Assembly: GCA_049860595.1 (NCBI GenBank)
Contig: CP187551.1
Direction: 5' to 3' (one strand)
DNA from: Methanocaldococcus sp. 16A
GTDB lineage: Archaea > AGJL01 > Methanococci > Methanococcales > Methanocaldococcaceae
Length of the DNA stretch: 64,000 nt
Under the pieces are notes generated by a model. The model worked only from the letters and a program-made list of their open reading frames with translations. It was not told the origin of the DNA and ran no database searches. This document shows, piece after piece, positions 1-64,000 of this stretch. How positions within the stretch are numbered: the stretch's first letter is position 1; the number at the start of each line of letters is the position of its first letter. The translations under genes were made by a program, and so were the position numbers.

Positions 1-195
1 TTTTCCACATCTTATTACATTAATTCCACAAATTTCATCTTTTTGTGGTAGCCCTTCTTCCCAAGATGTTATAATATACACATTATGATTTTCTGCGAGA
101 TTTTTTGCTATATAAAATGCTCTCGCCTCAACACCACCCTTTACATTGCATTCTTCCGATGAAGGAAAATATTCTGTAACAATTAGTATGTCCAT
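1..195 (-). CDS. glycosyltransferase family 4 protein, N-terminal part (runs off window start)
   Basis: Read manually: ATG at 195, MDILIVTEYFPSSEECNVKGGVEARAFYIAKNLAENHNVYIITS, a typical GT4 N-terminus. Confidence 0.75.
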   Translation of the reverse strand, partial: MDILIVTEYFPSSEECNVKGGVEARAFYIAKNLAENHNVYIITSWEEGLPQKDEICGINVIRCGK

Positions 196-292
196 TTTCT
201 CCCCACTCTTCATTAAACCATATAATATTCTACCTCTTAAGTATTCCCTAGTGTATTAAAGTGTTTAAGTCAACGTCTAACACACACGACTA

Positions 293-781
293 TTACACAA
301 AGTTCTTTTTTGGTGAATACAAAATAATCAACCCAATTAAAATTAAAGTTAAAAAAACACTTCCAAAAGTTATAGAAGTTTTCATAGGCTCATCTATATA
401 ACATTCATCTAACACATAATAAGGATGATAAGTTTCATTTCCTTTAATGTTAATCCCTTCAACCTTTAAAACATTTTCTCCATTTTCTAAATAATCTGTT
501 ATATCTATAATTACTTTTTTCTTATAATTTCCTGAACCATCATTAGCATCATCAATAGTATAAATTAAATTATCGTTTAGGTATATTTTTACCTTCATAT
601 TTTCATTTATATTACCATAATGGACAAAATAAAGTTTGTACTTGTAATTTTCATCTTTATTTATTTTAAAATCTTTTTCATATAGTAAAGTGTTCTCATT
701 TACTTTTATGTATCCAAAGTAATAGCCATAAATGCTATTCAAAAATAATAGGTGTAATAAAATCAATAAAATTTTTCTCAT
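293..781 (-). CDS. hypothetical secreted/membrane-anchored protein (beta-sandwich-like)
   Basis: 162 aa ORF with signal-peptide-like N-terminus and C-terminal TM helix plus basic tail. Confidence 0.6.
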   Translation of the reverse strand: MRKILLILLHLLFLNSIYGYYFGYIKVNENTLLYEKDFKINKDENYKYKLYFVHYGNINENMKVKIYLNDNLIYTIDDANDGSGNYKKKVIIDITDYLENGENVLKVEGINIKGNETYHPYYVLDECYIDEPMKTSITFGSVFLTLILIGLIILYSPKKNFV

Positions 782-1728
782 AACCTTCCTTTTTCTATAA
801 GTTGATAAAATTTATCGTTATCCCAATTTCCAAAATATACATATTTTCCTTTTAAATTTAAATGATTTAATGATAACCCATATTTTAAATAAATTAGTTT
901 TGGAACTTTTGCATAAACTGAAATATCCCCCTTATTGACAAATATAAAAAATGGTTTTAGAAAATCAACTTTTTTATATGAATAAGAAACATTAACCAAA
1001 GTTGGATAATATTTTAGTTCAATTCCTTCTCCAAACAAACTAAAGACTTTGTCCCATGTTGATTGTTTAATATAGATATATTGGCATTTAAAGTTTTTGT
1101 TATTAAATTTTAAGTTAAAGTAATTTATTTCATAGTTATCTAATTTTTTCTTAAATAAGCTAATTTTCTTTGCCAATTTCTTCTTATACTTTTTAATGTC
1201 TCTATCATCAGGTACTTCTCTATTAATTATCAATTTTTTTACTTTCTTTTTCTTACCAATTTTGTACATTCCATTTAAAGCAGAGACATACTCCTTTAAA
1301 TTCATTTCTTTAAAATAATACTCTTTTCCAAATATCAAATGAGGAATATAACCAACATATTCTTTTGGAACTATAGTTATGCATTTTTTTATGAATTCAT
1401 TTCCTAATTTTATCTTCTCTTTATAGTTTAAAGAGTTTAAACTATTTGTTGGAGATAGCCCAATACTCTTTAAAAATAAAATGCTTTCTTTCTCTTCCCT
1501 AAATACTGGAATTTCATTATAAAATAGCAAAGTTTTAAATAATGGATAATTTTTTCCATAAAATAACAAATCATCTTTCTCAATGATATTAAATTTTTTA
1601 AGGTTAATATATTTAAATTTGTCATATTCATTTAAATAAATTAATTTTAATATATAAGCGAATTCTTTCGCATCTTCATTTTTTTGCATAATTTCATCAC
1701 ATAGTTTATCAAAACTCATGAACTTCAC
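778..1728 (-). CDS. hypothetical protein
   Basis: 316 aa ORF, 4-nt overlap with downstream gene, no recognised motif. Confidence 0.6.
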   Translation of the reverse strand: MKFMSFDKLCDEIMQKNEDAKEFAYILKLIYLNEYDKFKYINLKKFNIIEKDDLLFYGKNYPLFKTLLFYNEIPVFREEKESILFLKSIGLSPTNSLNSLNYKEKIKLGNEFIKKCITIVPKEYVGYIPHLIFGKEYYFKEMNLKEYVSALNGMYKIGKKKKVKKLIINREVPDDRDIKKYKKKLAKKISLFKKKLDNYEINYFNLKFNNKNFKCQYIYIKQSTWDKVFSLFGEGIELKYYPTLVNVSYSYKKVDFLKPFFIFVNKGDISVYAKVPKLIYLKYGLSLNHLNLKGKYVYFGNWDNDKFYQLIEKGRL

Positions 1729-1850
1729 TTATATTTTTTATTTAAACCTAATAAAATTTTATTGATTCAATAGCATTAGGATTAGTTATTATTTATAGCA
1801 AATGATACAATTTATGTTCAATTATTTTTCTAGTAAGCATTATGTGGGAT

Positions 1851-2723
1851 TTACTCTTTTTCAGTTATATATTTAAAGATTTTATCAACATCTATTCTCT
1901 CATCCTCTTTATCAATCTTATACTTTTTGAAGTATCTTATTACATTCCAAATATCTCTTTTTAAGTAGAATTCAGCATCTGGATGATATGTAGGAATCGC
2001 TTGAGGCCAATCTATAATAACAAAATCTCCACTCTCATCTAATAAGATGTTGAATTCACTCAAATCACCATGTATATAGCCAATTTTATAAGCTTTTTTA
2101 ACCTCTTCAATAATCTTCCAGAATAAATCTCTAATTTCCTCTTTACTCATAAATTCTGATAAATCTAATCTCTTCAGCTCTTCACCAACAACTTTTCCCA
2201 TAATTATAGCATGCCTATTCCATTCTATTGGCTCAGGAACTTTAACTGTTGGAAAAAGCTCATTTAATATCTCAAATTCTTGTTGAGCTGTTAATCTTGA
2301 AACATAGAGCCAGCTTATATGATGTTTATCAGCTAAATATCCCCTATATCTTTTTCCTCTTGTAAAGCACGTCCTACCATGCTTATGGAATTTTAAAACC
2401 GCCTCTCTTCCATCTTCTAACAATACATTATAAACATCTCCCTCCTTACCAACTCCTAACTTATTACCTATAGCCTTTAAGATACCTTTTTTAACAAATG
2501 CATTTACAGCTAAGGCATCATAACCTCCCATTGATACAGCATATCCATAAACACTTCTAACAACAAATCCAAATTTATTTAATCTTTTTAATCTATATAA
2601 CACATCCTTTTCTGGCATCTTTGCTTTTCTAACAATCTCATCTAATGGCACCCACTCATGATATCTCATTGACAGTTCTATAATTTTTAATATTTTAAAA
2701 TCTTCATCTTGTGCCTGTTTCAA
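1851..2723 (-). CDS. rio2: RIO2-type serine/threonine kinase (true start possibly non-canonical near 2750)
   Basis: N-terminal wHTH, GVGKEGDVY P-loop, IHGDLSEFNI catalytic loop, IIDWPQ. Confidence 0.92.
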   Translation of the reverse strand: MKQAQDEDFKILKIIELSMRYHEWVPLDEIVRKAKMPEKDVLYRLKRLNKFGFVVRSVYGYAVSMGGYDALAVNAFVKKGILKAIGNKLGVGKEGDVYNVLLEDGREAVLKFHKHGRTCFTRGKRYRGYLADKHHISWLYVSRLTAQQEFEILNELFPTVKVPEPIEWNRHAIIMGKVVGEELKRLDLSEFMSKEEIRDLFWKIIEEVKKAYKIGYIHGDLSEFNILLDESGDFVIIDWPQAIPTYHPDAEFYLKRDIWNVIRYFKKYKIDKEDERIDVDKIFKYITEKE

Positions 2724-2799
2724 TGCTTCAATTAGTTTTTTAATTATGATTATCCCCTCCTTTTATGTTAATTTAGTATTTATATATAACAATAATAAT

Positions 2800-3897
2800 T
2801 CAAGATAAAACTCTTTTTATAGCATTCCAAACTAAGAAAGATTGAGGTTTTAGAGTATCTTCTATTGGATTTAAAAATAAAATATTTCTTTTAATTAGAA
2901 ACTCTCTAATTTTTTTAGGTATTTTATCACACTCAATTATATAACTTTCCTTAAATAGAGACAATGCCTTAACTACTTCATTATATAATCCTTTGTCATC
3001 CTCTTTAACTTCTTCTAAAAAGTATTTCAATTTTGAAGTTTCTATTTTTAACATTTCATTTAGAATTTTATTTAATTTTTTATACCTCATTTTGTCAATA
3101 ATTTTATAAATTGATACTGGTTTCCCACCGACGTAAGCGTAAATTAATTCTTTTTCTTCATTAGAGAGACTTTTATTTAATATCTCATTAGCTAAAAAGT
3201 CCATAAAACTAAAGGCTGTTTCTTTATTAAAATCATCTACTAATATATAATCTGCCCTCTCTTCTAATTCCCCAGCGTTATAAACATATTCAATAAATAA
3301 ACTATCAGAGCTTATACAAAAAACATGACATAGATGTTGAACTTTAGTTAATGCTACTAAGAATTGGAATAGACTCCATAACAATAATCTATTACCGTTT
3401 AATGTAATTTCTTTAATCATTTGGAGTTCATCAAAAATTAATATAGGTTTTTTACCTTTTTCATTTAATTTAGCAAATAAGTATTCAATATATTGATAAA
3501 CGTCTCCTGATTTATCCTTCTTATTAAATATCTTATCAAAAAATGATTTAGGAATCTTTATCGGCATGCCTAAATAATACTTACTAATATCTTCCGAACC
3601 TTTAGCTAACATCTCTGCCAAACTTTTTGCATACTCTCTAAAATCATCTATCTTCGATTTCTCATCCACTTCAAATAAACATTCAATAAAGTTATCAACA
3701 TTTACTATATTTCTCGTCCTAAAATCAATAAAAAATGGGATATGTTTGGATTTATCTAATCTATTTGTTACTATCTCTCTTATCAATGTCGATTTTCCAC
3801 TGTTTATAGGACCAAAAATAAAATAAATAAAATTAGGCTCCCCCTCTATAATGGACAAAATTTCTTTTATCTCTTTTTCTCTGTTAAAAAATTTCAT
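2800..3897 (-). CDS. archaeal ATPase (ATPase_2 / MJ-type paralog family)
   Basis: MKFFNREKE start after GGTGA, Walker A GPINSGKS, Walker B IFDELQ. Confidence 0.88.
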
Positions 3898-3945
3898 TTT
3901 ATTCACCAAAGGTATTTATGTTTAATTTTTAATTTTAATTAAATC

Positions 3946-5379
3946 TTATGTTTTTTCTCTAATTAAACTCTCAATGGTTTTAACATTAGCCATACCCTTT
4001 CTCTCTGTCTCTTCCCATTCATTTTCTGGAATTGAATCAGCTACAATTCCTGCTCCTACTTGAATATAGCCTTTATTTTTTGAGATTACAAAGGTTCTGA
4101 TGGTTATTGCTAAGTCCATTAAATCATCCCATCCGAAATAGCCTACTCCTCCTCCATAAGGCCCTCTATATGTTTTTTCAAGTTCTTCAATAATCTCCAT
4201 AGCCCTAACTTTTGGAGCTCCACTCAAAGTTCCCGCTGGGAAAGTAGCTTTTACAGCTAAGAAAGAGTCATAATTATCTTTTAACTCTCCAACAACATTA
4301 CTTACAATATGCTGAACATGAGAATATTTCTCTATTACCATGAAATCAGTTACTTTGACAGTTCCAAATTTTGATATCTTTCCAATATCATTTCTTGCTA
4401 AATCTACAAGCATAACATGCTCAGCTCTCTCTTTCTCATCATTTAGTAGCTTTTTCTCTAATTCTTTGTCTTCCTCTTCTGTTCTACCCCTCTTAATTGT
4501 CCCAGCTATAGGTCTTGTTATAACTAATCTTTTTCCATCTTTATAATCTGTTCTTACCAAAATCTCTGGAGAGGAGCCAATAATCTTTCTATCACCAAAA
4601 TCTAAGTAATACATATATGGAGAGGGATTAATCTCTCTAACTTTTTTATATATTTCTAAATAATCTAAATTATCCAAATCTATTTCAATCCTTCTTGATA
4701 AAACTACCTGGAATATATCTCCCGCAAAAATATACTCCTTAGCTTTTTTAACGGCTTCAATAAATTCTTCCTTACTCATATTAGATTTTATTTTTAATTC
4801 ATTATTTTCTATAGTTTTTTCTTTTTTCTTCTCGTCATTATTGATTTTTGCATTCTCCACAATTTTTTCAAGGTTTTTAATTCCTTCTTCATCTTCTGCT
4901 ATTAAATTAATTACTTTCTCTTTTAAATCAAATGAAATAAAGTCTTTAACAATAAAAAACTCTGCATCTGGAAATTTTAAATCATTAATTGGCTTTGGAT
5001 TAATATTAGATAAATCAATCCAATATCTGATAATATCATAGCTTAAATACCCAACCAAACCTCCCTTAAATCTCGGTATTGGCTCAATGTTCTCTATATT
5101 TATATATTTAAGATATTCATTTCTAACATCTCTTAAGGCATCTAATGGGCAATCATATTTCCCTTCTAAATCTTTAACTTTATCTCCAAATTCTGTAAAG
5201 CTTTCAACTTTTAGCTTATTTTCTTTAAATATTACTTTTCCTTCAGCTTTTCCTAATATTGAATATCTCGCAACCTTTGGAACTCCTTCAGCTGATTCCA
5301 ACAAAAATGTATTCTCTCCTCTAATTTGCTCATAAACATCTAATGGAGAAATATCCATTTTTATTTTTTTAATTATCAT
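3946..5379 (-). CDS. trpE: anthranilate synthase component I
   Basis: [48 protein letters not shown]; ATG at 5379 after GGTGA. Confidence 0.95.
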
Positions 5380-5387
5380 TAAATCAC

Positions 5388-6404
5388 CTATTTTTCTAAA
5401 ATTTCTTTTATGGCATACCATTTTTTTATTGATGTCGGCTTAATTATCCCATTAATAACATCATAAAACAAAATCTCATTCTCAATTAAAAATTTTATAT
5501 ATTTCGTTTCCTCTTTTTTTACATCTGTTTTATAGTTAATTTTTATTTTATCCTTAAACTTAGAAAGAACACTATAAATCTCTTCTTCATTTAAATCGGA
5601 AGTATCTATTAAATATTTTATCTTATCCGCATCTATATTAATCCACTGATTTATTGTTTCTTCAACTGACAAGCCCAATTTTTTGTTTTCGATTAAATCA
5701 ACTATTTCATAAGGTAATGATATAAATTTTGATGCATATTTTGTTTCATCCTCACTAAAGCCTTCTTCTTTTAAAATCTTCTTAATATTTTTTTTATTTA
5801 GCCAGTCAATTAAATAATATTTTGCAGCATTTTCTAATGTAGAATTCCTATAAATCTCTTCAATAAATAAAGTATCAGAAGTTAGGCAGATAACATGACA
5901 TAAATGCCTAACTTTTGTTAAATGAACAAATAAATTGAATAGCTCATTTAGTAGGGACTTTCCTCCATTAAAATAGATATTTTTCAACTTCTGCAATTCA
6001 TCAATTATTAAAACAGGTTTTTTACTCTCTTTTATAACTGCTTCAATACTTTCATAGATTTTGTCAAAAACATCATTTAAAGATAAATTATTAAAGTCAA
6101 AATTCTCTTCTATACCAAACTTAAATATTTTTAAGTCAATTTCAAATTTATTTAAAAGATATTTCTTATCTCCTTTTTCAAAAAATATTTTTAAAAACTC
6201 TTCCTTTGTAGGAGTGGCATACCTTCTTAAGTCATAATAGAAAAATACTATATCATCCTTTTTGTTTAGTTCTTCTATAACTTTGAGCATTACTCTAGTT
6301 TTACCTGATGATTTTGGTCCATAAACGAATAATATGGAGTTCGGCTCTAATTGACAGTAGGTTTTTAGATAGTTGAGTTCTTTTTCTCTATCGAAAAATC
6401 TCAT
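5388..6404 (-). CDS. archaeal ATPase (ATPase_2 / MJ-type paralog family)
   Basis: MRFFDREKE start after [19 protein letters not shown]. Confidence 0.88.
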
Positions 6405-6440
6405 AGTTTCACCTATATAGTAGGAAATATTAAACAAATT

Positions 6441-6479
6441 GGGGTGTATCCCAATAGAGGGGCAAAGCCCCTCTATGAT
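6441..6479 (+). repeat. hairpin module B (GGTGTATCCCAATAGAGGGGC-AAA-GCCCCTCTAT)
   Basis: Perfect 10-bp stem at 6454-6476; related copies near 39457, 54971 and 59784. Confidence 0.75.
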
Positions 6480-6529
6480 TAGTAGAATTCCATTTTATCA
6501 CCAAACAGTTAAAAAATAATAAAAAAAGT

Positions 6530-8095
6530 TTATTCATCTTTTTTAGGCCATGTTATTAATTGTGGAACTTCAGGCAATTTTTTTATCTTTTTCTTTATAA
6601 TAGGATGCCAATCATCAAAATCAAACCCATATTGGGCTAAATATCCAACAACCCATCTTGTTATTCCATATCCAGTACAACCTGTCCAAACTTTTCTACC
6701 TTTGTAATCCTTAATTCTAAATCCTTCAACAAAGTGTGTTCCATGAACATTTGCTGATGTTACAGCTACTCCTTTTCTCTCATCTTTTATATATGGAAGA
6801 GCTAACCTCATCTCATACTTTGGCACGTCTGGGAATTCAATTCCTCTATCTTCTTTCTTTCTACCTTCTAAATAGAATGGATCATCTCCAACCTCAACCC
6901 AATATTCTAAATCAAGTTTTTCTGCTAATTTTTCAGCATATTTTAATGTTTTATCTCTTGTTTCTTCAACAAACTCTGGACTACCTATCCAAACACACTC
7001 AATTCTCAAGAATTCATTAACCCTATCTAAACCTCTTGCTCCTCCTCCTTCCCATCTATAAGTCCATCCACTTCTATCAAAGAACATTATTGGTTTATCA
7101 ACATCTATAACCTCCCCTTCAAAGAATTGGTAGAATGGCTCACATTGAGCTGGAGCTAATACATAGCCAGGGTCTCTAAGTAGAGTTTTTAATTTTTCAA
7201 TTGGAATCTCCTTTTTAATCATCATTTCATTTACAAACTCTTTGAAAAGCTCTGGTTCTCTTTTAGGTGGGCATACATAATACATTCCTTCTGGCAAACC
7301 CTCTAAATATCTCATCTTATACATAATTTCCAATGGAATGAGTTTTGGGAATAAACATTCTTCAAATCCTATTTTTTTAACGACTTCTTCAACTATCAAC
7401 TCCTCTAAAGCTCTAAACAATGCGGTTATTGGTGGAGCATAGAACCACTGCCCTCTTCCAGGGAATTTTTTAACCCATCCTAATTTTTCAGCAACATCTG
7501 TTGGGTCCTTGTCAAATGTTATCTTCCTTCTAGCTTTATATTCACTAACTATTGTCCCTGGTGGAATCTTACAAACTTTAAATGTCAAATCCTCTTCTTC
7601 TTTCTCTAACTCTGTTTTTACAAACTTTATTGCTCTATCAATAATATTTCTCTTTAATTCACTCTCTCCAATGTCTTTAAATGTTAATATAATTTTATTC
7701 CCTTCAACTTTTGCTTCGCACTCTGGAACTTTAATGCCCTCTAATTTTTTAGCTTTATCATCTTCTGTTTCAATTGTTATTACATAATTATCTATTTCAA
7801 TTCCTCTAACTCCAATTCTAAAGTTTCTTCCTAATTTTTCAGCTAACGGCTTTCTTAATCTAATTAATCCTTCATGAGCTCTTGTATAAGTTCCAGATAC
7901 AATTTTTAATTTTAATGTATTTCCTTCAAACTCATAGCTTATTATTTTTGAAGCCTCATTTTCTTTACCCTTTGGAACTCCTTTTAAAAATATTTGGTCA
8001 GCATTTTTTAAAATCTCTTCTACTGCTTTTTTAGCATCCTCACTTAACTCCTTGCTAAATATTATCTTCCCATCTAAGTCAAATGTAAGTTTCAT
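6530..8095 (-). CDS. serS: serine--tRNA ligase, methanogenic (type 2)
   Basis: Long mixed N-domain, [27 protein letters not shown] with zinc-ligand Cys residues. Confidence 0.95.
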
Positions 8096-8194
8096 TATGT
8101 ATCACCAATAACATTTTATTGTTTTTATCTCCTATAGTTTTTAAAAAGGTAAGATAAATTTTTGAAATATAGGTTATAAAGCATTAAGTTTCTT

Positions 8195-8296
8195 ATAATA
8201 GGACTTTCGCAGGAATAAATTTTTTAATTAAATATAGACACCTAAAGGTGTCAATGTTCTAAATTTAATTATATTAAACTGCAAAAGTCCTATTAT
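8195..8296. repeat. MJRE-like palindromic/MITE-like element, copy 1
   Basis: ATAATAGGACTTTCGCAG ... CTGCAAAAGTCCTATTAT arms, central hairpin GACACCT-AA-AGGTGTC. Confidence 0.9.
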
Positions 8297-8325
8297 TATT
8301 CATTAATGATATATATAGAAAAGTC

Positions 8326-9282
8326 CTACTTAGATTCTTTTAGAATATTTCCCTCAACGATATAAAACATTATCGCCCCAAACAAAACAACTGAGAAATA
8401 TGATATTAAACGATATAAAATAAGAACAGCAAAGGCATTATTTTCATCTATACTTTTCAGTTTTAATATATAAATTAACGCATACTCTACAATTCCCAAT
8501 CCTGATGGTGTTATAGGAATTGCAGTTAATAAAGAAGACGCTAAATCAGAAAATACTCCAAATAATATTTCTAAATTTAGATTTAATGCTAAAAATATAA
8601 AATAAATAGTTAGACCCTCAATAAACCATCCAATAAATGATAAAGTTATTAATAAGGGAAAAGTATTTAGTTTTACAGCTTTTAAACCTTTCTCAAAGTT
8701 AATCAATATTGCCTCTAATTTTTTATTTTTTAAATTTATCTTACTATTAACCACTAAAAAACCAAAAATTAGAAAAATCAAAAATAAAATTATAATAACT
8801 CCCCATTTTATTGAATAAAGAATTTCCTTTGGAATATCTGATTTAAATGATAAGTAAGCAGAGATAAATAATAAACTAATCATCGCTACCAAGTCAAAAA
8901 CTCTTTCAATAAAAACAGTCCCAAATCCCAATGATATTGACTTATTAGTTTTCTTTTTTAATAAGTATCCTCTATAAATATCCCCTAACTTAGCAGGAAC
9001 TAATGAATTCACAAACATTGAAAGATAATACACTATAAAAGCATCTTTTAACTTTAAAATAATATTCACATTTTTTAAGAAAATTCTCCAACGATAGCTT
9101 CTAATTAATATTGAAATATAGAACATTGCTATTGCAAAAAAATAATAAATAATTTTTGTATGTTTTAAAATTAATATTAATTTATCCAAATCTATCTTTG
9201 AAAAGATATATAGAACTATTCCCAAAGATATTATAAAAGAAAGTATCGTTCTTTTATTTAAAATCTGACTTTTTAAATCCAT
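8326..9282 (-). CDS. UPF0104 / lysylphosphatidylglycerol synthase-like flippase membrane protein
   Basis: RSYRWR, NSLVPAKLGDIYR, ERVFD, TPSGLGIVE, YRLISY motifs. Confidence 0.85.
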   Translation of the reverse strand: MDLKSQILNKRTILSFIISLGIVLYIFSKIDLDKLILILKHTKIIYYFFAIAMFYISILIRSYRWRIFLKNVNIILKLKDAFIVYYLSMFVNSLVPAKLGDIYRGYLLKKKTNKSISLGFGTVFIERVFDLVAMISLLFISAYLSFKSDIPKEILYSIKWGVIIILFLIFLIFGFLVVNSKINLKNKKLEAILINFEKGLKAVKLNTFPLLITLSFIGWFIEGLTIYFIFLALNLNLEILFGVFSDLASSLLTAIPITPSGLGIVEYALIYILKLKSIDENNAFAVLILYRLISYFSVVLFGAIMFYIVEGNILKESK

Positions 9283-9283
9283 A

Positions 9284-10477
9284 TTATCCCACTAAAAAAT
9301 ACAATATCGTTGGAAATATTAAGACGTTCATCATATTTGATAGCTTTGATTGACTTTTTAATGCTAAAAGCCCTATACAAATTGATGTTAAATATACAAT
9401 AATATGATAACTTAAATATGTGTTATAGCTTCCAATAACTATAATAAAGGAACAAAACACTATAAAAAATAGAGATAGATATTTAAAATTAACTTTTCTA
9501 ATATAAATAAGGATGTATTTGGATAAATTTATTAGAATAATTAATGCAATTGTAGAAGAAATTAGAATTGAAAATATTTCTATATTTAGATTAATATTTG
9601 CATGCAAATGTTGTATCGCTCTTGCAACTCCACTTCTACCAATTCCTATAAAAATTATAGAGAGTAAAGAAAAAACTTCATTAGACAAAATAATACTTCC
9701 CTGAGAAATAATAAAGTTTTTCAAATCCTTTTCACTTAAAATTTTACTCAAAATATAGTTTAATTGAGCTCCACTCACACCTGGCAAAAATATTCTAAAA
9801 AATCCTACAATAGAAGCAAAAAAAGACGATTTTAAAAACTTTATATCAAAATCAGGGAACGTTATGATCTGACTTTTTATTTTGTAGGTTCTTAAATTAT
9901 TTATAAGTAAAGGAATCCCAAACATTCCAGTAAATATTGCTGTTAATGTTATATTATAAGCATCACTGCAATATAAAACAGCTATTCCAAAAATTCCTGA
10001 TAAAAATATAACCAAAATTTCCCAGATTGATTTTGATGTTAAAATTTGATATAGAACAAAAGTAATTAAAATAAAAGGAATGAATGATTTTGCTGAATGA
10101 TAAAAAGAGTCAATATCAACATTCAAGATGAAAATTAAAAATAAAGTAATAATTATTGAAAAAATAACTCCTAAATAGCTTCCGAATCCTGCTAATACAA
10201 TTGCTTCAAAACCATTTCCATTTAAAGTTAATCTATGCATTGGTAAAACAGATGTTGCAGTTTCATCATCAGGCACACCTAAAAAAGCTGAAGGAATAAA
10301 ATTTATAAAATAATGGGTTATAACTAAACCAATTAAAAATGGAACGTAATTATCTATTCCAAAATATGGCAAAATTAAAAATGACAAAGCAACTATGTTA
10401 TTTGGATGAATACCTGGAAATAAACCAGTTATAGTACCACATATTATACCTAAAATTAAATATGGAAGATTTAGCAT
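9284..10477 (-). CDS. TctA-like (DUF112) membrane protein
   Basis: GTITGLFPGIHPN, IPSAFLGVPD, LPGVSG repeats typical of the TctA family. Confidence 0.8.
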   Translation of the reverse strand: MLNLPYLILGIICGTITGLFPGIHPNNIVALSFLILPYFGIDNYVPFLIGLVITHYFINFIPSAFLGVPDDETATSVLPMHRLTLNGNGFEAIVLAGFGSYLGVIFSIIITLFLIFILNVDIDSFYHSAKSFIPFILITFVLYQILTSKSIWEILVIFLSGIFGIAVLYCSDAYNITLTAIFTGMFGIPLLINNLRTYKIKSQIITFPDFDIKFLKSSFFASIVGFFRIFLPGVSGAQLNYILSKILSEKDLKNFIISQGSIILSNEVFSLLSIIFIGIGRSGVARAIQHLHANINLNIEIFSILISSTIALIILINLSKYILIYIRKVNFKYLSLFFIVFCSFIIVIGSYNTYLSYHIIVYLTSICIGLLALKSQSKLSNMMNVLIFPTILYFLVG

Positions 10478-10509
10478 TATAATTCACCAAGTATTGTTAG
10501 GTGAATGTT

Positions 10510-11264
10510 ATGGAAATAATACTATTTACATTAATTTATTGATAATTTATTAAATCCTTTAGATAGCGAGGAAAAATTAATAACAACTTAGTAGATATTG
10601 GTCATATCCTTCTGGTTTTCATTCTTTAATATATTTTTTATCTTATTCTAAAGATGTTAAAAAATTCCTAATTCTACATAGATAGTATTATTTGTGTTAG
10701 CACATTATTACGTAGGGGAAAGTTTAAAGAAAGGTCTAGGTTTATATACTGCATTATTTGTTTCATTAAATTATGAATTTTATAGAATAATTTTAAGAGC
10801 CATATATCCAAATACTTTAGGATATTATATATTTTTAATATTAATTGCTTCTTTAATGAAATTTAGGGCTAATAAAAATACTACTTATTTATATTTATTT
10901 AGTTTTGGAGTATTCTCTAATCTTTACTCATTCTTTTCTATTTTTAATGTTAGTGTTATTTCTTATTTCATTAATTTTGTGGGAACTTATTTATAAAAAA
11001 CTTATGAAAATATAGTTTTTTTTAATTTCTGTGAAGTCATCAATGGTTATTATATATACAAAGCTATTGAAAGATATAATCATTACTCTCACTATGAATA
11101 ATATCCACAAAAGTTATGTAGTTTATAAACTGTTAGTATGTATAACACTATTAGGTGCTTTATGTACGAAATCTTTTGTATGTTTAGTATATTATCAAAA
11201 TCCAATTATTTGTATTCAATTATATTTATTACTAAATAATAAAAAAATCACATGTGAATTATAA
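10510..11264 (+). pseudogene. degraded multi-TM membrane protein (GT-C-like) pseudogene
   Basis: GGTGA plus ATG at 10510, early stop, then hydrophobic fragments in different frames (YWSYPSGFHSL; RAIYPNTLGY in ORF 10694-10996). Confidence 0.55.
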
Positions 11265-11346
11265 ATTCTTTAAAAATACTTCGTATTTTGAAAAAATATA
11301 CTGAAAAAATAATATAACTATTTAAAAATAATAAAGTAAAATCCTA

Positions 11347-12051
11347 TTAAAATTTTTTAAATCTCCATTTTATAAGTGTTAAAATAGCCTCAAATCCATC
11401 TTTCCATCTAATTTTTTTTCCTTCTTTTAATGTTCTTGGGTAATAATTTATAGGAACCTCATAGATTTTATAACCTTTTCTTAAAATTTTTGCAGTAACT
11501 TCCGGCTCCCAATCAAATCTATTACCTTCAGCATTTATAAGTATATCCTTTAAATCTTTATGAAATACTTTATAACACGTAGGCTCATCCGTCAAAAATG
11601 TAAAATAAAGAATATTTGTAATTAATGTTATACAAATCCCTCCTATTAAAAAAGATATATGAGAAAATTTATTTTCAATCTTTCTTAATCTTGAGCCATA
11701 TACAACTTTGGCTTTCCCTTCTAAGATTGGTTTTATTAGTTTTGGATAATCGTTTGGGTCATATTCTAAATCTGCATCTTGAATGATTATTATATCTCCA
11801 GTTGAATGTTTAATTCCTACTTTTAGAGCACTACCTTTTCCTTCATTTTTTTTATTTATGAGTTTAATATTTTCGTTAGGATGGTTTTTAATAAAATTTT
11901 CAATGATTTCTTTAGTTCTATCAGTGGAACCATCATTTACAACAATAATTTCTTTTTCTAAAGGTAATTTTACATTTAAAACCTTTTCTAAGATTTTTTC
12001 TATAGTTTTTTCTTCATTATATGCAGGAATCACTATTGAAACTTTTTTCAT
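11347..12051 (-). CDS. glycosyltransferase family 2 (dolichol-phosphate mannosyltransferase-like)
   Basis: [34 protein letters not shown]. Confidence 0.92.
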
Positions 12052-12084
12052 AATATCCCCAGTGTTTATTTAATTTTTTAATAA

Positions 12085-13905
12085 TTAATTTGAATTTGAA
12101 ATATTTATTTTATACAATACAGCAATTTTTTTATCATTATATGTATAATTCCAAACTTCTACCAAATATTTATTTAAATCAGGTTTCCAAGGGTTTGTAA
12201 AATTGTAATAGTTTTGTGGAGATATAATTAAAATATGAAACTTCCTAACATTTGGATACCTCGTAGAGGGGTCTATCCAATAATACATTGGAATATATTT
12301 AACTCCATATTCATCTAAATATTCTCTATTTTCTTTTGTATCGTATGTCATTAATGGGTCGTACATTCCAATAATTCGCCCATATTTATCAAATTGAAAC
12401 TCAGAATTAATCCAATAATAGTCCCAATATAGATATTTTACCTTATACTTTTTAATTAACTCCAATTTTTTCTTTGTATCATTTCCATACAAGATTATAG
12501 CGGCATCCATATCTCTTTGAGGTAAATTAATGTAAGGGTCGTTTTGTTGTGCCCATCTATTAACCATTACCTTCCTTCCACTAATTGAATTAATTACAAA
12601 GCTTAATTCTTTTGTTGATAAGATTACATCATTTACATCTGTATGTGTTAATAAATATTGTTGTAAGGATTTATATACTTCAGGCATTGGATATTTTCCT
12701 ACTTTAGCCCATTTATTATTGTTTATATAATTCAAAAATGCAAATGTAGTGTTAGCAAATAATAGAATAAATAAAATTCCAAATACAATAATATTTTTAT
12801 TATCATATAGTTTAAAGTGCTCTTTTATATATTTTAATCCGAATAATCCTATAAGGATAGCTAACAACCATAAATAAAATCCATGCATATAGGTAGGGAT
12901 AAAGTTAATTTTAAGCAAGGGTTCAGTTATGAAATAGCAGAATGTAGCAAATAAAGAACCAATTCCAAATATTTTAACAAACTCTTTCTCTATAGTGTCA
13001 TCTGATTTATAATATGCATATATCCCCAACCAAACTAATAAAGTGCTTATAATAGCCCCAATAGATGAAAAATTTAATAAATATGTTTTAATCATATCAA
13101 ACAAAAAGTTTATTTGTACATCTAACCTGCCAAAATCTATAACATCCATATGTGATCTATCATAAGAGCTATGTAGATGGTATATAAATAATGGCTTATA
13201 CCAGTAAAGCATCAATATAGGCACTGCAATAATTCCAAAAATCCCCCATTTTATTATATTTTCTTTTAAATAGTCAATAATTTTATCTCTGTTTTTATAT
13301 ATTTCATAAACAATGAAGATTAATAATATCAAAGTAGCTCCAACAAATGCAACCATGTGAGATAGGGTTAATAAACCATAAATTAATCCCAACAAAGCAT
13401 AATAAATTATCTTTCTTTCTTTAAATGTTAGATATAGAGCAATAACAAATAAAGGCACCATAACTTGATGTGTGAATGGTGTATATTTTAATATTGGATA
13501 TGAACTTATTCCATTAGCTAAAACCACACCAATTAATGCAATCCAATCATCTTTAAATAAAACTCTAAATAAATAAAACCATATAACACTACTTACAATA
13601 AATATAACTATTGAAAAATAAAACATTCCATTCATTGTATCTAAATTAAACAAATCACAAAATTTAGCACACAGATATCCATAAACTGGAAGATATCCAG
13701 GTAATCCTCCGAGTATTGATGAACTTTCTAATGGGTTACCACCTTCTCTAATATGCCAAATAACCCCCATCTGATAATAGTAATCTCCTCCATAAATTGG
13801 AGATGGTAGTGATTTAAATTGTGATATTCCATTATATTGAATAAATGCTCCTAATATAATATATAAGATTAGCAATAAAATTGATAACTTACTTTTAACA
13901 TCCAT
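12085..13905 (-). CDS. multi-TM membrane protein, probable GT-C glycosyltransferase
   Basis: About 11 TM segments, GGDYYY in first loop, C-terminal soluble domain; directly upstream of the GT2 gene. Confidence 0.6.
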   Translation of the reverse strand: MDVKSKLSILLLILYIILGAFIQYNGISQFKSLPSPIYGGDYYYQMGVIWHIREGGNPLESSSILGGLPGYLPVYGYLCAKFCDLFNLDTMNGMFYFSIVIFIVSSVIWFYLFRVLFKDDWIALIGVVLANGISSYPILKYTPFTHQVMVPLFVIALYLTFKERKIIYYALLGLIYGLLTLSHMVAFVGATLILLIFIVYEIYKNRDKIIDYLKENIIKWGIFGIIAVPILMLYWYKPLFIYHLHSSYDRSHMDVIDFGRLDVQINFLFDMIKTYLLNFSSIGAIISTLLVWLGIYAYYKSDDTIEKEFVKIFGIGSLFATFCYFITEPLLKINFIPTYMHGFYLWLLAILIGLFGLKYIKEHFKLYDNKNIIVFGILFILLFANTTFAFLNYINNNKWAKVGKYPMPEVYKSLQQYLLTHTDVNDVILSTKELSFVINSISGRKVMVNRWAQQNDPYINLPQRDMDAAIILYGNDTKKKLELIKKYKVKYLYWDYYWINSEFQFDKYGRIIGMYDPLMTYDTKENREYLDEYGVKYIPMYYWIDPSTRYPNVRKFHILIISPQNYYNFTNPWKPDLNKYLVEVWNYTYNDKKIAVLYKINISNSN

Positions 13906-14001
13906 ATTACTCTCACCTTAAAATTGTAGTATACGTTGTTATTTATATATAAAACTATTTAAAAGTTACCTTAATCTCTAATAATGAACTTTGGTGAGAT
14001 A

Positions 14002-14409
14002 ATGTTATTTAAATTCCAAATAAAAACAAATAAAAGGGAAGAGTTGGTAGATATAACTTCCCAAATAGTTTCAGCAATATCTGAATCAAAGGTTAAAGAT
14101 GGGATAGCAGTTATTTATGTTCCACACACAACCGCTGGAATAACTATAAATGAAAATGCCGACCCATCAGTGAAGCATGATATAATAAACTTTCTCTCTC
14201 ATCTTATTCCTAAAAATTGGAATTTTACGCACTTAGAAGGCAATTCAGATGCACATATAAAAAGCTCTTTAGTTGGCTGTTCTCAAACAATTATTATTAA
14301 AGATGGAAAACCATTATTAGGAACTTGGCAGGGAGTATTTTTTGCTGAATTTGATGGACCAAGAAGAAGAGAGTTTTATGTAAAAATAATACCTGATAAA
14401 GAAAAATAA
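14002..14409 (+). CDS. YjbQ / UPF0047 family protein
   Basis: PHTTAGITINEN, NSDAHIKS, LGTWQGVFFAEFDGPR. Confidence 0.9.
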   Translation: MLFKFQIKTNKREELVDITSQIVSAISESKVKDGIAVIYVPHTTAGITINENADPSVKHDIINFLSHLIPKNWNFTHLEGNSDAHIKSSLVGCSQTIIIKDGKPLLGTWQGVFFAEFDGPRRREFYVKIIPDKEK

Positions 14410-14436
14410 AAACAAAGTCATGTACATTGTGATATC

Positions 14437-14814
14437 ATGAAGGATTTTATCATAAATAGGCTAAAAAAATTTACCATTGAAGATTTGATGAGATGTATTT
14501 TAGGACTACAAGAGATTGAAATAAAGGTTTATTTTGACCTTTTAGAGAATGGAGAGGGTAGTGTATTAGAGATAGCTGAGAGAGTTAATAGGGATAGAAC
14601 TACTGTGCAGAAAGCTTTAAGAAGCTTAATGAACTGTGGTTTAGTTAATAGAAAAAAAGTAACTGAAAAAGTAGGATATAAATATATATACAACGCTGTA
14701 GAGTTAGATAAAGTGAGCGATATAATTGAGGAGCTATTAGATGATTGGTATCAAAATGTTAAAAAATGGCTTAACTATTTTAGAGAAAGTAGATACAATG
14801 AGAAAAATTATTAA
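14437..14814 (+). CDS. TrmB-like HTH transcriptional regulator
   Basis: wHTH SVLEIAERVNRDRTTVQKALRSL. Confidence 0.82.
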   Translation: MKDFIINRLKKFTIEDLMRCILGLQEIEIKVYFDLLENGEGSVLEIAERVNRDRTTVQKALRSLMNCGLVNRKKVTEKVGYKYIYNAVELDKVSDIIEELLDDWYQNVKKWLNYFRESRYNEKNY

Positions 14815-14874
14815 ACCCATTTTGACAAATAAAGTGGTAATGATAATAATATTATATGCTATGAGGTGAGAGAT

Positions 14875-15456
14875 ATGAAAGTTATAGGGATAAGTGGTAG
14901 TCCAAGACCTGAAGGAAATACAACTTTATTAGTTAGAGAGGCTTTAAATGCTATTGCTGAGGAAGGAATTGAAACAGAATTTATCTCCTTAGCTGATAAA
15001 GAACTAAATCCATGTATTGCTTGCAATATATGTAAAGATACTGGAAGTTGTCAAATAATTGATGACGTTGAGGAAATATTAGAAAAGATGAAAAAAGCTG
15101 ATGGGATTATTCTCGGCTCACCAGTTTACTTTGGTGGAGTTTCAGCTCAGTTAAAGATGTTGATGGATAGATCAAGACCTTTAAGAGTGGGCTTTCAATT
15201 AAAAAATAAAGTTGGGGGAGCTATAGCAGTTGGAGCTAGTAGAAATGGAGGACAAGAGACAACAATTCAACAAATCCATAATTTCTTTTTAATACATTCA
15301 ATGATAGTTGTTGGAGATAATGACCCAACAGCTCACTATGGAGGAACAGGTGTAGGAAAAGCTCCAGGAGATTGTAAAGATGATGATATTGGCTTAGAAA
15401 CTGCAAGAAACTTAGGTAAAAAGATAGCTGAAGTTATTAAATTAATTAAAAAGTAA
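14875..15456 (+). CDS. iron-sulfur flavoprotein (flavodoxin-like)
   Basis: ISGSPR, CIACNICK..C motif, GSPVYFG, RNGGQETT. Confidence 0.9.
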   Translation: MKVIGISGSPRPEGNTTLLVREALNAIAEEGIETEFISLADKELNPCIACNICKDTGSCQIIDDVEEILEKMKKADGIILGSPVYFGGVSAQLKMLMDRSRPLRVGFQLKNKVGGAIAVGASRNGGQETTIQQIHNFFLIHSMIVVGDNDPTAHYGGTGVGKAPGDCKDDDIGLETARNLGKKIAEVIKLIKK

Positions 15457-15502
15457 ATTTATTTTAAATTTTTGTTTTTATAAAAAACAAATAGTGATAA
15501 TA

Positions 15503-16345
15503 ATGATAGATGCAAAAACTAAGGTTATAGGGTTGATAGGTCATCCAGTAGAGCATTCTTTTTCACCAATAATACACAATGCAGCTTTTAAAGATAAAGG
15601 ATTAAACTATGTTTATGTAGCTTTTGATGTCTTGCCAGAAAATTTAAAGTATGTGATAGATGGGGCTAAAGCTCTTGGGATAGTCGGATTTAATGTAACC
15701 ATTCCACACAAAATAGAAATTATGAAGTATTTGGATGAGATAGATAAAGATGCTCAATTACTTGGGGCAGTTAATACAATAAAAATAGAGGATGGAAAAG
15801 CAATTGGCTATAATACAGATGGTATTGGAGCAAGGATGGCTTTAGAGGAAGAGGTTGGAAAAGTTAAAGATAAGAACATAGTTATTTTTGGGGCTGGGGG
15901 AGCTGCAAGAGCTGTAGCTTTTGAATTGGCAAAAGATAACAATATTATAATAGCCAATAGAACAGTTGAAAAAGCAGAAAACTTAGCTAAGGAGATAGCT
16001 AAAAAATTGAATAAAAAATTTGGTGAAGAAGTTAAATTTAGTGGGTTAGATGTAGATTTAAAGGATATTGATATAATAATTAATGCAACACCAATTGGAA
16101 TGTATCCAAATGTTGATGTTGAACCAATAGTTAAAGCTGATAAGTTAAGAGAAGATATGGTAGTTATGGATTTAATTTATAATCCATTAGAAACAGTTTT
16201 ATTAAAAGAGGCTAAAAAAGTTAATGCAAAAACAATAAATGGATTAGGAATGTTGATATATCAAGGGGCTGTTGCATTTAAAATATGGACTGGTGTAGAA
16301 CCTAATGTAGAAGTTATGAAAGAGAGTCTTAAAAAATGTTTATAA
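15503..16345 (+). CDS. aroE: shikimate dehydrogenase
   Basis: GHPVEHSFSP, NVTIPHK, GAVNT, NTDG, GAGGAARA. Confidence 0.95.
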   Translation: MIDAKTKVIGLIGHPVEHSFSPIIHNAAFKDKGLNYVYVAFDVLPENLKYVIDGAKALGIVGFNVTIPHKIEIMKYLDEIDKDAQLLGAVNTIKIEDGKAIGYNTDGIGARMALEEEVGKVKDKNIVIFGAGGAARAVAFELAKDNNIIIANRTVEKAENLAKEIAKKLNKKFGEEVKFSGLDVDLKDIDIIINATPIGMYPNVDVEPIVKADKLREDMVVMDLIYNPLETVLLKEAKKVNAKTINGLGMLIYQGAVAFKIWTGVEPNVEVMKESLKKCL

Positions 16346-16358
16346 TATATGTGATAGT

Positions 16359-17381
16359 ATGAGAGTAAGAATAAGAGACTTTATAGAGACAGTTGAAGGA
16401 CTATATTTCGCTGTAAATACATATTATCATCCAGAAGATAGATTTTTTGCTTTTTTAAGATATGTTCCCTATGAATTTGTAGATTTTGAAGTAGATAAAA
16501 ACAATATTAGAGAAATTAATGGAAGAAAGTATGTAAAGATGGCTGAATCCCAAAAAGCTTACAAATTTTTAAAAGAAAAATTTAACAAATATCTTTTTTA
16601 CGATGAAACAATCAATGTTTTAATGCATGCTATTCCAAAAGAAGATATTGAAAGAATTTTAAGTCCAAAAGATAGGTTAAATGATATTGTTAATGAAGAA
16701 AACAATTTAAGTGAATTGGAAGAAAAATGTAGAAAATTAGCTTTAATTTTAGAAGAGTATGGTATTCCAATTAAAAGTATGGGAGTTAGTGGATCTCTAT
16801 TACTAAAATTAAATAATAAAAATTCAGATATCGATTTTGTAATTTATGGGAAAGATATGCATAAAAAAGGAAGGGAAGCTCTAAAACAGGCATTTGAAGA
16901 TAATAAGTTAAAGCCATTATCAGATAATTTTTGGAAAATAGCTTATGAAAAGAGAATCAAAGATGGAACTTTAACTTATGAGGAATTTGTATTTTATGAA
17001 AAGAGAAAGTTTAATAGAGGGATTATAGACAATACAATGTTTGATTTATTATTTACGAGAGAATGGAATGAAATTAATGAAAAATATGGTGATAAACAAT
17101 ATAAAAACTTAGGTTTTATAAAAGTAGAGGGTAGAGTTTTAAATGATGACTTTGCCTTTGACAATCCAGCTGTTTATAAGATAGAGTGCTATAATGATGA
17201 AGATATAAAAGAGGTTGTTTCCTTCACCCACACTTATGCTGGACAGTGCTTTAATGGTGAAGAAATTATTGCAAGAGGTAAATTAGAGGAAGTTATTGAT
17301 AAAAATGGAAATAAATACAAAAGAGTTGTTGTAGGGACTACAAGGGAAGCATTTAACGAATACATAAAAATAAAGAGATAA
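16359..17381 (+). CDS. predicted archaeal nucleotidyltransferase-domain protein
   Basis: GVSGS...SDIDFVIYG NTase motif, C-terminal OB-like region. Confidence 0.75.
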   Translation: MRVRIRDFIETVEGLYFAVNTYYHPEDRFFAFLRYVPYEFVDFEVDKNNIREINGRKYVKMAESQKAYKFLKEKFNKYLFYDETINVLMHAIPKEDIERILSPKDRLNDIVNEENNLSELEEKCRKLALILEEYGIPIKSMGVSGSLLLKLNNKNSDIDFVIYGKDMHKKGREALKQAFEDNKLKPLSDNFWKIAYEKRIKDGTLTYEEFVFYEKRKFNRGIIDNTMFDLLFTREWNEINEKYGDKQYKNLGFIKVEGRVLNDDFAFDNPAVYKIECYNDEDIKEVVSFTHTYAGQCFNGEEIIARGKLEEVIDKNGNKYKRVVVGTTREAFNEYIKIKR

Positions 17382-17394
17382 AGTAGGGCTTATT

Positions 17395-18333
17395 ATGATA
17401 ATTGAAACTCCATCAAAGGTTATATTATTTGGAGAGCATGCAGTTGTTTATGGTTATAGAGCTATAGCAATGGCTATTGATTTAACATCAATTATTGAAA
17501 TTAGAGAATTAGATAGAAATGAAATAATTTTAAATTTAAATGACTTAAATAAAAGCTTAAAGTTAAATTTAGATGATATAAAAAATATTAATCCCAATAA
17601 CTATGATGATTTCAAATACTGCCTCTGTGCAATAAAAAACACTATAAATTATTTAAATATAAAACCAAAAACAGGGTTTGAGATAAATATCTGTTCAAAA
17701 ATTCCAATAAGTTGTGGTTTGGGTAGCTCTGCCTCAATAACAATTGGAACAATAAAGGCAGTTAGCAGATTTTGTAATAAACAGCTTAAAGATGATGAGA
17801 TTGCAAAACTTGGTTATACAGTAGAGAAAGAGATTCAAGGAAAGGCGAGTATTACAGACACTTCAACAATAACATATAGGGGCATCTTAGAGATAAAAAA
17901 CAACAAATTTAAAAAAATTAAAGGAGATTTTGAGAAATTCTTAAAAAGTTGTAAATTTTTAATAGTCTATGCTGAAAAAAGAAAGAAAAAAACTGCAGAG
18001 TTGGTTAATGAAGTGGCAAAAATTGAAAATAAGGATGAAATATTTAAAGAAATAGATAAGATTATTGAAAACGCCTTGAAAACAGATAATAAAGAAGATT
18101 TTGGAAAATTAATGTCTAAAAACCATGAACTCTTAAAGAAATTAAATATCTCAACTCCAAAACTTGATAAAATCGTTGATATTGGAAATAAATTTGGTTT
18201 TGGAGCAAAATTAACAGGAGCTGGAGGAGGAGGTTGTGTAATAATCTTAGTTGATGAAAATAGAGAAAAAGAGTTGATAAGAGAATTAAATAAAGAGAAT
18301 GTAAAAATTTTTAAATGTAAAATGATAAATTAG
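17395..18333 (+). CDS. mvk: mevalonate kinase
   Basis: PSKVILFGEHAVVYG, PISCGLGSSAS, KLTGAGGGGC. Confidence 0.95.
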   Translation: MIIETPSKVILFGEHAVVYGYRAIAMAIDLTSIIEIRELDRNEIILNLNDLNKSLKLNLDDIKNINPNNYDDFKYCLCAIKNTINYLNIKPKTGFEINICSKIPISCGLGSSASITIGTIKAVSRFCNKQLKDDEIAKLGYTVEKEIQGKASITDTSTITYRGILEIKNNKFKKIKGDFEKFLKSCKFLIVYAEKRKKKTAELVNEVAKIENKDEIFKEIDKIIENALKTDNKEDFGKLMSKNHELLKKLNISTPKLDKIVDIGNKFGFGAKLTGAGGGGCVIILVDENREKELIRELNKENVKIFKCKMIN

Positions 18334-19169
18334 CACATTTCTTTTAAATATTTAGCTAAATTTTTTCTAACTTCTCCAATAGTGAAGCCCCATTCAATAG
18401 GGATATTATCTTCTTTATTCAAAATCTCAATTAAGTGAGCAACTCTTGGTAATCTTAAGTTCGCTTTTCTTATTGTCTCAACGTCACTAAAAACTTCTTT
18501 TGGCTCCCCTTCTTTCAAAATCTTTCCATCATACATAACATAAACCTTATCAGCATACACAGGAACTAAATCCACATCATGAGTTGAAATTATTATAGTC
18601 ATTCCTTTTTTATTTAAATCATATAAAAGCTTCATTATCTTCGATGCCCCAACTGGGTCTAAACCAGAGGTAGGCTCATCTAAAACAATAACCTCTGGTT
18701 GCATTGCCAAAATTCCTGCTATTGCCACTCTCTTTTTTTGCCCTCCACTTAAATGGTGTGGAGGTTTATTTTCAAATCCTTCCATACCTACAGCTTTTAA
18801 TGCCTCTCTAACCCTTCTCTCAACTTCATCTTTTGGTAATCCTAAGTTTAAAGGTCCGAAAGCTACATCCTCTTTAACCGTAGGGGCAAAGATTTGGTCG
18901 TCAGGATTTTGAAAAACTAAACCAACAGTCTTTCTGACTTCTATTAAACTTTTTTTATCATATTTTATTGGTTTTCCTTTTATTAAAACCTCTCCTTTAG
19001 TAGGTCTTAAAATTCCATTGAAATGCAAAAATAATGTTGATTTACCAACACCATTAGGTCCTAATATAGAAACCATCTCCCCTTTTTTTACTTTAAAATT
19101 TATACCTTTTAAAACCTCTGTTCCATCAGGGTATCTAAAATATAAATCTCTTGTTTCAATCATATTCAT
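18330..19169 (-). CDS. cbiO: cobalt ECF transporter ATPase
   Basis: GPNGVGKST, FQNPDDQ, LSGGQKKRVAIAG; located in the cbiMNQO operon. Confidence 0.92.
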   Translation of the reverse strand: MNMIETRDLYFRYPDGTEVLKGINFKVKKGEMVSILGPNGVGKSTLFLHFNGILRPTKGEVLIKGKPIKYDKKSLIEVRKTVGLVFQNPDDQIFAPTVKEDVAFGPLNLGLPKDEVERRVREALKAVGMEGFENKPPHHLSGGQKKRVAIAGILAMQPEVIVLDEPTSGLDPVGASKIMKLLYDLNKKGMTIIISTHDVDLVPVYADKVYVMYDGKILKEGEPKEVFSDVETIRKANLRLPRVAHLIEILNKEDNIPIEWGFTIGEVRKNLAKYLKEMC

Positions 19170-19170
19170 T

Positions 19171-19938
19171 CTAAAACACCTTTATATTTTTAGTAAGATA
19201 TGCAAGTAATATCAAAAATAGTCCTATTAATATTACCACTATGATATATATAGATTTTGGGTTATCTATGTCCTCAAGAGTTTTGAATGTCCCATTATAA
19301 TTTCGTGATTCCATTGCAATGTATATTTTCTCTCCTTTATTCCAAGCTCTTATAAATAAATTTGCTAAAACTATACCTAAGGATTTATAGCTTGTCTTTA
19401 TGTTTTTAAATCCTAATTTAACCTCAGCAGCATTTTTCATATTAATAAATTCATCTAATAAGACAAATATATATCTATACATCATCAACACCATGTCAAT
19501 AAAAATACTTGGAAATTTTAATTCTTGGAGAATTTTAAATAATTGATGAATCGGCGTAGTTAGTGCCATGAATAGCATACACGAGGAACAACCAAGAATT
19601 CTTGAAAATACCAATATACCCATATTTAACCCAGTTTTTTTAAATGTTATAAATCCTAACTTAAAAATTACATCATTTCCATACCATACACCCATAAAAA
19701 TCAAATTAAAAAATCCAAATGCGATTATTGAACCTATTAAACCTAAATATATTGGATATACTTTTTTGTCTAATGCATATAATGTTAATATGAACATAAT
19801 GGCAAAAATTAATATAGGAACTACGAATGATTTTGAAAACAAAGATATTAAGAGCAACAATAACGCAAAAATAACTTTTAATTTTGGATTTACTTTTAAG
19901 AGTCTATTCTTATGAGCGATATCATCCAATATATACAT
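19171..19938 (-). CDS. cbiQ: cobalt ECF transporter T component
   Basis: NPKLK, LTTP, YRYIF, AMESRNY. Confidence 0.9.
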   Translation of the reverse strand: MYILDDIAHKNRLLKVNPKLKVIFALLLLLISLFSKSFVVPILIFAIMFILTLYALDKKVYPIYLGLIGSIIAFGFFNLIFMGVWYGNDVIFKLGFITFKKTGLNMGILVFSRILGCSSCMLFMALTTPIHQLFKILQELKFPSIFIDMVLMMYRYIFVLLDEFINMKNAAEVKLGFKNIKTSYKSLGIVLANLFIRAWNKGEKIYIAMESRNYNGTFKTLEDIDNPKSIYIIVVILIGLFLILLAYLTKNIKVF

Positions 19939-20038
19939 ATCATCACCATGCATTAATTAGAGTATATACTCACCATTAAAAAATCTAAACTTTAAATTAC
20001 AATTATATATTAAACAAATTAAATAAAAATGAAAAAGA

Positions 20039-20323
20039 TTAATTTGATAATGTTTGTTTAGCTCTAAAATATCCGATATAATAACCTATAATTATAGCAC
20101 CAATTGCAGCTTGTAATGCAAATAATAAACTTTCTATTTCACCACTAGGTGGTTCCCAAATAGGTTTAAACCATGGATGATAATTTGGGTCTATTTTTTC
20201 AATCATCTCAGTACCTTGATCATCAGAACCTTCATATTCTCCTTTAACAAATAGTAATGGAAACGCTATCAATAATGCTACGATACCTAATAATATAATA
20301 TGTTTTATTTCCACATTATTCAC
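20039..20323 (-). CDS. cbiN: cobalt transport protein CbiN
   Basis: GSDD, YHPWFKPIWEPPSGEIESLLFALQAAIGA. Confidence 0.93.
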   Translation of the reverse strand: MNNVEIKHIILLGIVALLIAFPLLFVKGEYEGSDDQGTEMIEKIDPNYHPWFKPIWEPPSGEIESLLFALQAAIGAIIIGYYIGYFRAKQTLSN

Positions 20324-21020
20324 CCCCTACATCGAGAGTATTTACAGCAATATTTAATTCATTTTCATTAACTACGCCTAATTTAGATAGTATATCTGGT
20401 CTTAATTTTTTGATATAGTCCCAAATTACCATTGTTAAAATACCTTCAGCAATAGCTAATGGTACTTGTGTTACTGCATAAATTGCTAAAAAACCTAAGC
20501 ATGTATAGACTGGATTAGTTCCTGGAAATGCTAATGTTAATTGTATAGCAGTTGTTACATAGGTTAACCAATCAGAGAATACAGCTGCAATACCTATAGC
20601 GTAGGTAGAGTTTATTCCTAATTTTTTATGTAACAAACTATAAGTTAGCCATCCAAAGAAAGGCCCTACTATTCCCATTGAGAAATCATTAGCTCCTAAT
20701 GTAGTAATCCCCCCATGAGCTAAAAATAATGCCTGAAATAACAATACAATAGATGCCAACGCTGCTGTAACTGGTACTCCAAATAACACTGCACCCAAAC
20801 CATTACCACAAGGGTGTGAGCAACTTCCAGTAACTGATGGCATCTTTAAAGAACTCAAAACAAACATATATGCTCCAGAAATAGCAATTAGTGGTTTTGA
20901 TTCTGGAATCTCCTCAGATATCTTTTTTATTCTATAAAATCCATAGGCAATTATTGGTAGAGCTAATGCATACCAAAAGGCACACCACATTGGTGGAAGA
21001 TACCCTTCCATTATGTGCAA
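20316..21020 (-). CDS. cbiM: cobalt ECF transporter S component
   Basis: TTG start at 21020 gives MHIMEGYLP; GSCSHP, AHGGITTLGAN. Confidence 0.93.
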   Translation of the reverse strand: MHIMEGYLPPMWCAFWYALALPIIAYGFYRIKKISEEIPESKPLIAISGAYMFVLSSLKMPSVTGSCSHPCGNGLGAVLFGVPVTAALASIVLLFQALFLAHGGITTLGANDFSMGIVGPFFGWLTYSLLHKKLGINSTYAIGIAAVFSDWLTYVTTAIQLTLAFPGTNPVYTCLGFLAIYAVTQVPLAIAEGILTMVIWDYIKKLRPDILSKLGVVNENELNIAVNTLDVGGE

Positions 21021-21265
21021 AGTATCACCCAATATTATGTTATTTAATATTATTAAAGGAAACTTTATATTTTTACAGTATTCTTTATCTTATATATATT
21101 TAACGGTATTTTATCATTAGTAAAATAATTTTTAATTGTATTATTTTTAATGAATTTTTTCTATTTTTTATTATTTTTTATTATCATTTTAAATTAAAGA
21201 CATTTTTAGTGTTGATTAAGTTTTCTTTTTTAGTAATAAACTATTTAAATAATAAGGTAGTTTAA

Positions 21266-21300
21266 GTAATATCAAGTATTACAAAAAAGGATTTATATAA
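21266..21300 (+). promoter_or_regulatory. GTAATA-N5-TATTAC palindrome adjoining BRE/TATA of the rcnA-like gene
   Basis: Palindrome at 21266-21282 followed by AAAAAGGATTTATATAA. Confidence 0.4.
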
Positions 21301-21315
21301 AAATAAGTTATTACG

Positions 21316-21960
21316 GTGATGGTTGTGGAATTTCTATACGCAATAACTGCATTCATACTCGGAATGTTGCATGCTTTAGAGCCAGGACATGGGAAAAGTG
21401 TTTTAGCTGCTTATATTTTAGGAACAAAAACAGCCCTAAAAGATGCCATTTTATTGGGAATAACTATAACTATATCCCACACAGCAGTGATATTTTTATT
21501 AGGAATTTTGTCATTATATCTATTAACAAACCTAAATGTGGAGTTAGTTCATGATATGATGAATATTTTAGGAGGAATAATATTAATTACCGTGGGGATT
21601 TGGATAATAAAAAGCTATTTACATCCACATGAGCATAAAATTGATGCAAAAAAGGGAATTATTGCTATAGGTTTATCTGCAGGTTTAGTTCCTTGTCCAG
21701 CAGCGTTAGCAGTTTTATTGTTATCTATAACCTTAGGAGATTTATTTGGAGGATTATTTTATGTAGCAATATTTAGTATCGGATTAGCATTAGCTCTAAC
21801 TACATTGGCAGTAATGTTCGTTAAAAGTAAAGAATTTATTCAAAAATATATTAGAAGTAAAAAGATATCAAAAATTCCATTAATTAGTGGAGGTATTATA
21901 ATATTAATTGGATTATATACTTTATCTCATTCTATCCTTCACTATTTGGAAATAATTTAA
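21316..21960 (+). CDS. nickel/cobalt efflux transporter (RcnA/NicO-like)
   Basis: HALEPGHGKS, HPHEH, GLVPCPAAL. Confidence 0.88.
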   Translation: MMVVEFLYAITAFILGMLHALEPGHGKSVLAAYILGTKTALKDAILLGITITISHTAVIFLLGILSLYLLTNLNVELVHDMMNILGGIILITVGIWIIKSYLHPHEHKIDAKKGIIAIGLSAGLVPCPAALAVLLLSITLGDLFGGLFYVAIFSIGLALALTTLAVMFVKSKEFIQKYIRSKKISKIPLISGGIIILIGLYTLSHSILHYLEII

Positions 21961-22089
21961 CTTTATAATATTTATTAATAATATTTATTATATATGCTTA
22001 TAGATATAAATTTATTAATATAGAAAACTTTTAAATTATGCAAAATATAGAAATTAGAAGGATATTTAAAAAATAATAAATGTGGTAAT

Positions 22090-23010
22090 ATGGATGCAAA
22101 AAATACAAAGATGTTAAAATTTTCCCATATAACAAAAGTTCATCCATGCTTTAACGAAAAAATTCATGATAAAGTTGGTAGAATTCACTTACCAGTAGCT
22201 CCAAGATGCAATATAGCATGTAAATTTTGTAGAAGAAGTTTAGGTAAAGAGGCGTGTGAGCATAGGCCAGGGGTAGCTTTATCCGTCTTAAAACCAGAAG
22301 ATGTTGAAAATTATTTAAATAAAGTATTAAAAGAGATTCCAAACGTTAAAGTTGTTGGTATTGCTGGACCTGGGGATAGTTTATTTAACAAAGAGACATT
22401 TGAAACACTTGAGATTATTGATGAGAAGTTTCCAGATTTAATAAAATGTCTCTCTACAAATGGGTTGCTATTAAATAAATACTATAAGAAATTATCTGAT
22501 TTAAATGTAAAGACAGTCACTGTTACTGTAAATGCTATAAATCCAGAGATTTTAAAAGATATAGTTGAATGGGTATATTATGATAAAAAAATACATCATG
22601 GCATTGAAGGGGCTAAAATACTGATAGAGAACCAAATAGACGGGATAAAAAAAGCTTATGATGAAGGTTTAATAATAAAAATAAATACTGTTCTAATCCC
22701 ACAGATAAATATGGAACATGTTGTTGATATTGCCAAAGAATTAAAAGATTTTGCTTATATGCAAAATATTATTCCTCTAATCCCACTATACAAAATGAAA
22801 CATCTGAGAGCTCCAACATGTGAAGAAATAAAGAGAATTAGAGAAGAGTGTGAAAAATATATTCCGCAGTTTAGAGCTTGTGGGCAGTGTAGAGCGGATT
22901 CAGTAGGTTTAATAAAAGAAAGGAAAATATTAGAAGACTTCTTCAAAGAAAAAAATAAAGAACAAAATAAAAAATTAGATGTATTTGATTTGAAGCATTT
23001 CTCTCATTAA
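22090..23010 (+). CDS. nifB: NifB-type radical SAM protein (stand-alone, no NifX domain)
   Basis: HPC, HLPVAPRCNIACKFC, ERPG-like EHRPG, AGPGD, CGQCRAD. Confidence 0.9.
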   Translation: MDAKNTKMLKFSHITKVHPCFNEKIHDKVGRIHLPVAPRCNIACKFCRRSLGKEACEHRPGVALSVLKPEDVENYLNKVLKEIPNVKVVGIAGPGDSLFNKETFETLEIIDEKFPDLIKCLSTNGLLLNKYYKKLSDLNVKTVTVTVNAINPEILKDIVEWVYYDKKIHHGIEGAKILIENQIDGIKKAYDEGLIIKINTVLIPQINMEHVVDIAKELKDFAYMQNIIPLIPLYKMKHLRAPTCEEIKRIREECEKYIPQFRACGQCRADSVGLIKERKILEDFFKEKNKEQNKKLDVFDLKHFSH

Positions 23011-23034
23011 CTCATTATAAGGTTAATTAAAAGA

Positions 23035-24192
23035 TTAATAATATACTCTTTTAACCCTTTCTAAGGCATTTTTTGATAATCTATCCCTATCCATTGTATA
23101 AACTTCCATTTTTGGAATTATAACTCTAACTGCATCAACACCAACCTTATTTAAATCAACATATATTAATTTATCAAACCCAAATTCTGAGATTTTATCT
23201 TTTATAAATTCTAAATCCTTTTTTAAATCATATCTTGCATTGTTTGGCATATCTGCAATATTTATCTCTTCTTCAAATTCAAACCACTTTCTATGAATTC
23301 TTTTTAATCTCTCATAGGAGATTTTTGAAGTAAATTCTTTCCTCAACTTAGCATCTCTTCTAAATTCATGTAATTGGGAAGCTCTACTTTGAGCAACCTC
23401 AGTTAATGCCCTTAAAATAGCTATCTCTGGATGTAAATGGCATCCTACACCTATACACAGCATTAGAGGATTTTTACATGAATCGTCACTTATGGCAGCA
23501 ACAACTGGAATCTCAAACTCTGACGTTAAATCTTTCAAAATTACTTCAACTCCAGCTTTTTCAAACTTTTCAATTAACTCATGAATCAATGGATTTTTTG
23601 CATCTTCAGGATTAATCTTTTTTGGAATTCTTCTTGCTAAATCTGCTAAACTCCATGCATCCCTCTCAATAATCTCTAAAGTAGCATGTAAAATAGCTTC
23701 ATATAAATTGTTTCCACTTGCTAATCCATTGGTGTTTCCTCTAAACAATTTTCCATTTGTAGGATAAAAAACAGCTTCTGCTGGAACATCAACAACCTCA
23801 TCATTAATAATATCAATTCCTTCAACCCATTCTTTGACATTTTTATCTGCATATTGTGGCAATATTAAATCTTCAATGTTTATTGGATTATCTGCTTTTT
23901 CTTTAACTTTATTTTTATCATAACTTGCTGAAAATCTCTCTATTGCTTCCATGCATGCAGAGACCTTTGCTTGAATATCATTAGCCCCCTTTCCATAATG
24001 CACAGCCTCTCCTTCTTTCCCATCCACAACAACTCTTCTTTTTAAATAATAAACTGGAATTCCCAATTTATCTAAATGTTGTATATTTCCAATTTCTATT
24101 GTTTGTATCTTTTTTAATGCCTCTTGTATCTTTTCAAATGTCTCCTCTGGATTGCAAATCCTATAACTTGCTAATTTGTATGTTATATCCAT
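23035..24192 (-). CDS. ycaO: YcaO-family McrA glycine thioamidation protein
   Basis: [38 protein letters not shown]. Confidence 0.88.
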
Positions 24193-24278
24193 TTAACCTC
24201 AACCCCTTATTATTTATTTTATATTTATTTTATTTCTTTACTATATATTAATTACAAATATTACAACTTTATATAACT

Positions 24279-25547
24279 CTACTCTATTAAATCTATTAAC
24301 TGTATTGGTTTACTTAAATGCCTCCTTGCAGAGCCAGGCACTTCATAAAATCCAATCTTTATATCTCTCTCAACCTCTATCTTTTTGATTTCATTGTAAG
24401 CAATAGATTTTTTGCATTTTCTGCATTTATAACCAGCTTTTTTACCCTTTGCTTTTAATGTACCTCCACAATATGGACATATTTTATCCTTAACAAACTT
24501 TTTTTCCAATTTTAAGATTTTTATTTTTTCAATATTTATTCCTAATGGCTTTTCTCTTACAGTTCCATAAACTGCCACATAATCTCCAACTATTAACTTT
24601 CTTATAATATCCCTAAATCCTTTTGTTGGCTCATAAGCTACACAATCAATTTCTCCAGTTCCATCTGATAATTTAAATATTACATGCCCACCTTCTATAT
24701 CTTTTGGCATCTCTATTATTTTTCCATAAACAATAACTCCTGTATTTGGATAAATATCCTTAATATTCATTCTTCTTAGATGAATATCAGTTCCATGATT
24801 TGTTTTAAAAATCATAAATCTCTCTGGTTTTTCACCTTCAATCATGTTCATAGCTTTTAATAAAATCTCTGTATTAATACCTCTAATTCCAAATAAAACT
24901 GGGCATGGTGTGTTTGGTGTTATTAAAACCTTATTATTTTCGTAATCATAGTTGTCAAATGTGTAAGGGAATGTTTCTTTATCCATTTTTATAACACTAT
25001 TTTCATCAATTACTCTCTTCTTTCCCCACATCTCCTTCTTTCTGTAAGCTAAAAGCTCGTAGGTGTAAGGTGGAGTTGATGATATAGCTCCTAAAGCTCC
25101 AATTATTCCTCTACCCAATTTATATTTTATAAACTCCCCCCCAACCTTTAAGATGAATTTTTCAGCATAATCAACGCTAACTATATCATAAAGGACTTTT
25201 TTATAATAATGGATAAGTTTTTCTCTATTCTCTTTATATTTTATTTCATCTAAAAACACAATTCCAGGATTTGTATTCTCACATTCAAAATCAGTGTATT
25301 TTTCAACTAAACTAATGGTTATATTTTTAATCTCTTCCTTATCTTTTGAATATAGCTCATCTAAAACATGTATTGCTACTCCTCCATTACCTCTTGTTTT
25401 ATATTTAACCATTGGATTCATTCTAATGAGTTTTGGCATATCTACACTGTATCCATGGCTTTTTAACTCCTCTATTAATAAAGTTGCTATATATGTAGTG
25501 CAGTATTTGTTTGGGCTGTCTGTATCGTCAATTCCGATAAACATCAT
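24279..25547 (-). CDS. tiaS: tRNA(Ile2) agmatinylcytidine synthase
   Basis: IGIDDTDS, CTTY, KTRGNG, OB fold, CPYC/CRKC zinc ribbon, ARRHLSKP. Confidence 0.95.
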   Translation of the reverse strand: MMFIGIDDTDSPNKYCTTYIATLLIEELKSHGYSVDMPKLIRMNPMVKYKTRGNGGVAIHVLDELYSKDKEEIKNITISLVEKYTDFECENTNPGIVFLDEIKYKENREKLIHYYKKVLYDIVSVDYAEKFILKVGGEFIKYKLGRGIIGALGAISSTPPYTYELLAYRKKEMWGKKRVIDENSVIKMDKETFPYTFDNYDYENNKVLITPNTPCPVLFGIRGINTEILLKAMNMIEGEKPERFMIFKTNHGTDIHLRRMNIKDIYPNTGVIVYGKIIEMPKDIEGGHVIFKLSDGTGEIDCVAYEPTKGFRDIIRKLIVGDYVAVYGTVREKPLGINIEKIKILKLEKKFVKDKICPYCGGTLKAKGKKAGYKCRKCKKSIAYNEIKKIEVERDIKIGFYEVPGSARRHLSKPIQLIDLIE

Positions 25548-25710
25548 ACATCACCAATAAATTTCATAAACCAATATGGAATTATTCCATTACTCTCCTA
25601 AAGAAACACCTCTACTTTAGGCAAAGGGCTGTCGTGAAAATATTAATATTTATATATTTAATTCATACATCCAAATCTAAAATTCCAAAAACTTTTTATA
25701 ACATTCTTAA

Positions 25711-25823
25711 TATAGGACTTTCGCAGTTTATGTTATTCTTTTTTAAGGTATTTAGATGCCTTTGGGTCTCAATATTCATTATAAGATATTTATATAAGTA
25801 TTTATTCCTACGAAAGTCCTATA
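25711..25823. repeat. MJRE-like element, copy 2
   Basis: TATAGGACTTTCGCAG ... CTACGAAAGTCCTATA. Confidence 0.9.
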
Positions 25824-25868
25824 ATATTTCAATAACAACACCACAAAAAAGCTTAATAGGGGATAACT

Positions 25869-26552
25869 GTGTCAAATGAAGATTTAAAATTAAAAGTAGC
25901 TAAAGAAGCCGTAAAGTTAGTTAAAGATGGGATGGTTATTGGATTGGGAACTGGTTCAACAGCAGCTTTATTTATCAGAGAACTTGGGAATAGAATTCAA
26001 GAAGAGGAACTAACTGTATTTGGAATCCCTACATCATTTGAAGCCAAAATGTTGGCTATGCAATATGAAATACCATTGGTTACCTTAGATGAGTATGATG
26101 TAGATATTGCATTTGATGGCGCTGATGAAGTTGAAGAAAAGACTTTATTTTTAATAAAAGGTGGCGGAGGTTGTCATACTCAGGAGAAGATAGTAGATTA
26201 CAACGCAAATGAATTTGTAGTTTTAGTAGATGAAAGTAAATTAGTTAAAAAATTGGGAGAAAAGTTTCCAATACCTGTAGAGGTTTTACCTTCAGCGTAT
26301 AGAGTGGTAATTAGAGCTTTATCAGAAATGGGAGGAGAAGCTGTGATTAGATTGGGAGATAGAAAAAGAGGACCAGTTATAACAGACAATGGAAATATGA
26401 TTATAGATGTTTTTATGAAAAATATTAACGACCCTATAGAGCTTGAGAAAGAAATTAACAACATCCCCGGAGTAGTTGAAAATGGTATCTTTACAAAGGT
26501 GGATAAAGTATTAGTAGGGACAAAAAAAGGTGTAAAAACATTAAAACCATAG
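25869..26552 (+). CDS. rpiA: ribose-5-phosphate isomerase A
   Basis: GLGTGST, DGADEV, IKGGGG, TDNGN, IPGVVENG. Confidence 0.96.
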   Translation: MSNEDLKLKVAKEAVKLVKDGMVIGLGTGSTAALFIRELGNRIQEEELTVFGIPTSFEAKMLAMQYEIPLVTLDEYDVDIAFDGADEVEEKTLFLIKGGGGCHTQEKIVDYNANEFVVLVDESKLVKKLGEKFPIPVEVLPSAYRVVIRALSEMGGEAVIRLGDRKRGPVITDNGNMIIDVFMKNINDPIELEKEINNIPGVVENGIFTKVDKVLVGTKKGVKTLKP

Positions 26553-26607
26553 AACATTATTAACACAGGATGTATTTCGCTCGCTTGATAATACCTCTTT
26601 TCTTTAA

Positions 26608-26703
26608 AATAGGACTTTCGCAGTTTATATGCTTAATAAGGAAAAAATGATGCCTAAGGCATCGAATATACCTTAAAAAATTTATTCCTGCGAGAGTCCT
26701 ATT
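26608..26703. repeat. MJRE-like element, copy 3
   Basis: AATAGGACTTTCGCAG ... CTGCGAGAGTCCTATT, central GATGCCT-A-AGGCATC. Confidence 0.9.
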
Positions 26704-26711
26704 AAAGTATC

Positions 26712-29301
<2,590 letters not shown>

Positions 29302-29345
29302 ATTCCCCCCATAACCTCATTATTATTTTGTATTCATTAGTATGT

Positions 29346-30917
29346 TTATTTTAAATTCATATAATGATTGTAAATTGCCCCACCAAATAAACCTTTATAT
29401 TTTCTTATAGATGGAGAGTTCTGCCAACTTAAGTTTCTAAATACATGATAGTAGCAGTTTTTCATCATCATAGGGAGAGGGGCATTTTCATCATAAGGAT
29501 GCTTAGGGCATTTGTATCTTTCATACTGCATAAACATACATATTTCATTAAGTTTATAAAATGTCCAATTTAATGCATGCTCTACTCCCCAAATAAACCC
29601 CATCTTATCTGGAACTTTAAATAAAACGCCTGTTGCCTTATCAAAGTTTGAATGCTCATAAGGATTATGATATAAAGGAATTATAGTGTCTTTTAAACCC
29701 CCAGTTTCTGTAGCTATAACCGGAGTGCAATAGGCCATAGCCTCCATCTGCACTAGACCACACGGCTCCCAATATGAAGGCATAACCATCCAATCACTTC
29801 CCGCAAATACTAAAGAAGACAATGGAAGGCAATATCCAATTAAAGCTAAAATCTTTCCATCATATTCATTAGCAAGATTTTTTAGTTTGTCTTCAATATC
29901 TTTCTCTCCCTTTGTTAAAAACACAAATCTTATATCATATTTCTCTAAAAGTTCTGGGATTGCTTCAAACATCGTGTTAAATCCTTTCTGATATGTGGCT
30001 CTTCCAACGAACCCAATCAATGGAGTTTCTATATCTCCTTTTAATCCCCCATATACTTCAACTTCAGTAGCTGAAATTCCTCTATCTATTATTTTATTCC
30101 AATCCTCAACATATTCATAAACTCCCCCCTTATAAAACCATGAATATTTTATTTTTGGCTTTATATTATAAGCATCTTCAGCTAAGTATGGAGAGATATA
30201 GGCATAGTTTCTTGGGTCGAGTTTGTTATTTGAGAGGATTATCATCCTATCCATTATTTTCATAGGGTCGTATTCATCAATGTCAATACCATTTAAAATT
30301 CCAACAAAGGGTTTATTATCCAAATATTTCTTTATATATTGGCAGTTTTTTATCTCTTCAGCATGTGTAGGGCTTACAGTATTAACGGCATCGGCATATT
30401 TTATTCCCAACTCTAAAAAAGTCAAAACTTCTCCTTTATACTCAACAACCTCCCCCTTAAATGCTTCATTATGTATAGTTAGAGTAGTGGGCAAATCTAA
30501 GATATCTTTACATTTGGCTATAGCTAAACCACACATCCAATCATGTCCAGATACAACATCAACATCTTTAATATCATCCAAATAACTAACAATCAAGTCA
30601 GCAAAAATTTCATACTTAATAGCATCCCAAACATTTAAATTATTAACGCTTTCATTACTAAATACAATTAAATCAACTCCTGTTGTCGGATGTTTTGTTT
30701 TTAAAATATCAAATTTAATCTTAGAACCCTTATAAACAACAGTTATTTTTTTAATAACTTCATGGGGAAGATTATTGTATCTATTATAATGGTTAAGGGT
30801 TAAAACTAAAACATCATTATCTTTTTTTAAAAATTGTGGCAAATCTCTCATTACATCCCCTAACCCTCCATAAGAAACAATAGGAGTTATCGTTGGAGCA
30901 AGAATAGCTATTTTCAT
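29346..30917 (-). CDS. glgA: glycogen synthase
   Basis: GGLGDV, HDW, GILNGID, GR..QKG, MPSYWEPCGLVQMEAM, TGGLKDT. Confidence 0.9.
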   Translation of the reverse strand: MKIAILAPTITPIVSYGGLGDVMRDLPQFLKKDNDVLVLTLNHYNRYNNLPHEVIKKITVVYKGSKIKFDILKTKHPTTGVDLIVFSNESVNNLNVWDAIKYEIFADLIVSYLDDIKDVDVVSGHDWMCGLAIAKCKDILDLPTTLTIHNEAFKGEVVEYKGEVLTFLELGIKYADAVNTVSPTHAEEIKNCQYIKKYLDNKPFVGILNGIDIDEYDPMKIMDRMIILSNNKLDPRNYAYISPYLAEDAYNIKPKIKYSWFYKGGVYEYVEDWNKIIDRGISATEVEVYGGLKGDIETPLIGFVGRATYQKGFNTMFEAIPELLEKYDIRFVFLTKGEKDIEDKLKNLANEYDGKILALIGYCLPLSSLVFAGSDWMVMPSYWEPCGLVQMEAMAYCTPVIATETGGLKDTIIPLYHNPYEHSNFDKATGVLFKVPDKMGFIWGVEHALNWTFYKLNEICMFMQYERYKCPKHPYDENAPLPMMMKNCYYHVFRNLSWQNSPSIRKYKGLFGGAIYNHYMNLK

Positions 30918-31016
30918 AGTTATCACAATGTTTTTATATTATTATTGTTATATTTATAATTTAAAGTATTATTAAAAGATTTATATAAACCTTACCACAA
31001 ACCTTATGATGATATT

Positions 31017-32189
31017 ATGAAAATTGCTATGATAACATGGGAATATCCTCCAAGAATAATAGGAGGTTTAGCTATTCATTGTAAAGGCTTAGCAGAGGGT
31101 TTAGTTAGAAATGGGCATGAAGTGGATGTTATATCTGTTGGTTACGATTTACCTGATTATGAAAATATAAATGGAGTAAATGTCTATAGAGTCAAACCAA
31201 TAGCTCATCCACATTTTTTAACTTGGGCAATATTTATGGCTGAAGAAATGGAAAAGAAGTTAGGAATCTTAGGAATTGATAATTATGATGTTATCCACTG
31301 TCATGATTGGATGACACATTTTGTAGGGGCTAATTTAAAGCATTCATGTAAAATGCCGTATGTTCAGTCAATACACAGCACAGAGATTGGGAGATGTGGG
31401 GGATTGTATTCAGATGACTCAAAAGCTATACATACAATAGAATATCTTTCAACCTATGAATCATGCCAAGTAATAACTGTAAGTCATTCTTTAAAGGAAG
31501 AAATCTGCTCAACATTTAATACTCCAGAAGATAAAGTTAAAGTAATTTATAACGGCATAAATCCATGGGAATTTGATATTAATTTTAGTTGGGAAGAGAT
31601 ATTAAATTTTAGGAGAAGTATAGGAGTTGATGATAATGAAAAAATGATTTTGTTTGTTGGAAGATTAACATATCAAAAAGGAGTTGAGTATTTAATAAGA
31701 GCAATGCCTAAAATTCTTCAAAAGTATAATGCAAAGTTAGTTATAGCCGGAAATGGAGATATGATAAATTATTTAGAAGATTTATGCTATCAATTGGGTA
31801 TTAGGCATAAAGTAGTTTTTTTAGGATTTGTTGATGGAAATATGTTAAAAAAACTCTATAAATCAGCAGATGTTGTTGTAATTCCATCAGTTTATGAGCC
31901 CTTTGGAATTGTTGCCTTAGAGGCGATGGCTGCTGGCACACCTGTGGTTGTTAGCTCGGTTGGAGGGTTGATGGAAATTATAAAGCATGAGGTCAATGGT
32001 GTTTGGGTTTATCCAAAAAATCCAGACTCAATTGCTTGGGGTGTTGATAGGGTTTTATCAGATTTTAGTTTTAGAGAGTATATAGTTAATAATGCCAAAA
32101 AAGATGTCTATGAAAAATATAACTGGGACAATATAGCTAAAGAGACAATAAATGTTTATAAAATAGCTATGGAAATGATGGGAAAATAA
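31017..32189 (+). CDS. glycosyltransferase family 4
   Basis: WEYPP..GGL, HCHDW, PSVYEPFGIVALEAM. Confidence 0.9.
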   Translation: MKIAMITWEYPPRIIGGLAIHCKGLAEGLVRNGHEVDVISVGYDLPDYENINGVNVYRVKPIAHPHFLTWAIFMAEEMEKKLGILGIDNYDVIHCHDWMTHFVGANLKHSCKMPYVQSIHSTEIGRCGGLYSDDSKAIHTIEYLSTYESCQVITVSHSLKEEICSTFNTPEDKVKVIYNGINPWEFDINFSWEEILNFRRSIGVDDNEKMILFVGRLTYQKGVEYLIRAMPKILQKYNAKLVIAGNGDMINYLEDLCYQLGIRHKVVFLGFVDGNMLKKLYKSADVVVIPSVYEPFGIVALEAMAAGTPVVVSSVGGLMEIIKHEVNGVWVYPKNPDSIAWGVDRVLSDFSFREYIVNNAKKDVYEKYNWDNIAKETINVYKIAMEMMGK

Positions 32190-32202
32190 CCAAGGTGATA
32201 AA

Positions 32203-32415
32203 ATGCAAGATATGTGGGGAAAAATTGGTGAAACTGCTGGAAGAATCTACCATTTATTAGAAAAAGGGGAAAAGAGCTTATCTCAAATAGAAAAAACTCT
32301 TAAAAAAGAAGGTTATAATTCCAATATTGTGAAAATGGCTATTGGATGGTTAGCAAGAGAAGACAAAATATCTATATTGAAAGATGAGAAAAAGTGGGTT
32401 ATTAAACTGAAATAA
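32203..32415 (+). CDS. small winged-helix protein (DUF2582-like)
   Basis: IGETAGRIY ... MAIGWLAREDKI; SD GGTGA. Confidence 0.85.
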   Translation: MQDMWGKIGETAGRIYHLLEKGEKSLSQIEKTLKKEGYNSNIVKMAIGWLAREDKISILKDEKKWVIKLK

Positions 32416-32449
32416 AAACCTTAACTTTATTTTTAATAGCGTGATTTAT

Positions 32450-34288
32450 ATGAGTGGAGTTGTTGGAAATAACAGTTTATTAGCTAAAATTGGAGATTAT
32501 GGAGAAATTAGCTACATTTTTTATCCACATGTGGGTTATGAAACTCACTTCTTTGACTCTGCATTAGCCATTTATGATAAAAAGGTAAAATGGCATTGGG
32601 ATGATGATTGGGACATATCTCAAAAATATATTGAAGGCACGAATATATTCAAAACCATATTAGAAGATGATAAAATTATATTGACAATTAAAGACTTTGT
32701 TCCTGTTTCTCATAATGTAATCATTAGAAGATTACATATAAAAAATAAACTTGATAAAAAATTGAATTTTAAATTATTTTTTTATGAAAGTTTGAGAATT
32801 GGTGAAAATCCTTCAGAAAATACTGTAAGATTTTTAGAAGATGGATGTATTGTTAAGTATGATGAAAAATACGTTTTTTGTATAGGAAGTGATAAAAAGA
32901 TAGATTCATTCCAGTGTGGAAATAGATACAGCAAAAATAGTGCATATATAGATATTGAAAATGGAATACTAATGGAGCATAAAGAAAGCTATGGATTAAT
33001 GACTGATAGTGCCATATCGTGGAATATAGAAATTGATGAGAAAAGAAGTTTGGCATTCAACATCTATATTCTTCCACAAAAATTTGATGGAAACTTTGAG
33101 ATAATTACTGAACAACTAAAGATTATAATGAACAACAATGAGCATATTAAAAATCTCTCAATGAATTATTGGAAAAATATTATAGGAGACATAAAAAGAT
33201 TTATTCATCCTGAATTTAGCTCAAATAAAGATATTCTTTCTATAGCCAAAAGGGCATTAATGACTCTCTTAATGTTATGTGATAAAAATGGGGGAATTAT
33301 TGCTGCTCCTTCTTTGCATCCCGATTATAGGTACGTATGGGGGAGAGATGGAAGTTACATAGCAATTGCATTAGATTTATTTGGAATTAGAGGAATTCCA
33401 GTAAGATTTTTTGAATTCATGACTAAAATTCAAAATGCTGATGGTTCATGGCTACAAAACTATTATGTTAATGGAAAACCAAGATTAACTGCTATGCAAA
33501 TAGACCAAGTAGGCTCTGTGTTGTGGGCTATGGATGTGCATTATAGATTAAGTGGAGATAGAAAATTTGTTAAGAGATACTGGGATACTATTGAAAAGGC
33601 TGGAAATTATTTAAATTTGGCTGCTTTAAACTTCACGCCATGCTTTGATTTATGGGAAGAAAAATTTGGAGTTTTTGCATATACGATGGGAGCTATCTAC
33701 GCTGGGTTGAAATGTGCTTATAGCATGAGTAAGGCTGTTGATAAAATAGATAAAGTTAAACATTGGGAAAAGACACTTGAATTCTTAAAATCAGAAACTT
33801 CAAAGAGATTTTATTTAGAAGAGGAAGGTAGATTTATTAAATCAATAAATCCATTAAATAGGGAGATAGATACAAGCATTTTGGGTTTAAGTTATCCTTT
33901 CAATTTAATTGATATTGATGATGAAAGGATGATAAAAACAGCTAATGCTATTGAAAAGGCATTTAAATACAAAGTGGGGGGAATTGGGAGGTATCCAGGA
34001 GATATATACTTTGGAGGTAATCCATGGATTATAACCACACTGTGGCTTTCTCTATATTATAGAAAGTTATCTAAAGTTTTAAAAGAGAAAAATGATGATA
34101 GGGCAGATATATATTTACAAAAATCTAAAAAATTATTTGATTGGGCAGTTAAATATAGTTTTAATGGTTTGTTTCCAGAACAGATACATAAGGACCTCGG
34201 TATTCCAATGTCTGCAATGCCTCTGGGATGGAGCAATGCAATGTTTCTTATCTATATATATGAAAATGATGATATTATAATACCATAA
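32450..34288 (+). CDS. glucoamylase (GH15)
   Basis: YRYVWGRD, DLWEE, GIGRY..D.Y, PLGWSNA. Confidence 0.92.
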   Translation: MSGVVGNNSLLAKIGDYGEISYIFYPHVGYETHFFDSALAIYDKKVKWHWDDDWDISQKYIEGTNIFKTILEDDKIILTIKDFVPVSHNVIIRRLHIKNKLDKKLNFKLFFYESLRIGENPSENTVRFLEDGCIVKYDEKYVFCIGSDKKIDSFQCGNRYSKNSAYIDIENGILMEHKESYGLMTDSAISWNIEIDEKRSLAFNIYILPQKFDGNFEIITEQLKIIMNNNEHIKNLSMNYWKNIIGDIKRFIHPEFSSNKDILSIAKRALMTLLMLCDKNGGIIAAPSLHPDYRYVWGRDGSYIAIALDLFGIRGIPVRFFEFMTKIQNADGSWLQNYYVNGKPRLTAMQIDQVGSVLWAMDVHYRLSGDRKFVKRYWDTIEKAGNYLNLAALNFTPCFDLWEEKFGVFAYTMGAIYAGLKCAYSMSKAVDKIDKVKHWEKTLEFLKSETSKRFYLEEEGRFIKSINPLNREIDTSILGLSYPFNLIDIDDERMIKTANAIEKAFKYKVGGIGRYPGDIYFGGNPWIITTLWLSLYYRKLSKVLKEKNDDRADIYLQKSKKLFDWAVKYSFNGLFPEQIHKDLGIPMSAMPLGWSNAMFLIYIYENDDIIIP

Positions 34289-34319
34289 AAATATATGCAA
34301 AATTTTGTGATGTGATAGC

Positions 34320-35744
34320 ATGTTAATAACATTTAATTTTGAAGTTCATCAGCCACATAGATTAAATAAAGATATTAACATGAAAAGAACATTATGGGAA
34401 AAATATGTGGATACAAAATTAAATAAAGAAATTTTTAATAAGGTTGCTAATAAATGCTACATTCCAGCAAATGAACTAATGTTAGAGCTTATTGATGAAT
34501 ATGATTTTAAAGTAAATTATTCAATTACAGGAATTTTTATAGAACAGGCACTAGAATTTAATGATTACGTGTTAGATTTATTCAAAGATTTGGTAAAAAC
34601 TGGAAATGTAGAACTTATTGCTGAAACTTATCATCACTCATTATCAAGTTTGTTTGAAAGTGAAGAAGAGTTTATTGAAGATATTGAGATGCATAGGAAA
34701 CTATACAAAGATGTGTTTAGTTTTAAAGCTAAGGTATTTAGAAATACTGAGCTAATATACAATAATAGAATCGCAAAAATAGCTAAAGATTTAGGTTTTA
34801 AAGCTATATTTACAGAGGGAATAGAAAAAATTTTGGGTTGGAGAAGTCCAAACTATTTATATCAATCGCCAGATGGTATGAAGATTTTGCTGAGGAATTA
34901 TAGGTTGAGTGATGATATTGGTTTTAGATTTTCAGCAAGAGATTGGAATGAATATCCATTAACGGCTGATAAATATGCTACATGGTTAGCATCAACACCT
35001 GGGGAAGTTATAAACATTTATATGGACTATGAGACATTTGGAGAGCATCACTGGAAAGAAACTGGGATATTTGAATTTTTAAGATATTTGCCTATAGAGA
35101 TAGCTAAGCATGAGCATTTAGAGGTTGTTAATGTTAGTGAAGTTGTTGAGAGATTAAAGCCGAGAGGAGAAATTTATGTGCATGAATTCTCTACAATATC
35201 TTGGGCAGATACTGAAAGAGATGTAAGTGCATGGTTAGGAAATAAGATGCAGAGGATATCTTTTGAAAAATTAAAGGATATTGGAAAATTTATAAAAGAA
35301 AATAAAAATAAATTAAAGAAATTAGGAAAATTTGATGAAATTTATAAGATATACAAAGTTCTACAAACAAGTGACAACTTCTATTATCAATGCACTAAAG
35401 GTTTTGGAGACATGGATGTTCATAATTATTTCAGTCACTTTGACATACCTTTTGATGCGTATGCAAGTTATTTAAACATTTTATATGATTTTGAATATCA
35501 TATAAAGGAAATGTTAATTAAATTAGAAATTAACAAAGAAGGTATTGACAAAAACACCAATACCAACAATCAGAAAGAAAAAGATACAAAAAATATAACT
35601 GAAGAAAATTCAATAAAACCATCCATCATAATAGCAAACGATGATATAAAGGATACAGAAAGTATTTATAACCAAGATAAAAAAGAAGATAAAGATAAAA
35701 ATGATAAAAAACATGATGCATTTGGAGGATTTATAATTGTGTGA
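34320..35744 (+). CDS. amyA: alpha-amylase (GH57)
   Basis: FEVHQP, ETYHHS, RNTEL, DYETFGEH, SWAD. Confidence 0.9.
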   Translation: MLITFNFEVHQPHRLNKDINMKRTLWEKYVDTKLNKEIFNKVANKCYIPANELMLELIDEYDFKVNYSITGIFIEQALEFNDYVLDLFKDLVKTGNVELIAETYHHSLSSLFESEEEFIEDIEMHRKLYKDVFSFKAKVFRNTELIYNNRIAKIAKDLGFKAIFTEGIEKILGWRSPNYLYQSPDGMKILLRNYRLSDDIGFRFSARDWNEYPLTADKYATWLASTPGEVINIYMDYETFGEHHWKETGIFEFLRYLPIEIAKHEHLEVVNVSEVVERLKPRGEIYVHEFSTISWADTERDVSAWLGNKMQRISFEKLKDIGKFIKENKNKLKKLGKFDEIYKIYKVLQTSDNFYYQCTKGFGDMDVHNYFSHFDIPFDAYASYLNILYDFEYHIKEMLIKLEINKEGIDKNTNTNNQKEKDTKNITEENSIKPSIIIANDDIKDTESIYNQDKKEDKDKNDKKHDAFGGFIIV

Positions 35745-35752
35745 GGGAGAGA

Positions 35753-36985
35753 ATGAAAGGAAAGTGTGTTATATTTATTATAGATGGGTTAGGAGATAGA
35801 CCAAACGAGAGAGGATTAACTCCTTTAAAAGAGGCGAAGACTCCAACAATGGATAGAATTGCTAAAGAAGGAATTTGTGGATTAATGAATGCCATAGATA
35901 TTGGTGTAAGACCGGGAAGTGATACAGCTCACTTAGCTATTTTGGGCTACAATCCTTACGAGGTTTATACTGGTAGGGGGCCATTAGAAGCTTATGGTGT
36001 TGGTTTAGATTTAAAAGAAGGAGATGTAGCATTTAGATGTAATTTTGCTACTGTTGATGAGAACTTTGTTGTTTTAGATAGAAGAGCTGGAAGAATAAGT
36101 CCAGAAGAAGCTAAAGAGTTAGAAAAGGAGATTGATGGTTTAGAGATTGATGGAGTTAAAATTATTTTTAAATCTTCAAAAGGATATAGAGGAGCTTTAG
36201 TTTTGAGAGGAGAAGGTTTGTCATGCAGAGTTAGTGATGGAGACCCGCATGAAGAAGGAGTTAAAGTTAGCGAGATAAAGCCATTAGATGATTCAGAAGA
36301 AGCGAAAAGAACTGCTAACATCTTAAACAAATTATTAAAAATTGTTTATGAAAAACTAAATAATCATCCTATAAATGAAGAAAGAAGGAAAAAAGGATTA
36401 CCACCAGCTAACATGATATTACCAAGAGGTGCCGGAGTAGTTCCAAAGATAGAGAAGTTCTCTAAAAGATACAATATGAGAGGAGCTTGCATCTGTGGAA
36501 CTGGACTAATAAAAGGGATGGCTAAAATGATTGGTTTAGATGTTATAGAAGTTGAAGGAGCTACAGGAACACCAAAAACAAACTTTATGGGCAAAGCAAA
36601 GGCATTGATTGAAGCATTAAAAGAATATGATTTCGTCTTAGTGAATGTTAAAGGAGCTGATGAAGCAAGCCATGATGGCAAATATGAACTTAAAAAAGAG
36701 GTTTTAGAAAAAATAGATGAGATGCTTTCCTATGTATTTGAGCATATTAACAAAGATGATGTTTACTTTGTATTAACTGGAGACCATTCAACACCAATAG
36801 AGGTAAAAGACCACTCAGCAGACCCAGTTCCAATAGTTATTTGGGGAAAGAGTGTTAGAGTTGATGATGTTACAGAATTTAATGAATTCAGCTGTGCAAA
36901 AGGAGCTTTGCATTGGATTAAAGGAGAGCATGTAATGAAGATTTTATTAGATTTAACTGGAAGAAATGAGAAATTTGGTGCATAA
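35753..36985 (+). CDS. apgM: 2,3-bisphosphoglycerate-independent phosphoglycerate mutase
   Basis: IIDGLGD, PGSDTAH, YTGRG, DEASHDG, TGDHSTP. Confidence 0.95.
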   Translation: MKGKCVIFIIDGLGDRPNERGLTPLKEAKTPTMDRIAKEGICGLMNAIDIGVRPGSDTAHLAILGYNPYEVYTGRGPLEAYGVGLDLKEGDVAFRCNFATVDENFVVLDRRAGRISPEEAKELEKEIDGLEIDGVKIIFKSSKGYRGALVLRGEGLSCRVSDGDPHEEGVKVSEIKPLDDSEEAKRTANILNKLLKIVYEKLNNHPINEERRKKGLPPANMILPRGAGVVPKIEKFSKRYNMRGACICGTGLIKGMAKMIGLDVIEVEGATGTPKTNFMGKAKALIEALKEYDFVLVNVKGADEASHDGKYELKKEVLEKIDEMLSYVFEHINKDDVYFVLTGDHSTPIEVKDHSADPVPIVIWGKSVRVDDVTEFNEFSCAKGALHWIKGEHVMKILLDLTGRNEKFGA

Positions 36986-37048
36986 CTACTCTCTATGAGA
37001 GCTTTCTACATCTTAGAGAATATTAGAATAGATAATAGATAAAGTAGT

Positions 37049-37456
37049 TTATAATAAAATTTTACTTTCTCCATTTTTTAATAACAAAACGTTTCCTCCA
37101 AAAGCTCGTTTAAACAGCTCTGAATTTTCAGTATGCACTGGAATTATATAATCTGGGTCTATCCTCTTTATAATCTTCCCCAAATCCTCTTTTGAAACAT
37201 GTCCAGATGTGTGTAGAGTTTTATCAAAAATTGGTTTTCCATTCTCATCAACTTTAAAACCATGAATTTCAAAGTTAAAGTGTTTAACCCAATTACACAA
37301 TCTCAAAAAGCTGAACTCTTGTTCTTCTCCAAATGCTTCACTTGAAGAGTAAATATAAACTCCTCCATTTGGATTAATAATCTAATAAATGAGGCATGTC
37401 ATAGAATGAAAAGCAAAGAATATAGCTTTCTTGATTGTTTCTAATATCAAATGGTA
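37049..37456 (-). pseudogene. MBL-fold/beta-CASP (RNase J-like) hydrolase, 3' fragment with frameshift
   Basis: HTSGH, IIPVHTE; upstream FSFYDMPHLLD is out of frame with INPNGGVYIYSSSE; N-terminus missing. Confidence 0.75.
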
Positions 37457-38196
37457 AATGATATTGAAAAAATTAGAGGAGGAGTTCATATAGCAGTTCA
37501 AGGATATGAAGTAGATAGAATTACTGAAATTCCAATATTAAGAAGAGCTGAGAAGGTTTATTTAATATGTATGCCTGAAAACATAGATTCTGAATTATGT
37601 AATTCCTAAAAAACTCTTAGATGATTTATCTGATAAAGAGAAAGAAGAGCTAAAAAAAAGAATATTTACATAAATATAATTGTTCATATCTTCCAAGAAG
37701 TTTTGGACTTAATGAAGTTAAGATAATTTATCCTTTTGAAGTAACTTTACCAAGAGAAGAGTTATTAATATTCTTAAAATTTATTGGAAGAGCAGAGAAT
37801 AGGGGTTTAACTATAAAAGAGCTTAGCATTCTAACAAAAGAGGAATTCTTAAATGTAGATTTAAATAATGAAGAAAGTATAAAGAAGTTGATAGAATCCA
37901 CAGAAGATAGTACATCTATTAGTAAGAATAAGTTAGAGAATATGAAAAATACTATTATGAAATTAAAAGAACTTGTTGGTAGTGATATTGAAGATTTAAA
38001 AAAGATTATCAATTGGAGAAAAATTAGTAAAAGTTCAAATAAATCATCAAAACATAATAATTTAGTTTGGATTAATAAAAATGTTGTTGAAAAATTATTA
38101 GAACTTGAATTAATTGAAAAACCTGAAAAAATAGGTAGGTCAAAATATGTAAAAATTAGTGAAAAAGGAAAAATATTATTAAACTATGTTGGATAA
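37451..38196 (+). pseudogene. CARF-like (DUF6293/HFX_2341-type) wHTH regulator, disrupted
   Basis: VHIAVQGYEVDRITEIPILRRAEKVYLI then stop; further fragments YVIPKK and PFEVTLPREE lead into a wHTH end KLLELELIE...KISEKGK. Confidence 0.6.
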
Positions 38197-38207
38197 GTGG
38201 TGGAATT

Positions 38208-39425
38208 ATGTATCTAACTAAAGAAGAAGAGAAAATATTAGATGGAGAGTATGGAGAGGCTTTAAGAAGATGTATGAATTTGTTAGTGTCTTTGGGAGAC
38301 ATTTATGGAGCTGAAAAATTAATTCCAATAAACTCAGCTCAAATTTCAGGAGTTTCATACAAAACCATTGGAGATATTGGATTAGAATTTTTAGAAGATT
38401 TTGCTAAAGAAAATGTTAAAGTTAAAGTTCATTCTACTCTAAATCCTGCTGGAATGGATTTAGATATATGGAAAGAGCTTAGAATAGAAGAGGAATTTGC
38501 CAAAAAGCAGTTAAAAATAATAGAGGCATTTAAAAAAATGGGAGTTGAAATTGGATGTACTTGCACACCTTACTTAGTTGGAAATCTTCCAAAATTTGGA
38601 GAGCATATAAGTTGGGCTGAAAGTTCAGCTGTGAGTTTTGCAAACTCTGTTTTAGGAGCTAAGACAAATAGAGAAGGAGGACCGTCTGCATTAGCATCAG
38701 CAATAATTGGAAAAACACCATATTATGGCTATCACTTAGATGAAAATAGAAAAGCAACACATATCATTGAATTAGATAATCAATTAATATCTAACTTTAA
38801 ATTTGGAGAGAGTTTTTATGGAGCTTTAGGTTATTTAGTTGGAAAGATTGTAAAAAATGGAGTGCCATATTTTGAAAATCTATATAAATTGCTTCCAAAT
38901 AATGATGATTTAAAATCTTTAGGGGCTGCAATGGCGGCAAGTGGAGGAGTAGCTTTATATCATGCAAAACATTTAACAGCTGAGTGTAAGGTTAAGGAAG
39001 TTATTGATGATAAAGTTGAGAAAATATCTATTGGAGTTGATGAGATAATTGAAGCTTATGAAAAATTAAATACAACAAATGAAGAACCAGATTTAATCTG
39101 TGTTGGCTGTCCTCACTGCAGTTTAATGGAAATTAAAAAAATAGCAGAGATTTTAAAAGATAAAAAATTAGATGCTGATTTATGGGTTTGTTGCTCTTTA
39201 CATATTAAAGCAATAGCAGATAGAATGGGATATTCTAAAATCATTGAAAAAGCTGGAGGAAAAATAATTAAAGATACTTGTATGGTAGTTTCACCAATAG
39301 AAGATTTAGGATATAAAAAAGTAGCAACAAATTCAGGTAAAGCAGCAGTATATTTGCCTAATTTTTGTAAAAGTGAGGTAATTTTTGGAGATATTGTTGA
39401 GATAGTTAAAAATAATGTAAAATAA
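38208..39425 (+). CDS. aconitase X catalytic subunit (probable phosphomevalonate dehydratase large subunit)
   Basis: MYLTKEEE, CTCTPY, WAESSA, TNREGG, GCPHCS, DTCMVV, TNSGK. Confidence 0.88.
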   Translation: MYLTKEEEKILDGEYGEALRRCMNLLVSLGDIYGAEKLIPINSAQISGVSYKTIGDIGLEFLEDFAKENVKVKVHSTLNPAGMDLDIWKELRIEEEFAKKQLKIIEAFKKMGVEIGCTCTPYLVGNLPKFGEHISWAESSAVSFANSVLGAKTNREGGPSALASAIIGKTPYYGYHLDENRKATHIIELDNQLISNFKFGESFYGALGYLVGKIVKNGVPYFENLYKLLPNNDDLKSLGAAMAASGGVALYHAKHLTAECKVKEVIDDKVEKISIGVDEIIEAYEKLNTTNEEPDLICVGCPHCSLMEIKKIAEILKDKKLDADLWVCCSLHIKAIADRMGYSKIIEKAGGKIIKDTCMVVSPIEDLGYKKVATNSGKAAVYLPNFCKSEVIFGDIVEIVKNNVK

Positions 39426-39456
39426 TTAAAAATAAGTGAGAATAGTAAAAAAATTA

Positions 39457-39493
39457 GGGAATATACTTGTATAGAGATTCGCCCTCTCTATGG
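39457..39493 (+). repeat. degenerate hairpin module B
   Basis: GGGAATATACTTGTATAGAGATTCGCCCTCTCTATG resembles 6441-6477. Confidence 0.5.
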
Positions 39494-39503
39494 AGTGGAG
39501 ATA

Positions 39504-39527
39504 ATGCTAAATCCAATAATTTTATTT
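39504..39527 (+). other. orphan duplicate of the cobD 5' end (MLNPIILF)
   Basis: ATGCTAAATCCAATAATTTTATTT vs ATGTTAAATCCGATAATTCTATTT at 39587; 3 differences, all synonymous. Confidence 0.85.
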
Positions 39528-39555
39528 GAACCTTTTAAAAAAAGGTTCATCAAAA
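39527..39555 (-). repeat. palindrome module A
   Basis: Reverse complement TTTTGATGAACCTTTTTTTAAAAGGTTCA matches 59900-59928 except one compensatory pair. Confidence 0.85.
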
Positions 39556-39586
39556 TCACCTTAGATAGTTTTATAAGTGTGAAATT

Positions 39587-40510
39587 ATGTTAAATCCGAT
39601 AATTCTATTTTTAACTGTTATCTTTGATAGAATTATTGGAGAACTGCCAGAGAAAATTCATCCAACGGTTTGGATAGGGAATTTAATAGCTTTTTTAGAG
39701 AATATATTTAAATCTACAAATTGTAAAAATATATATAGAGATTTTTTATTTGGCATCTTAACTACAACTATAACAATAGGAGTTGTAGGAATTATATCAA
39801 TTTTTTTAGAAAAATTTATCTTATTATTGCCATTTCCTTTAAATTATCTTATCTATGCCTTTGTTTTATCAACAACCATTGGATACAAATCATTATTTGA
39901 GTTCTGCAGAAAGCCAATTGAATATATTAAAAATAAAGATATAGAGAAAGCGAGGGAAGCTGTTCAACACATTGTTAGCAGAGATGCATCAAAATTGGAT
40001 GAAGAGCATATACTATCAGCAGCAGTAGAGAGTTTGTCTGAAAACATAACTGATAGCATAATAGGGGCTTTATTCTATGCTATTATTTTTGGATTGCCTG
40101 GAGCTTTTGTATATAGAGCAATAAATACCTTAGATGCAATGATTGGCTATAAAAATGAAAAATATTTATGGTATGGAAAATTAGCAGCAAGATTAGATGA
40201 TATTGTCAATTTTATTCCATCAAGGATAGCGGGGATTTTGCTAATTATTGCTTCCCCATTTTATAAAGGAAATATCAAGAGAGCAATATATGGATTTTTA
40301 GAGGAAGCTAATAGAGTACCTTCACCAAATTCTGGATATACAATGGCTACATTAGCAAATGCTTTAAATATAACATTAGAAAAGATTGGATATTATAAAC
40401 TTGGTAGTGGAAAGATAGATGTTAAAAAATCTTTAAATGCATTTAAGGCCGTTGATTGTGTAGTAATTATATTTTTAATAATTTACAGTTTAATCTGGTG
40501 GGTATTATGA
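39587..40510 (+). CDS. cobD: adenosylcobinamide-phosphate synthase CbiB/CobD
   Basis: GE..HPTVWIG, VSRD, ESLSEN..D, YRAINTLDAMIGY, SPNSG. Confidence 0.93.
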   Translation: MLNPIILFLTVIFDRIIGELPEKIHPTVWIGNLIAFLENIFKSTNCKNIYRDFLFGILTTTITIGVVGIISIFLEKFILLLPFPLNYLIYAFVLSTTIGYKSLFEFCRKPIEYIKNKDIEKAREAVQHIVSRDASKLDEEHILSAAVESLSENITDSIIGALFYAIIFGLPGAFVYRAINTLDAMIGYKNEKYLWYGKLAARLDDIVNFIPSRIAGILLIIASPFYKGNIKRAIYGFLEEANRVPSPNSGYTMATLANALNITLEKIGYYKLGSGKIDVKKSLNAFKAVDCVVIIFLIIYSLIWWVL

Positions 40511-41580
40511 TGAACAAATCTCATTATCCATCAGAAGTTCCAGATGATAGATTTGAGGTTTTAAATAATCTTAAAGATTGTCAAAAGCCTATTAAAATTC
40601 TATTACTTGGAGGGGTTGATAGTGGCAAAACTACTCTAACTACTTTTTTAGCTAATGAACTTTTAAATTATGGCTTTAAAGTGTCTATAATTGATTGTGA
40701 TATTGGACAAAAAAGTATTTTACCTCCAGCAACTATAAGCTTATCATTTCCAGAAACAAATTTTAGCAATTTGTATGAAATTAAACCTTATAAAAGTTAT
40801 TTTGTTGGTTCAACAGCTCCAATTCAATTTTTTGGAGAGATGGTTGTAGGAACTAAGTTGCTGTGTGATTATGCCAAGGATAAGGCTGATGTTGTTATAG
40901 TTGATACCACTGGGTTGATATCAGGTTCTGGAGCTGATTTAAAGAGGATGAAAATAGAGATGATTAAGCCAGATATTATAATAGCATTGCAAAAAAGAAA
41001 TGAACTTAGACAGATATTAAAGCCCTTTGAAGATAAAATTAAGGTTTTTTACTTAAAAGTTTATGAAAATGCAAAATCATTTAGTAGGGAAGAGAGGAAA
41101 GAAATTAGAGCAGAAAAATGGAAAGAATACTTCAAAAACTCAAAAATTTATAATATTGGTTTTAATGATGTAGTTATTAGTGGAACTAAGATATTTCAAG
41201 GAGAGAAGATTTTGGAAGATGAAAAATACCTATTAGAATCACTTTTTAAATGGAAAATACTCTATGGAAGTAAATGTGAGGGAAGATATACAATAGTAAA
41301 AAGAGATTTGGTAAATATGCCAAGACAGGTTGATAAAAACATTCTATACTATATTGAGCCAGAAAGATTTAACAACTTAATAGTTGGATTGATTGATGAA
41401 GAGGGCTTTTGCATTGGATTGGGTATTTTAAAAGCTATTGATTTTGAGAATGAAACATTAGAGATTATATCACCAATAAATGAAGATGAAATTAAAAATC
41501 TTAAAGAAATAAGGTTTGGAAGAATAAAAGTTAATGAAAATGGGGAAGAACTTGGTTTATTAGATAGAGATTTAATATAG
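40507..41580 (+). CDS. Clp1/Grc3-like polynucleotide 5'-kinase
   Basis: GGVDSGKTT, DCDIGQ, DTTG, R.ER...R motif. Confidence 0.88.
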   Translation: MMNKSHYPSEVPDDRFEVLNNLKDCQKPIKILLLGGVDSGKTTLTTFLANELLNYGFKVSIIDCDIGQKSILPPATISLSFPETNFSNLYEIKPYKSYFVGSTAPIQFFGEMVVGTKLLCDYAKDKADVVIVDTTGLISGSGADLKRMKIEMIKPDIIIALQKRNELRQILKPFEDKIKVFYLKVYENAKSFSREERKEIRAEKWKEYFKNSKIYNIGFNDVVISGTKIFQGEKILEDEKYLLESLFKWKILYGSKCEGRYTIVKRDLVNMPRQVDKNILYYIEPERFNNLIVGLIDEEGFCIGLGILKAIDFENETLEIISPINEDEIKNLKEIRFGRIKVNENGEELGLLDRDLI

Positions 41581-41669
41581 GACTTTTGCAGTTTATATAA
41601 TTAATAAGAAACTTCGCATCTTTAGGTGTCTATATTCATATCAAAAATCATTCCTACGAAAGTCCTATA
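41576..41669. repeat. MJRE-like element, copy 4 (left arm supplies the Clp1 stop codon)
   Basis: TATAGGACTTTTGCAG ... CTACGAAAGTCCTATA. Confidence 0.88.
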
Positions 41670-41695
41670 ATATAATGTTTATAGATGTGAGATAT

Positions 41696-41938
41696 ATGCT
41701 TAAAGAATTATTAAATAAAATCTTTTGGCATCCTAAGTATAAAAAAGAAGATTTTGAAGTTATTATATTGCATAGAGGAGCTGAAGAAAATAAAAAAATC
41801 ATTCCTTTGGATGATGTTGAACTTAAAGGGAACTATCTGATATATTTTGATACCTATATTCCACTACATAGAATATTAGAGATTAGAAATAATAAGACTG
41901 GTGAAATTTTGTATAAGAAATTAGGTTTTCAAAAATAA
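41696..41938 (+). CDS. DUF504 / MJ1316-type RNA repair domain protein
   Basis: LNKIFWHP, HRGA, IPLHRILEI. Confidence 0.85.
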   Translation: MLKELLNKIFWHPKYKKEDFEVIILHRGAEENKKIIPLDDVELKGNYLIYFDTYIPLHRILEIRNNKTGEILYKKLGFQK

Positions 41939-43120
41939 CAACAACAAACCTGAAAATATTGCTAAGAAACTTCCATATAAAAATGTTATTTCTGGATTTA
42001 TTTTCCATAGATAACCAGCTATCAAACTTGCAGGTAAGCTCGTTAATCCTACTACAGTATAAAACAGCCCCAAAGCTGTAGCTCTAATATCTTCTGACGA
42101 TAAATCAGATACATAAGCTTTCTGATTTCCAGCAAATGAGGCATAGGCAATTCCATATAAAGCAAACAACAATATTAAGCTTTTTTGAGACATAAAGTAA
42201 GCAAATCCTAAAGAAGTAATTCCATAAAGTATATATCCTAACGTTAAAACACTTTTTCTTCCAATTTTGTCTGATAAAATTCCAAATGGGATTGAAAATG
42301 TGGCATAAAAGATGTTATATAAAATATAAAGAGCTATAGGAATTACAATAGCCATCTTCTCATCCACTATCATTAAAAATTCTTGAGCTCTTAAAATATA
42401 AAACATATAGCTAAAATTACTTAAAGTAAATATGGCTGAGATTAGAATAAATAGCTTTAACTCTTTTGACAAGTTTTTAATTCCAACTCTAAATGTTATT
42501 TTGTTATTATTATTGGAAACTATCTTTTTTTCTTTAACAAAGTATAAAGGAATTACAGCGAGAAATCCAATAACTGCTGCTATTAAAATTATCTGATTAA
42601 ATTTATACTGGAAAAATAATATACACAATAGCGAAATAGTAGAGCCCAATATAGCTCCTGCAGTATCAAAAGCTCTCTGTATTCCAAAACCTTTACCCAA
42701 AGTTTTAGGCATACTTTCAGATATTATTGCATCTCTTGGGGCAGTTCTTATTCCTTTTCCCATTCTTTCAAGGGATGAAAATATAATTGCCGATAACCAG
42801 CTTTTTGATAAACCTAATAGCAGTTTAAACATTGAAGATGTTAAGTAACCTAAAATGACAAATATCTTTCTTTTTCTTACTTTATCTGAATAATAACCAA
42901 TTAAAACCATCAAAATATTTGAGATAAATTCCCTCAGACCTCCAACTAAACCAATTGATAAACTTCCCCCTCCAAAACTTGTAATAAGCATTGGCAAAAT
43001 TGGCATTATCATCTCACTACTCATATCATTCAAAAAGCTTGTAAATCCTAATAAATAGACATTTTTAGATAATTCCTTATTATTCTTTTGTAAATTTTGT
43101 TTTTCCACATTTCTCACCAT
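41921..43120 (-). CDS. MFS transporter
   Basis: DMSSEM, ERMGKGIRTAPRDA, GILSDKIGRK. Confidence 0.92.
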   Translation of the reverse strand: MVRNVEKQNLQKNNKELSKNVYLLGFTSFLNDMSSEMIMPILPMLITSFGGGSLSIGLVGGLREFISNILMVLIGYYSDKVRKRKIFVILGYLTSSMFKLLLGLSKSWLSAIIFSSLERMGKGIRTAPRDAIISESMPKTLGKGFGIQRAFDTAGAILGSTISLLCILFFQYKFNQIILIAAVIGFLAVIPLYFVKEKKIVSNNNNKITFRVGIKNLSKELKLFILISAIFTLSNFSYMFYILRAQEFLMIVDEKMAIVIPIALYILYNIFYATFSIPFGILSDKIGRKSVLTLGYILYGITSLGFAYFMSQKSLILLFALYGIAYASFAGNQKAYVSDLSSEDIRATALGLFYTVVGLTSLPASLIAGYLWKINPEITFLYGSFLAIFSGLLLLFLKT

Positions 43121-43141
43121 AAAATAATGGAAAAGAAGTTA

Positions 43142-43171
43142 AATAGAATTTTCTCAATTTATATGCTTAAT
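43142..43171. repeat. degenerate MJRE-like left arm
   Basis: AATAGAATTTTCTCAATTTATATGCTTAAT vs copy 3 AATAGGACTTTCGCAGTTTATATGCTTAAT. Confidence 0.55.
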
Positions 43172-43229
43172 TATAAAGATTTTATTTCTATTTCTACAAA
43201 AATTTTATTAAAAAATAGTAATGGCTAAG

Positions 43230-43278
43230 TAATAGGACTCTCGCAGTTTATACATTTATTTTTGTGAGAGTCCTATTA
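43230..43278. repeat. MJRE-like element, copy 5 (internally deleted)
   Basis: TAATAGGACTCTCGCA ... TGTGAGAGTCCTATTA. Confidence 0.88.
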
Positions 43279-45081
43279 AGTAGAAACTTTTCTTGCAATG
43301 TATCCGCCTACAAACCCTATCAATCCTCCAACTATTGCAGATATGATGACAGCAATACCGTTATTTTGTTTTGTAGCAGTTTCTTCATTAGCACTAACAA
43401 TATTCTCATTTGTATTAATTATATTAATTTCATTCTCAAAACTTTCTTTAGTTCCTTTATTATCTTTATTCAACTCTTTTACCACATCTATATCCATTTG
43501 GGCATAGTAAGAGCTATATTTATAGTACATAATCTTTGATATGTTGTCATCTAAGCTATTTGCATATTCATAATAACCAAGGGCTGATATTGGAGTTATT
43601 CCTAAGTTTTCAGCCAAGTTTATTTTATTTCTTGAATATTTTTTTAAATATTCTATATCTCCAAATATAACTAATGGTATCTCTGCTTTTACGCAAGTGT
43701 CTATGCTTTTAGCTATTGCCAATAGATAATCTTTTTGATTATAAGCTTTTTTTGCAGATTCTAAATCATTTTCAAGCTCTCCAGTAACTAAGTTAGGATA
43801 TAATGTCTCTACATAAGTTGAAATTGTTTCAGCATTATCTAAATACTGCTGAGCTAAAGATTTTAATTTAGATTCAGATATTCTTTCACTTTCATTGTTT
43901 TCATATAAAGAAACCCACCACACTGCACTATCTCCTCTTAACTTTGCAAAGCTACCGTATTTTATTGCATCATCATAATGCCCTAAGTAATAGGATTTCC
44001 AAGCTTTGTCTAAGAGCTCTTCAGCTTCAGCAATTCTAACCCTTCCTGCCAGTATCTCTTCAAAGTTATCTACAGTTAAATTTTTTGAATAAACTACTTC
44101 TTTATCATAGTTTATCTTATTTTGAACATTTAAGAGGTAATTTTTTATATCTTCTTCACCAGTTAAGTATTTTAAGGTGTGTTCAATAGTTTCAAGTTTA
44201 ATTAATGCATTAAATGCTGAACATGTTGCAGAATAATATTTGTTATTAATATATTCTTGATTAGCTTTCTCTAATAAGGTTTTTGAAGCTGTTAGCTCAG
44301 ACAACAACATTTTTTGATATTCATAACTAACATACACATCCTCTAATTCTTTGGATACATTTTCATACTTTTTATTGGCTATTTTTAAGACTTCTTCACT
44401 TAATTGTTTCATTATTTTTTGGTATTTATCCTCAATAATAGGATTTTTAGGATATTCTTTCATCAAAATTTTTTTATTTGTAAAGTAAGGAATTGCATCA
44501 TAAATACTTCCAACTTCTATAACCTTAATCCCCAATTTTTTACCAAATTCTACTGCATCTACTTTATTACCATCAACTTCAATATACCTCTGCCCTTTTG
44601 GTATTAGCATAATTGTACAGTTTGCTTTTTTAGCTGCTTCTATTTTTTCCAAAATTCCTCCAACAGGTCCTATACTACCATCCGGATTTATTGCACCAGT
44701 CATCATAACATTTCTATTTAAAGTCCAATTCATTAATGCACAGATAATCCCTATAGTCATTGTTCCTCCTGCTGATGGCCCTCCAACAACTGGAACATCA
44801 CTTCTAACAATAATGTAGGTATTGTATTTGTTTATGTCTTTTCCTGTTACTTCTCCTGCCACTCTCGCAGCGATTCTTGCAGAGCCCTGCATGTCTAATT
44901 CAGTTAAAGGCATAGTATCCATGAAAACGTGCCCATCTCCTTCAGTAACATTTATTTGTATATTTATTGGAACCCCCACATATCCTACATCTGTTAAAGA
45001 CACTGCTGGAGCTTTTATAATTACTGCAAAAGCTGAATTTAAAAGAAATGTTATTAACAGCAAAGCCAGCATTTTTTTCAT
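43276..45081 (-). CDS. archaeal secreted Lon-like (S16) serine protease
   Basis: Signal peptide, [27 protein letters not shown]-terminal TM anchor. Confidence 0.88.
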
Positions 45082-45160
45082 AATCTCCCTCCAAATATTC
45101 ATAAAACTACATTAACAACATTAATACATAAATAATTAACCTTCCCATAAATAAAAATAG

Positions 45161-45271
45161 TATAGGACTTTCACAGTATATGTATTAAATTTGGAACTTT
45201 GACACTTTTAGGTATCTATATTCATAACATAAAATATAGAAATATAGTTTATTTCTCGTGAAAGTCCTATA
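45161..45271. repeat. MJRE-like element, copy 6
   Basis: TATAGGACTTTCAC ... GTGAAAGTCCTATA. Confidence 0.88.
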
Positions 45272-45294
45272 GTAAAGAAAATGTAGTGATGATT

Positions 45295-46754
45295 ATGGAA
45301 AGAGAAAGTTGGAGTACTAATTTGGGATTTATATTGGCAAGTGTTGGTTCCGCTATTGGATTAGGGAATATTTGGAGATTTGGATATATGGTTTATACAA
45401 ATGGTGGGGGGGCTTTTTTAATTCCTTATATAGTTGCTTTACTCTGTGTGTAGGGATTCTATTAATGGTTCTTGAATTTGCTATTGGGCATTATACAAAA
45501 AAATCTGCACCTTTAGCTTTAGAAAAATTATATAAGGGTTCAGAATGGGCAGGATGGTTTGCAGTTATTTCAGGGTTTATTATAACAAGTTATTATGTAG
45601 TTATCATAGCTTGGTGTCTCTATTATTTGATAATTTTAGTTATCTATGGCTACCCATCTGACCCTAATACTTATTTTTTCCATAATATATTGCAAATATC
45701 ATCTGGTGTGGAGGATATTGGTGGAATTTCTTATGGAATATTGGCATCTACTTTATTAGTTTGGGGAATTGTAGCTTTAATTATAAGTGCTGGAGTTAAA
45801 AATGGATTGGAAAAAGCAAATAAGATAATGATACCTTTCCTTTTGTTTTTAGTGATTTTGTTAGTTTTAAACGCTTTAACTTTGCCAGGGGCTTTAACTG
45901 GGATTGAGTGGTATCTAACTCCTAATTTTTCAGCACTACTTGATTACAATGTATGGTTAAGTGCATTTTCACAAATATTCTTCAGTTTATCTTTAGGATT
46001 TGGTATTTTAATTGCCTATGCAAGCTATCTACCTAAAAAAAGTGACTTAACAATAAATGCATTTACAGTATCTCTATTAAACTGTGGTTTCTCATTTTTG
46101 ACAGGTTTTGCAGTATTTGGGACACTTGGATATATGAGCTACATAAGTGGAATTCCTTTAGATAAAGTTGTTTCTGAAGGAATAGGATTGGCGTTTGTTA
46201 CATTTCCAAAGGCATTATCTCTATTACCATTTGGAAGTAAGATATTTGGGATAATATTCTTCTTAGCTTTGGTTTTTGCTGGAATATCATCAGCTGTTTC
46301 AATTGTAGAAGCTAGTGTCTCAGCAATTATGGATAAGTTTTCATTAAGTAGAAAAAAAGCTCTGCTCTATGTTTTAGCTTTATTTGTTATTATTTCACCA
46401 ATATTTACAACTGGAGCTGGGCTGTATTATTTAGACATCATTGACCATTTTGCTTCAGGATATCTCCTCCCAATAGCTGCAATTTTAGAAATTATAGTTG
46501 CTATATGGTTATTTGGTGGAGATAAGATTAGAGAGTATGTCAATAAACTTTCAGAGATAAAGTTAGGAGTCTGGTGGAACTACTCAGTAGGAATTGTTTC
46601 ACCAATGATATTAGCAGCTGTTGTGTTGTTAGACGCTTCAAATATCATAACATCAGGTTATGGAGGCTATAAAACAATATATGTTATATTGGGGGCTTTA
46701 GTTATTCCATTAACGTTTGTTATAAGTGTTATACTTCAAAGATTAAAAAAATAG
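45295..46754 (+). pseudogene. sodium-dependent NSS/SNF transporter, frameshifted near 45445-45453
   Basis: [29 protein letters not shown] ends at TAG 45451 after TGTGTG; the remainder continues in ORF 45372-46754. Confidence 0.85.
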
Positions 46755-46770
46755 AGTAGAGGGATAAAGA

Positions 46771-46893
46771 ATGAATCTTGGAGCAATAGCAATGTTTATA
46801 TTTGGTGCGGTAATTTTATGGGGAGGAGCAATTTATTTCTTATGGAGGTCTATGAAAAGTAAAAATAACATGAAAGAGGAAGAAACAAAGTAA
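46771..46893 (+). CDS. MetS-like NSS transporter small subunit (40 aa)
   Basis: MNLGAIAMFIFGAVILWGGAIYFLWRSMKSK..., SD-like GAGGGA, directly downstream of the NSS gene. Confidence 0.8.
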   Translation: MNLGAIAMFIFGAVILWGGAIYFLWRSMKSKNNMKEEETK

Positions 46894-46901
46894 TCATTTA
46901 T

Positions 46902-47303
46902 TTATACCATTCCAAAAACTTCAAAATATTTTTTCTGCCTAACAACCATTACTGGAATGTTGTTTTCTATTAATTTTTCTTTAAGTTCTTTATCATTTGT
47001 TGCTACAATGACATTTTCGTTTTCTTTTGCATAATTTAATATTGCTTCATCTGCATAACCTTCATGGTTAATTAATTTATAGTTTTTTATTTTTGCAAGA
47101 GCTAAATTAATTGCTAATTTTTCCTTACCTTTTAAATCTCCGCTTCTTAATAACTTCTCCAACTCTTCCTTTACAGGAGAGAGAATAACAATTTCAAATT
47201 TTGAATTTATAGCTCTTTCTATTTCATAATCAAAGTTTATCTTATGCTTAAAAACATAAATTAAAAAGTTAGTATCAGGAACTATTTTGTATATGGCTAT
47301 CAC
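46902..47303 (-). CDS. PIN-domain protein (Fcf1/VapC-like)
   Basis: VPDTNFL, EL, ADEAIL, VATNDKELK. Confidence 0.88.
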   Translation of the reverse strand: MIAIYKIVPDTNFLIYVFKHKINFDYEIERAINSKFEIVILSPVKEELEKLLRSGDLKGKEKLAINLALAKIKNYKLINHEGYADEAILNYAKENENVIVATNDKELKEKLIENNIPVMVVRQKKYFEVFGMV

Positions 47304-47319
47304 CCGAAATAATTATTCT

Positions 47320-47412
47320 AATAGAACTTTTGCAGGAAAAATTTTTTGATTGAATATAGACCTTTAGGTGTCAAAGCTCCTTATTTAATATATAAACTGC
47401 GAAAGTCCTATT
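47320..47412. repeat. MJRE-like element, copy 7
   Basis: AATAGAACTTTTGCAG ... CTGCGAAAGTCCTATT, central ACCTTTAGGT. Confidence 0.85.
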
Positions 47413-47421
47413 CTAAGAATT

Positions 47422-50400
47422 TTAGGATTCATTAACCTTAACCTTTGAAATTCCACTTTCTTTTGTTACGTTGATTATAGTGTCTGCAACATCTTCAAGT
47501 TCTCTATGGTGGGTTATAATTATCATCTGTGGAATGCTTTTAACTTTTCTAAATATTTCAGCTAACTTAGCTCTTCTATTTTCATCTAAATATACTGTTG
47601 GTTCATCTAAGATAATACAGTCAATTTTACTCCCAATTAAAGCGTTAGCTATAGCCAATCTTAAAGAGAGAGCAACAGCTATCTGTTCTCCTCCACTTAA
47701 ATTATCTATAGTTAAAATGCCGTTTGGTGAATGAACCTTTATCTCAAAATCTTCAGTAAGTTCTACAAAGCTATATGGTAAATCAAACTCGTTAAATGCT
47801 TCATTTAAATATTTCTGGATTAATGGAACATATTTCTTCCTAAGATACTTTTGAAATCCATCTCTACTAAACACACTTCTAACTTTATTTAAATAGTTAA
47901 TGAACTTTATTAATTTCTCTTTTTCTTTTTCCAACTCATATAATTCCTTTAATTTTTTGTTTATATTTTCAATATCGTCTTTTAAATATTTTATTTGAGA
48001 TTCTATTTTTCCCATTTCTATTTCAGCATTTTTAAGTTCATTCTGCTTTTTTTCAAACTCTTTCTCTATTTCTATATATTTTTCATCAGAATAATTTATC
48101 TCATTGAGTTTTTGATTTATATAGTTAATTCTCTCTTCTATGTCTTTAATTTTTTCATTAACTTCTAAAATTTTATTGTTTAAGTAATTTTCAATATCTT
48201 CTTCTCCATATCTTTTTTTGATGTTGTTTAAAGTAATTTCTGCTGAATTGCATCTCTTATATATATCCTCAAGCTCATACGCTCTCTTTTTATAGCTCTC
48301 TAATTTTTCATTTAGTGATAAATATTCCTTATACATTCCTAACTTTAATAACATTTTATTTTCAATTTCTTTGAATTCATTTTCTTTCTTTTTAAGCTCT
48401 ATAATTTTATCTTTTAAATAAGACACTTCTTTTTCTTTTTCTCTTAGTTTTTTTAGTTCTTCTCTGCATTTTTCTTTATTCCATCCTTTAACTATCTCTT
48501 TAATGTTTTCAATTCTCTCTTTAAGATTTTCTTCATTAACACTATTCAAATATTTCATTGCAGACACATACTCGTTATATTTATCTTTAATTTCATTTAA
48601 TTTGGATTTAGCTTCCTCTAACAATTCATTTATTGATTTTCCATTGATAACATAGATGGACAGCTGATTTTCAACATCTTTTAGCTCTTTTTCAAGCTCA
48701 TCCAATTTTAACTTTAAACTTTCCAAATTCTTTTGTCTTTCATAGTATTTAGTTTCAAGCTCTCTAAGCTTTTTCTCTTTACCAATTTCATTATTTATTT
48801 TGTTTATTTCATTCTCAATTTCAATAATTTTTCTTTTTATTTCTTCTAATTCATTGTATTTATTATTTAATTGAGCTTTATGGGAATATATTAAATCCTG
48901 CTTTTTATTCTCGTCTATTGGTGTTTTACACAATGGACATTTTCCTTCAACATCTTTAAGCTCTTCTAAAACTTTATTTATATTTTTAATTTCATTATTA
49001 ATTTCACCAATTTTTTGTTTCAACTCTTCTTTTTGTTTTTGTAATTGAACAAGTTCATCTTTCTTTTTCTCAATATCTTCTAATGATTTTTTGATTTCTT
49101 CAATATTCATAGCATTTAACTCAATCTCAATTTTTTCAATTTCATAGGAAATATTTTTTATATTATCTTCTAATGATTTTTTATTTTGCATTAATTTAGT
49201 GCATTCTAAGTTTAATTTGCTATATTCGTCTATTTTCTTCTCCAATTCTAAGTATTTCTCATAGTATTCTTTATATTCATTAGCAACTTTTTTATATTTC
49301 TCAATCTCATCAAGCTTTTCATGTAGATTTTCAAGCTCTCCAAGTAGTTCCATAATATTCTCAATTTTCTCAATATTTCCTTTAATATTCTCTAAAATCT
49401 CATCTAATTTATCAATCTTATCTTTATATTTACTTTTATTAATATATTCTTTTAAATTTTTAATATCCTCTTCAATAGTTTCTAATCTCTTAGACAACTT
49501 TAAGTATTCTTCATAAGTTGGTTGTAAATCTCTTAATCTTCTCTCAATTATTCTAATTTCATCAATTAAGGATTTATATTCTTCATATTCATTTTTATAC
49601 GCTTTTAAGATATCTTTTACTTTTAAAACTTCATTTAAATCATATTTTAAGTTTTCAAGTTCATTAGTGGCGAGTTCTAAAGCTTTGTTTCTTTCTTCAA
49701 GTTTAGTTATTAATTTTTCATACAAGGATTTTTTATTTTTCCAATCTTCAAAATTCTTTTTAGCAGTTTCAAATTCATCCCTACTTTTATCTATCCTACT
49801 TTTGATTATTTCAAGCTCTTTTTCTTTTTCAGATAACTCATTTTCTTTATTTTTTAATTCATTCTCATAATTTTTTTTCTGATTTAGATTACCTTCAATT
49901 TCTCTTAACTGTTTTTCATACTCACTAATAACATCTTTCATTTTTTGGTAGCATTTTTCTAAATCATCAATTCCCAAAAGCTTTCCAATAACTTCTTTTC
50001 TTTCAGATGGCTGTAAATTTAAAAGATTCGCTATTTCTCCCTGCTTAATATATATGGAATTTAAAAATATGTCCTTATCTATTCCCAAAATATCAGAAAT
50101 TGCTTTATTAACCTCACTAACTGTTCTTGCATATAAAGTTCCGTTTTTATATAATTTAGCTGAACTTCTTCCGTTGTATTCTCTAATAATTTTATAGTTA
50201 TTTCCATTAACTTTAAAATCAAGTTCTACTGTCATTGCTTTTCTATTTTTAGTTATAACTGCATCATAACTTAATCCCATTTTCTTTAAAGCATCAGCCC
50301 CAAATAAAGCAAAAAACATAGCCTCAAATATTGATGACTTTCCACTACCGTTTTCTCCAATAATAGCAATAATTCCTTCATTAAAGTCTATTTTTGTATT

Positions 50401-50451
50401 AACATGGCTTTTAAAGTTGTTCATTTTTATACTATTTATTATCATAAACAT
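47422..50451 (-). CDS. rad50: DNA double-strand break repair ATPase Rad50
   Basis: GENGSGKSS, coiled coil, CPLC zinc hook, LSGGE, LDEPT. Confidence 0.96.
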   Translation of the reverse strand: MFMIINSIKMNNFKSHVNTKIDFNEGIIAIIGENGSGKSSIFEAMFFALFGADALKKMGLSYDAVITKNRKAMTVELDFKVNGNNYKIIREYNGRSSAKLYKNGTLYARTVSEVNKAISDILGIDKDIFLNSIYIKQGEIANLLNLQPSERKEVIGKLLGIDDLEKCYQKMKDVISEYEKQLREIEGNLNQKKNYENELKNKENELSEKEKELEIIKSRIDKSRDEFETAKKNFEDWKNKKSLYEKLITKLEERNKALELATNELENLKYDLNEVLKVKDILKAYKNEYEEYKSLIDEIRIIERRLRDLQPTYEEYLKLSKRLETIEEDIKNLKEYINKSKYKDKIDKLDEILENIKGNIEKIENIMELLGELENLHEKLDEIEKYKKVANEYKEYYEKYLELEKKIDEYSKLNLECTKLMQNKKSLEDNIKNISYEIEKIEIELNAMNIEEIKKSLEDIEKKKDELVQLQKQKEELKQKIGEINNEIKNINKVLEELKDVEGKCPLCKTPIDENKKQDLIYSHKAQLNNKYNELEEIKRKIIEIENEINKINNEIGKEKKLRELETKYYERQKNLESLKLKLDELEKELKDVENQLSIYVINGKSINELLEEAKSKLNEIKDKYNEYVSAMKYLNSVNEENLKERIENIKEIVKGWNKEKCREELKKLREKEKEVSYLKDKIIELKKKENEFKEIENKMLLKLGMYKEYLSLNEKLESYKKRAYELEDIYKRCNSAEITLNNIKKRYGEEDIENYLNNKILEVNEKIKDIEERINYINQKLNEINYSDEKYIEIEKEFEKKQNELKNAEIEMGKIESQIKYLKDDIENINKKLKELYELEKEKEKLIKFINYLNKVRSVFSRDGFQKYLRKKYVPLIQKYLNEAFNEFDLPYSFVELTEDFEIKVHSPNGILTIDNLSGGEQIAVALSLRLAIANALIGSKIDCIILDEPTVYLDENRRAKLAEIFRKVKSIPQMIIITHHRELEDVADTIINVTKESGISKVKVNES

Positions 50452-50460
50452 CCCCTAAAT

Positions 50461-51570
50461 TTAGAGTTTATTTGCATTAAAAAATTTTTTGTAATAGTTA
50501 TCTAATAGTTCTTTCCAATCTTCATTATTAACAAGAGATTTATACAAATTTAAAACCAAATCTCCATCAAGATTTTGTTTTTTAGCATAATCCAACAAAA
50601 GTTCTTTAATATTTATGGATTCAATGTCAATATCTTCTGAAATATCAATTAGTTCATCATCCACTACAACAACTTTATTAACTAAAATTTTTTCTTTTAA
50701 AGTCTCAAACCATGGTTTAAATTCTCTTTTAATCTTTCCAAAAACAATTGGTTTATTTTTGCATTTGTTTATCTTTTCTATAGCATCACTAAGAGTTTTT
50801 TGGTCTCTAATATTCACTTCTATAAATTCTCTACACTCAATATTAATTTTTTCAATATCATTAATGTCTAAAGAATTTTTACTAAAATCAACTAAATAAA
50901 AACCTTTTCCATTCTTTTTGTAATCTTCATACTCATTTCTATAAATAATTTCTGTTGAACCACCATAAGATAAAATTCCATCATTAAATCTCTCTAAAAT
51001 CCTATTATGTATATGCCCAAACGCATAGTAAGAAAATTTTGGTAAATCAAAATGCTCTAACTCATAATCAAATGGAATATATGGATTAATTCCCTGATGA
51101 AGCATCAATATTTTCTTTTTATATTTGTTAGATTCAACTTCAAATTTTTTTAATTTCTCTACTAATTCCTCTCTTTTGCTCTTTCTGTGATAGTATGTTC
51201 CACAGATAAATATCTCCTCTCCATTTACATTTATGACATCATAACCATTTAATATTTTAACATAGTCCTTTAATAAAGCTAATGGTGATTCTCTTCCCAA
51301 TCTTTTAGGCATTTCATGGTTTCCCCCAATAATATAAACTTTTATATTTTTCTCATGCAATTTTTTAAATGCCTGCATGGCTATTCTTAAAGCCTTTATT
51401 GGAGGCCTTAAATCATTAAATAAATCCCCACTATGCAAAACAACGTCTGGCTTTATTTCTAAAATTTCTTTTATACATGAAATAAATGAGTTGTATATGT
51501 CTTCCTCTCTTTCATCTAAATTATACTGTCTATAACCTAAGTGATTATCAGCTATATGAACAAACTGCAT
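50461..51570 (-). CDS. mre11: DNA double-strand break repair nuclease Mre11
   Basis: ADNHLG, SGDLF, GGNHE, GHIH; upstream of rad50. Confidence 0.95.
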   Translation of the reverse strand: MQFVHIADNHLGYRQYNLDEREEDIYNSFISCIKEILEIKPDVVLHSGDLFNDLRPPIKALRIAMQAFKKLHEKNIKVYIIGGNHEMPKRLGRESPLALLKDYVKILNGYDVINVNGEEIFICGTYYHRKSKREELVEKLKKFEVESNKYKKKILMLHQGINPYIPFDYELEHFDLPKFSYYAFGHIHNRILERFNDGILSYGGSTEIIYRNEYEDYKKNGKGFYLVDFSKNSLDINDIEKINIECREFIEVNIRDQKTLSDAIEKINKCKNKPIVFGKIKREFKPWFETLKEKILVNKVVVVDDELIDISEDIDIESINIKELLLDYAKKQNLDGDLVLNLYKSLVNNEDWKELLDNYYKKFFNANKL

Positions 51571-51609
51571 TACCTCACCTCATTTATAAAGTTTAGTTTA
51601 TAGGACTTC

Positions 51610-52304
51610 GAGACTGTCAAGATAAAGATTAAATAAATATGTGTAAATAAAGGAAGATATGAAACTTACGATAGAAATGTTAAAGGAAGGGATTAAGAAG
51701 ATAGTTAAAAGGAATAAGAAGTCGATAGAGATTAAAATTTTAGCTGGAATTTTGTATTATTTAGGATTATCGTTAAGAAAGGTTAGTTTGTTTCTTTCTC
51801 AATTTGAAAGTATAAGTCATGAATCGGTTAGAACATATTATCACAAGATTAAGGAGATTTTAAACGAGCCTGAAAGAAAGACAAGAAACCTAATAGCAAT
51901 CGATGAAACTAAACTAAAGATTGGAAATGAAACTATTTATGTATGGTCTGCTATCGATGTGGGTTCTAAAGAATGTTTAGGTATCTATGTCTCTAAAACA
52001 AGATGCTACCTCGATACAATCTTATTCGTAAAAAATATATTAAAATTTTGCTCGAATAAACCAAAGATTTTAGTCGATGGTGGCAAATGGTATCCGTGGG
52101 CACTGCAAAGATTAGGACTAAAATTCGAAAGAGTTCGATTCGGTTTAAGAAATTGTGTCGAAAGTTTCTTTTCCCTACTCAAACGAAGAACTAAATCTTT
52201 CTATAATCGATTCCCAAGTAATACTAAATTCTCAACCGTCATTAGCTGGCTCGTATCTTTCTCCTCTTTCTATAACTTCTTTCTCTCCTTATCTTGACAT
52301 CGTC
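51610..52304 (+). mobile_element. IS6-family insertion sequence (695 bp) with 9-bp target duplication TAGGACTTC
   Basis: TIRs GAGACTGTCAAGATAAAG / CCTTATCTTGACATCGTC; direct repeats at 51601-51609 and 52305-52313. Confidence 0.9.
51659..52297 (+). CDS. IS6-family DDE transposase
   Basis: [30 protein letters not shown]; stop codon inside the right TIR. Confidence 0.92.
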
Positions 52305-52478
52305 TAGGACTTCTAAAGGAATAAAAATCCATGAGGAAAGTTGATGCCTTTGAAAATCTAAATATCTTAACAAATATATAAGTGCGAAATTCCTATAATA
52401 GCAATATAAATTATTTTAGCATAAAATTTAAATATGTTAAATTTGCTTTAACAGTTTTTGATATCAATGGTGGTAATT

Positions 52479-53183
52479 ATGAGAGTTATAGGAGTTATAG
52501 GCTATAAGGATTCTGGTAAAACTACACTAATTGAAGAAATTTTAAAACAATCTGATAAAAAAATAGCTGTTATTAAACATGCAGGAGAAGATATAGAAGT
52601 AGATAGAGAAAAAACTGACACTTACAGACTATCAAATGCAGGGGCTAAAGTAACTGTTTTATCAACTGACAGCAAAACAGTATTTTTTACAGGTAAGATG
52701 GATTTAGAGAATATTTTAGCAGAGTTATCAGATTATGATATAGATTTTGTTATCATAGAAGGTTTTAAAGAAGCTTTAAAAAGATTAAATATTCCTAAGA
52801 TAGTTATGCTTAAAGATAAAGAGGGTAGTGAGCTAATTGATGAACATACAGCAATGGTAATTGAAGATTACAACTACAACATTGATGATGTTTTAAAGAT
52901 TATTTATGAAAAAGCTACAATCCCCACAATGAACTTAAACTGTAAACACTGCGGGTATAATTGTAAAACATTTGTTAAGGCAGTTGTTAAGGGAGAGGCT
53001 AAGTGGGATGATTGTGTATTAGCGAAAGGTATAAAAATAATTGTTGATGGTAAAATAATCCCGGCTGTTCCTTTTGTATCTAAGATTGTTGGTAACACAA
53101 TTAAAGCAATGGTTGAGTCATTAAAAGGTGTTGATAATCCAAAGACCATTAAGGTTGTGATTGACATTTCTAAGATAAAATAA
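52479..53183 (+). CDS. mobB: molybdopterin-guanine dinucleotide biosynthesis protein MobB with Fe-S domain
   Basis: GYKDSGKTT, VIKH, IIEGFK, CKHCGYNC..C. Confidence 0.9.
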   Translation: MRVIGVIGYKDSGKTTLIEEILKQSDKKIAVIKHAGEDIEVDREKTDTYRLSNAGAKVTVLSTDSKTVFFTGKMDLENILAELSDYDIDFVIIEGFKEALKRLNIPKIVMLKDKEGSELIDEHTAMVIEDYNYNIDDVLKIIYEKATIPTMNLNCKHCGYNCKTFVKAVVKGEAKWDDCVLAKGIKIIVDGKIIPAVPFVSKIVGNTIKAMVESLKGVDNPKTIKVVIDISKIK

Positions 53184-53334
53184 ACAAAACCAAAATATTT
53201 AAATACTAGTAGTGTATTATAGTAAAGTTGGTTACAATTTAAACATCAATATGAAGGAATATAAATTCCGCTGTATCTATAAATATTTTGTGATATATAA
53301 ATAAAAATATAAAAATATGCAGGTGAGGGATATC

Positions 53335-53604
53335 ATGGAGAAATACGAAAAAGCAGCAGAGATATTTAAGGCATTTGGAGACCCAACAAGATTAATGATT
53401 TTAAAGCTATTAGCTGAGAATGGAAGCATGTGTGTTTGTAAGATAATAGATGAATTAAAAAAGCCACAACCAACAATCTCACACCATTTAAACATTTTAA
53501 AGAAAGCTGGAATTGTTAAAGCAAGAAAAGAAGGAACATGGAACTTTTACTACATAGTTGATGATAGAGTTAAGGAAATTATCAAGTTAGTTGACGAATT
53601 ATAA
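53335..53604 (+). CDS. ArsR/SmtB family regulator
   Basis: FKAFGDPTRL, CVC, ISHHLNILKKAG. Confidence 0.92.
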   Translation: MEKYEKAAEIFKAFGDPTRLMILKLLAENGSMCVCKIIDELKKPQPTISHHLNILKKAGIVKARKEGTWNFYYIVDDRVKEIIKLVDEL

Positions 53605-53808
53605 ATTTCTCTTTTAAAATTTAAATTGAAGTGTTTTATTTTTTCTTTTTTAACTTTAAAAAATATTTATATCTTTTTTAGATTAATATTATAAATCCTT
53701 AGAAGCTTATATTGTAATTCTAATTAATGATATCAATTGCAATAATATTTAAATTTTATTTTAAATTTATAATTAATAACGAATTATTTTCATAATTAAG
53801 GTGAAATT

Positions 53809-54912
53809 ATGGGAATTGAAGAGGAAATTAGAAGAATAGAAGAGGAATTAAAAAAAACACCCTATAACAAAGCTACACAGAAACACATTGGTAGGTTGAA
53901 AGCTAAGTTGGCTAAATTGAGAGAGCAAGCACAAAGTAGAGGGGGAGGTGGAGGAGGTAAGGGATATGCTGTAAAGAAGAGTGGAGATGCTACTGCAGCT
54001 TTTGTAGGATTTCCATCTGTTGGAAAATCAACCTTGCTAAATAAATTAACAAATGCTAAATCAGAAGTCGGAGCTTATGCATTCACAACACTAACAATTG
54101 TTCCAGGAGTTTTAGAACATAAGGGAGCTAAAATTCAGCTTTTAGATGCGCCGGGAATTATTGTTGGAGCCTCATCAGGAAAAGGTAGAGGGACTGAGGT
54201 TTTATCTGCAGTAAGAAGTGCTGATTTAATTCTATTGACGGTTGATATTTACACCTTAGAACATCTTCCAGTTATTGAAAAAGAGCTTTACAATGTAGGA
54301 ATTAGATTAGACCAAAGACCGCCAGATGTTAAAATTAAAGTTAAAGATAGAGGAGGGATTGATGTTAGCTCAACCGTTCCATTAACACATATAGACGAAG
54401 ATACGATTGAAGCAATCTTAAATGAATATAGAATACATAATGCAGATGTTGTTATAAGGGAGGATATAACATTAGAACAATTTATTGATGTTGTAGCAGG
54501 GAATAGAGTTTATATCCCGTCTTTAGTAGTTGTAAATAAGATAGACTTAGCAGATGAGGAATATCTAAAATATATAAAACAAAAATTAGAGGAATTTGGT
54601 AAAGAGTATGTTTTAGTTTCAGGAAATAAAAATATTAATTTAGATTTATTGAAAGATAAAATCTATGAAAAGTTAGGATTTATAAAGATTTATTTAAAAC
54701 CACAAGGAAAAAAGCCAGATTTCGATGAACCACTGATTATGAGAAAGGGGGCTACTGTAAAGGATGTTTGTGAGAAGTTGCATAAAGATTTTGTTAGGAA
54801 TTTTAGATATGCTCAAGTATGGGGAAAGTCTGCAAAACATCCTGGGCAGAGAGTTGGATTAGACCATAAATTAGAGGACGAGGATATTTTAACAATTGTT
54901 ATAATAAAATAA
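53809..54912 (+). CDS. DRG/OBG-family GTP-binding protein
   Basis: NKATQKHIGRLKAK, GFPSVGKST, YAFTT, NKID, TGS domain. Confidence 0.93.
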   Translation: MGIEEEIRRIEEELKKTPYNKATQKHIGRLKAKLAKLREQAQSRGGGGGGKGYAVKKSGDATAAFVGFPSVGKSTLLNKLTNAKSEVGAYAFTTLTIVPGVLEHKGAKIQLLDAPGIIVGASSGKGRGTEVLSAVRSADLILLTVDIYTLEHLPVIEKELYNVGIRLDQRPPDVKIKVKDRGGIDVSSTVPLTHIDEDTIEAILNEYRIHNADVVIREDITLEQFIDVVAGNRVYIPSLVVVNKIDLADEEYLKYIKQKLEEFGKEYVLVSGNKNINLDLLKDKIYEKLGFIKIYLKPQGKKPDFDEPLIMRKGATVKDVCEKLHKDFVRNFRYAQVWGKSAKHPGQRVGLDHKLEDEDILTIVIIK

Positions 54913-55008
54913 TTATCGAAATAATAAAAAATAGAGAGAATATCAATAAAGAAAGCAGAACACTCTATAGAATAAGAGGCAGAGACCTATGGTTTGGGAG
55001 ATGAAAGT

Positions 55009-55893
55009 ATGGAGATTGAAGGCTATGAAAAAATTATAGAGGCGGGAAAAATAGCTTCTAAGGTTAGAGAAGAAGCAACAAAACTAATAAAACCAGGAGT
55101 TAAGTTATTAGAAGTTGCTGAATTTGTTGAAAATAGAATTAGAGAGTTAGGAGGAGAACCTGCTTTTCCATGCAACATATCAATTAATGAGATAGCTGCC
55201 CATTATACACCAAAATTGAATGATAACTTAGAGTTTAAAGAGGAAGATGTTGTTAAATTGGATTTAGGAGTTCATGTAGATGGATATATTGCAGATACAG
55301 CAATAACAGTAGATTTATCAAACTCTTATAAAGATTTGGTAAAAGCTTCTGAAGATGCATTAAACACAGTTATTAAAGAGATAAATCCACCAATGAACAT
55401 TGGAGAGATGGGAAGAATTATTCAAGAGGTTATTGAAAGTTATGGCTATAAACCAATTTCCAATCTCTCTGGACATGTAATGTATAGATATGAGTTGCAT
55501 ACAGGAATAAGCATACCAAACGTTTATGAACGAACAAATCAATATATTGATGTTGGAGATTTAGTGGCTATAGAACCATTTGCAACAGATGGATTTGGTA
55601 TGGTTAAAGATGGAAATCTTGGGAATATTTATAAGTTCTTAGCTAAGAGACCTATTAGATTGCCACAAGCAAGAAAACTTTTAGATGTTATATCAAAAAA
55701 CTATGCCTATTTACCATTTGCTGAGAGATGGGTTTTAAAAAGTGAGAGTGATAGGTTAGCTTTAAACTCTTTAATAAGAGCATCTTGCATATATGGGTAT
55801 CCAATATTGAAAGAGAGAGAAAATGGTATAGTTAGCCAAGCAGAGCACACAATATTAATAACTGAAAACGGCGTTGAGATAACAACAAAATAG
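55009..55893 (+). CDS. map: methionine aminopeptidase type II
   Basis: [41 protein letters not shown]. Confidence 0.96.
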
Positions 55894-55907
55894 ATTATGG
55901 TGATAAG

Positions 55908-56474
55908 ATGATTGTTATTTTAGACAATGGAGGACAGTATGTTCATAGAATACACAGAAGTTTAAAATATATTGGAGTTAGCTCAAAAATTATCCCAAAT
56001 ACAACACCATTAGAAGAAATTGAAAGTAATGAAGAGGTTAAAGGGATAATATTAAGTGGAGGTCCAGATATAGAAAAAGCAAAGAGCTGTATAGATGTTG
56101 CTTTAAATGCAAAACTTCCTATTTTAGGGATTTGTTTAGGGCATCAGTTAATTGCATTAGCATATGGTGGAGAAGTTGGGAGGGCTGAAGCTGAAGAATA
56201 TGCATTAACAAAAGTTTATGTTGATAAGGAAAATGATTTGTTCAAAAATGTTCCAAAGGAGTTTAATGCATGGGCTTCACATAAGGATGAAGTTAAAAAA
56301 ATCCCAGAAGGTTTTGAAATTTTAGCTCATTCAGATATATGTAATGTTGAGGCAATGAAGCATAAAACAAAACCAATTTATGGTGTTCAATTCCATCCTG
56401 AAGTGGCACATACAGAATACGGAAGTGAAATTTTGAAAAACTTTTGTAAGGTTTGCGGTTATAATTTTGAATAA
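55908..56474 (+). CDS. guaAA: GMP synthase glutamine amidotransferase subunit A
   Basis: DNGGQY, LSGGP, GICLGHQ, QFHPEV. Confidence 0.95.
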
Positions 56475-56541
56475 TAACAAAATTTATATATGCTGATAAC
56501 AACATATATCTAAATAATTCAAATCTTTTTTGGTGGGATTA

Positions 56542-57108
56542 ATGCCATTATTACTAATTGTTGTTGGTTTAATCATCACATTGATTATTTTAGGTATTGT
56601 AATTTATGTTATCTCAATATATAACAGATTTCAGACATTAAAAAATGGGGCTGAAGCAACATTAGGACAGATAAGAGTAGCTTTAAAAAAGAGATTGGAT
56701 ATGATTAATCAGCTTGTTGAAGCGGTTAAAAGCTATGCAAGTTTTGAGAAGGAGACATTAACAAAAATAACTGAATTAAGAAGTAGTGTTTTAAAGGCAA
56801 ACACAACAGAAGAAATTCAAAATATTGAGAGAGAATCAAGAAATATTTTGGGAAATATTTTAGTTGCTGTTGAAAACTATCCAGAGTTAAAAACATCTGA
56901 GACAGTTAAAGAACTAATGAAAGCTATAAGAGAGATAGAGGATGAGATTGCAAGACATAGATACACATACAACAATATAGTTCAGGAATTTAACACAAAA
57001 ATTGATGTGTTCCCTTCAAATATTGTAGCAAATATATTTGGATTTAGAAAGATGGATTACTTACAGTTTGAAGAAGAAATCTACGAAAGACCTAAAATTA
57101 ACTTTTAA
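56542..57108 (+). CDS. lemA: LemA family protein
   Basis: N-terminal TM, YN..., [22 protein letters not shown]. Confidence 0.92.
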
Positions 57109-57132
57109 ATTTTTTAATTTTGAGGGATTTTT

Positions 57133-58977
57133 ATGAGAGAAGAAAAGAAAATGGTTATCTTTTGCATAGTTATTTTTGTTGTTGGAGTTTTAGGCATATT
57201 ATTTGTAAATTCAGATATATTTAGTTACTCTTCTGATGTTTATGTCAAAAATTATGAAGCAAATCTATATATTGACAAAAACTTAACCTTAGAGGAATCA
57301 TATACCTATGAAATTTTAGCAAATAAAAAATATAAAATGCTATATAGAGATTGGAAGGTCCCACTAACATATAATGAAACCTTAAAAACTCCTTATGTGG
57401 AGTTATTGAATCTTTCAGCATTTTCAAAAAATATGTATGGTTATGTTGTAGATTATAAAGGAAGAGTATATCTTTTTGGTGGGGATACCATAGTTAAATA
57501 TAATCTTCTAAGTCTTATAAATTACTACAACATAAAGAATGAAGTAGGTTTTTACAATCCAAACCATTACGGTGTAGGTAATTATAATATGCATTATAAA
57601 TTTTTTATTTATCCACCAATTGAAACAGACAATAAAACATCTCACATAAATTTATTGATAGCAGATGAACACATACCTTACGAAAATGTGAAAATAAACA
57701 TAATTGATAAAAATAAAAGTATTTTAAATTTATTTGTCTATCCAGATACATACAAAGTACACAAAACTAGTTTTGGTTATGTTATTGAAGGTAAAAGTGG
57801 AAAAGATGAGCCTATAGAGTTAGAATTTCTTTTAAAACCAAATACAGTTAATGGTTATGTAACCTATTATGGTTATATAGCAGATGTCAGAGAGAAAACA
57901 ATTTCAGCATATAGAAACTATCAAATGATAAACAATTTTTCAATAATATTGAAATACTTCCTAATGTTTTTAATATTAGTATTTCCTTTGATAGCCTACT
58001 ATATATATTTAAAATATGGAAAGGAGAAATTTTATGTTGTTCCAGAGTATTTAAGCTATGTTCCAAACAAAAATAGAAAGCCATGGGTAGTTAATCTTAT
58101 ATTTAATGGTGAAGTGGGAAATTTTGATAAAAATGGATTTTATGCTACATTATTAGATTTACATAATAGAGGCTACATAAAGATAATTAGGGATAACGGA
58201 GATATAAAAATAAAAATTTTAAAGAAAGATGAAGAATTAAATGATTTAGACCTATATGAGAAAGAAGTTATGGACTTTTTGATTAGATATGCTAAAGATG
58301 ATGAGTTCAATCCAAAAGACCTTGAAAATTCTATTTCAAAGGTAAGAGATGAATATAAAATTAAAAGGTTGTGGAATGAGATTAATAGCGTTATGAAATA
58401 TCCTCCATTTTCATCAACATTAACAAAGATGTTCTTAGAAACAAAAGGTAAAGATATATTATGGATATCTTTGGCTGTCTCTATAGGATTGGCGTTAATT
58501 TTATTTGGTATCTCAATGAATTACTCTAAATACTACCCAGCACTTAAAGATATTCCATATCTCTCAATTATCTTAGTTATACAGAACATAATATTGATAT
58601 TAACTCCAAAATCTCTATTTGGAAGATGGAAAAACGACTACTATAAAGAAAAACTTGAATGGGATGCATTTAAAAAATTTCTATCTGACCTTGCGATGAT
58701 TAAAAAATATTCTCCAGAAGATATTTCAATTTGGAAAGATTGGTTAATATATGGAACTGCTTTAGGCGTGGGAAATAAAGTTGTAGAGGCTATGAAATCA
58801 TTAAATATAAATATTCCTGAAGCAGATATAGCTCCAGCAGTTTATATTGCATATGGTTCAATGTATTCTTCCATAAATAATGCTTATAGCTCTACTGTCG
58901 CAAGTTCTTCTTCAAGTTCTATTGGTGGCTTTGGAGCTGGAGGAGGATTTGGTGGCGGTGGAGGAGGAGCAAGATAA
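57133..58977 (+). CDS. DUF2207 membrane protein
   Basis: [23 protein letters not shown], Gly-rich tail [12 protein letters not shown]; downstream of lemA. Confidence 0.88.
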
Positions 58978-58990
58978 ATAGAGGGAAATT

Positions 58991-59755
58991 ATGGAAAAAA
59001 AGGTTATAATAGTTGGAGCAGGTCCAGGGGACCCAGAGTTAATAACAATCAAAGGTAAAAAGGCAATAGAAGAGGCAGATGTTATTATTTATGCTGGCTC
59101 GTTAGTTAATGAAAAGCTTTTAGAATATAACAAAAAAAATGCTGAAATTTACAACAGTGCAAATATGGATTTAGAAGAAATTGTTAATGTAATGGTTAAA
59201 GCAGTTGAACAAGGAAAAAAAGTTGTTAGATTGCACACAGGAGACCCATCTATTTATGGAGCTATAAAGGAGCAGATTGATGAATTAGCAAAACATGGAA
59301 TAGATGTTGAAATAATTCCAGGAGTTAGTTCTTTATTTGCAGCAACTGCATCATTGAAGGTTGAACTAACTCTTCCAGAAGTCTCTCAGACAGTTATTAT
59401 TACAAGACCTGAAGGAAGAACCCCAATGCCAGAAAAAGAAAAGCTTAGAGATTTGGCTAAGCACCAATCAACAATGGCTATTTTTTTAGGAGTTTCAATG
59501 ATTGATAAAGTTGTTAAAGAACTAATTGAGGGAGGTTATAAAGAAGAAACTCCTGTAGCTGTTGTATATCACGCCTCATGGGATGATGAGAAAATTGTTA
59601 AAGGAACTTTAAAAGATATTGCTGAAAAGGTAAAAAAAGAGGGGATTAAAAAAACTGCCTTAATAATTGTTGGAGAAGTTTTAAATCCTAAGCATTATGC
59701 ATATTCAAAACTTTACGATAAAGAATTTGAGCATGGATACAGAAAGAAAAAATAA
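58991..59755 (+). CDS. cbiF: cobalt-precorrin-4 C11-methyltransferase
   Basis: VGAGPGDPELIT, YAGSLV, RLHTGDPSIYGA, SQTVIITR, SKLYD.F.HGYR. Confidence 0.94.
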   Translation: MEKKVIIVGAGPGDPELITIKGKKAIEEADVIIYAGSLVNEKLLEYNKKNAEIYNSANMDLEEIVNVMVKAVEQGKKVVRLHTGDPSIYGAIKEQIDELAKHGIDVEIIPGVSSLFAATASLKVELTLPEVSQTVIITRPEGRTPMPEKEKLRDLAKHQSTMAIFLGVSMIDKVVKELIEGGYKEETPVAVVYHASWDDEKIVKGTLKDIAEKVKKEGIKKTALIIVGEVLNPKHYAYSKLYDKEFEHGYRKKK

Positions 59756-59929
59756 TTTTGATGATGAAACTTTTTTTAAAAGCATAGAAGGAAACCCTCT
59801 ATTGCTATACACCACGTCCATTAAGTTGCCCCTAAAAGGGGCAATTAATGTCCAATATTATTGTGAGGCATTTCCGAGCGTAGCGAGGCAATGCATCCGT
59901 TTTGATGAAACTTTTTTTAAAAGTTTCAT
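59756..59929. repeat. composite hairpin cassette (partial module A, module B reversed, hairpins C and D, module A)
   Basis: TGATGAAACTTTTTTTAAAAG occurs twice; ATAGAAGG-AAA-CCCTCTAT; TTGCCCCT-AAA-AGGGGCAA; GCATTTCC-GAGCGTAGCGA-GGCAATGC. Confidence 0.85.
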
Positions 59930-59932
59930 TTA

Positions 59933-59980
59933 AAGCTCTACAACAAAGAGTTTGAGCATGGCTATAGAAAAAAGAAATGA
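59933..59980 (+). other. orphan duplicate of the cbiF 3' end (KLYNKEFEHGYRKKK*)
   Basis: 14/15 aa identical to 59708-59755 with 10 nt differences in 48. Confidence 0.9.
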
Positions 59981-60193
59981 CTACTTATTTTTTCTCTCTT
60001 CTATTTTTTCAAGCAATATTTTTAAATCAGTTTTTTTAGTTATGTTGGTTTCTTTTTCTAAGAGCTCTTTAACTTTTTGTTCAAGCTCTTCTAAGCTTTC
60101 AACACTTTCTAAAAGCCCTTTAATAAACTCCATATTCGCCATATAAGGCAAAGCATCAAGCATCAACAATTTAATCTCTTCTTTTTGGCTCAT
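59981..60193 (-). CDS. small hypothetical protein
   Basis: 70 aa helical, charged ORF overlapping the DUF2304 gene end. Confidence 0.7.
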   Translation of the reverse strand: MSQKEEIKLLMLDALPYMANMEFIKGLLESVESLEELEQKVKELLEKETNITKKTDLKILLEKIEERKNK

Positions 60194-60515
60194 ATCTATC
60201 CCTTATAGCAATTTCTCTAACTATATGGGTTATCTGCCTCTCTAAGGCATCAATCTTAGCATACAACCTATAAATTAAGTAGAATAGAAGTACAATTGAT
60301 ATATACATGAGAGCATCTACTCCTCTTCCAACCCCTAAAATATTAGCTACATATCCAAAGAATTCTGGAAATATTAAGAATACAACAACAGAACTCCAAA
60401 CAAAAATCCAGAATAAACCTTCATTTAGTGTCATACTTCTCTTTTTTAACTGTAATATAACCCTTGACAATGCAAACAATGCAAATGCAATCCCAACTAT
60501 CTGAATCAATCCCAT
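60171..60515 (-). CDS. DUF2304 membrane protein
   Basis: LFW..W, LGVGRGVD..Y, IT.IVREIAI. Confidence 0.88.
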   Translation of the reverse strand: MGLIQIVGIAFALFALSRVILQLKKRSMTLNEGLFWIFVWSSVVVFLIFPEFFGYVANILGVGRGVDALMYISIVLLFYLIYRLYAKIDALERQITHIVREIAIRDRYEPKRRD

Positions 60516-60599
60516 AATCTTTCCTCCAAAATTTTTATAAACTTCTTACTTTATTAATACTTCTACTAAGGTCATATATATTTTTAGTTAGGGATTGTT

Positions 60600-61508
60600 A
60601 TGAGGCATCTAATTTCAATGAAAGACATGGGGAAGAATGAGATTTTAGAGATTTTAGAAGAAGCTAAGAAGATGGAAGAGCTTTTAAATACAAAGAAACC
60701 TTTAAAGTTGTTGGAAGGGAAGATATTAGCTACTGTTTTTTATGAACCCTCAACAAGAACACGGCTGAGTTTTGAAACAGCCATGAAGAGGTTAGGAGGA
60801 GAAGTAATAACAATGACTGATTTAAAAAGCTCCTCTGTTGCAAAAGGAGAGAGTTTAATTGATACAATTAGAGTGATTAGCGGCTACGCAGATATAATTG
60901 TTTTGAGGCATCCAAGTGAAGGAGCTGCAAGATTGGCAAGTGAGTATTCAGAAGTTCCAATTATAAATGCTGGAGATGGTAGCAATCAGCATCCAACCCA
61001 GACACTTTTAGATTTATACACAATAATGAGAGAGATTGGAAAAATAGATGGAATAAAAATAGCTTTTGTTGGAGATTTGAAATATGGAAGAACTGTCCAC
61101 TCCTTAGTTTATGCTCTCTCTTTATTTGACAATGTTGAGATGTATTTTGTATCCCCAAAAGAATTAAAGATGCCAAGAGATATAATTGAGGATTTGAAAT
61201 TTAAGAATATAAAATTCTATGAAAAAGAAAGTTTAGATGAAATTAATGAGGATATAGATGTTTTGTATGTGACAAGAATTCAAAAAGAGAGATTCCCAGA
61301 CCCCAATGAATATGAAAAGGTTAAGGGTAGCTATAAAATAAAAAGAGAATATGTTGAAGGAAAAAAGTTTATAATCATGCATCCTTTGCCAAGAGTTGAT
61401 GAGATTGATTATGATGTTGATGATTTACCTCAAGCAAAGTATTTTAAACAGAGTTTTTATGGAATTCCAGTAAGAATGGCTATTTTGAAGAAATTACTGT
61501 TAAGTTAA
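60600..61508 (+). CDS. pyrB: aspartate carbamoyltransferase catalytic subunit
   Basis: EPSTRTRLSF, NAGDG..HPTQ, GDLKYGRT, RIQKER, MHPLP. Confidence 0.97.
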   Translation: MRHLISMKDMGKNEILEILEEAKKMEELLNTKKPLKLLEGKILATVFYEPSTRTRLSFETAMKRLGGEVITMTDLKSSSVAKGESLIDTIRVISGYADIIVLRHPSEGAARLASEYSEVPIINAGDGSNQHPTQTLLDLYTIMREIGKIDGIKIAFVGDLKYGRTVHSLVYALSLFDNVEMYFVSPKELKMPRDIIEDLKFKNIKFYEKESLDEINEDIDVLYVTRIQKERFPDPNEYEKVKGSYKIKREYVEGKKFIIMHPLPRVDEIDYDVDDLPQAKYFKQSFYGIPVRMAILKKLLLS

Positions 61509-61512
61509 AAAA

Positions 61513-62583
61513 TTAAAATAAAAATCTTTTTAACTCAATAGCATTGTACGGACACATCTCATGACAACAATAGCAGTTTATGCATTTTTTCCTATCTATT
61601 TTCAAATTAATTATTGCATTAACTGGGCAAACCTTTTCACAGATTCTACACTTTAGGCAGTTGCTTCTATTTATCTTTGGTTTTGGTGTCATAAGATTGA
61701 AAATTATTTTAATTATTTGAGGAGGCAATATAGAATTTAAAAAAACTGTGTCTGGTTTTTTAAATTTGATAGGTTTTATTTCATTGAGAGATTTTTTCTC
61801 ATTTTTATCTGCATCTATTACTTCGAAATCAACTTTAAGCAATCTATTTGTTAAAATGTCGTCCATATTATAACCAATATAATAGGAAGCAAATAAATCA
61901 ACTGCAACAGGATTTGTAGAGCTTATAACTATCTTTGAATGCTTTGGCTTTCCGTTACTTGGTCCGTTTCCTTCCATTCCCCAAATTCCATCCATTATGG
62001 TTATAATTTTCCTATTCTTGGTTATAAATTTATAAAGCTCTACCAACAACTCTGCAAAATTTTCTTCCTTTGGAAAATGTCCATGAAGTTTTGGCTTTAA
62101 ACCTCCAGGAATACAGCCGTATAAATTTTTAACAGCTCCAGTAAATTTCATTAAAATGTGAGTTTTTAATTTTGGGATATTTATTATTAAATCACTCTCA
62201 ATAACCGTTTTTGGAATTGGGATTTCTTTATCAAGAATTTTTATTTTTACGTGCTCATCTTTCTCAAATGGAATATATTCTATACCATATTTTATGCAAA
62301 CATCTTCAATTCCAGAAACTCTAAAAGATTTTCTTGTTGAATATCCAGATGACTCTCCAACAATAATTTCTCCATTAAAATTATTCTGTAGATATTTTAT
62401 AATCCACTCTAAGAATTTTGGATGTGTTGTAACTGCTCTCTCAGGAGGATAAGGTCCAAGAATATTTGGCTTTATTAATATTTTATCAAATTCTTTAAGA
62501 TTGCAAGATTTAAATGTTAAATCTAAAATGTTATTATCTAATGAGTCATAATTTTCCCTTATTGCATAATAAACTTTTTCCAT
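61513..62583 (-). CDS. DUF362 domain protein with C-terminal 2x[4Fe-4S] ferredoxin
   Basis: IKPN, TTHP, PKLKTH, TGAVKN, GMEGNGP, two CxxCxxCxxxCP motifs. Confidence 0.9.
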   Translation of the reverse strand: MEKVYYAIRENYDSLDNNILDLTFKSCNLKEFDKILIKPNILGPYPPERAVTTHPKFLEWIIKYLQNNFNGEIIVGESSGYSTRKSFRVSGIEDVCIKYGIEYIPFEKDEHVKIKILDKEIPIPKTVIESDLIINIPKLKTHILMKFTGAVKNLYGCIPGGLKPKLHGHFPKEENFAELLVELYKFITKNRKIITIMDGIWGMEGNGPSNGKPKHSKIVISSTNPVAVDLFASYYIGYNMDDILTNRLLKVDFEVIDADKNEKKSLNEIKPIKFKKPDTVFLNSILPPQIIKIIFNLMTPKPKINRSNCLKCRICEKVCPVNAIINLKIDRKKCINCYCCHEMCPYNAIELKRFLF

Positions 62584-62628
62584 TTTATCCCTCATTAAAA
62601 TTATTTAATTTATTATTTAGGTGGTTCT

Positions 62629-63375
62629 ATGATTTATGTTGATGCCCACTGTCATATAGAGGATAAAGCATTTAATAAAAATAGAGATGAAGTAATTGAG
62701 AGAGCTAAAAAAGAGAATGTTATAATAGTAACAAGTGGAGCAAGCTTAGGAGGATGTTTAAGAGCTTTAGAATTTAAGAAAAAATATAATATTTATATTT
62801 ATTTAACTTTAGGTTATCATCCTTCAAGGGTTAAAGCTGATGATAAAGTTGTAGAGAAGGTTTATAATTTAATTAAAAATAATGAGAATGAGATTTTAGC
62901 TGTTGGAGAGATTGGGATGGATATTAAAGATGAAAACTATGAAAGGCAAGAAGAAATATTTAAAAAATTTTTATCATTAGCAGAAGAGCTTGACAAACCA
63001 ATTGTAGTTCATGCAAGAGGTTTTGAGAGGAAGATATTTGATATAGCTAAAGATAAAGTTGATATTATGTTCCACTGCTATAGTGGAGATGTAGAGTTAG
63101 CTAAGGAAATAATTAAGGAGGAGCATTTAATATCAATCTCAACATTGGTTTGCTTTTCAGAACATCACAAAAAACTTGTTGAGAGCTTAGATTTGGATTA
63201 TTTAACAACAGAAACTGATAGCCCTTATTTATCTCCTATTAAAGGTACTAAAAATGAACCAAAAAATGTTAAATTGGTTGTTGAAGAGATAGCTAAAATT
63301 AAAGAGATGGATGTTGAAGAAGTGGCAGATATCATTTATAAAAATACTTGCAAATTTTTTAAGAGGAGATTATAA
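62629..63375 (+). CDS. tatD: TatD family deoxyribonuclease
   Basis: DAHCH, GYHP, VGEIGMD, VHAR, HCYSG, ETDSPY. Confidence 0.92.
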   Translation: MIYVDAHCHIEDKAFNKNRDEVIERAKKENVIIVTSGASLGGCLRALEFKKKYNIYIYLTLGYHPSRVKADDKVVEKVYNLIKNNENEILAVGEIGMDIKDENYERQEEIFKKFLSLAEELDKPIVVHARGFERKIFDIAKDKVDIMFHCYSGDVELAKEIIKEEHLISISTLVCFSEHHKKLVESLDLDYLTTETDSPYLSPIKGTKNEPKNVKLVVEEIAKIKEMDVEEVADIIYKNTCKFFKRRL

Positions 63376-63752
63376 TGTTTTACTTAAAACCTATTGGAAT
63401 TGTAGAGCAGAATGAGAATTATACTATTTTAGAGATATTTGATGAATATATAGATGGATTAGATGGTTTAAAAGAAAGAGATTATATTATTATTCTCCTT
63501 TGGTTTCACAAAAGTGATGATGAGGAAAAAAGAAAAATTTTAAAGGTTCATCCAAAAGGGAATATAAAAAATCCATTAAAGGGAGTGTTTGCTACTCGCT
63601 CTCCATATAGACCAAATCCTATTGGAAAATACACAGTAAAAATCCACAAAATTAATAAAAATAAAATTTTTATTGATAAAATTGATGCTTATGATAAGAC
63701 ACCAATTATTGATATAAAAATATTTTCAGAAGAGTTGGATTGTCCAAAATAA
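63375..63752 (+). CDS. trmO: tRNA m6t6A37 methyltransferase TrmO/TsaA-like
   Basis: LKPIG, LDGL, GVFATRSPYRPNPIG, TPIIDIK. Confidence 0.88.
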   Translation: MFYLKPIGIVEQNENYTILEIFDEYIDGLDGLKERDYIIILLWFHKSDDEEKRKILKVHPKGNIKNPLKGVFATRSPYRPNPIGKYTVKIHKINKNKIFIDKIDAYDKTPIIDIKIFSEELDCPK

Positions 63753-64000
63753 TTATTTTCTATCTCCATAATATATCTTTAATGCCTCTTCTAAACTCTT
63801 TCCTTCAATAGTTATTGCATATATTGCGTTGCACATCCTTATAGCATCATCTAATGGTTTTTGATGGATATTTCTTCCTGTTGCATTACCCCTTGCTCCA
63901 CTAATATTTATCTGCTCCCAAATCTGCCTTAAGAATTTCTCCGGCTCTATACTTTTTCCTCCAGCACATAAAACTCCTGTTCTCCCTGCAGCTAAAACTG
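63753..64000 (-). CDS. class I aldolase (DhnA-type), C-terminal part
   Basis: Read manually: LAAGRTGVLCAGG...GARGNATGRNIHQK...GDRK*, runs off window end. Confidence 0.8.
   Translation of the reverse strand, partial: VLAAGRTGVLCAGGKSIEPEKFLRQIWEQINISGARGNATGRNIHQKPLDDAIRMCNAIYAITIEGKSLEEALKIYYGDRK

Follow-up and report, generated by a model that had tools for sequence, protein, structure and literature searches.

Doubled gene ends at hairpin repeats of Methanocaldococcus: the cbiB start of Methanocaldococcus sp. 16A as one case

The doubled start of cbiB (cobD) in the genome of Methanocaldococcus sp. 16A (G000) is one case of a genus-wide and apparently undescribed behaviour of hairpin repeats of a known type. 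At many of these repeats a short end of a neighbouring gene stands on both sides of the element, and the two copies differ like two working alleles, with a pN/pS of about 0.1. As a tentative explanation, which we hold to be possible but short of probable, we suggest an undescribed gene-exchange system in which a nuclease acting at a tagged hairpin would capture the end of a gene, tRNA or CRISPR repeat, and this end would guide a cassette into the matching site of another species, leaving the gene unbroken and bringing cargo of up to a whole CRISPR array. If true, this means that a tiny non-coding repeat moves between species on the homology of its neighbour rather than by coding for target choice, that housekeeping genes have their ribosome sites and the termini of their proteins rewritten, that overlapping genes such as acnX and cbiB become uncoupled, and that CRISPR arrays may be carried in a genus rich in them. 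The lesson for the locus itself is modest: the upstream ATG would be a fossil and not a regulator.

In the window (the whole stretch of 64,000 nucleotides that was analysed), codons 1-8 of cbiB are doubled at 39504 and 39587, as the original prediction had placed them, with three differences that are all synonymous (Table 1). With up to three mismatches allowed, the cbiB start matches the 1.58-Mb chromosome, on both strands, at these two places only, which argues against a chance match. The doublet of G000 is known from assembled sequence alone, and the sole DNA read run listed belongs to another species and carries the insert-free allele. However, the independently assembled sister genome G011, whose DNA is about 95% identical to that of G000, has the same doublet with variants of its own, and the same anatomy is found in further genomes, tile sets and metagenome contigs, leaving a negligible probability for an assembly artefact or chance match.

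The cbiB gene was found in 29 of the 30 relatives searched. In 11 relatives from the genus acnX lies upstream and its stop overlaps the cbiB start without any insert, while three others have a different gene upstream. The orphan copy and its seven upstream bases (39497-39527) are identical to the bases around the cbiB start of G001 and G015 (31/31), so that the cross-strain alignment of the acnX-cobD region called for by the prediction does recover the 39504 allele in relatives, and the 39504 copy would very probably be the stranded ancestral start of cbiB. The outgroups agree with the orphan at all three differing sites, and the working cbiB has nine differences from G001 in its first 60 bases as against four and three in the next two windows. 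The working start with its 31-base leader is likely to be an import, brought by a hairpin-repeat cassette from a different strain or species. A search for a donor of the leader found no other full copy in G000 or G011 and no match in the metagenome contigs.

Table 1. Features of the acnX-cbiB region and the second doublet; positions are those of the window.
Feature	Coordinates	Strand	Remarks
Studied window	G000:C1:160001-224000		Genome 30% GC
acnX, aconitase X-like large subunit	38208..39425	+	ORF; NCBIfam NF051439 match below cut-off
Replaced acnX end with its own spacer	39396..39468	+	Event 1; presumed foreign origin
Decayed D/E-type hairpin, ending in foot CTATGG	39469..39493	+	Likeness to D/E consensus
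Stranded end of ancestral acnX	39494..39504	+	Gives the GGAG and the TAATG overlap
Orphan cbiB/cobD start, codons 1-8, probably ancestral	39504..39527	+	Sequence comparison with relatives
29-aa ORF through palindrome	39504..39593	+	Overlap with real start not conserved
Palindrome A, left arm truncated at junction	39528..39555	.	Collapsed form of the 169-base A-B-C-D-A' mosaic of G011
Leader of working start, 31 bases, GTGA RBS-like motif	39556..39586	+	Identical in G011
Working cbiB/cobD, adenosylcobinamide-phosphate synthase	39587..40510	+	TIGR00380, 450 bits vs cut-off 166
Second doublet in window, cbiF (by eye), 3' end	59703..59978	+	Last 51 bases flank a 178-base mosaic

In G011 the same two starts, with the same junction and the same leader, enclose the full hairpin mosaic. 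G000 has lost 141 bases between two A-like repeats of this mosaic, and what remains is a single palindrome with a predicted fold of -8.3 kcal/mol (z -3.6; equalled by 1 of 200 shuffles). This collapse bears on the suggestion that the orphan start has been retained as the start of a regulatory leader peptide, coupled to cbiB translation or tuning it. The 29-codon frame from 39504 is open up to a TAA at 39591-39593, exactly as predicted, its stop overlaps the real start, a GGAG stands upstream, and the orphan codons are intact in two species. However, since the overlap results from the internal collapse of the element it is an accident, and in G011 the ORF encodes 39 aa and leaves a gap of 104 bases between its stop and the cbiB start, a lack of conservation which makes regulation unlikely and tells against the predicted coupling. 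Furthermore, 11 relatives are without the orphan ORF, and most doublets are 3' ends that are unable to act in this way. The GGAG had been taken as the orphan's own ribosome-binding site; the motif is present, but it consists of the last codons of the ancestral acnX. A leader peptide is thus very improbable, and incidental translation from 39504 is possible.

Upstream of the orphan, both G000 and G011 have a changed acnX end, a spacer, a decayed D/E-type hairpin and what is left of the old acnX end, which upholds the earlier suggestion of repeated events at one site. The last acnX codons differ from those of the relatives when the 3' ends are compared, and among the 12 relatives compared the replaced end with its spacer is common to G011 only; no second copy of it was found in its own genome. 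The donor tract is weakly visible, with 10-12 mismatches in the last 60 bases of acnX as against 3-13 in other windows. The hairpin folds weakly by itself (z -1.25) and is more decayed in G011, where the stranded acnX end is about nine bases longer. From these remnants we infer that two events, one from the side of acnX and the other from that of cbiB, would have stranded the old overlap and unpicked its stop and start. The two copies of the cbiF doublet differ by eight synonymous and two replacement changes. Both clear cases in the window are thus cobalamin genes, and the earlier caution that this may be chance is borne out by the genome, in which 2 of the 15 coding doublets lie at cobalamin genes (translations read by eye). 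Elsewhere in the window, positions 17368-17373 form an empty site; in G011 it is filled by an A-B element, with 6 bases duplicated.

The repeats are palindromic, intergenic, multi-copy and genus-confined; the mosaic is present in 16 of 17 genomes of the genus and the D/E pattern in 14 of 16 genus relatives, with 1 of 23 in the sister family. They are probably the published MJRE elements of Methanocaldococcus jannaschii (MJRE1-3, which we take to be the name of its palindromic repeats). The likeness is one of description, namely short palindromic repeats restricted to this kind of genus with reading frames running into them. Suyama, Lathe and Bork (2005; PMID 16182294) are cited for the M. jannaschii palindromic repeats in passages of PMC2229807 and PMC2996958. 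In the literature searched we found no description of doubled gene ends at these repeats, and Suyama 2005 could bear on the novelty.

The D/E hairpin consists of GTAT, two bases, a bulged stem and a closing (foot) pair, which covaries between C-G and G-C in 47 of 49 hairpins; the GTAT tag is kept in 39 of 45. The orphan starts directly after the closing pair, and at the D/E junctions listed neither bases common to foot and target nor a target motif were found by eye. At the A-type joint the outer arm is truncated by about 5-8 bases and the position of the junction varies by a few bases, with 1-3 shared bases at some junctions. The opposite end of the element is ragged, carrying 0-50 bases of unrelated spacer and at times cargo; on the working side, these spacers show no relation to the sequence flanking the orphan. 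What is doubled as an arm can be a coding 3' end, a 5' end together with its ribosome site, the end of a tRNA or a CRISPR repeat.

A BLAST search of G000 with the modules yielded 35 loci, and 31 after four weak matches had been dropped. Fifteen of these have a diverged 24-75-base copy of a coding gene end across the element, 11 or 12 of them 3' ends, and one more has a tRNA end. In a genome-wide scan for short direct repeats (64 clusters, by eye), gene-end doublets occurred at repeat loci only, and the remaining clusters were CRISPR arrays, tRNA clusters, within-gene repeats and other intergenic repeats. In six relatives with 80 loci, 40 of 95 element segments were flagged as doublets, some of them twice, and the anatomy is the same in metagenome contigs and in six more genomes or tile sets. 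The metagenome contigs gave 122 loci, reduced to 49 distinct hairpins with sufficient flank, and a doublet stands exactly at the foot in 27 of the 49 and on the opposite side in none, a control that is partly biased as the opposite side is often more element. The doublet test was positive at 6 of 1652 control intergenic positions that lie away from elements, CRISPR arrays and any other known cluster of repeats. The viral contigs gave no D/E hairpin match, and Rfam gave chance-level matches only, near the G011 element and cargo.

The differences between doublet copies are those of two alleles and not of decay. The doublets of G000 have 51.5 synonymous and 26.5 replacement differences, counts in which one frame was miscalled, the right frame turning its three replacements into three synonymous changes. 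In a wider set of 151 element segments, 66 were over the doublet cut-off and 46 were used, the other 20 being tRNA, CRISPR, frameless or repeated rows. The junction-near halves of these 46 doublets have 75.5 synonymous and 29.5 replacement differences (pN/pS 0.10), the far halves have 82 and 45, and not one of the 46 orphans contains an in-frame stop. The metagenome doublets likewise have 36 synonymous and 7 replacement differences. Plain duplication followed by decay is rejected with P ~1e-9 for G000 and 5e-16 for the junction-near halves, values which overstate the case since the set includes two miscalled frames and several G000/G011 orthologous pairs, so that the loci are not fully independent. 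At purB and cbiB, variants are swapped between the copies when G000 and G011 are compared, indicating that exchange continues after the birth of a doublet; polyploidy would favour such continued exchange. The gene bodies equal the sister allele right up to the doublet, meaning that the imported tracts are short. Allele import into the working copy could, on the other hand, mimic the synonymous bias.

This last point belongs to a rival explanation, transposition with a long, variable, host-derived target duplication as in IS1549 and IS1634, followed by conversion and allele import, since conversion or import into the working copy would make the two copies resemble two alleles. Two doublets are fully identical, over 42 and 35 bases, as a fresh duplication would give, the cbiF orphans track their own species, and an 8-base duplication-like repeat was seen by eye at a two-footed copy. 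Replacements also cluster next to the foot, where codons 1-3 have a pN of 0.14 and codons 4-6 one of 0.02 (42 junctions, including two tRNA rows read as ORFs), a pattern that fits an orphan refreshed from working alleles except in its innermost bases. Direct repeats of 8-514 bases are described for the IS1549/IS1634 elements in part of PMC2266710, and the duplications here are also variable in length (24-75 bases). However, IS1549 and IS1634 are two-ended DDE elements whose repeats are identical, whereas most of the copies here differ like alleles, although later exchange could mask an original identity, and the element has one ragged end. A second fixed end is absent, most copies are without terminal inverted repeats, the spacers are unrelated and cargo is present. 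DDE_Tnp_1, matched in 7 of 17 genomes, has no match in G000, G006, G016 or G001. Taken with the rejection of plain duplication and decay, this makes a long target duplication rather unlikely.

Empty sites give a further view of how a doublet forms. Against the empty sister allele, 7 of 11 sites (two of the seven read from printed alignments) are orphan-like at a distance from the foot and switch cleanly to working-like close to it, the other four being two self-matches, one identical and one ambiguous, and one further switch site was seen by eye. This is as a single crossover with a circle predicts, but the test is weak since loop-out from a filled ancestor in the sister would give the same picture. 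Five outgroups lend mixed support to entry by circle and homology. At the 5' doublet of L146, both junction-near changes of the orphan are synonymous and none of the five outgroups carries both, while G015 lacks the element and has the flank of the orphan. C1:11532 is empty in G011, G006, G001 and G016, and there the inner orphan and outer working parts resemble G010, which shares the junction. At a porB-like gene, the junction and spacer are common to G000 and G016, the site being empty in G010, G001 and G006; for atpD and cbiF the outgroups give a mixed signal. The same junction recurs in distant species with others empty, and likewise at two methylase paralogs and in different CRISPR arrays.

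At cbiB, the agreement of the outgroups with the orphan at three sites fits a one-sided join equally well. Such a join could be made without a dedicated enzyme by homology-facilitated illegitimate recombination of linear incoming DNA, the hairpin shielding a single-strand end from exonucleases, the gene body acting as the anchor and the shielded end being joined inside the recipient's gene. Consistent with this, the cbiB orphan is wholly ancestral, the working gene differs from G001 more in its first 60 bases than in the next two windows, both A and D/E hairpins act as junctions, and none of the transposase or recombinase families tested tracks the repeats. Some insertions also have no or only a tiny duplication (3 bases lost; 2, 6 and 12 bases), and at one site the ragged end is joined via a short likeness of the gene to module B, without donor spacer. 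Recombination of this kind usually deletes, however, and does not duplicate. The D/E junctions are one-sided (27 versus 0, with the partly biased control), the strongest hairpin, B, is at no orphan junction in the loci read by eye, and the tracts are short, the gene bodies matching the sister allele up to the doublet. As set out in part of PMC5361080, the process is homologous on one side and non-homologous on the other; the repeats resemble it in the homologous anchor on one side and the orphans left behind, but differ in that the joint is fixed at the hairpin foot, without shared bases at D/E, and the target is mostly duplicated. We regard this explanation as unlikely.

We give about an even chance to one-ended capture at the foot, followed by homology-guided entry of the gene end into the homologous gene of a relative. 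The repeat has one precise end, the 3' foot of the hairpin, and a ragged end with donor-like spacer or cargo. A nuclease would join the foot, in single-stranded DNA, to a site about 10-75 bases inside the neighbouring gene or repeat, and the product would be a small circle or cassette holding the captured gene end. This end would then recombine with the homologous end in the recipient, keeping the gene whole and orphaning the old end. The doublet would thereafter be a landing pad and exchange surface, on which the copies swap variants, cassettes become patchy across species and internal modules collapse, as at cbiB. At the latter site the process would have run twice, on the acnX side and on the cbiB side, unpicking the overlapping stop and start. 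Neither a circle nor an enzyme nor a donor was found for one-ended capture. The hairpin with its one precise end would be a direct bait for the enzyme.

Among known systems, the closest in outline are those with a single fixed end. Circles of ISCR elements are rescued by homologous recombination. For IS91/ISCR, the sections of PMC13181058 consulted describe one-ended rolling-circle transposition with a hairpin-bearing precise end and a variable other end, capture of neighbouring DNA and circular single-stranded intermediates. The repeats here also have one fixed end and one variable end with captured flank, but IS91/ISCR have a tetranucleotide target, whereas no common junction motif was seen here by eye, and the unit here is mostly 30-300 bases with the ends of housekeeping genes as its arms. 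REP/BIME/REPIN sequences with their RAYT (a Y1 HUH enzyme) share a bulged hairpin with a tetranucleotide at its 5' foot, the mosaic clusters and the compensatory stems; they differ in that the tag here is GTAT and no Y1 gene is flanked by D/E or A hairpins. PMC3733652, consulted for REP/RAYT, contains no word starting with or containing 'methano'. The repeats also resemble integrases that restore a gene end, since a diverged version of the end arrives with the incoming DNA and the old end stays behind, but there one enzyme serves one site, in contrast to the dozens of unrelated genes, at 5' and 3' ends, found here. Such integrases use tRNA att sites or, in the case of E. coli e14, icd.

Y1 genes are above the cut-off in 6 of 40 genomes and are absent from several copy-rich genomes, including G000. 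At the seven Y1 loci inspected none was flanked by D/E or A hairpins and two had a B module, and the genes found are those of ordinary tnpA+tnpB elements. Two or three left ends of IS605 type (L194, L184, L196) carry or adjoin a B-like hairpin, which may be a hint at its origin, and L192 and L193 are without one. The Y2 profile matched 0 of 17 genomes, but also 0 of 14 controls. IS110 Transposase_20 is found in 1 of 17 genomes and, like Y1 and DDE_Tnp_1, is absent from several copy-rich ones, among them G000, and the tyrosine recombinase matches in G000 are on contig C2 only. The genes bracketed by two elements were considered as enzyme candidates and proved to be ordinary enzymes. The island ORFs gave, besides a DDE element, a methylase, an ATPase and two proteins with a ribonuclease and a PH domain, respectively. 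Of the archaeal ATPases, 2 of 7 in G000 and 2 of 6 in G011 are preceded by an element; a lone D/E hairpin lies upstream of an archaeal ATPase gene at 6439-6477 of the window. Tiles of G011 (e.g. L184:8042-8611) hold a DDE element (DDE_Tnp_2/DDE_5) in about a dozen near-identical copies, with none in G000.

Several loci deserve mention for what the repeats adjoin or carry. The tRNA 3' ends doubled across an element are at G000 C1:627604-627918 and in L049, L071, L075, L078, L087 and L088. Part of a CRISPR repeat is the doubled arm in L052, L053, L123, L300, L312, L329, L339 and L341, and five metagenomic junctions hit the same place in the CRISPR repeat. A 1086-base island of G011 that is absent in G000 (L151:3871-4956) consists of a CRISPR leader and array behind a gene's stop; its right border is a D/E foot, and it may be cargo. 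L115:16184-16388, also in G011, has GC-rich non-coding cargo of about 200-300 bases, with four copies in G016 and no Rfam match. Reading frames end inside the element at G000 C1:824423-824555 and in L046, giving new C-termini.

The flanks of 5 of the 31 element loci of G000 (C1:42421, 433419, 558298, 627661 and 663517) are not adjacent in G011 and are possible rearrangement breakpoints, a count that may include tile edges. On contig C2 of G000, positions 230-3453 look by eye like a type IV CRISPR gene cluster that includes a CysH-like gene, and two tyrosine recombinases lie at 14860-15672 and 24358-24906. The 13-kb contig C3 has its ORF set present twice and so resembles a 6.5-kb plasmid in doubled form. 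Many intergenic sites (e.g. G000 C1:80070-80170 and 1112628), often near the hairpin modules, are occupied by another repeat, which is AT-rich, about 100 bases long and bounded by short inverted ends.

Follow-up and report, generated by a model that had tools for sequence, protein, structure and literature searches.

Short palindromic modules scattered over the chromosome of Methanocaldococcus sp. 16A (genome G000, with chromosome C1 and plasmid C2) are flanked by long direct duplications of variable length, and where such a duplication spans the end of a gene an intact gene and a displaced, orphan copy of its terminus lie on either side of the hairpin. The reading we favour, and consider fairly probable, is that the modules are non-autonomous elements whose insertion in itself gives the duplication, the two copies later being reshaped by conversion and recombination.

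When the window (the whole stretch of DNA analysed, 64 kb) was searched with the pattern of a 29-nt hairpin, referred to as M1, two exact matches were obtained, one on each strand (Table 1), with 0 expected from 100 shuffles. These are the near-identical palindromes described in an earlier note on this DNA, at exactly the positions given there, and their sole difference is a single compensatory pair (GAAAC/GTTTC versus GAACC/GGTTC). DNA folding gave a 10-bp stem in both (-7.6 and -8.4 kcal/mol; z -4.1 and -4.6). No Rfam family reached the gathering threshold in the window, and around the cbiF element and a 333-nt element of the sister species (G011) only sub-threshold chance matches appeared; no tRNA was found within the 64 kb.

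Table 1. Features of the cobD locus, the cbiF locus and the site near 6479 (window coordinates)
Feature	Position	Strand	Remark
GC-rich palindromic module ending ...CTCTATG	6441..6477 (hairpin ends approximate)	+	Foot joins next sequence near 6479
AcnX-family gene, upstream of cobD	38208..39425	+	3' end remodelled in G000
Degenerate GC palindromic module, CCATAGAG...CTCTATAC type	39469..39493	-	First of two insertions at the AcnX/cobD junction
Orphan cobD 5' end: ATG and 7 codons, old ribosome-binding site upstream	39504..39527	+	Foot-side duplication copy
M1 29-nt AT hairpin, C-G variant pair	39527..39555	-	3' foot adjoins cobD orphan
31-nt spacer, hairpin 5' side to intact cobD start	39556..39586	+	
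Intact CobD_Cbib gene	39587..40510	+	First 24 nt are the second duplication copy
Intact TP_methylase (cbiF-like) gene	58991..59755	+	Final ~50 nt form the copy of the duplication at the 5' side of the element
Partial first M1 copy (5' tail, 5' arm, loop)	59756..59782	+	Left copy of ~24-nt duplication
Three nested GC-rich hairpin modules: CATAGAAGG..., GTCCATTAAG...GGAC, GAGGCA...TGCATCCG	59783..59899	+	Fold -19.5 kcal/mol, z -3.7; no Rfam family
Complete M1 29-nt hairpin	59900..59928	+	3' foot adjoins cbiF orphan
Orphan cbiF 3' end, ~16 codons and TGA	59929..59980	+	

The orphan termini that the note had reported at cobD and cbiF are both present, each starting at the 3' foot of a hairpin. At cobD the orphan differs from the intact start in 3 of 24 bases, all synonymous, and is identical (24/24) to the single-copy cobD start of two relatives, G001 and G015. 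Aligned across genomes, the locus has the compact, ancestral junction in 11 relatives, the AcnX stop overlapping the cobD ATG (TAATG), and it is filled in G000 and G011 only, the same two genomes that carry the degenerate GC module.

At cbiF, 51 nt of the orphan could be aligned with the intact gene, showing 10 differences, 8 of them at third codon positions, and a stop codon that is kept (TGA in the orphan, TAA in the gene). The orphan of G011 begins at the same foot and has only about 20 nt left, and in G010 and G007 cbiF reads into the element, which supplies the stop codon. The ~24-nt duplication in front of the GC-rich modules was made when these entered M1; the same nested architecture is found at C1:627666, C1:433426 and C1:1064464 and at the cobD locus of G011. 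Of the two further 3'-foot joins claimed in the note, the one near 6479 stands and the one at 59783 does not, the latter being the nesting point inside the partial M1 copy. Past the foot of the hairpin at 6479 the sequence likely repeats, in diverged form, the first part of the gene that lies on the module's 5' side (compared by eye, unscored), and the orthologous site in G011 (1430243) has a full two-hairpin unit with an identical junction.

The genome holds 13 sites of the 29-nt hairpin, and at 6 of them an orphan gene or tRNA end was seen by eye right behind the foot. Seven modules were catalogued with blastn-short and nhmmer at 7-14 copies each, a search too insensitive for a census. A unit consists of one or two hairpins and measures about 30-72 nt, and units are commonly nested or chained as arrays. 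Their ends are defined, the 5' end being ...AAGAGGCA, TTTACACC or TTTTGATG and the 3' end ...CCCTATGG or ...AAAGTTTCA followed by 0-6 nt, and a 34-nt insertion at C1:11577 is a copy with an internal deletion in which both ends are retained. In two-hairpin units the ends are unlike each other; single hairpins are palindromes, so that inverted ends are trivial in them. The modules probably correspond to the MJRE repeats of Methanocaldococcus jannaschii, to which they were matched by description and not by consensus; Suyama, Lathe and Bork reportedly distinguished three groups of these, MJRE1-3, in 2005 (FEBS Lett). A review presents them as small palindromic repeats, extragenic and abundant in the genus, which are sometimes fused into coding regions.

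Orphan gene ends were searched for throughout the genome by aligning the last 90 nt of each ORF to the 600 nt downstream, with the reverse complement as control. A score of at least 36 was reached by 23 of 1602 ORFs as against 2 on the control, so duplicated gene ends exceed chance. Removal by eye of CRISPR repeats and paralogues left 12 genes with a diverged orphan 3' end, and in 11 of these GC-rich or AT palindromic modules lie in between. In a census of adjacent flank repeats, confined to 15 multi-motif clusters and with clearly incomplete cluster detection, such repeats accompanied 5/15 clusters compared with 3/150 random intergenic sites, 0/60 copies of MITE-A and 0/12 of MITE-B. The gene at C1:823820 gets its stop codon from the element. 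The same duplications were found in independently assembled relatives, which argues against an assembly chimera, an objection the note had raised itself, and its description of a recurrent, gene-preserving phenomenon delimited by the hairpin foot is supported across the genome.

The whole chromosomes of G000 and G011 were then compared for insertions of 25-400 nt containing modules, with a flank repeat defined as at least 12 nt at 75% identity or more. Among 22 polymorphic module insertions, 14 have a flanking direct duplication of 12-76 nt whose sequence is single-copy in the other genome, leaving a clean empty site there; the remaining eight, several of them within arrays, lack a long duplication (0-11 nt in six, negative in two). 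The same pipeline applied to two classical TIR MITE families gave 1/49 and 1/41 (Fisher p=1.4e-10 versus modules), and a TnpB-derived element in the comparison shows a duplication of 1 nt. Duplication lengths show no clustering visible to the eye. The duplicated targets are also non-coding: modules inside M1 duplicate 8-24 nt of M1, and the 3' end of a tRNA (C1:627.6k) and intergenic DNA are among the targets. The orphans are therefore most likely long target-site duplications, given duplication in 14 of 22 insertions, non-coding targets included, versus 2 of 90 for the MITEs.

The duplications are polar, the 3' hairpin foot being turned towards the orphan in all 22 cases that could be scored by eye, a regularity for which the explanation proposed here offers no account. 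In 14 oriented empty sites, likewise inspected by eye, neither microhomology at the junctions nor a conserved motif at either boundary of the duplication was seen. The shared 'TTCA|' junction signal of the earlier note is merely the 3' end of the element, next to junctions lacking a conserved motif, and the illegitimate join that it proposed finds no microhomology to rest on; nor are 14 duplications against 2 small adjacent deletions among the 22 insertions expected from such joins.

An enzyme-free origin, in which a nascent strand during replication or gap repair copies a hairpin elsewhere, leaves it at the foot and resumes 12-76 nt back, would agree with a polar process, with the varying length of the duplication, with a sharp foot junction accompanied by frequent extra bases or spacer on the 5' side, and with the lack of any transposase candidate. 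We consider it unlikely, as the junctions show no microhomology, the flanks of a donor are never co-copied, nested insertions occur at one point of M1 in several independent cases, and the 5' end is fairly constant, the internally deleted copy retaining both ends. In one insertion the two copies are identical (43/43 nt), with 2 sites differing from the G000 single copy; the nearest other G011 copy of its element is 91% identical, and a search for a donor with shared flank found none. The identity of this pair may reflect conversion and not youth.

Searches for an enzyme gave no match in G000 to Y1_Tnp (PF01797), which does have matches in three of 17 Methanocaldococcus genomes, in one with in-frame stops, and the one IS200/IS605 copy that was read has end hairpins different from the modules, so the analogy to HUH/Y1 enzymes drawn in the note fails. 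Y2_Tnp gave 0 matches, but the control of that search was silent everywhere too. No autonomous element with ends 0.4-7 kb apart and flanking repeats was detected in G000 or G011. A diversity-generating retroelement, which would bring a reverse transcriptase and adenine-specific differences between its repeats, was rejected, there being no match to a reverse transcriptase (RVT_1) in G000, mostly synonymous third-position differences, and 5'-end and non-coding targets besides. Integration by Cas1, as CRISPR off-target or casposon-like events, was likewise rejected: it needs a length set by a ruler, whereas the duplications here measure anything between 12 and 76 nt. The sole Cas1 match (C1:682308-683108) lies about 2.7 kb from CRISPR repeats (C1:~685.8-686.5k).

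The modules might also be remnants of larger virus or plasmid integrants that used a gene end as attachment site and were internally deleted down to the hairpin. The duplicated tRNA 3' end at C1:627.6k is a classical integrase target and plasmid C2 carries tyrosine integrases, but a matching attachment site would be needed for each of dozens of targets, 5'-end, intergenic and hairpin targets do not fit, the repeat length is not fixed, and integrase fragments or cargo are absent from all loci read. The loop motif occurs at 12 loci in viral contigs, all in unrelated sequence of 45-71% GC, and the module motif is absent from genuine relatives among these contigs. We regard such an origin as highly improbable.

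Several features of the copies count against the reading we favour. Over 582 sites the left and right copies agree with each other but not with the empty allele at 15, with 49 changes unique to the left copy and 27 to the right. The distance from a copy to the single copy of the sister equals that to its twin, a pattern that is not clock-like and implies either that the insertions date far back and some of the empty sites are revertants or that alleles have come in from outside. Unique changes number 27 in intact copies versus 12 in the empty allele (p=0.012). Differences between copies fall at third codon positions in 48 of 73 cases (p=2e-4 against a rough 45% expectation for a neutral orphan), with 39 synonymous versus 20 non-synonymous codons, and conversion together with recombination could be the source of this coding-like divergence. 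A mutational gradient along the duplication, of the kind left by error-prone gap filling or single-strand damage, was not found (mismatch 0.12-0.16 per quarter).

At C1:687342 the allele types of intact and orphan copy are swapped between G000 and G011, and at this locus at least the two copies are different allele types that each occur as single copies in other species, so recombination with relatives shapes the copies. Within G004 and within G014 the two copies co-vary, which, like the swap, speaks for exchange after insertion. The single-copy allele resembles the left copy leftward and the right copy rightward (68 concordant versus 26 discordant site pairs).

These exchanges bear on the mechanism of the earlier note, in which DNA of a related lineage, carrying a gene end and an element ending at the foot, enters by a homologous crossover in the gene and an illegitimate join at the foot, leaving the resident end as orphan. 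Recombination with relatives does shape the copies, and at C1:687342 the left copy and spacer are G001-like and the right copy and flank G015-like; the coding-like differences and the excess over expectation of unique differences in intact copies fit as well, and two module insertions whose duplications measure just 2-6 nt, situated immediately behind a stop codon or in another place, are possible donors. As the origin of the duplications, import with a join defined by the hairpin is not upheld. Non-coding hairpin targets are duplicated too, with no gene to rescue, duplications exceed deletions, joins lack microhomology, the orphan start is constant across deep lineages at three loci and one pair is fully identical. 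If one copy were foreign and the other resident, the orphan should be nearer the sister allele than the intact copy, but over eight classified events the differences from the sister single copy were unique to the intact copy in 27 instances and to the orphan in another 27. We judge an origin by import quite improbable.

In the reading we favour, insertion would make a flanking duplication of 12-76 nt, possibly up to ~90 nt, each end of the element being joined to a different strand of the target, at points separated by 12-76 nt, and the interval being copied by gap repair; a mobilising enzyme would act in trans. Where the stretch spans a gene end, the copy continuous with the gene body would keep the gene whole and the other copy, adjoining the 3' hairpin foot, would become the orphan. 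After insertion, gene conversion could swap sequence between the two copies, either of which could be overwritten, up to the boundary of the element, by recombination with element-free alleles, and recombination between the copies would delete the element precisely, a route by which copies are probably lost. Conversion, overwriting and excision would together make the copies diverge in a coding-like manner and leave the elements patchily distributed among species.

No report of long flanking duplications at such repeats was found in the full-text literature searched, and we know of none at MJREs. REP/BIME/REPIN-RAYT and IS200/IS605 elements insert beside a fixed tetra- or pentanucleotide with no target duplication. 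The modules resemble REP/RAYT and IS200/IS605 in their hairpin-defined ends, arrays and intergenic location, and probably in a single-strand or structure-dependent recognition, but differ in having 12-76 nt duplications as a rule, no visible target motif and no Y1_Tnp match in G000. With LINE/SINE target-primed reverse transcription they seem to share variable duplications, a precise 3' and looser 5' junction and polarity; RVT_1 however has no match in G000 and there is no sign of an RNA intermediate. Cas1-Cas2 and casposons give a long, fixed duplication set by a ruler, of CRISPR repeat length in the former and about 14-15 bp in casposons. Here, too, short DNA is integrated with a long target duplication, but the length varies about six-fold. 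Free-standing homing-endonuclease inserts of fungal mitochondria (e.g. Allomyces atp6) encode an endonuclease and bring in a foreign gene end; there, too, a gene that stays whole has a diverged copy of its own terminus behind it, displaced and beside a mobile insert, whereas the modules lack an ORF and local duplication is better supported for them. Target duplications of MITEs are 2-10 bp according to one source (PMC11602168). Like classical TIR MITEs the modules are short, non-autonomous, many-copy and present or absent between species, but their duplications are long and variable, and the two MITE families of these genomes stay in the usual range.

More tentatively, the modules may represent a new class of archaeal non-autonomous transposons, moved by an undescribed polar reaction that joins the 3' foot and the 5' end 12-76 nt apart on opposite strands, protects gene ends, provides a route of precise excision and would need some as yet unrecognised enzyme, acting in trans or belonging to the host, with no HUH enzyme or reverse transcriptase. 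Among the transposition chemistries described, none known to us yields a stagger of 12-76 nt. If the long polar duplication is intrinsic to insertion, it would point to a mechanism of DNA joining that none of the compared transposition chemistries gives, and this in a well-studied archaeal genus. Those who annotate such genomes may take orphan fragments for pseudogenes or for scars of recombination. The reading frame of some genes continues into an element and borrows its stop codon, and it would be wrong to infer a simple gain from whether or not a locus carries an element. The proposed mechanism would, if true, render insertions reversible through the long duplication and explain how insertions in the first or last codons of essential genes are tolerated in an ORF-dense genome, that of G000 being about 89% covered by ORFs.

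The two 29-nt palindromes (AT hairpins) that the earlier note had reported at the cobD and cbiF loci were both found in place, on opposite strands, and are distinguished solely by one compensatory base pair. Both fold as DNA hairpins with a stem of 10 bp, and a search of the window allowing up to 3 mismatches returned only these 2 matches (0 expected). The orphans, i.e. diverged stray copies of a gene end, were likewise confirmed at both loci, each starting at the 3' end (3' foot) of the hairpin. At cbiF the hairpin is interrupted, and the interruption is a nested insertion that duplicated ~24 nt of the hairpin.

Coordinates of features in the window, in the source genome (G000) and in its sister species (G011); C1, chromosome
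Feature	Position	Remark
Orphan copy of first 8 CobD_Cbib codons	window 39504-39527	upstream of intact gene
29-nt palindrome, cobD locus	window 39527-39555 (-)	
CobD_Cbib gene, intact	window 39587-40510	
TP_methylase (cbiF-like) gene, intact	window 58991-59755	
Partial first copy of interrupted 29-nt hairpin, cbiF locus	window 59756-59782	
Three GC-rich hairpin modules, cbiF locus	window 59783-59899	between partial and complete hairpin
29-nt palindrome, cbiF locus	window 59900-59928 (+)	
Orphan of last ~16 TP_methylase (cbiF-like) codons and stop	window 59929-59980	downstream of intact gene
First TIR MITE family (A), ~90-100 nt		ends TAGGACTTTCGCAG...CTGCGAAAGTCCTA; 49 scorable insertions
Second TIR MITE family (B), ~110 nt		ends TAGTTGTGTGCAAAA...TTTTGCACACAACTA; 41 scorable insertions
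Example TIR MITE sites	G000 C1:95412, 294762; G011 C1:83928, 717167	
tnpB-related repeat sites	G000 C1:452671-452717 and C1:483046-483091	
GC-rich ~213-nt repeat	G011 C1:65927-66139	
IS200/IS605 copy, complete tnpA+tnpB	G011 C1:829713-831249	
CRISPR arrays	G000 C1:~47.2-51.1k, 521k, 542k, 686k, 998k	single repeat type GTTTCCATACCG[A/T]ATCGGTCTGA...

The G000 chromosome harbours about 13 sites of the 29-nt hairpin, and reading of these revealed an orphan gene or tRNA end right after the foot at 6 of the 13. In addition, a hairpin-blind screen took 1602 ORFs with a length of 80 aa or more and aligned the 3'-terminal 90 nt of each to the 600 nt that follow, giving 23 alignments scoring at least 36 compared with 2 on the reverse-complement control. 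After removal by eye of tandem paralogues and of CRISPR repeats, the several arrays having appeared as spurious ORFs, a diverged orphan 3' end remained for 12 genes, located 25-225 nt downstream at 80-93% identity. Palindromic modules lie between the two copies in 11 of these genes and a classical MITE together with an apparent hairpin relic in the twelfth; one 5'-end case also came out of the screen. The same 3' screen on G011 gave 10 matches, 6 of them module-associated. Outside this genus, many module-like matches occur in a second genus (two genomes) and a third (one genome). The observation of orphan gene ends beside hairpins stands.

The whole chromosome of G011, the closest relative, was compared with G000 by blastn (mean identity 87.7% in HSPs of at least 250 nt), where collinear alignments that overlap in one genome and lie apart in the other mark, in the latter, an insertion that has on either side a copy of a sequence present once in the former. 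Indels of 25-400 nt were scored uniformly by two-anchor alignment, a duplication being at least 12 nt at 75% identity or more. Flanking duplications of 12-76 nt were found for 14 of 22 hairpin-module insertions, against 1/49 for MITE family A (TAGGACTTTCGCAG-type ends) and 1/41 for family B (TAGTTGTGTGCAAAA-type ends; Fisher p=1.4e-10, modules versus both families pooled), 3/28 for unclassified and 0/12 for mixed insertions. Both TIR MITE families, which are highly polymorphic genome-wide between the two chromosomes, have target duplications that are short or unmeasurable, the norm for MITEs being 2-10 bp according to a 2024 survey (PMC11602168). At five loci, cobD of G011 among them, modules sit inside the AT hairpin and 8-24 nt of the hairpin is duplicated; duplication also affects the 3' end of a tRNA and plain intergenic DNA. 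The duplication is independent of genes, and the simplest reading of the orphan gene ends is that they are those target-site duplications of unusual length which chance to cover a gene terminus.

At G000 C1:627560-627900 the 3' end of a tRNA gene and ~30-55 nt downstream of it are present as a diverged duplication, the array between the copies consisting of four modules nested in the AT hairpin. At G011 C1:36111-36443 (L032:16111-16443) a 333-nt insertion, on whose flanks 55 nt of the 3' end of a gene are duplicated, has its module hairpin split around a GC-rich, probably structured core of ~270 nt. Beyond this copy, the core occurs at least 5 times in G011 and is absent from G000; the insertion gave no match in Rfam.

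When the loci were read for orientation, the element was sense at 15 of 15 distinct 3'-end loci (11 in G000 and 4 more in G011) and antisense at all seven 5'-end loci, so that in 22/22 the intact gene lies on the 5' side of the element and the orphan at its 3' foot. Symmetric selection for intact genes does not predict this polarity. At G011:26677 the duplicated stretch also holds the 3' end of the neighbouring gene on the foot side. Neither a target motif nor microhomology was seen at either duplication boundary, nor a mismatch gradient along the duplication.

The cobD junction is compact in 11 other genomes of the genus, where the stop codon of the AcnX-family gene overlaps the cobD ATG, insertions there being confined to G000 and G011. 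Two are present, one a degenerate GC module and the other the AT hairpin, with further modules nested in the hairpin in G011. The G000 orphan is identical at 24 of 24 positions to the single-copy cobD start of G001 and G015, and the three synonymous changes sit in the intact copy, not in the orphan. In the 11 relatives (L115-L126) the overlap reads TAATG, corresponding to 39412-39430 in the window, and it would permit coupled translation; in G000 and G011 the two insertions put ~160-320 nt between the genes, and the AcnX gene acquires a new C-terminal tail.

The cbiF site is empty and clean in G016, G012, G001 and two genomes of another genus, and filled in G000, G015, G010 and G007, with differing module sets, the codons at which the orphan begins being the same. 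Only ~20 nt of the orphan is left in G011, at the same foot, and half a hairpin in G008. In G010 (L006) and G007 (L007) cbiF reads into the element and terminates at the TGA of its TTTTGATG. An element-supplied stop codon is also used at G000 C1:823820-824479, and such stops result in lineage-specific C-terminal tails.

The earlier note had proposed that DNA of a relative, ending at a hairpin, was integrated by one homologous crossover and one hairpin-defined join. The origin of the long duplications is better accounted for in another way than by this import, although recombination with other alleles reshapes the copies. At C1:687342 one element with one junction is common to G000, G011 and the distant G004 and G014, the site being empty in 13 other genomes. 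The allele types there are swapped between G000 and G011, the type in the intact position of G000 being that in the orphan position of G011 and the reverse. The copies co-vary inside G004 and inside G014, and in G000 the left copy and spacer are G001-like, the right copy and flank G015-like. At C1:289348 the orphan is almost identical to the intact copy in G011, not in G000, and an SMC-like gene carries the AT hairpin in G000 and G006 and a different two-hairpin unit in G010, with the same orphan start. These comparisons, together with the counts that follow, point to old insertions and to gene conversion between the copies.

Three-way counts (14 events, 582 sites) showed the copies agreeing against the empty allele at 15 sites, with 49 left-unique and 27 right-unique; the 8 classifiable events gave 27 intact-unique, 27 orphan-unique and 12 empty-unique sites. 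The copies depart from simple duplicate-pair evolution. The empty allele tends to match the left copy leftward and the right copy rightward (68 versus 26 site pairs, which are non-independent). The whole set of results also points either to overwriting of the copies from the outer flank by element-free alleles or to empty alleles that are revertants of inter-copy recombination. Either process would bring in differences pre-selected in a functional gene. Third codon positions hold 48 of the 73 differences between copies, and we infer that this coding-like divergence arises because differences so supplied had already passed such selection, which is the weakest point of the reading. One G011 pair is identical at 43/43 positions, which is no proof of a recent event since the closest other copy of its element is only 91% identical and the identity of the pair may reflect conversion.

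Searches of G000 for enzymes gave no match to Y1_Tnp or RVT_1 and revealed three TnpB genes, one Cas1 match ~2.7 kb from a CRISPR array, and tyrosine integrases confined to the plasmid C2. Y1_Tnp was found in 3 of 17 genomes of the genus, in one with in-frame stops. The IS200/IS605 copy of G011, whose tnpB 3' end recurs ~230 nt downstream as a perfect 85-nt repeat, carries end hairpins unlike those of the modules, and in G000 and G011 no module ends were found to enclose a long element. Over ~46 nt the GC-rich ~213-nt repeat matches the 3' end of two tnpB genes, and it is probably a TnpB/IS605-derived miniature element; in the comparison of G000 with G011 its insertion involves an overlap of 1 nt, in keeping with an IS200/IS605 derivative.

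At all module loci paired compensatory changes distinguish the stems of different copies, the 12-nt loop GAGCGAAGCGAG being near-constant, which suggests recognition of structure plus loop. In behaviour they resemble REP or MITE-type palindromic repeats, and they are probably the MJRE elements, judged from the description of the latter in a review. In the literature searched no description was found of a long, variable and polar target duplication together with its effect on gene ends.

Follow-up and report, generated by a model that had tools for sequence, protein, structure and literature searches.

Duplicated gene ends around a hairpin-repeat cassette at cbiF and at other gene boundaries in Methanocaldococcus

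Small palindromic repeats (REP, BIME, MJRE, RPE) are common and, to our knowledge, the route by which most of them insert has yet to be established. In Methanocaldococcus jannaschii, the palindromic repetitive elements MJRE1-3 were described by Suyama, Lathe and Bork in FEBS Lett in 2005. MJRE elements are reported to be small and multi-copy, with palindromic sequences that fold into hairpins; most lie outside genes and some are read in frame as part of a gene. The cassettes analyzed here resemble them in these respects as well as in genus. As far as we know, and judging from a citing text, the MJRE work reports no long target duplications, no anchoring at stop codons, no fixed polarity and no detached gene ends ("orphans") that look like alleles. 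The present cassette family, with its many dispersed copies and palindromic hairpin units, probably belongs, judging by description, to the MJRE class. Gene-end duplications around Methanocaldococcus repeats were not found described in the literature searched; the text and supplements of the 2005 MJRE work may bear on this novelty.

Other known systems share parts of the picture. Bacterial REP/BIME elements, which RAYT (Y1 HUH) transposases mobilize, also form mosaic clusters of hairpin modules just 3' of genes, with compensatory stems and no protein of their own. Unlike the situation in those bacteria, the genome studied here (G000) lacks a Y1 gene, and no RAYT flanked by its own REP hairpins was found in 17 genomes; nor do we know of REP insertion duplicating 17-95 nt of target. 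MITEs and transposons that leave target-site duplications resemble the cassettes as short non-autonomous repeats with direct repeats of the target as flanks and with nested insertions. However, their duplications are short and of fixed length, whereas those around the cassettes measure 17-95 nt, roughly a five-fold range; furthermore, the cassette unit has no defining terminal inverted repeats and no evident transposase (Y1 and TnpB-like genes were searched for). Integrative elements that restore the end of the gene they enter, such as the lambdoid phage 21 and e14 in icd, SXT in prfC and the tRNA islands, likewise yield a gene end twice, one in frame and one displaced, with mostly synonymous differences between them. 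In contrast to the cassettes, which are 30-290 nt long, protein-less and found at many targets, these elements span kilobases, carry an integrase and use a single target. Variable and possibly long target duplications are also produced by target-primed retroposition of SINEs and LINEs and by unprocessed flaps or template switching. The cassettes share with these processes the variable long duplication and hints of microhomology at the junctions, but differ from SINE/LINE products in that G000 has no reverse transcriptase and the inserts carry no poly-A-like tail.

The site at the end of cbiF described below exemplifies an insertion signature that occurs throughout the genus and has apparently not been described before, although the repeat itself is of a known kind. 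The signature can be counted: anchoring at a gene boundary, fixed orientation relative to the gene, a long and variable target duplication, and later nested insertions. It does not fit fixed-stagger transposases, Y1 "peel and paste" transposition or integrases and the mechanism should therefore be testable in genetically tractable Methanococcales.

The cbiF site and its cassette

The window, that is, the whole 64,000-nt stretch of DNA analyzed, corresponds to G000:C1:160001-224000, in a genome of 1.62 Mb with 30% G+C in three contigs. The features at the cbiF site are the following.

58991-59755, plus strand: cbiF (precorrin-4 C11-methyltransferase), intact 254-aa ORF (TIGR01465, PF00590)
59703-59755, plus strand: copy A, the in-frame last 16-17 cbiF codons and TAA, left copy of the putative target duplication (repeat search, alignment)
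59756-59932, plus strand: cassette of hairpin repeat modules, multi-copy in the genome (177 nt; 21 BLAST pieces in G000)
59762-59782, plus strand: left copy of an exact 21-nt internal direct repeat, TGATGAAACTTTTTTTAAAAG, equal to the left half of hairpin d (repeat search)
59781-59806, plus strand: hairpin h, of the CATAGAAGG...CCCTCTATTGCTATAC type (fold)
59819-59850, plus strand: hairpin b, CATTAAGTTGCCCCT AAA AGGGGCAATTAATG (fold)
59865-59897, plus strand: hairpin c, GAGGCA...GAGCGTAGCGAG...TGCATCC, its loop containing a GCGNAGC-type mini-hairpin (fold)
59905-59929, plus strand: hairpin d, GATGAAACTTTTTTTAAAAGTTTCAT, the right end of the cassette, always abutting the orphan copy (fold, flank listing)
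59928-59980, plus strand: copy B, the orphan cbiF end LKLYNKEFEHGYRKKK-TGA, continuous with the native downstream flank (repeat search, alignment)
59981-60193, minus strand: convergent 70-aa ORF without a Pfam family, its stop abutting copy B

The cbiF ORF scores 400.5 bits against TIGR01465 cobM_cbiF (cut-off 259.65), the profile spanning residues 5-251. The last 48 nt of copy A (59708-59755) code for KLYDKEFEHGYRKKK-TAA, the in-frame end of the gene; the corresponding part of copy B (59933-59980) codes for KLYNKEFEHGYRKKK-TGA, and no ORF leads into it. Of the 48 nt, 10 differ between the copies, with eight changes at third codon positions, one at a first position (in a GAT/AAC codon that is changed at its first and third positions) and one at the second position of the stop (TAA/TGA). 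Re-reading and alignment confirmed the two ends as given in the first-pass annotation, with their coordinates, codons and number of differences. The repeat begins 5 nt further upstream (59703-59753 and 59928-59978, 41/51 identical), the extension adding one difference, TCA/TTA (Ser/Leu). From the stop of A to the first codon of B, the spacer measures 177 nt (59756-59932) instead of the 175 bp initially assigned to the cassette. As had also been noticed, copy B abuts the stop of the convergent gene: its TGA (59978-59980) directly touches the CTA at 59981-59983 that terminates the 70-aa ORF. In the cassette-free genomes G001, G012 and G016, the convergent ORF abuts the single cbiF end or lies at most about 16 nt from it. 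Local alignment of the two flanks of the cbiF cassette gives a score of 31; at 600 places picked at random in the genome, with gap sizes matched, the median was 10, the 95th percentile 15 and the 99th percentile 23.5.

Two further ORFs in this region were considered spurious: a 78-aa frame running through the cassette (59697-59933) consists of repeat modules, and a 64-aa frame over copy B (59952-60146) is antisense to the convergent gene. The possibility that the cassette is an intron or is bypassed during translation was dropped because copy A already ends in a stop codon and is followed by a second in-frame stop (TAA TTT TGA).

Folded as single-stranded DNA, the 177-nt cassette forms four main hairpins with a minimum free energy of -30.5 kcal/mol (z = -6.1), and 0 of 200 shuffled sequences were as stable. 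Parts of it recur at about 20 places in G000, module h for example at G000:C1:627653-627857 and 1397391-1397681. The 21-nt internal direct repeat is exact in its two copies (59762-59782 and 59903-59923), and we read it as the duplication probably made when modules h, b and c were nested into an older d hairpin. A scan of positions 59500-60300 against Rfam 15 (E <= 10) returned eight weak matches, none at gathering score (the best had E 0.22 and 21 bits, against a gathering score of 70); these are chance-level only and identity of the cassette with a known RNA was ruled out. Scanning for sigma-70 promoters and terminators gave nothing useful, the consensus patterns being bacterial and the host archaeal.

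Comparison with relatives places the cbiF structure in time. The site is filled in G000 and G011, in G015 (c+d), in G007 and G010 (d alone) and in G008 (a remnant); it is empty in G012, G016 and G001, and a different neighbor lies downstream of cbiF in G006, G004 and G014. The in-frame cbiF copy runs into the element in G007 and G010, while in G011 the cassette is present and the orphan is mostly deleted. Occurrence of the same layout in independent assemblies of relatives (G015, G007, G010 and G011) shows that it is no assembly artefact. Furthermore, the left junction of the orphan (hairpin d / TCA...) falls at the identical base in G000, G015, G007 and G010 and this, together with the cassette in G011, makes the structure older than the strain. 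The simplest history would be that d inserted once, long ago, and that the cassette then grew by nesting.

A genus-wide family of insertions at gene boundaries

Iterated BLAST with seven seed cassettes delimited 32 family intervals in G000, together 3.25 kb, and 47 in its sister G011, whose whole-genome identity to G000 has a median of 95.5% (605/790 sampled 400-nt windows) with a long low tail. The typical unit is made of two hairpins, c or e on the left and d or f on the right; c+f units have the ends AAGAGGC...CCCTATGG, and the family alignment shows stems kept by compensatory changes. Inserts range from 26 to 291 nt, contain no ORF of the element, and occupy at least 14 different targets in G000.

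Flank repeats with a score of at least 17 (the random-position 95th percentile being 15) were found around 14/32 cassettes in G000, around 16/47 in G011 and around 33/63 distinct cassettes in other genomes of the genus. Thus the arrangement at cbiF, which the first-pass annotation had attributed to a single crossover, is instead the standard insertion signature of a repeat family. The duplications are imperfect direct repeats of about 17-95 nt across the genus; when hairpin d copies were printed with their flanks, nearly all showed an imperfect repeat of the neighboring gene end on both sides. The 3'-end targets include cbiF, smc, purB, a V-ATPase subunit D-like gene and a ferredoxin-like gene, among others. 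Gene 5' ends together with their ATG, intra-operon junctions and the 3' end of one tRNA, duplicated at G000:C1:627604-627892, are targets as well. A second example in the window affects a gene start.

39494-39610, minus strand: d-type hairpin between two copies of a gene start (g199_5; flank alignment)
39494-39527: orphan copy of the start
39526-39552, minus strand: d-type hairpin
39576-39610: functional copy of the start

Here the duplicated segment comprises the ATG and seven codons of the gene at 39587-40510, and all three differing codons are synonymous.

The cassettes have a marked polarity. The c/e side carries the intact gene, and d/f adjoins the orphan, in 19 of 20 informative cases (binomial p 4e-5; four cases scored as "both", one as "none" and two without orientation were set aside), and the ratio is about 15/16 when each pair of orthologous G000 and G011 loci counts as one. 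Since the rule holds at 3' and 5' ends alike, it is independent of the direction of transcription. Insertion points are also constrained: most of the 14 3'-end cases start 0-3 nt past the stop codon or supply the stop themselves, in which case it comes from the TAAGAGGC end of the cassette. In one 3'-end case the ORF runs into the c module; at g824 it does so for nine codons.

Origin and divergence of the two copies

Some duplications are perfect or nearly so. At G011:1494736-1494893, a 72-nt c+f unit is flanked by a perfect 42-43-nt duplication comprising the last 13 codons of the gene and its stop. G000 has no insert here, and two states absent from its empty allele are common to both G011 copies, a pattern that points to target duplication in situ. 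Near-perfect duplications of 50-68 nt exist elsewhere in the genus. These alignments point to the long duplication arising in situ at insertion, although perfect duplications could also reflect gene conversion between the copies instead of a recent insertion. The ferredoxin-like gene (g824) illustrates the latter: its insertion is common to most of the genus, yet the two copies in G001 are identical at 37/37 positions, so conversion between copies does occur and can mimic youth. No copy in G011 exceeds 90% identity to the seemingly recent insert at G011:1494736-1494893, the best candidate donor reaching 89.7%.

Insertion has taken place repeatedly at the same boundaries. Independent events with different junctions were identified at one gene start (G011 versus G001/G010) and at one gene end (G011/G012 versus G006). 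Some junctions show hints of microhomology to the target (TATGG or TTCAT). Profile searches of G000 gave 0 matches to PF01797 (Y1/HUH transposase) and 0 to PF00078 (reverse transcriptase). Among the 17 genomes, Y1_Tnp occurs in three (G011, G001 and, as a broken copy, G014), as ordinary IS605 tnpA-tnpB pairs; in G011, tnpA sits next to tnpB and no cassette modules were found near the locus. In G000, cassette modules were found neither within 1.5 kb of the three TnpB-like genes nor on the two small replicons. No link of the cassettes to TnpB, to IS605 or to either small replicon emerged. The variable length of the duplications, the microhomology hints and the GCGNAGC-type loops suggest that insertion may proceed by a single-strand, repair- or replication-based route.

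The differences between the copies are distributed as in coding alleles. In 15 gene-end pairs of G000, they fall 26/9/51 on codon positions 1/2/3 over 611 nt (43 synonymous and 27 non-synonymous codon differences), a distribution that departs from uniformity (chi-square p 1.7e-7) and from a rough 29/28/43 expectation for a constrained functional copy and a neutral orphan (p 6e-4), on stretches that are short. Orphans compared with orphans at four loci shared by G000 and G011 give 4/3/18 over 177 nt (p 2e-4), again on short stretches and with some of the loci underlying these statistics being orthologous between the two genomes. Their divergence is 14%, versus a genome median of 4.5%. In smc, the orphans of five species all keep a stop codon (TAA, TAA, TAG, TGA and TAA). 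Judging from these counts, point mutation in a dead copy does not produce the codon-like pattern, and in this respect the view taken in the first-pass annotation, that the A/B differences are unlike the decay of a dead copy, holds for the family as well.

Exchange between lineages is apparent at two other loci. Of the 13 genomes read at purB, four spread over the genus are filled (G000, G011, G004 and G014) and nine empty. Naturally, purB ends in one of two ways in the genus, "..NK*" or "..NKNY*-like", and either type comes with a characteristic 3' flank. The left copy of G000 and G011 ends in "..NK*" and continues into about 20 nt of the flank belonging to this type; their right copy is "..NKNY*" with its own flank. 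Hence, two haplotypes have been joined. In addition, a 25-nt stretch is swapped between left and right copies when G000 is compared with G011. At G011:664750, the filled block and the same new C-terminus are also present in G012, while no insert occurs in the sister genomes G000, G016 and G005; G011 and G012 agree at 92-100% within the block but at only about 88% in the DNA on either side. At 11 loci, one of G000 and G011 is filled and the other empty. Within single genomes, the two copies share lineage-specific states (cbiF of G010 and G015, g824 of G010 and G001). A prediction from lateral transfer, that non-synonymous differences should concentrate in the half of the orphan beside the cassette, failed: differences at positions 1+2 versus 3 number 8 versus 22 in the inner half and 16 versus 22 in the outer half (Fisher p 0.21, the trend being opposite).

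Accounts of the duplicated ends

On balance, we lean towards an explanation in which hairpin DNA inserts with a long target duplication made in situ and the filled blocks are subsequently exchanged by homologous recombination. The cassette would be a pile-up of small protein-less hairpin modules drawn from a multi-copy family. Modules would insert at a gene boundary, at 3' ends usually exactly at the stop codon, and insertion would bring the long and variable direct duplication of the target (about 17-95 nt) that is observed; as a result of the duplication, the gene remains whole on one fixed side and the spare end comes to lie beside a d or f hairpin. At cbiF, hairpin d would have come first, with a duplication of about 51 nt; h, b and c would then have been nested into d, leaving the 21-nt duplication. 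Our guess is that the first insertion involves a template switch during replication or repair, guided by microhomology, and not a classical transposase. Once in place, "copy - cassette - copy" blocks could pass from one lineage to another through homologous recombination, with the gene and the DNA around it as arms, as seen at purB and G011:664750 and as is likely for cbiF, for which no donor lineage was found among the sampled alleles; the two copies within one genome could also swap segments. With blocks and segments exchanged in this way, most differences between copies would be those between working alleles, and so synonymous, and not the product of decay. Orphans are eventually lost, as at cbiF in G011, and cassettes act as rearrangement breakpoints, as at smc in G011.

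A single recombination event that brought in a foreign cbiF 3' end together with the cassette, making A the incoming and B the resident copy, was the interpretation given in the first-pass annotation. Events of this type are known in the genus from purB and G011:664750, where the notion of juxtaposed alleles from different lineages, including the block shared by G011 and G012, stands. At cbiF, the nearly exclusively synonymous A/B differences would agree with it, as would the continuity of B with the native downstream flank found in cassette-free relatives. However, copy A is the clade-typical sequence, matching the in-frame ends of the cassette-bearing G011 and of the cassette-free G012 and G016 at 45/48 positions each, while B appears odd, its best match among sampled alleles being 39/46, a contrast between A and B that is not significant at such length. 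If anything, these matches run against B as the resident copy. The sharing of the orphan junction with G015, G007 and G010, and of the cassette with G011, speaks against a single event as well. Finally, identity between G000 and G011 starts at 98.3% in the first 519 nt of cbiF, drops to 94.9% in the 195 nt that precede A and to 92.6% in the two convergent genes, and reaches 96% further on; a 90-nt scan shows a broad lower tract at about 59510-60500 with no step at A. Recombination has touched the region to some extent, but we consider a single crossover in cbiF an unlikely source of the structure. In an alternative that dispenses with exchange altogether, the target site was simply duplicated and the orphan has since decayed neutrally, its differences looking synonymous by chance or through mutation bias. 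The perfect and near-perfect duplications are in line with it, and so are orphans with nonsense or non-synonymous changes (g288 and the g11 3' end each have a premature stop) and the orphan undergoing deletion at cbiF of G011. It appears rather improbable in the face of the second-position differences (9/86, versus about 24 expected), the 4/3/18 distribution between orphans of sister genomes at three times the genome-wide divergence, and the stop (TAA, TAG or TGA) kept in the smc orphans of five species.

Polyploidy and gene conversion are familiar features of these organisms, and the orphan could be kept by selection while the copies trade places, either by A-B excision and re-integration or by exchange among polyploid chromosome copies. 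The reciprocal swap of purB segments between G000 and G011, the lineage-specific states shared by copies within one genome and the alternation of empty and filled sites between the sister genomes would all be expected; imports from other lineages account for the same patterns, however, no excision product was seen, and we do not think such trading probable. Even less so is the idea that the cassettes are attL/attR scars of integrase-driven elements carrying a replacement gene end, as in icd prophages and prfC ICEs, which we regard as very improbable. That gene ends, gene starts and a tRNA 3' end (G000:C1:627604-627892) are all duplicated, with synonymous differences, would suit such scars. But a single genome has identical short modules beside at least 14 different targets, the inserts are protein-less and of 30-290 nt, the duplications vary in length, both copies can equal the local allele, and no larger element bounded by such copies was seen.

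Insertion with in situ duplication followed by block exchange can be extended to a bolder proposal, which we offer tentatively and with some doubt. Protein-less hairpin DNA might spread without a transposase of known type, by template switching or through an unrecognized enzyme, docking in a fixed orientation where genes begin or end (at start codons, stop codons or tRNA ends) and copying 17-95 nt so that the target gene is never killed; the spare ends would then act as landing pads and allele reservoirs for interspecies recombination, remaining coding-like without being expressed. For annotation and population genetics, it matters that orphan ends resemble working alleles, diverge between sister genomes three times as much as the genome average, and mark short patches of interspecies exchange as well as points of rearrangement. 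There is a risk of taking them for recoded genes, or for scars from the recombination of integrated elements.

Public read runs were also surveyed. None contained the stretch (best word share 0.06); contigs from four runs, retained at 85% likeness, come from relatives, and one form among them lacks the cassette, much like the empty G012 site.

Altered and duplicated gene ends at cassette insertions

Cassette insertions, which place protein-less hairpin repeat modules between a functional and an orphan (displaced, spare) copy of a gene end or start, were read at the following loci of the genome under study (G000), its sister genome G011 and a further genome of the genus, G012.

G000:C1:823820-824566, ferredoxin-like gene with a cassette insertion, and its orthologues (L195)
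G011:C1:664878-665975, also in G012, gene with a replaced C-terminus (L237)
G000:C1:627604-627892, two copies of a tRNA gene 3' end (CCCCGAGCCCACCA plus trailer) around a 210-nt cassette (L079)

The ferredoxin-like gene now ends within a c module (..CIRVKEALPSEAR, then stop), while its original end survives in the orphan and overlaps the start of the next gene (TAATG). The insertion is common to 10 of the 11 genomes read; the two copies are near-identical within each genome and undergo concerted evolution. At L237, in both G011 and G012, the resident C-terminus (..AKVVKENLK, stop) has been exchanged for the version carried by the insertion block (..AREIKNNL, stop). Cassette insertions can therefore alter protein tails. 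In the tRNA cassette, the left 103 nt are shared with the cbiF cassette at 95% identity.

A duplicated gene start

Window 39494-39610 (G000:C1:199494-199610), d-type hairpin, minus strand, between orphan and functional gene-start copies

The duplicated start comprises the ATG and seven codons, and all three codons that differ are synonymous. Since the native promoter side is retained by the orphan copy, transcription of gene 39587-40510 must pass through the hairpin.

Divergence and rearrangement between genomes

Window 6439-6477 (G000:C1:166439-166477), short cassette fragment
Window 59510-60500, tract of lowered identity; its two small genes, both convergent, are DUF2304 and a 70-aa ORF without family
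G011:C1:829396-832749, intact IS605-type pair, tnpA (143 aa) and tnpB (392 aa) (L254)
G011:C1:740443-740518 and G011:C1:1422258-1422298, separated smc pieces (L054, L067)

Identity between G000 and G011 falls to 88-96% over window 59510-60500, a tract that runs from the 3' part of cbiF through the cassette and across both small genes; on either side it is 97-100%. The short fragment has no significant flank duplication (score 13). The IS605-type pair is intact in G011 and G001, broken in G014, and absent from G000 and the remaining 13 of the searched genomes.

In G000 the end of smc adjoins its hairpin-plus-orphan copy, but in G011 the two are 680 kb apart; the genome was rearranged, with a breakpoint within the smc cassette.

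In G000, the cassettes at 42421 and 627648 likewise have flanks that match distant or inverted G011 positions.
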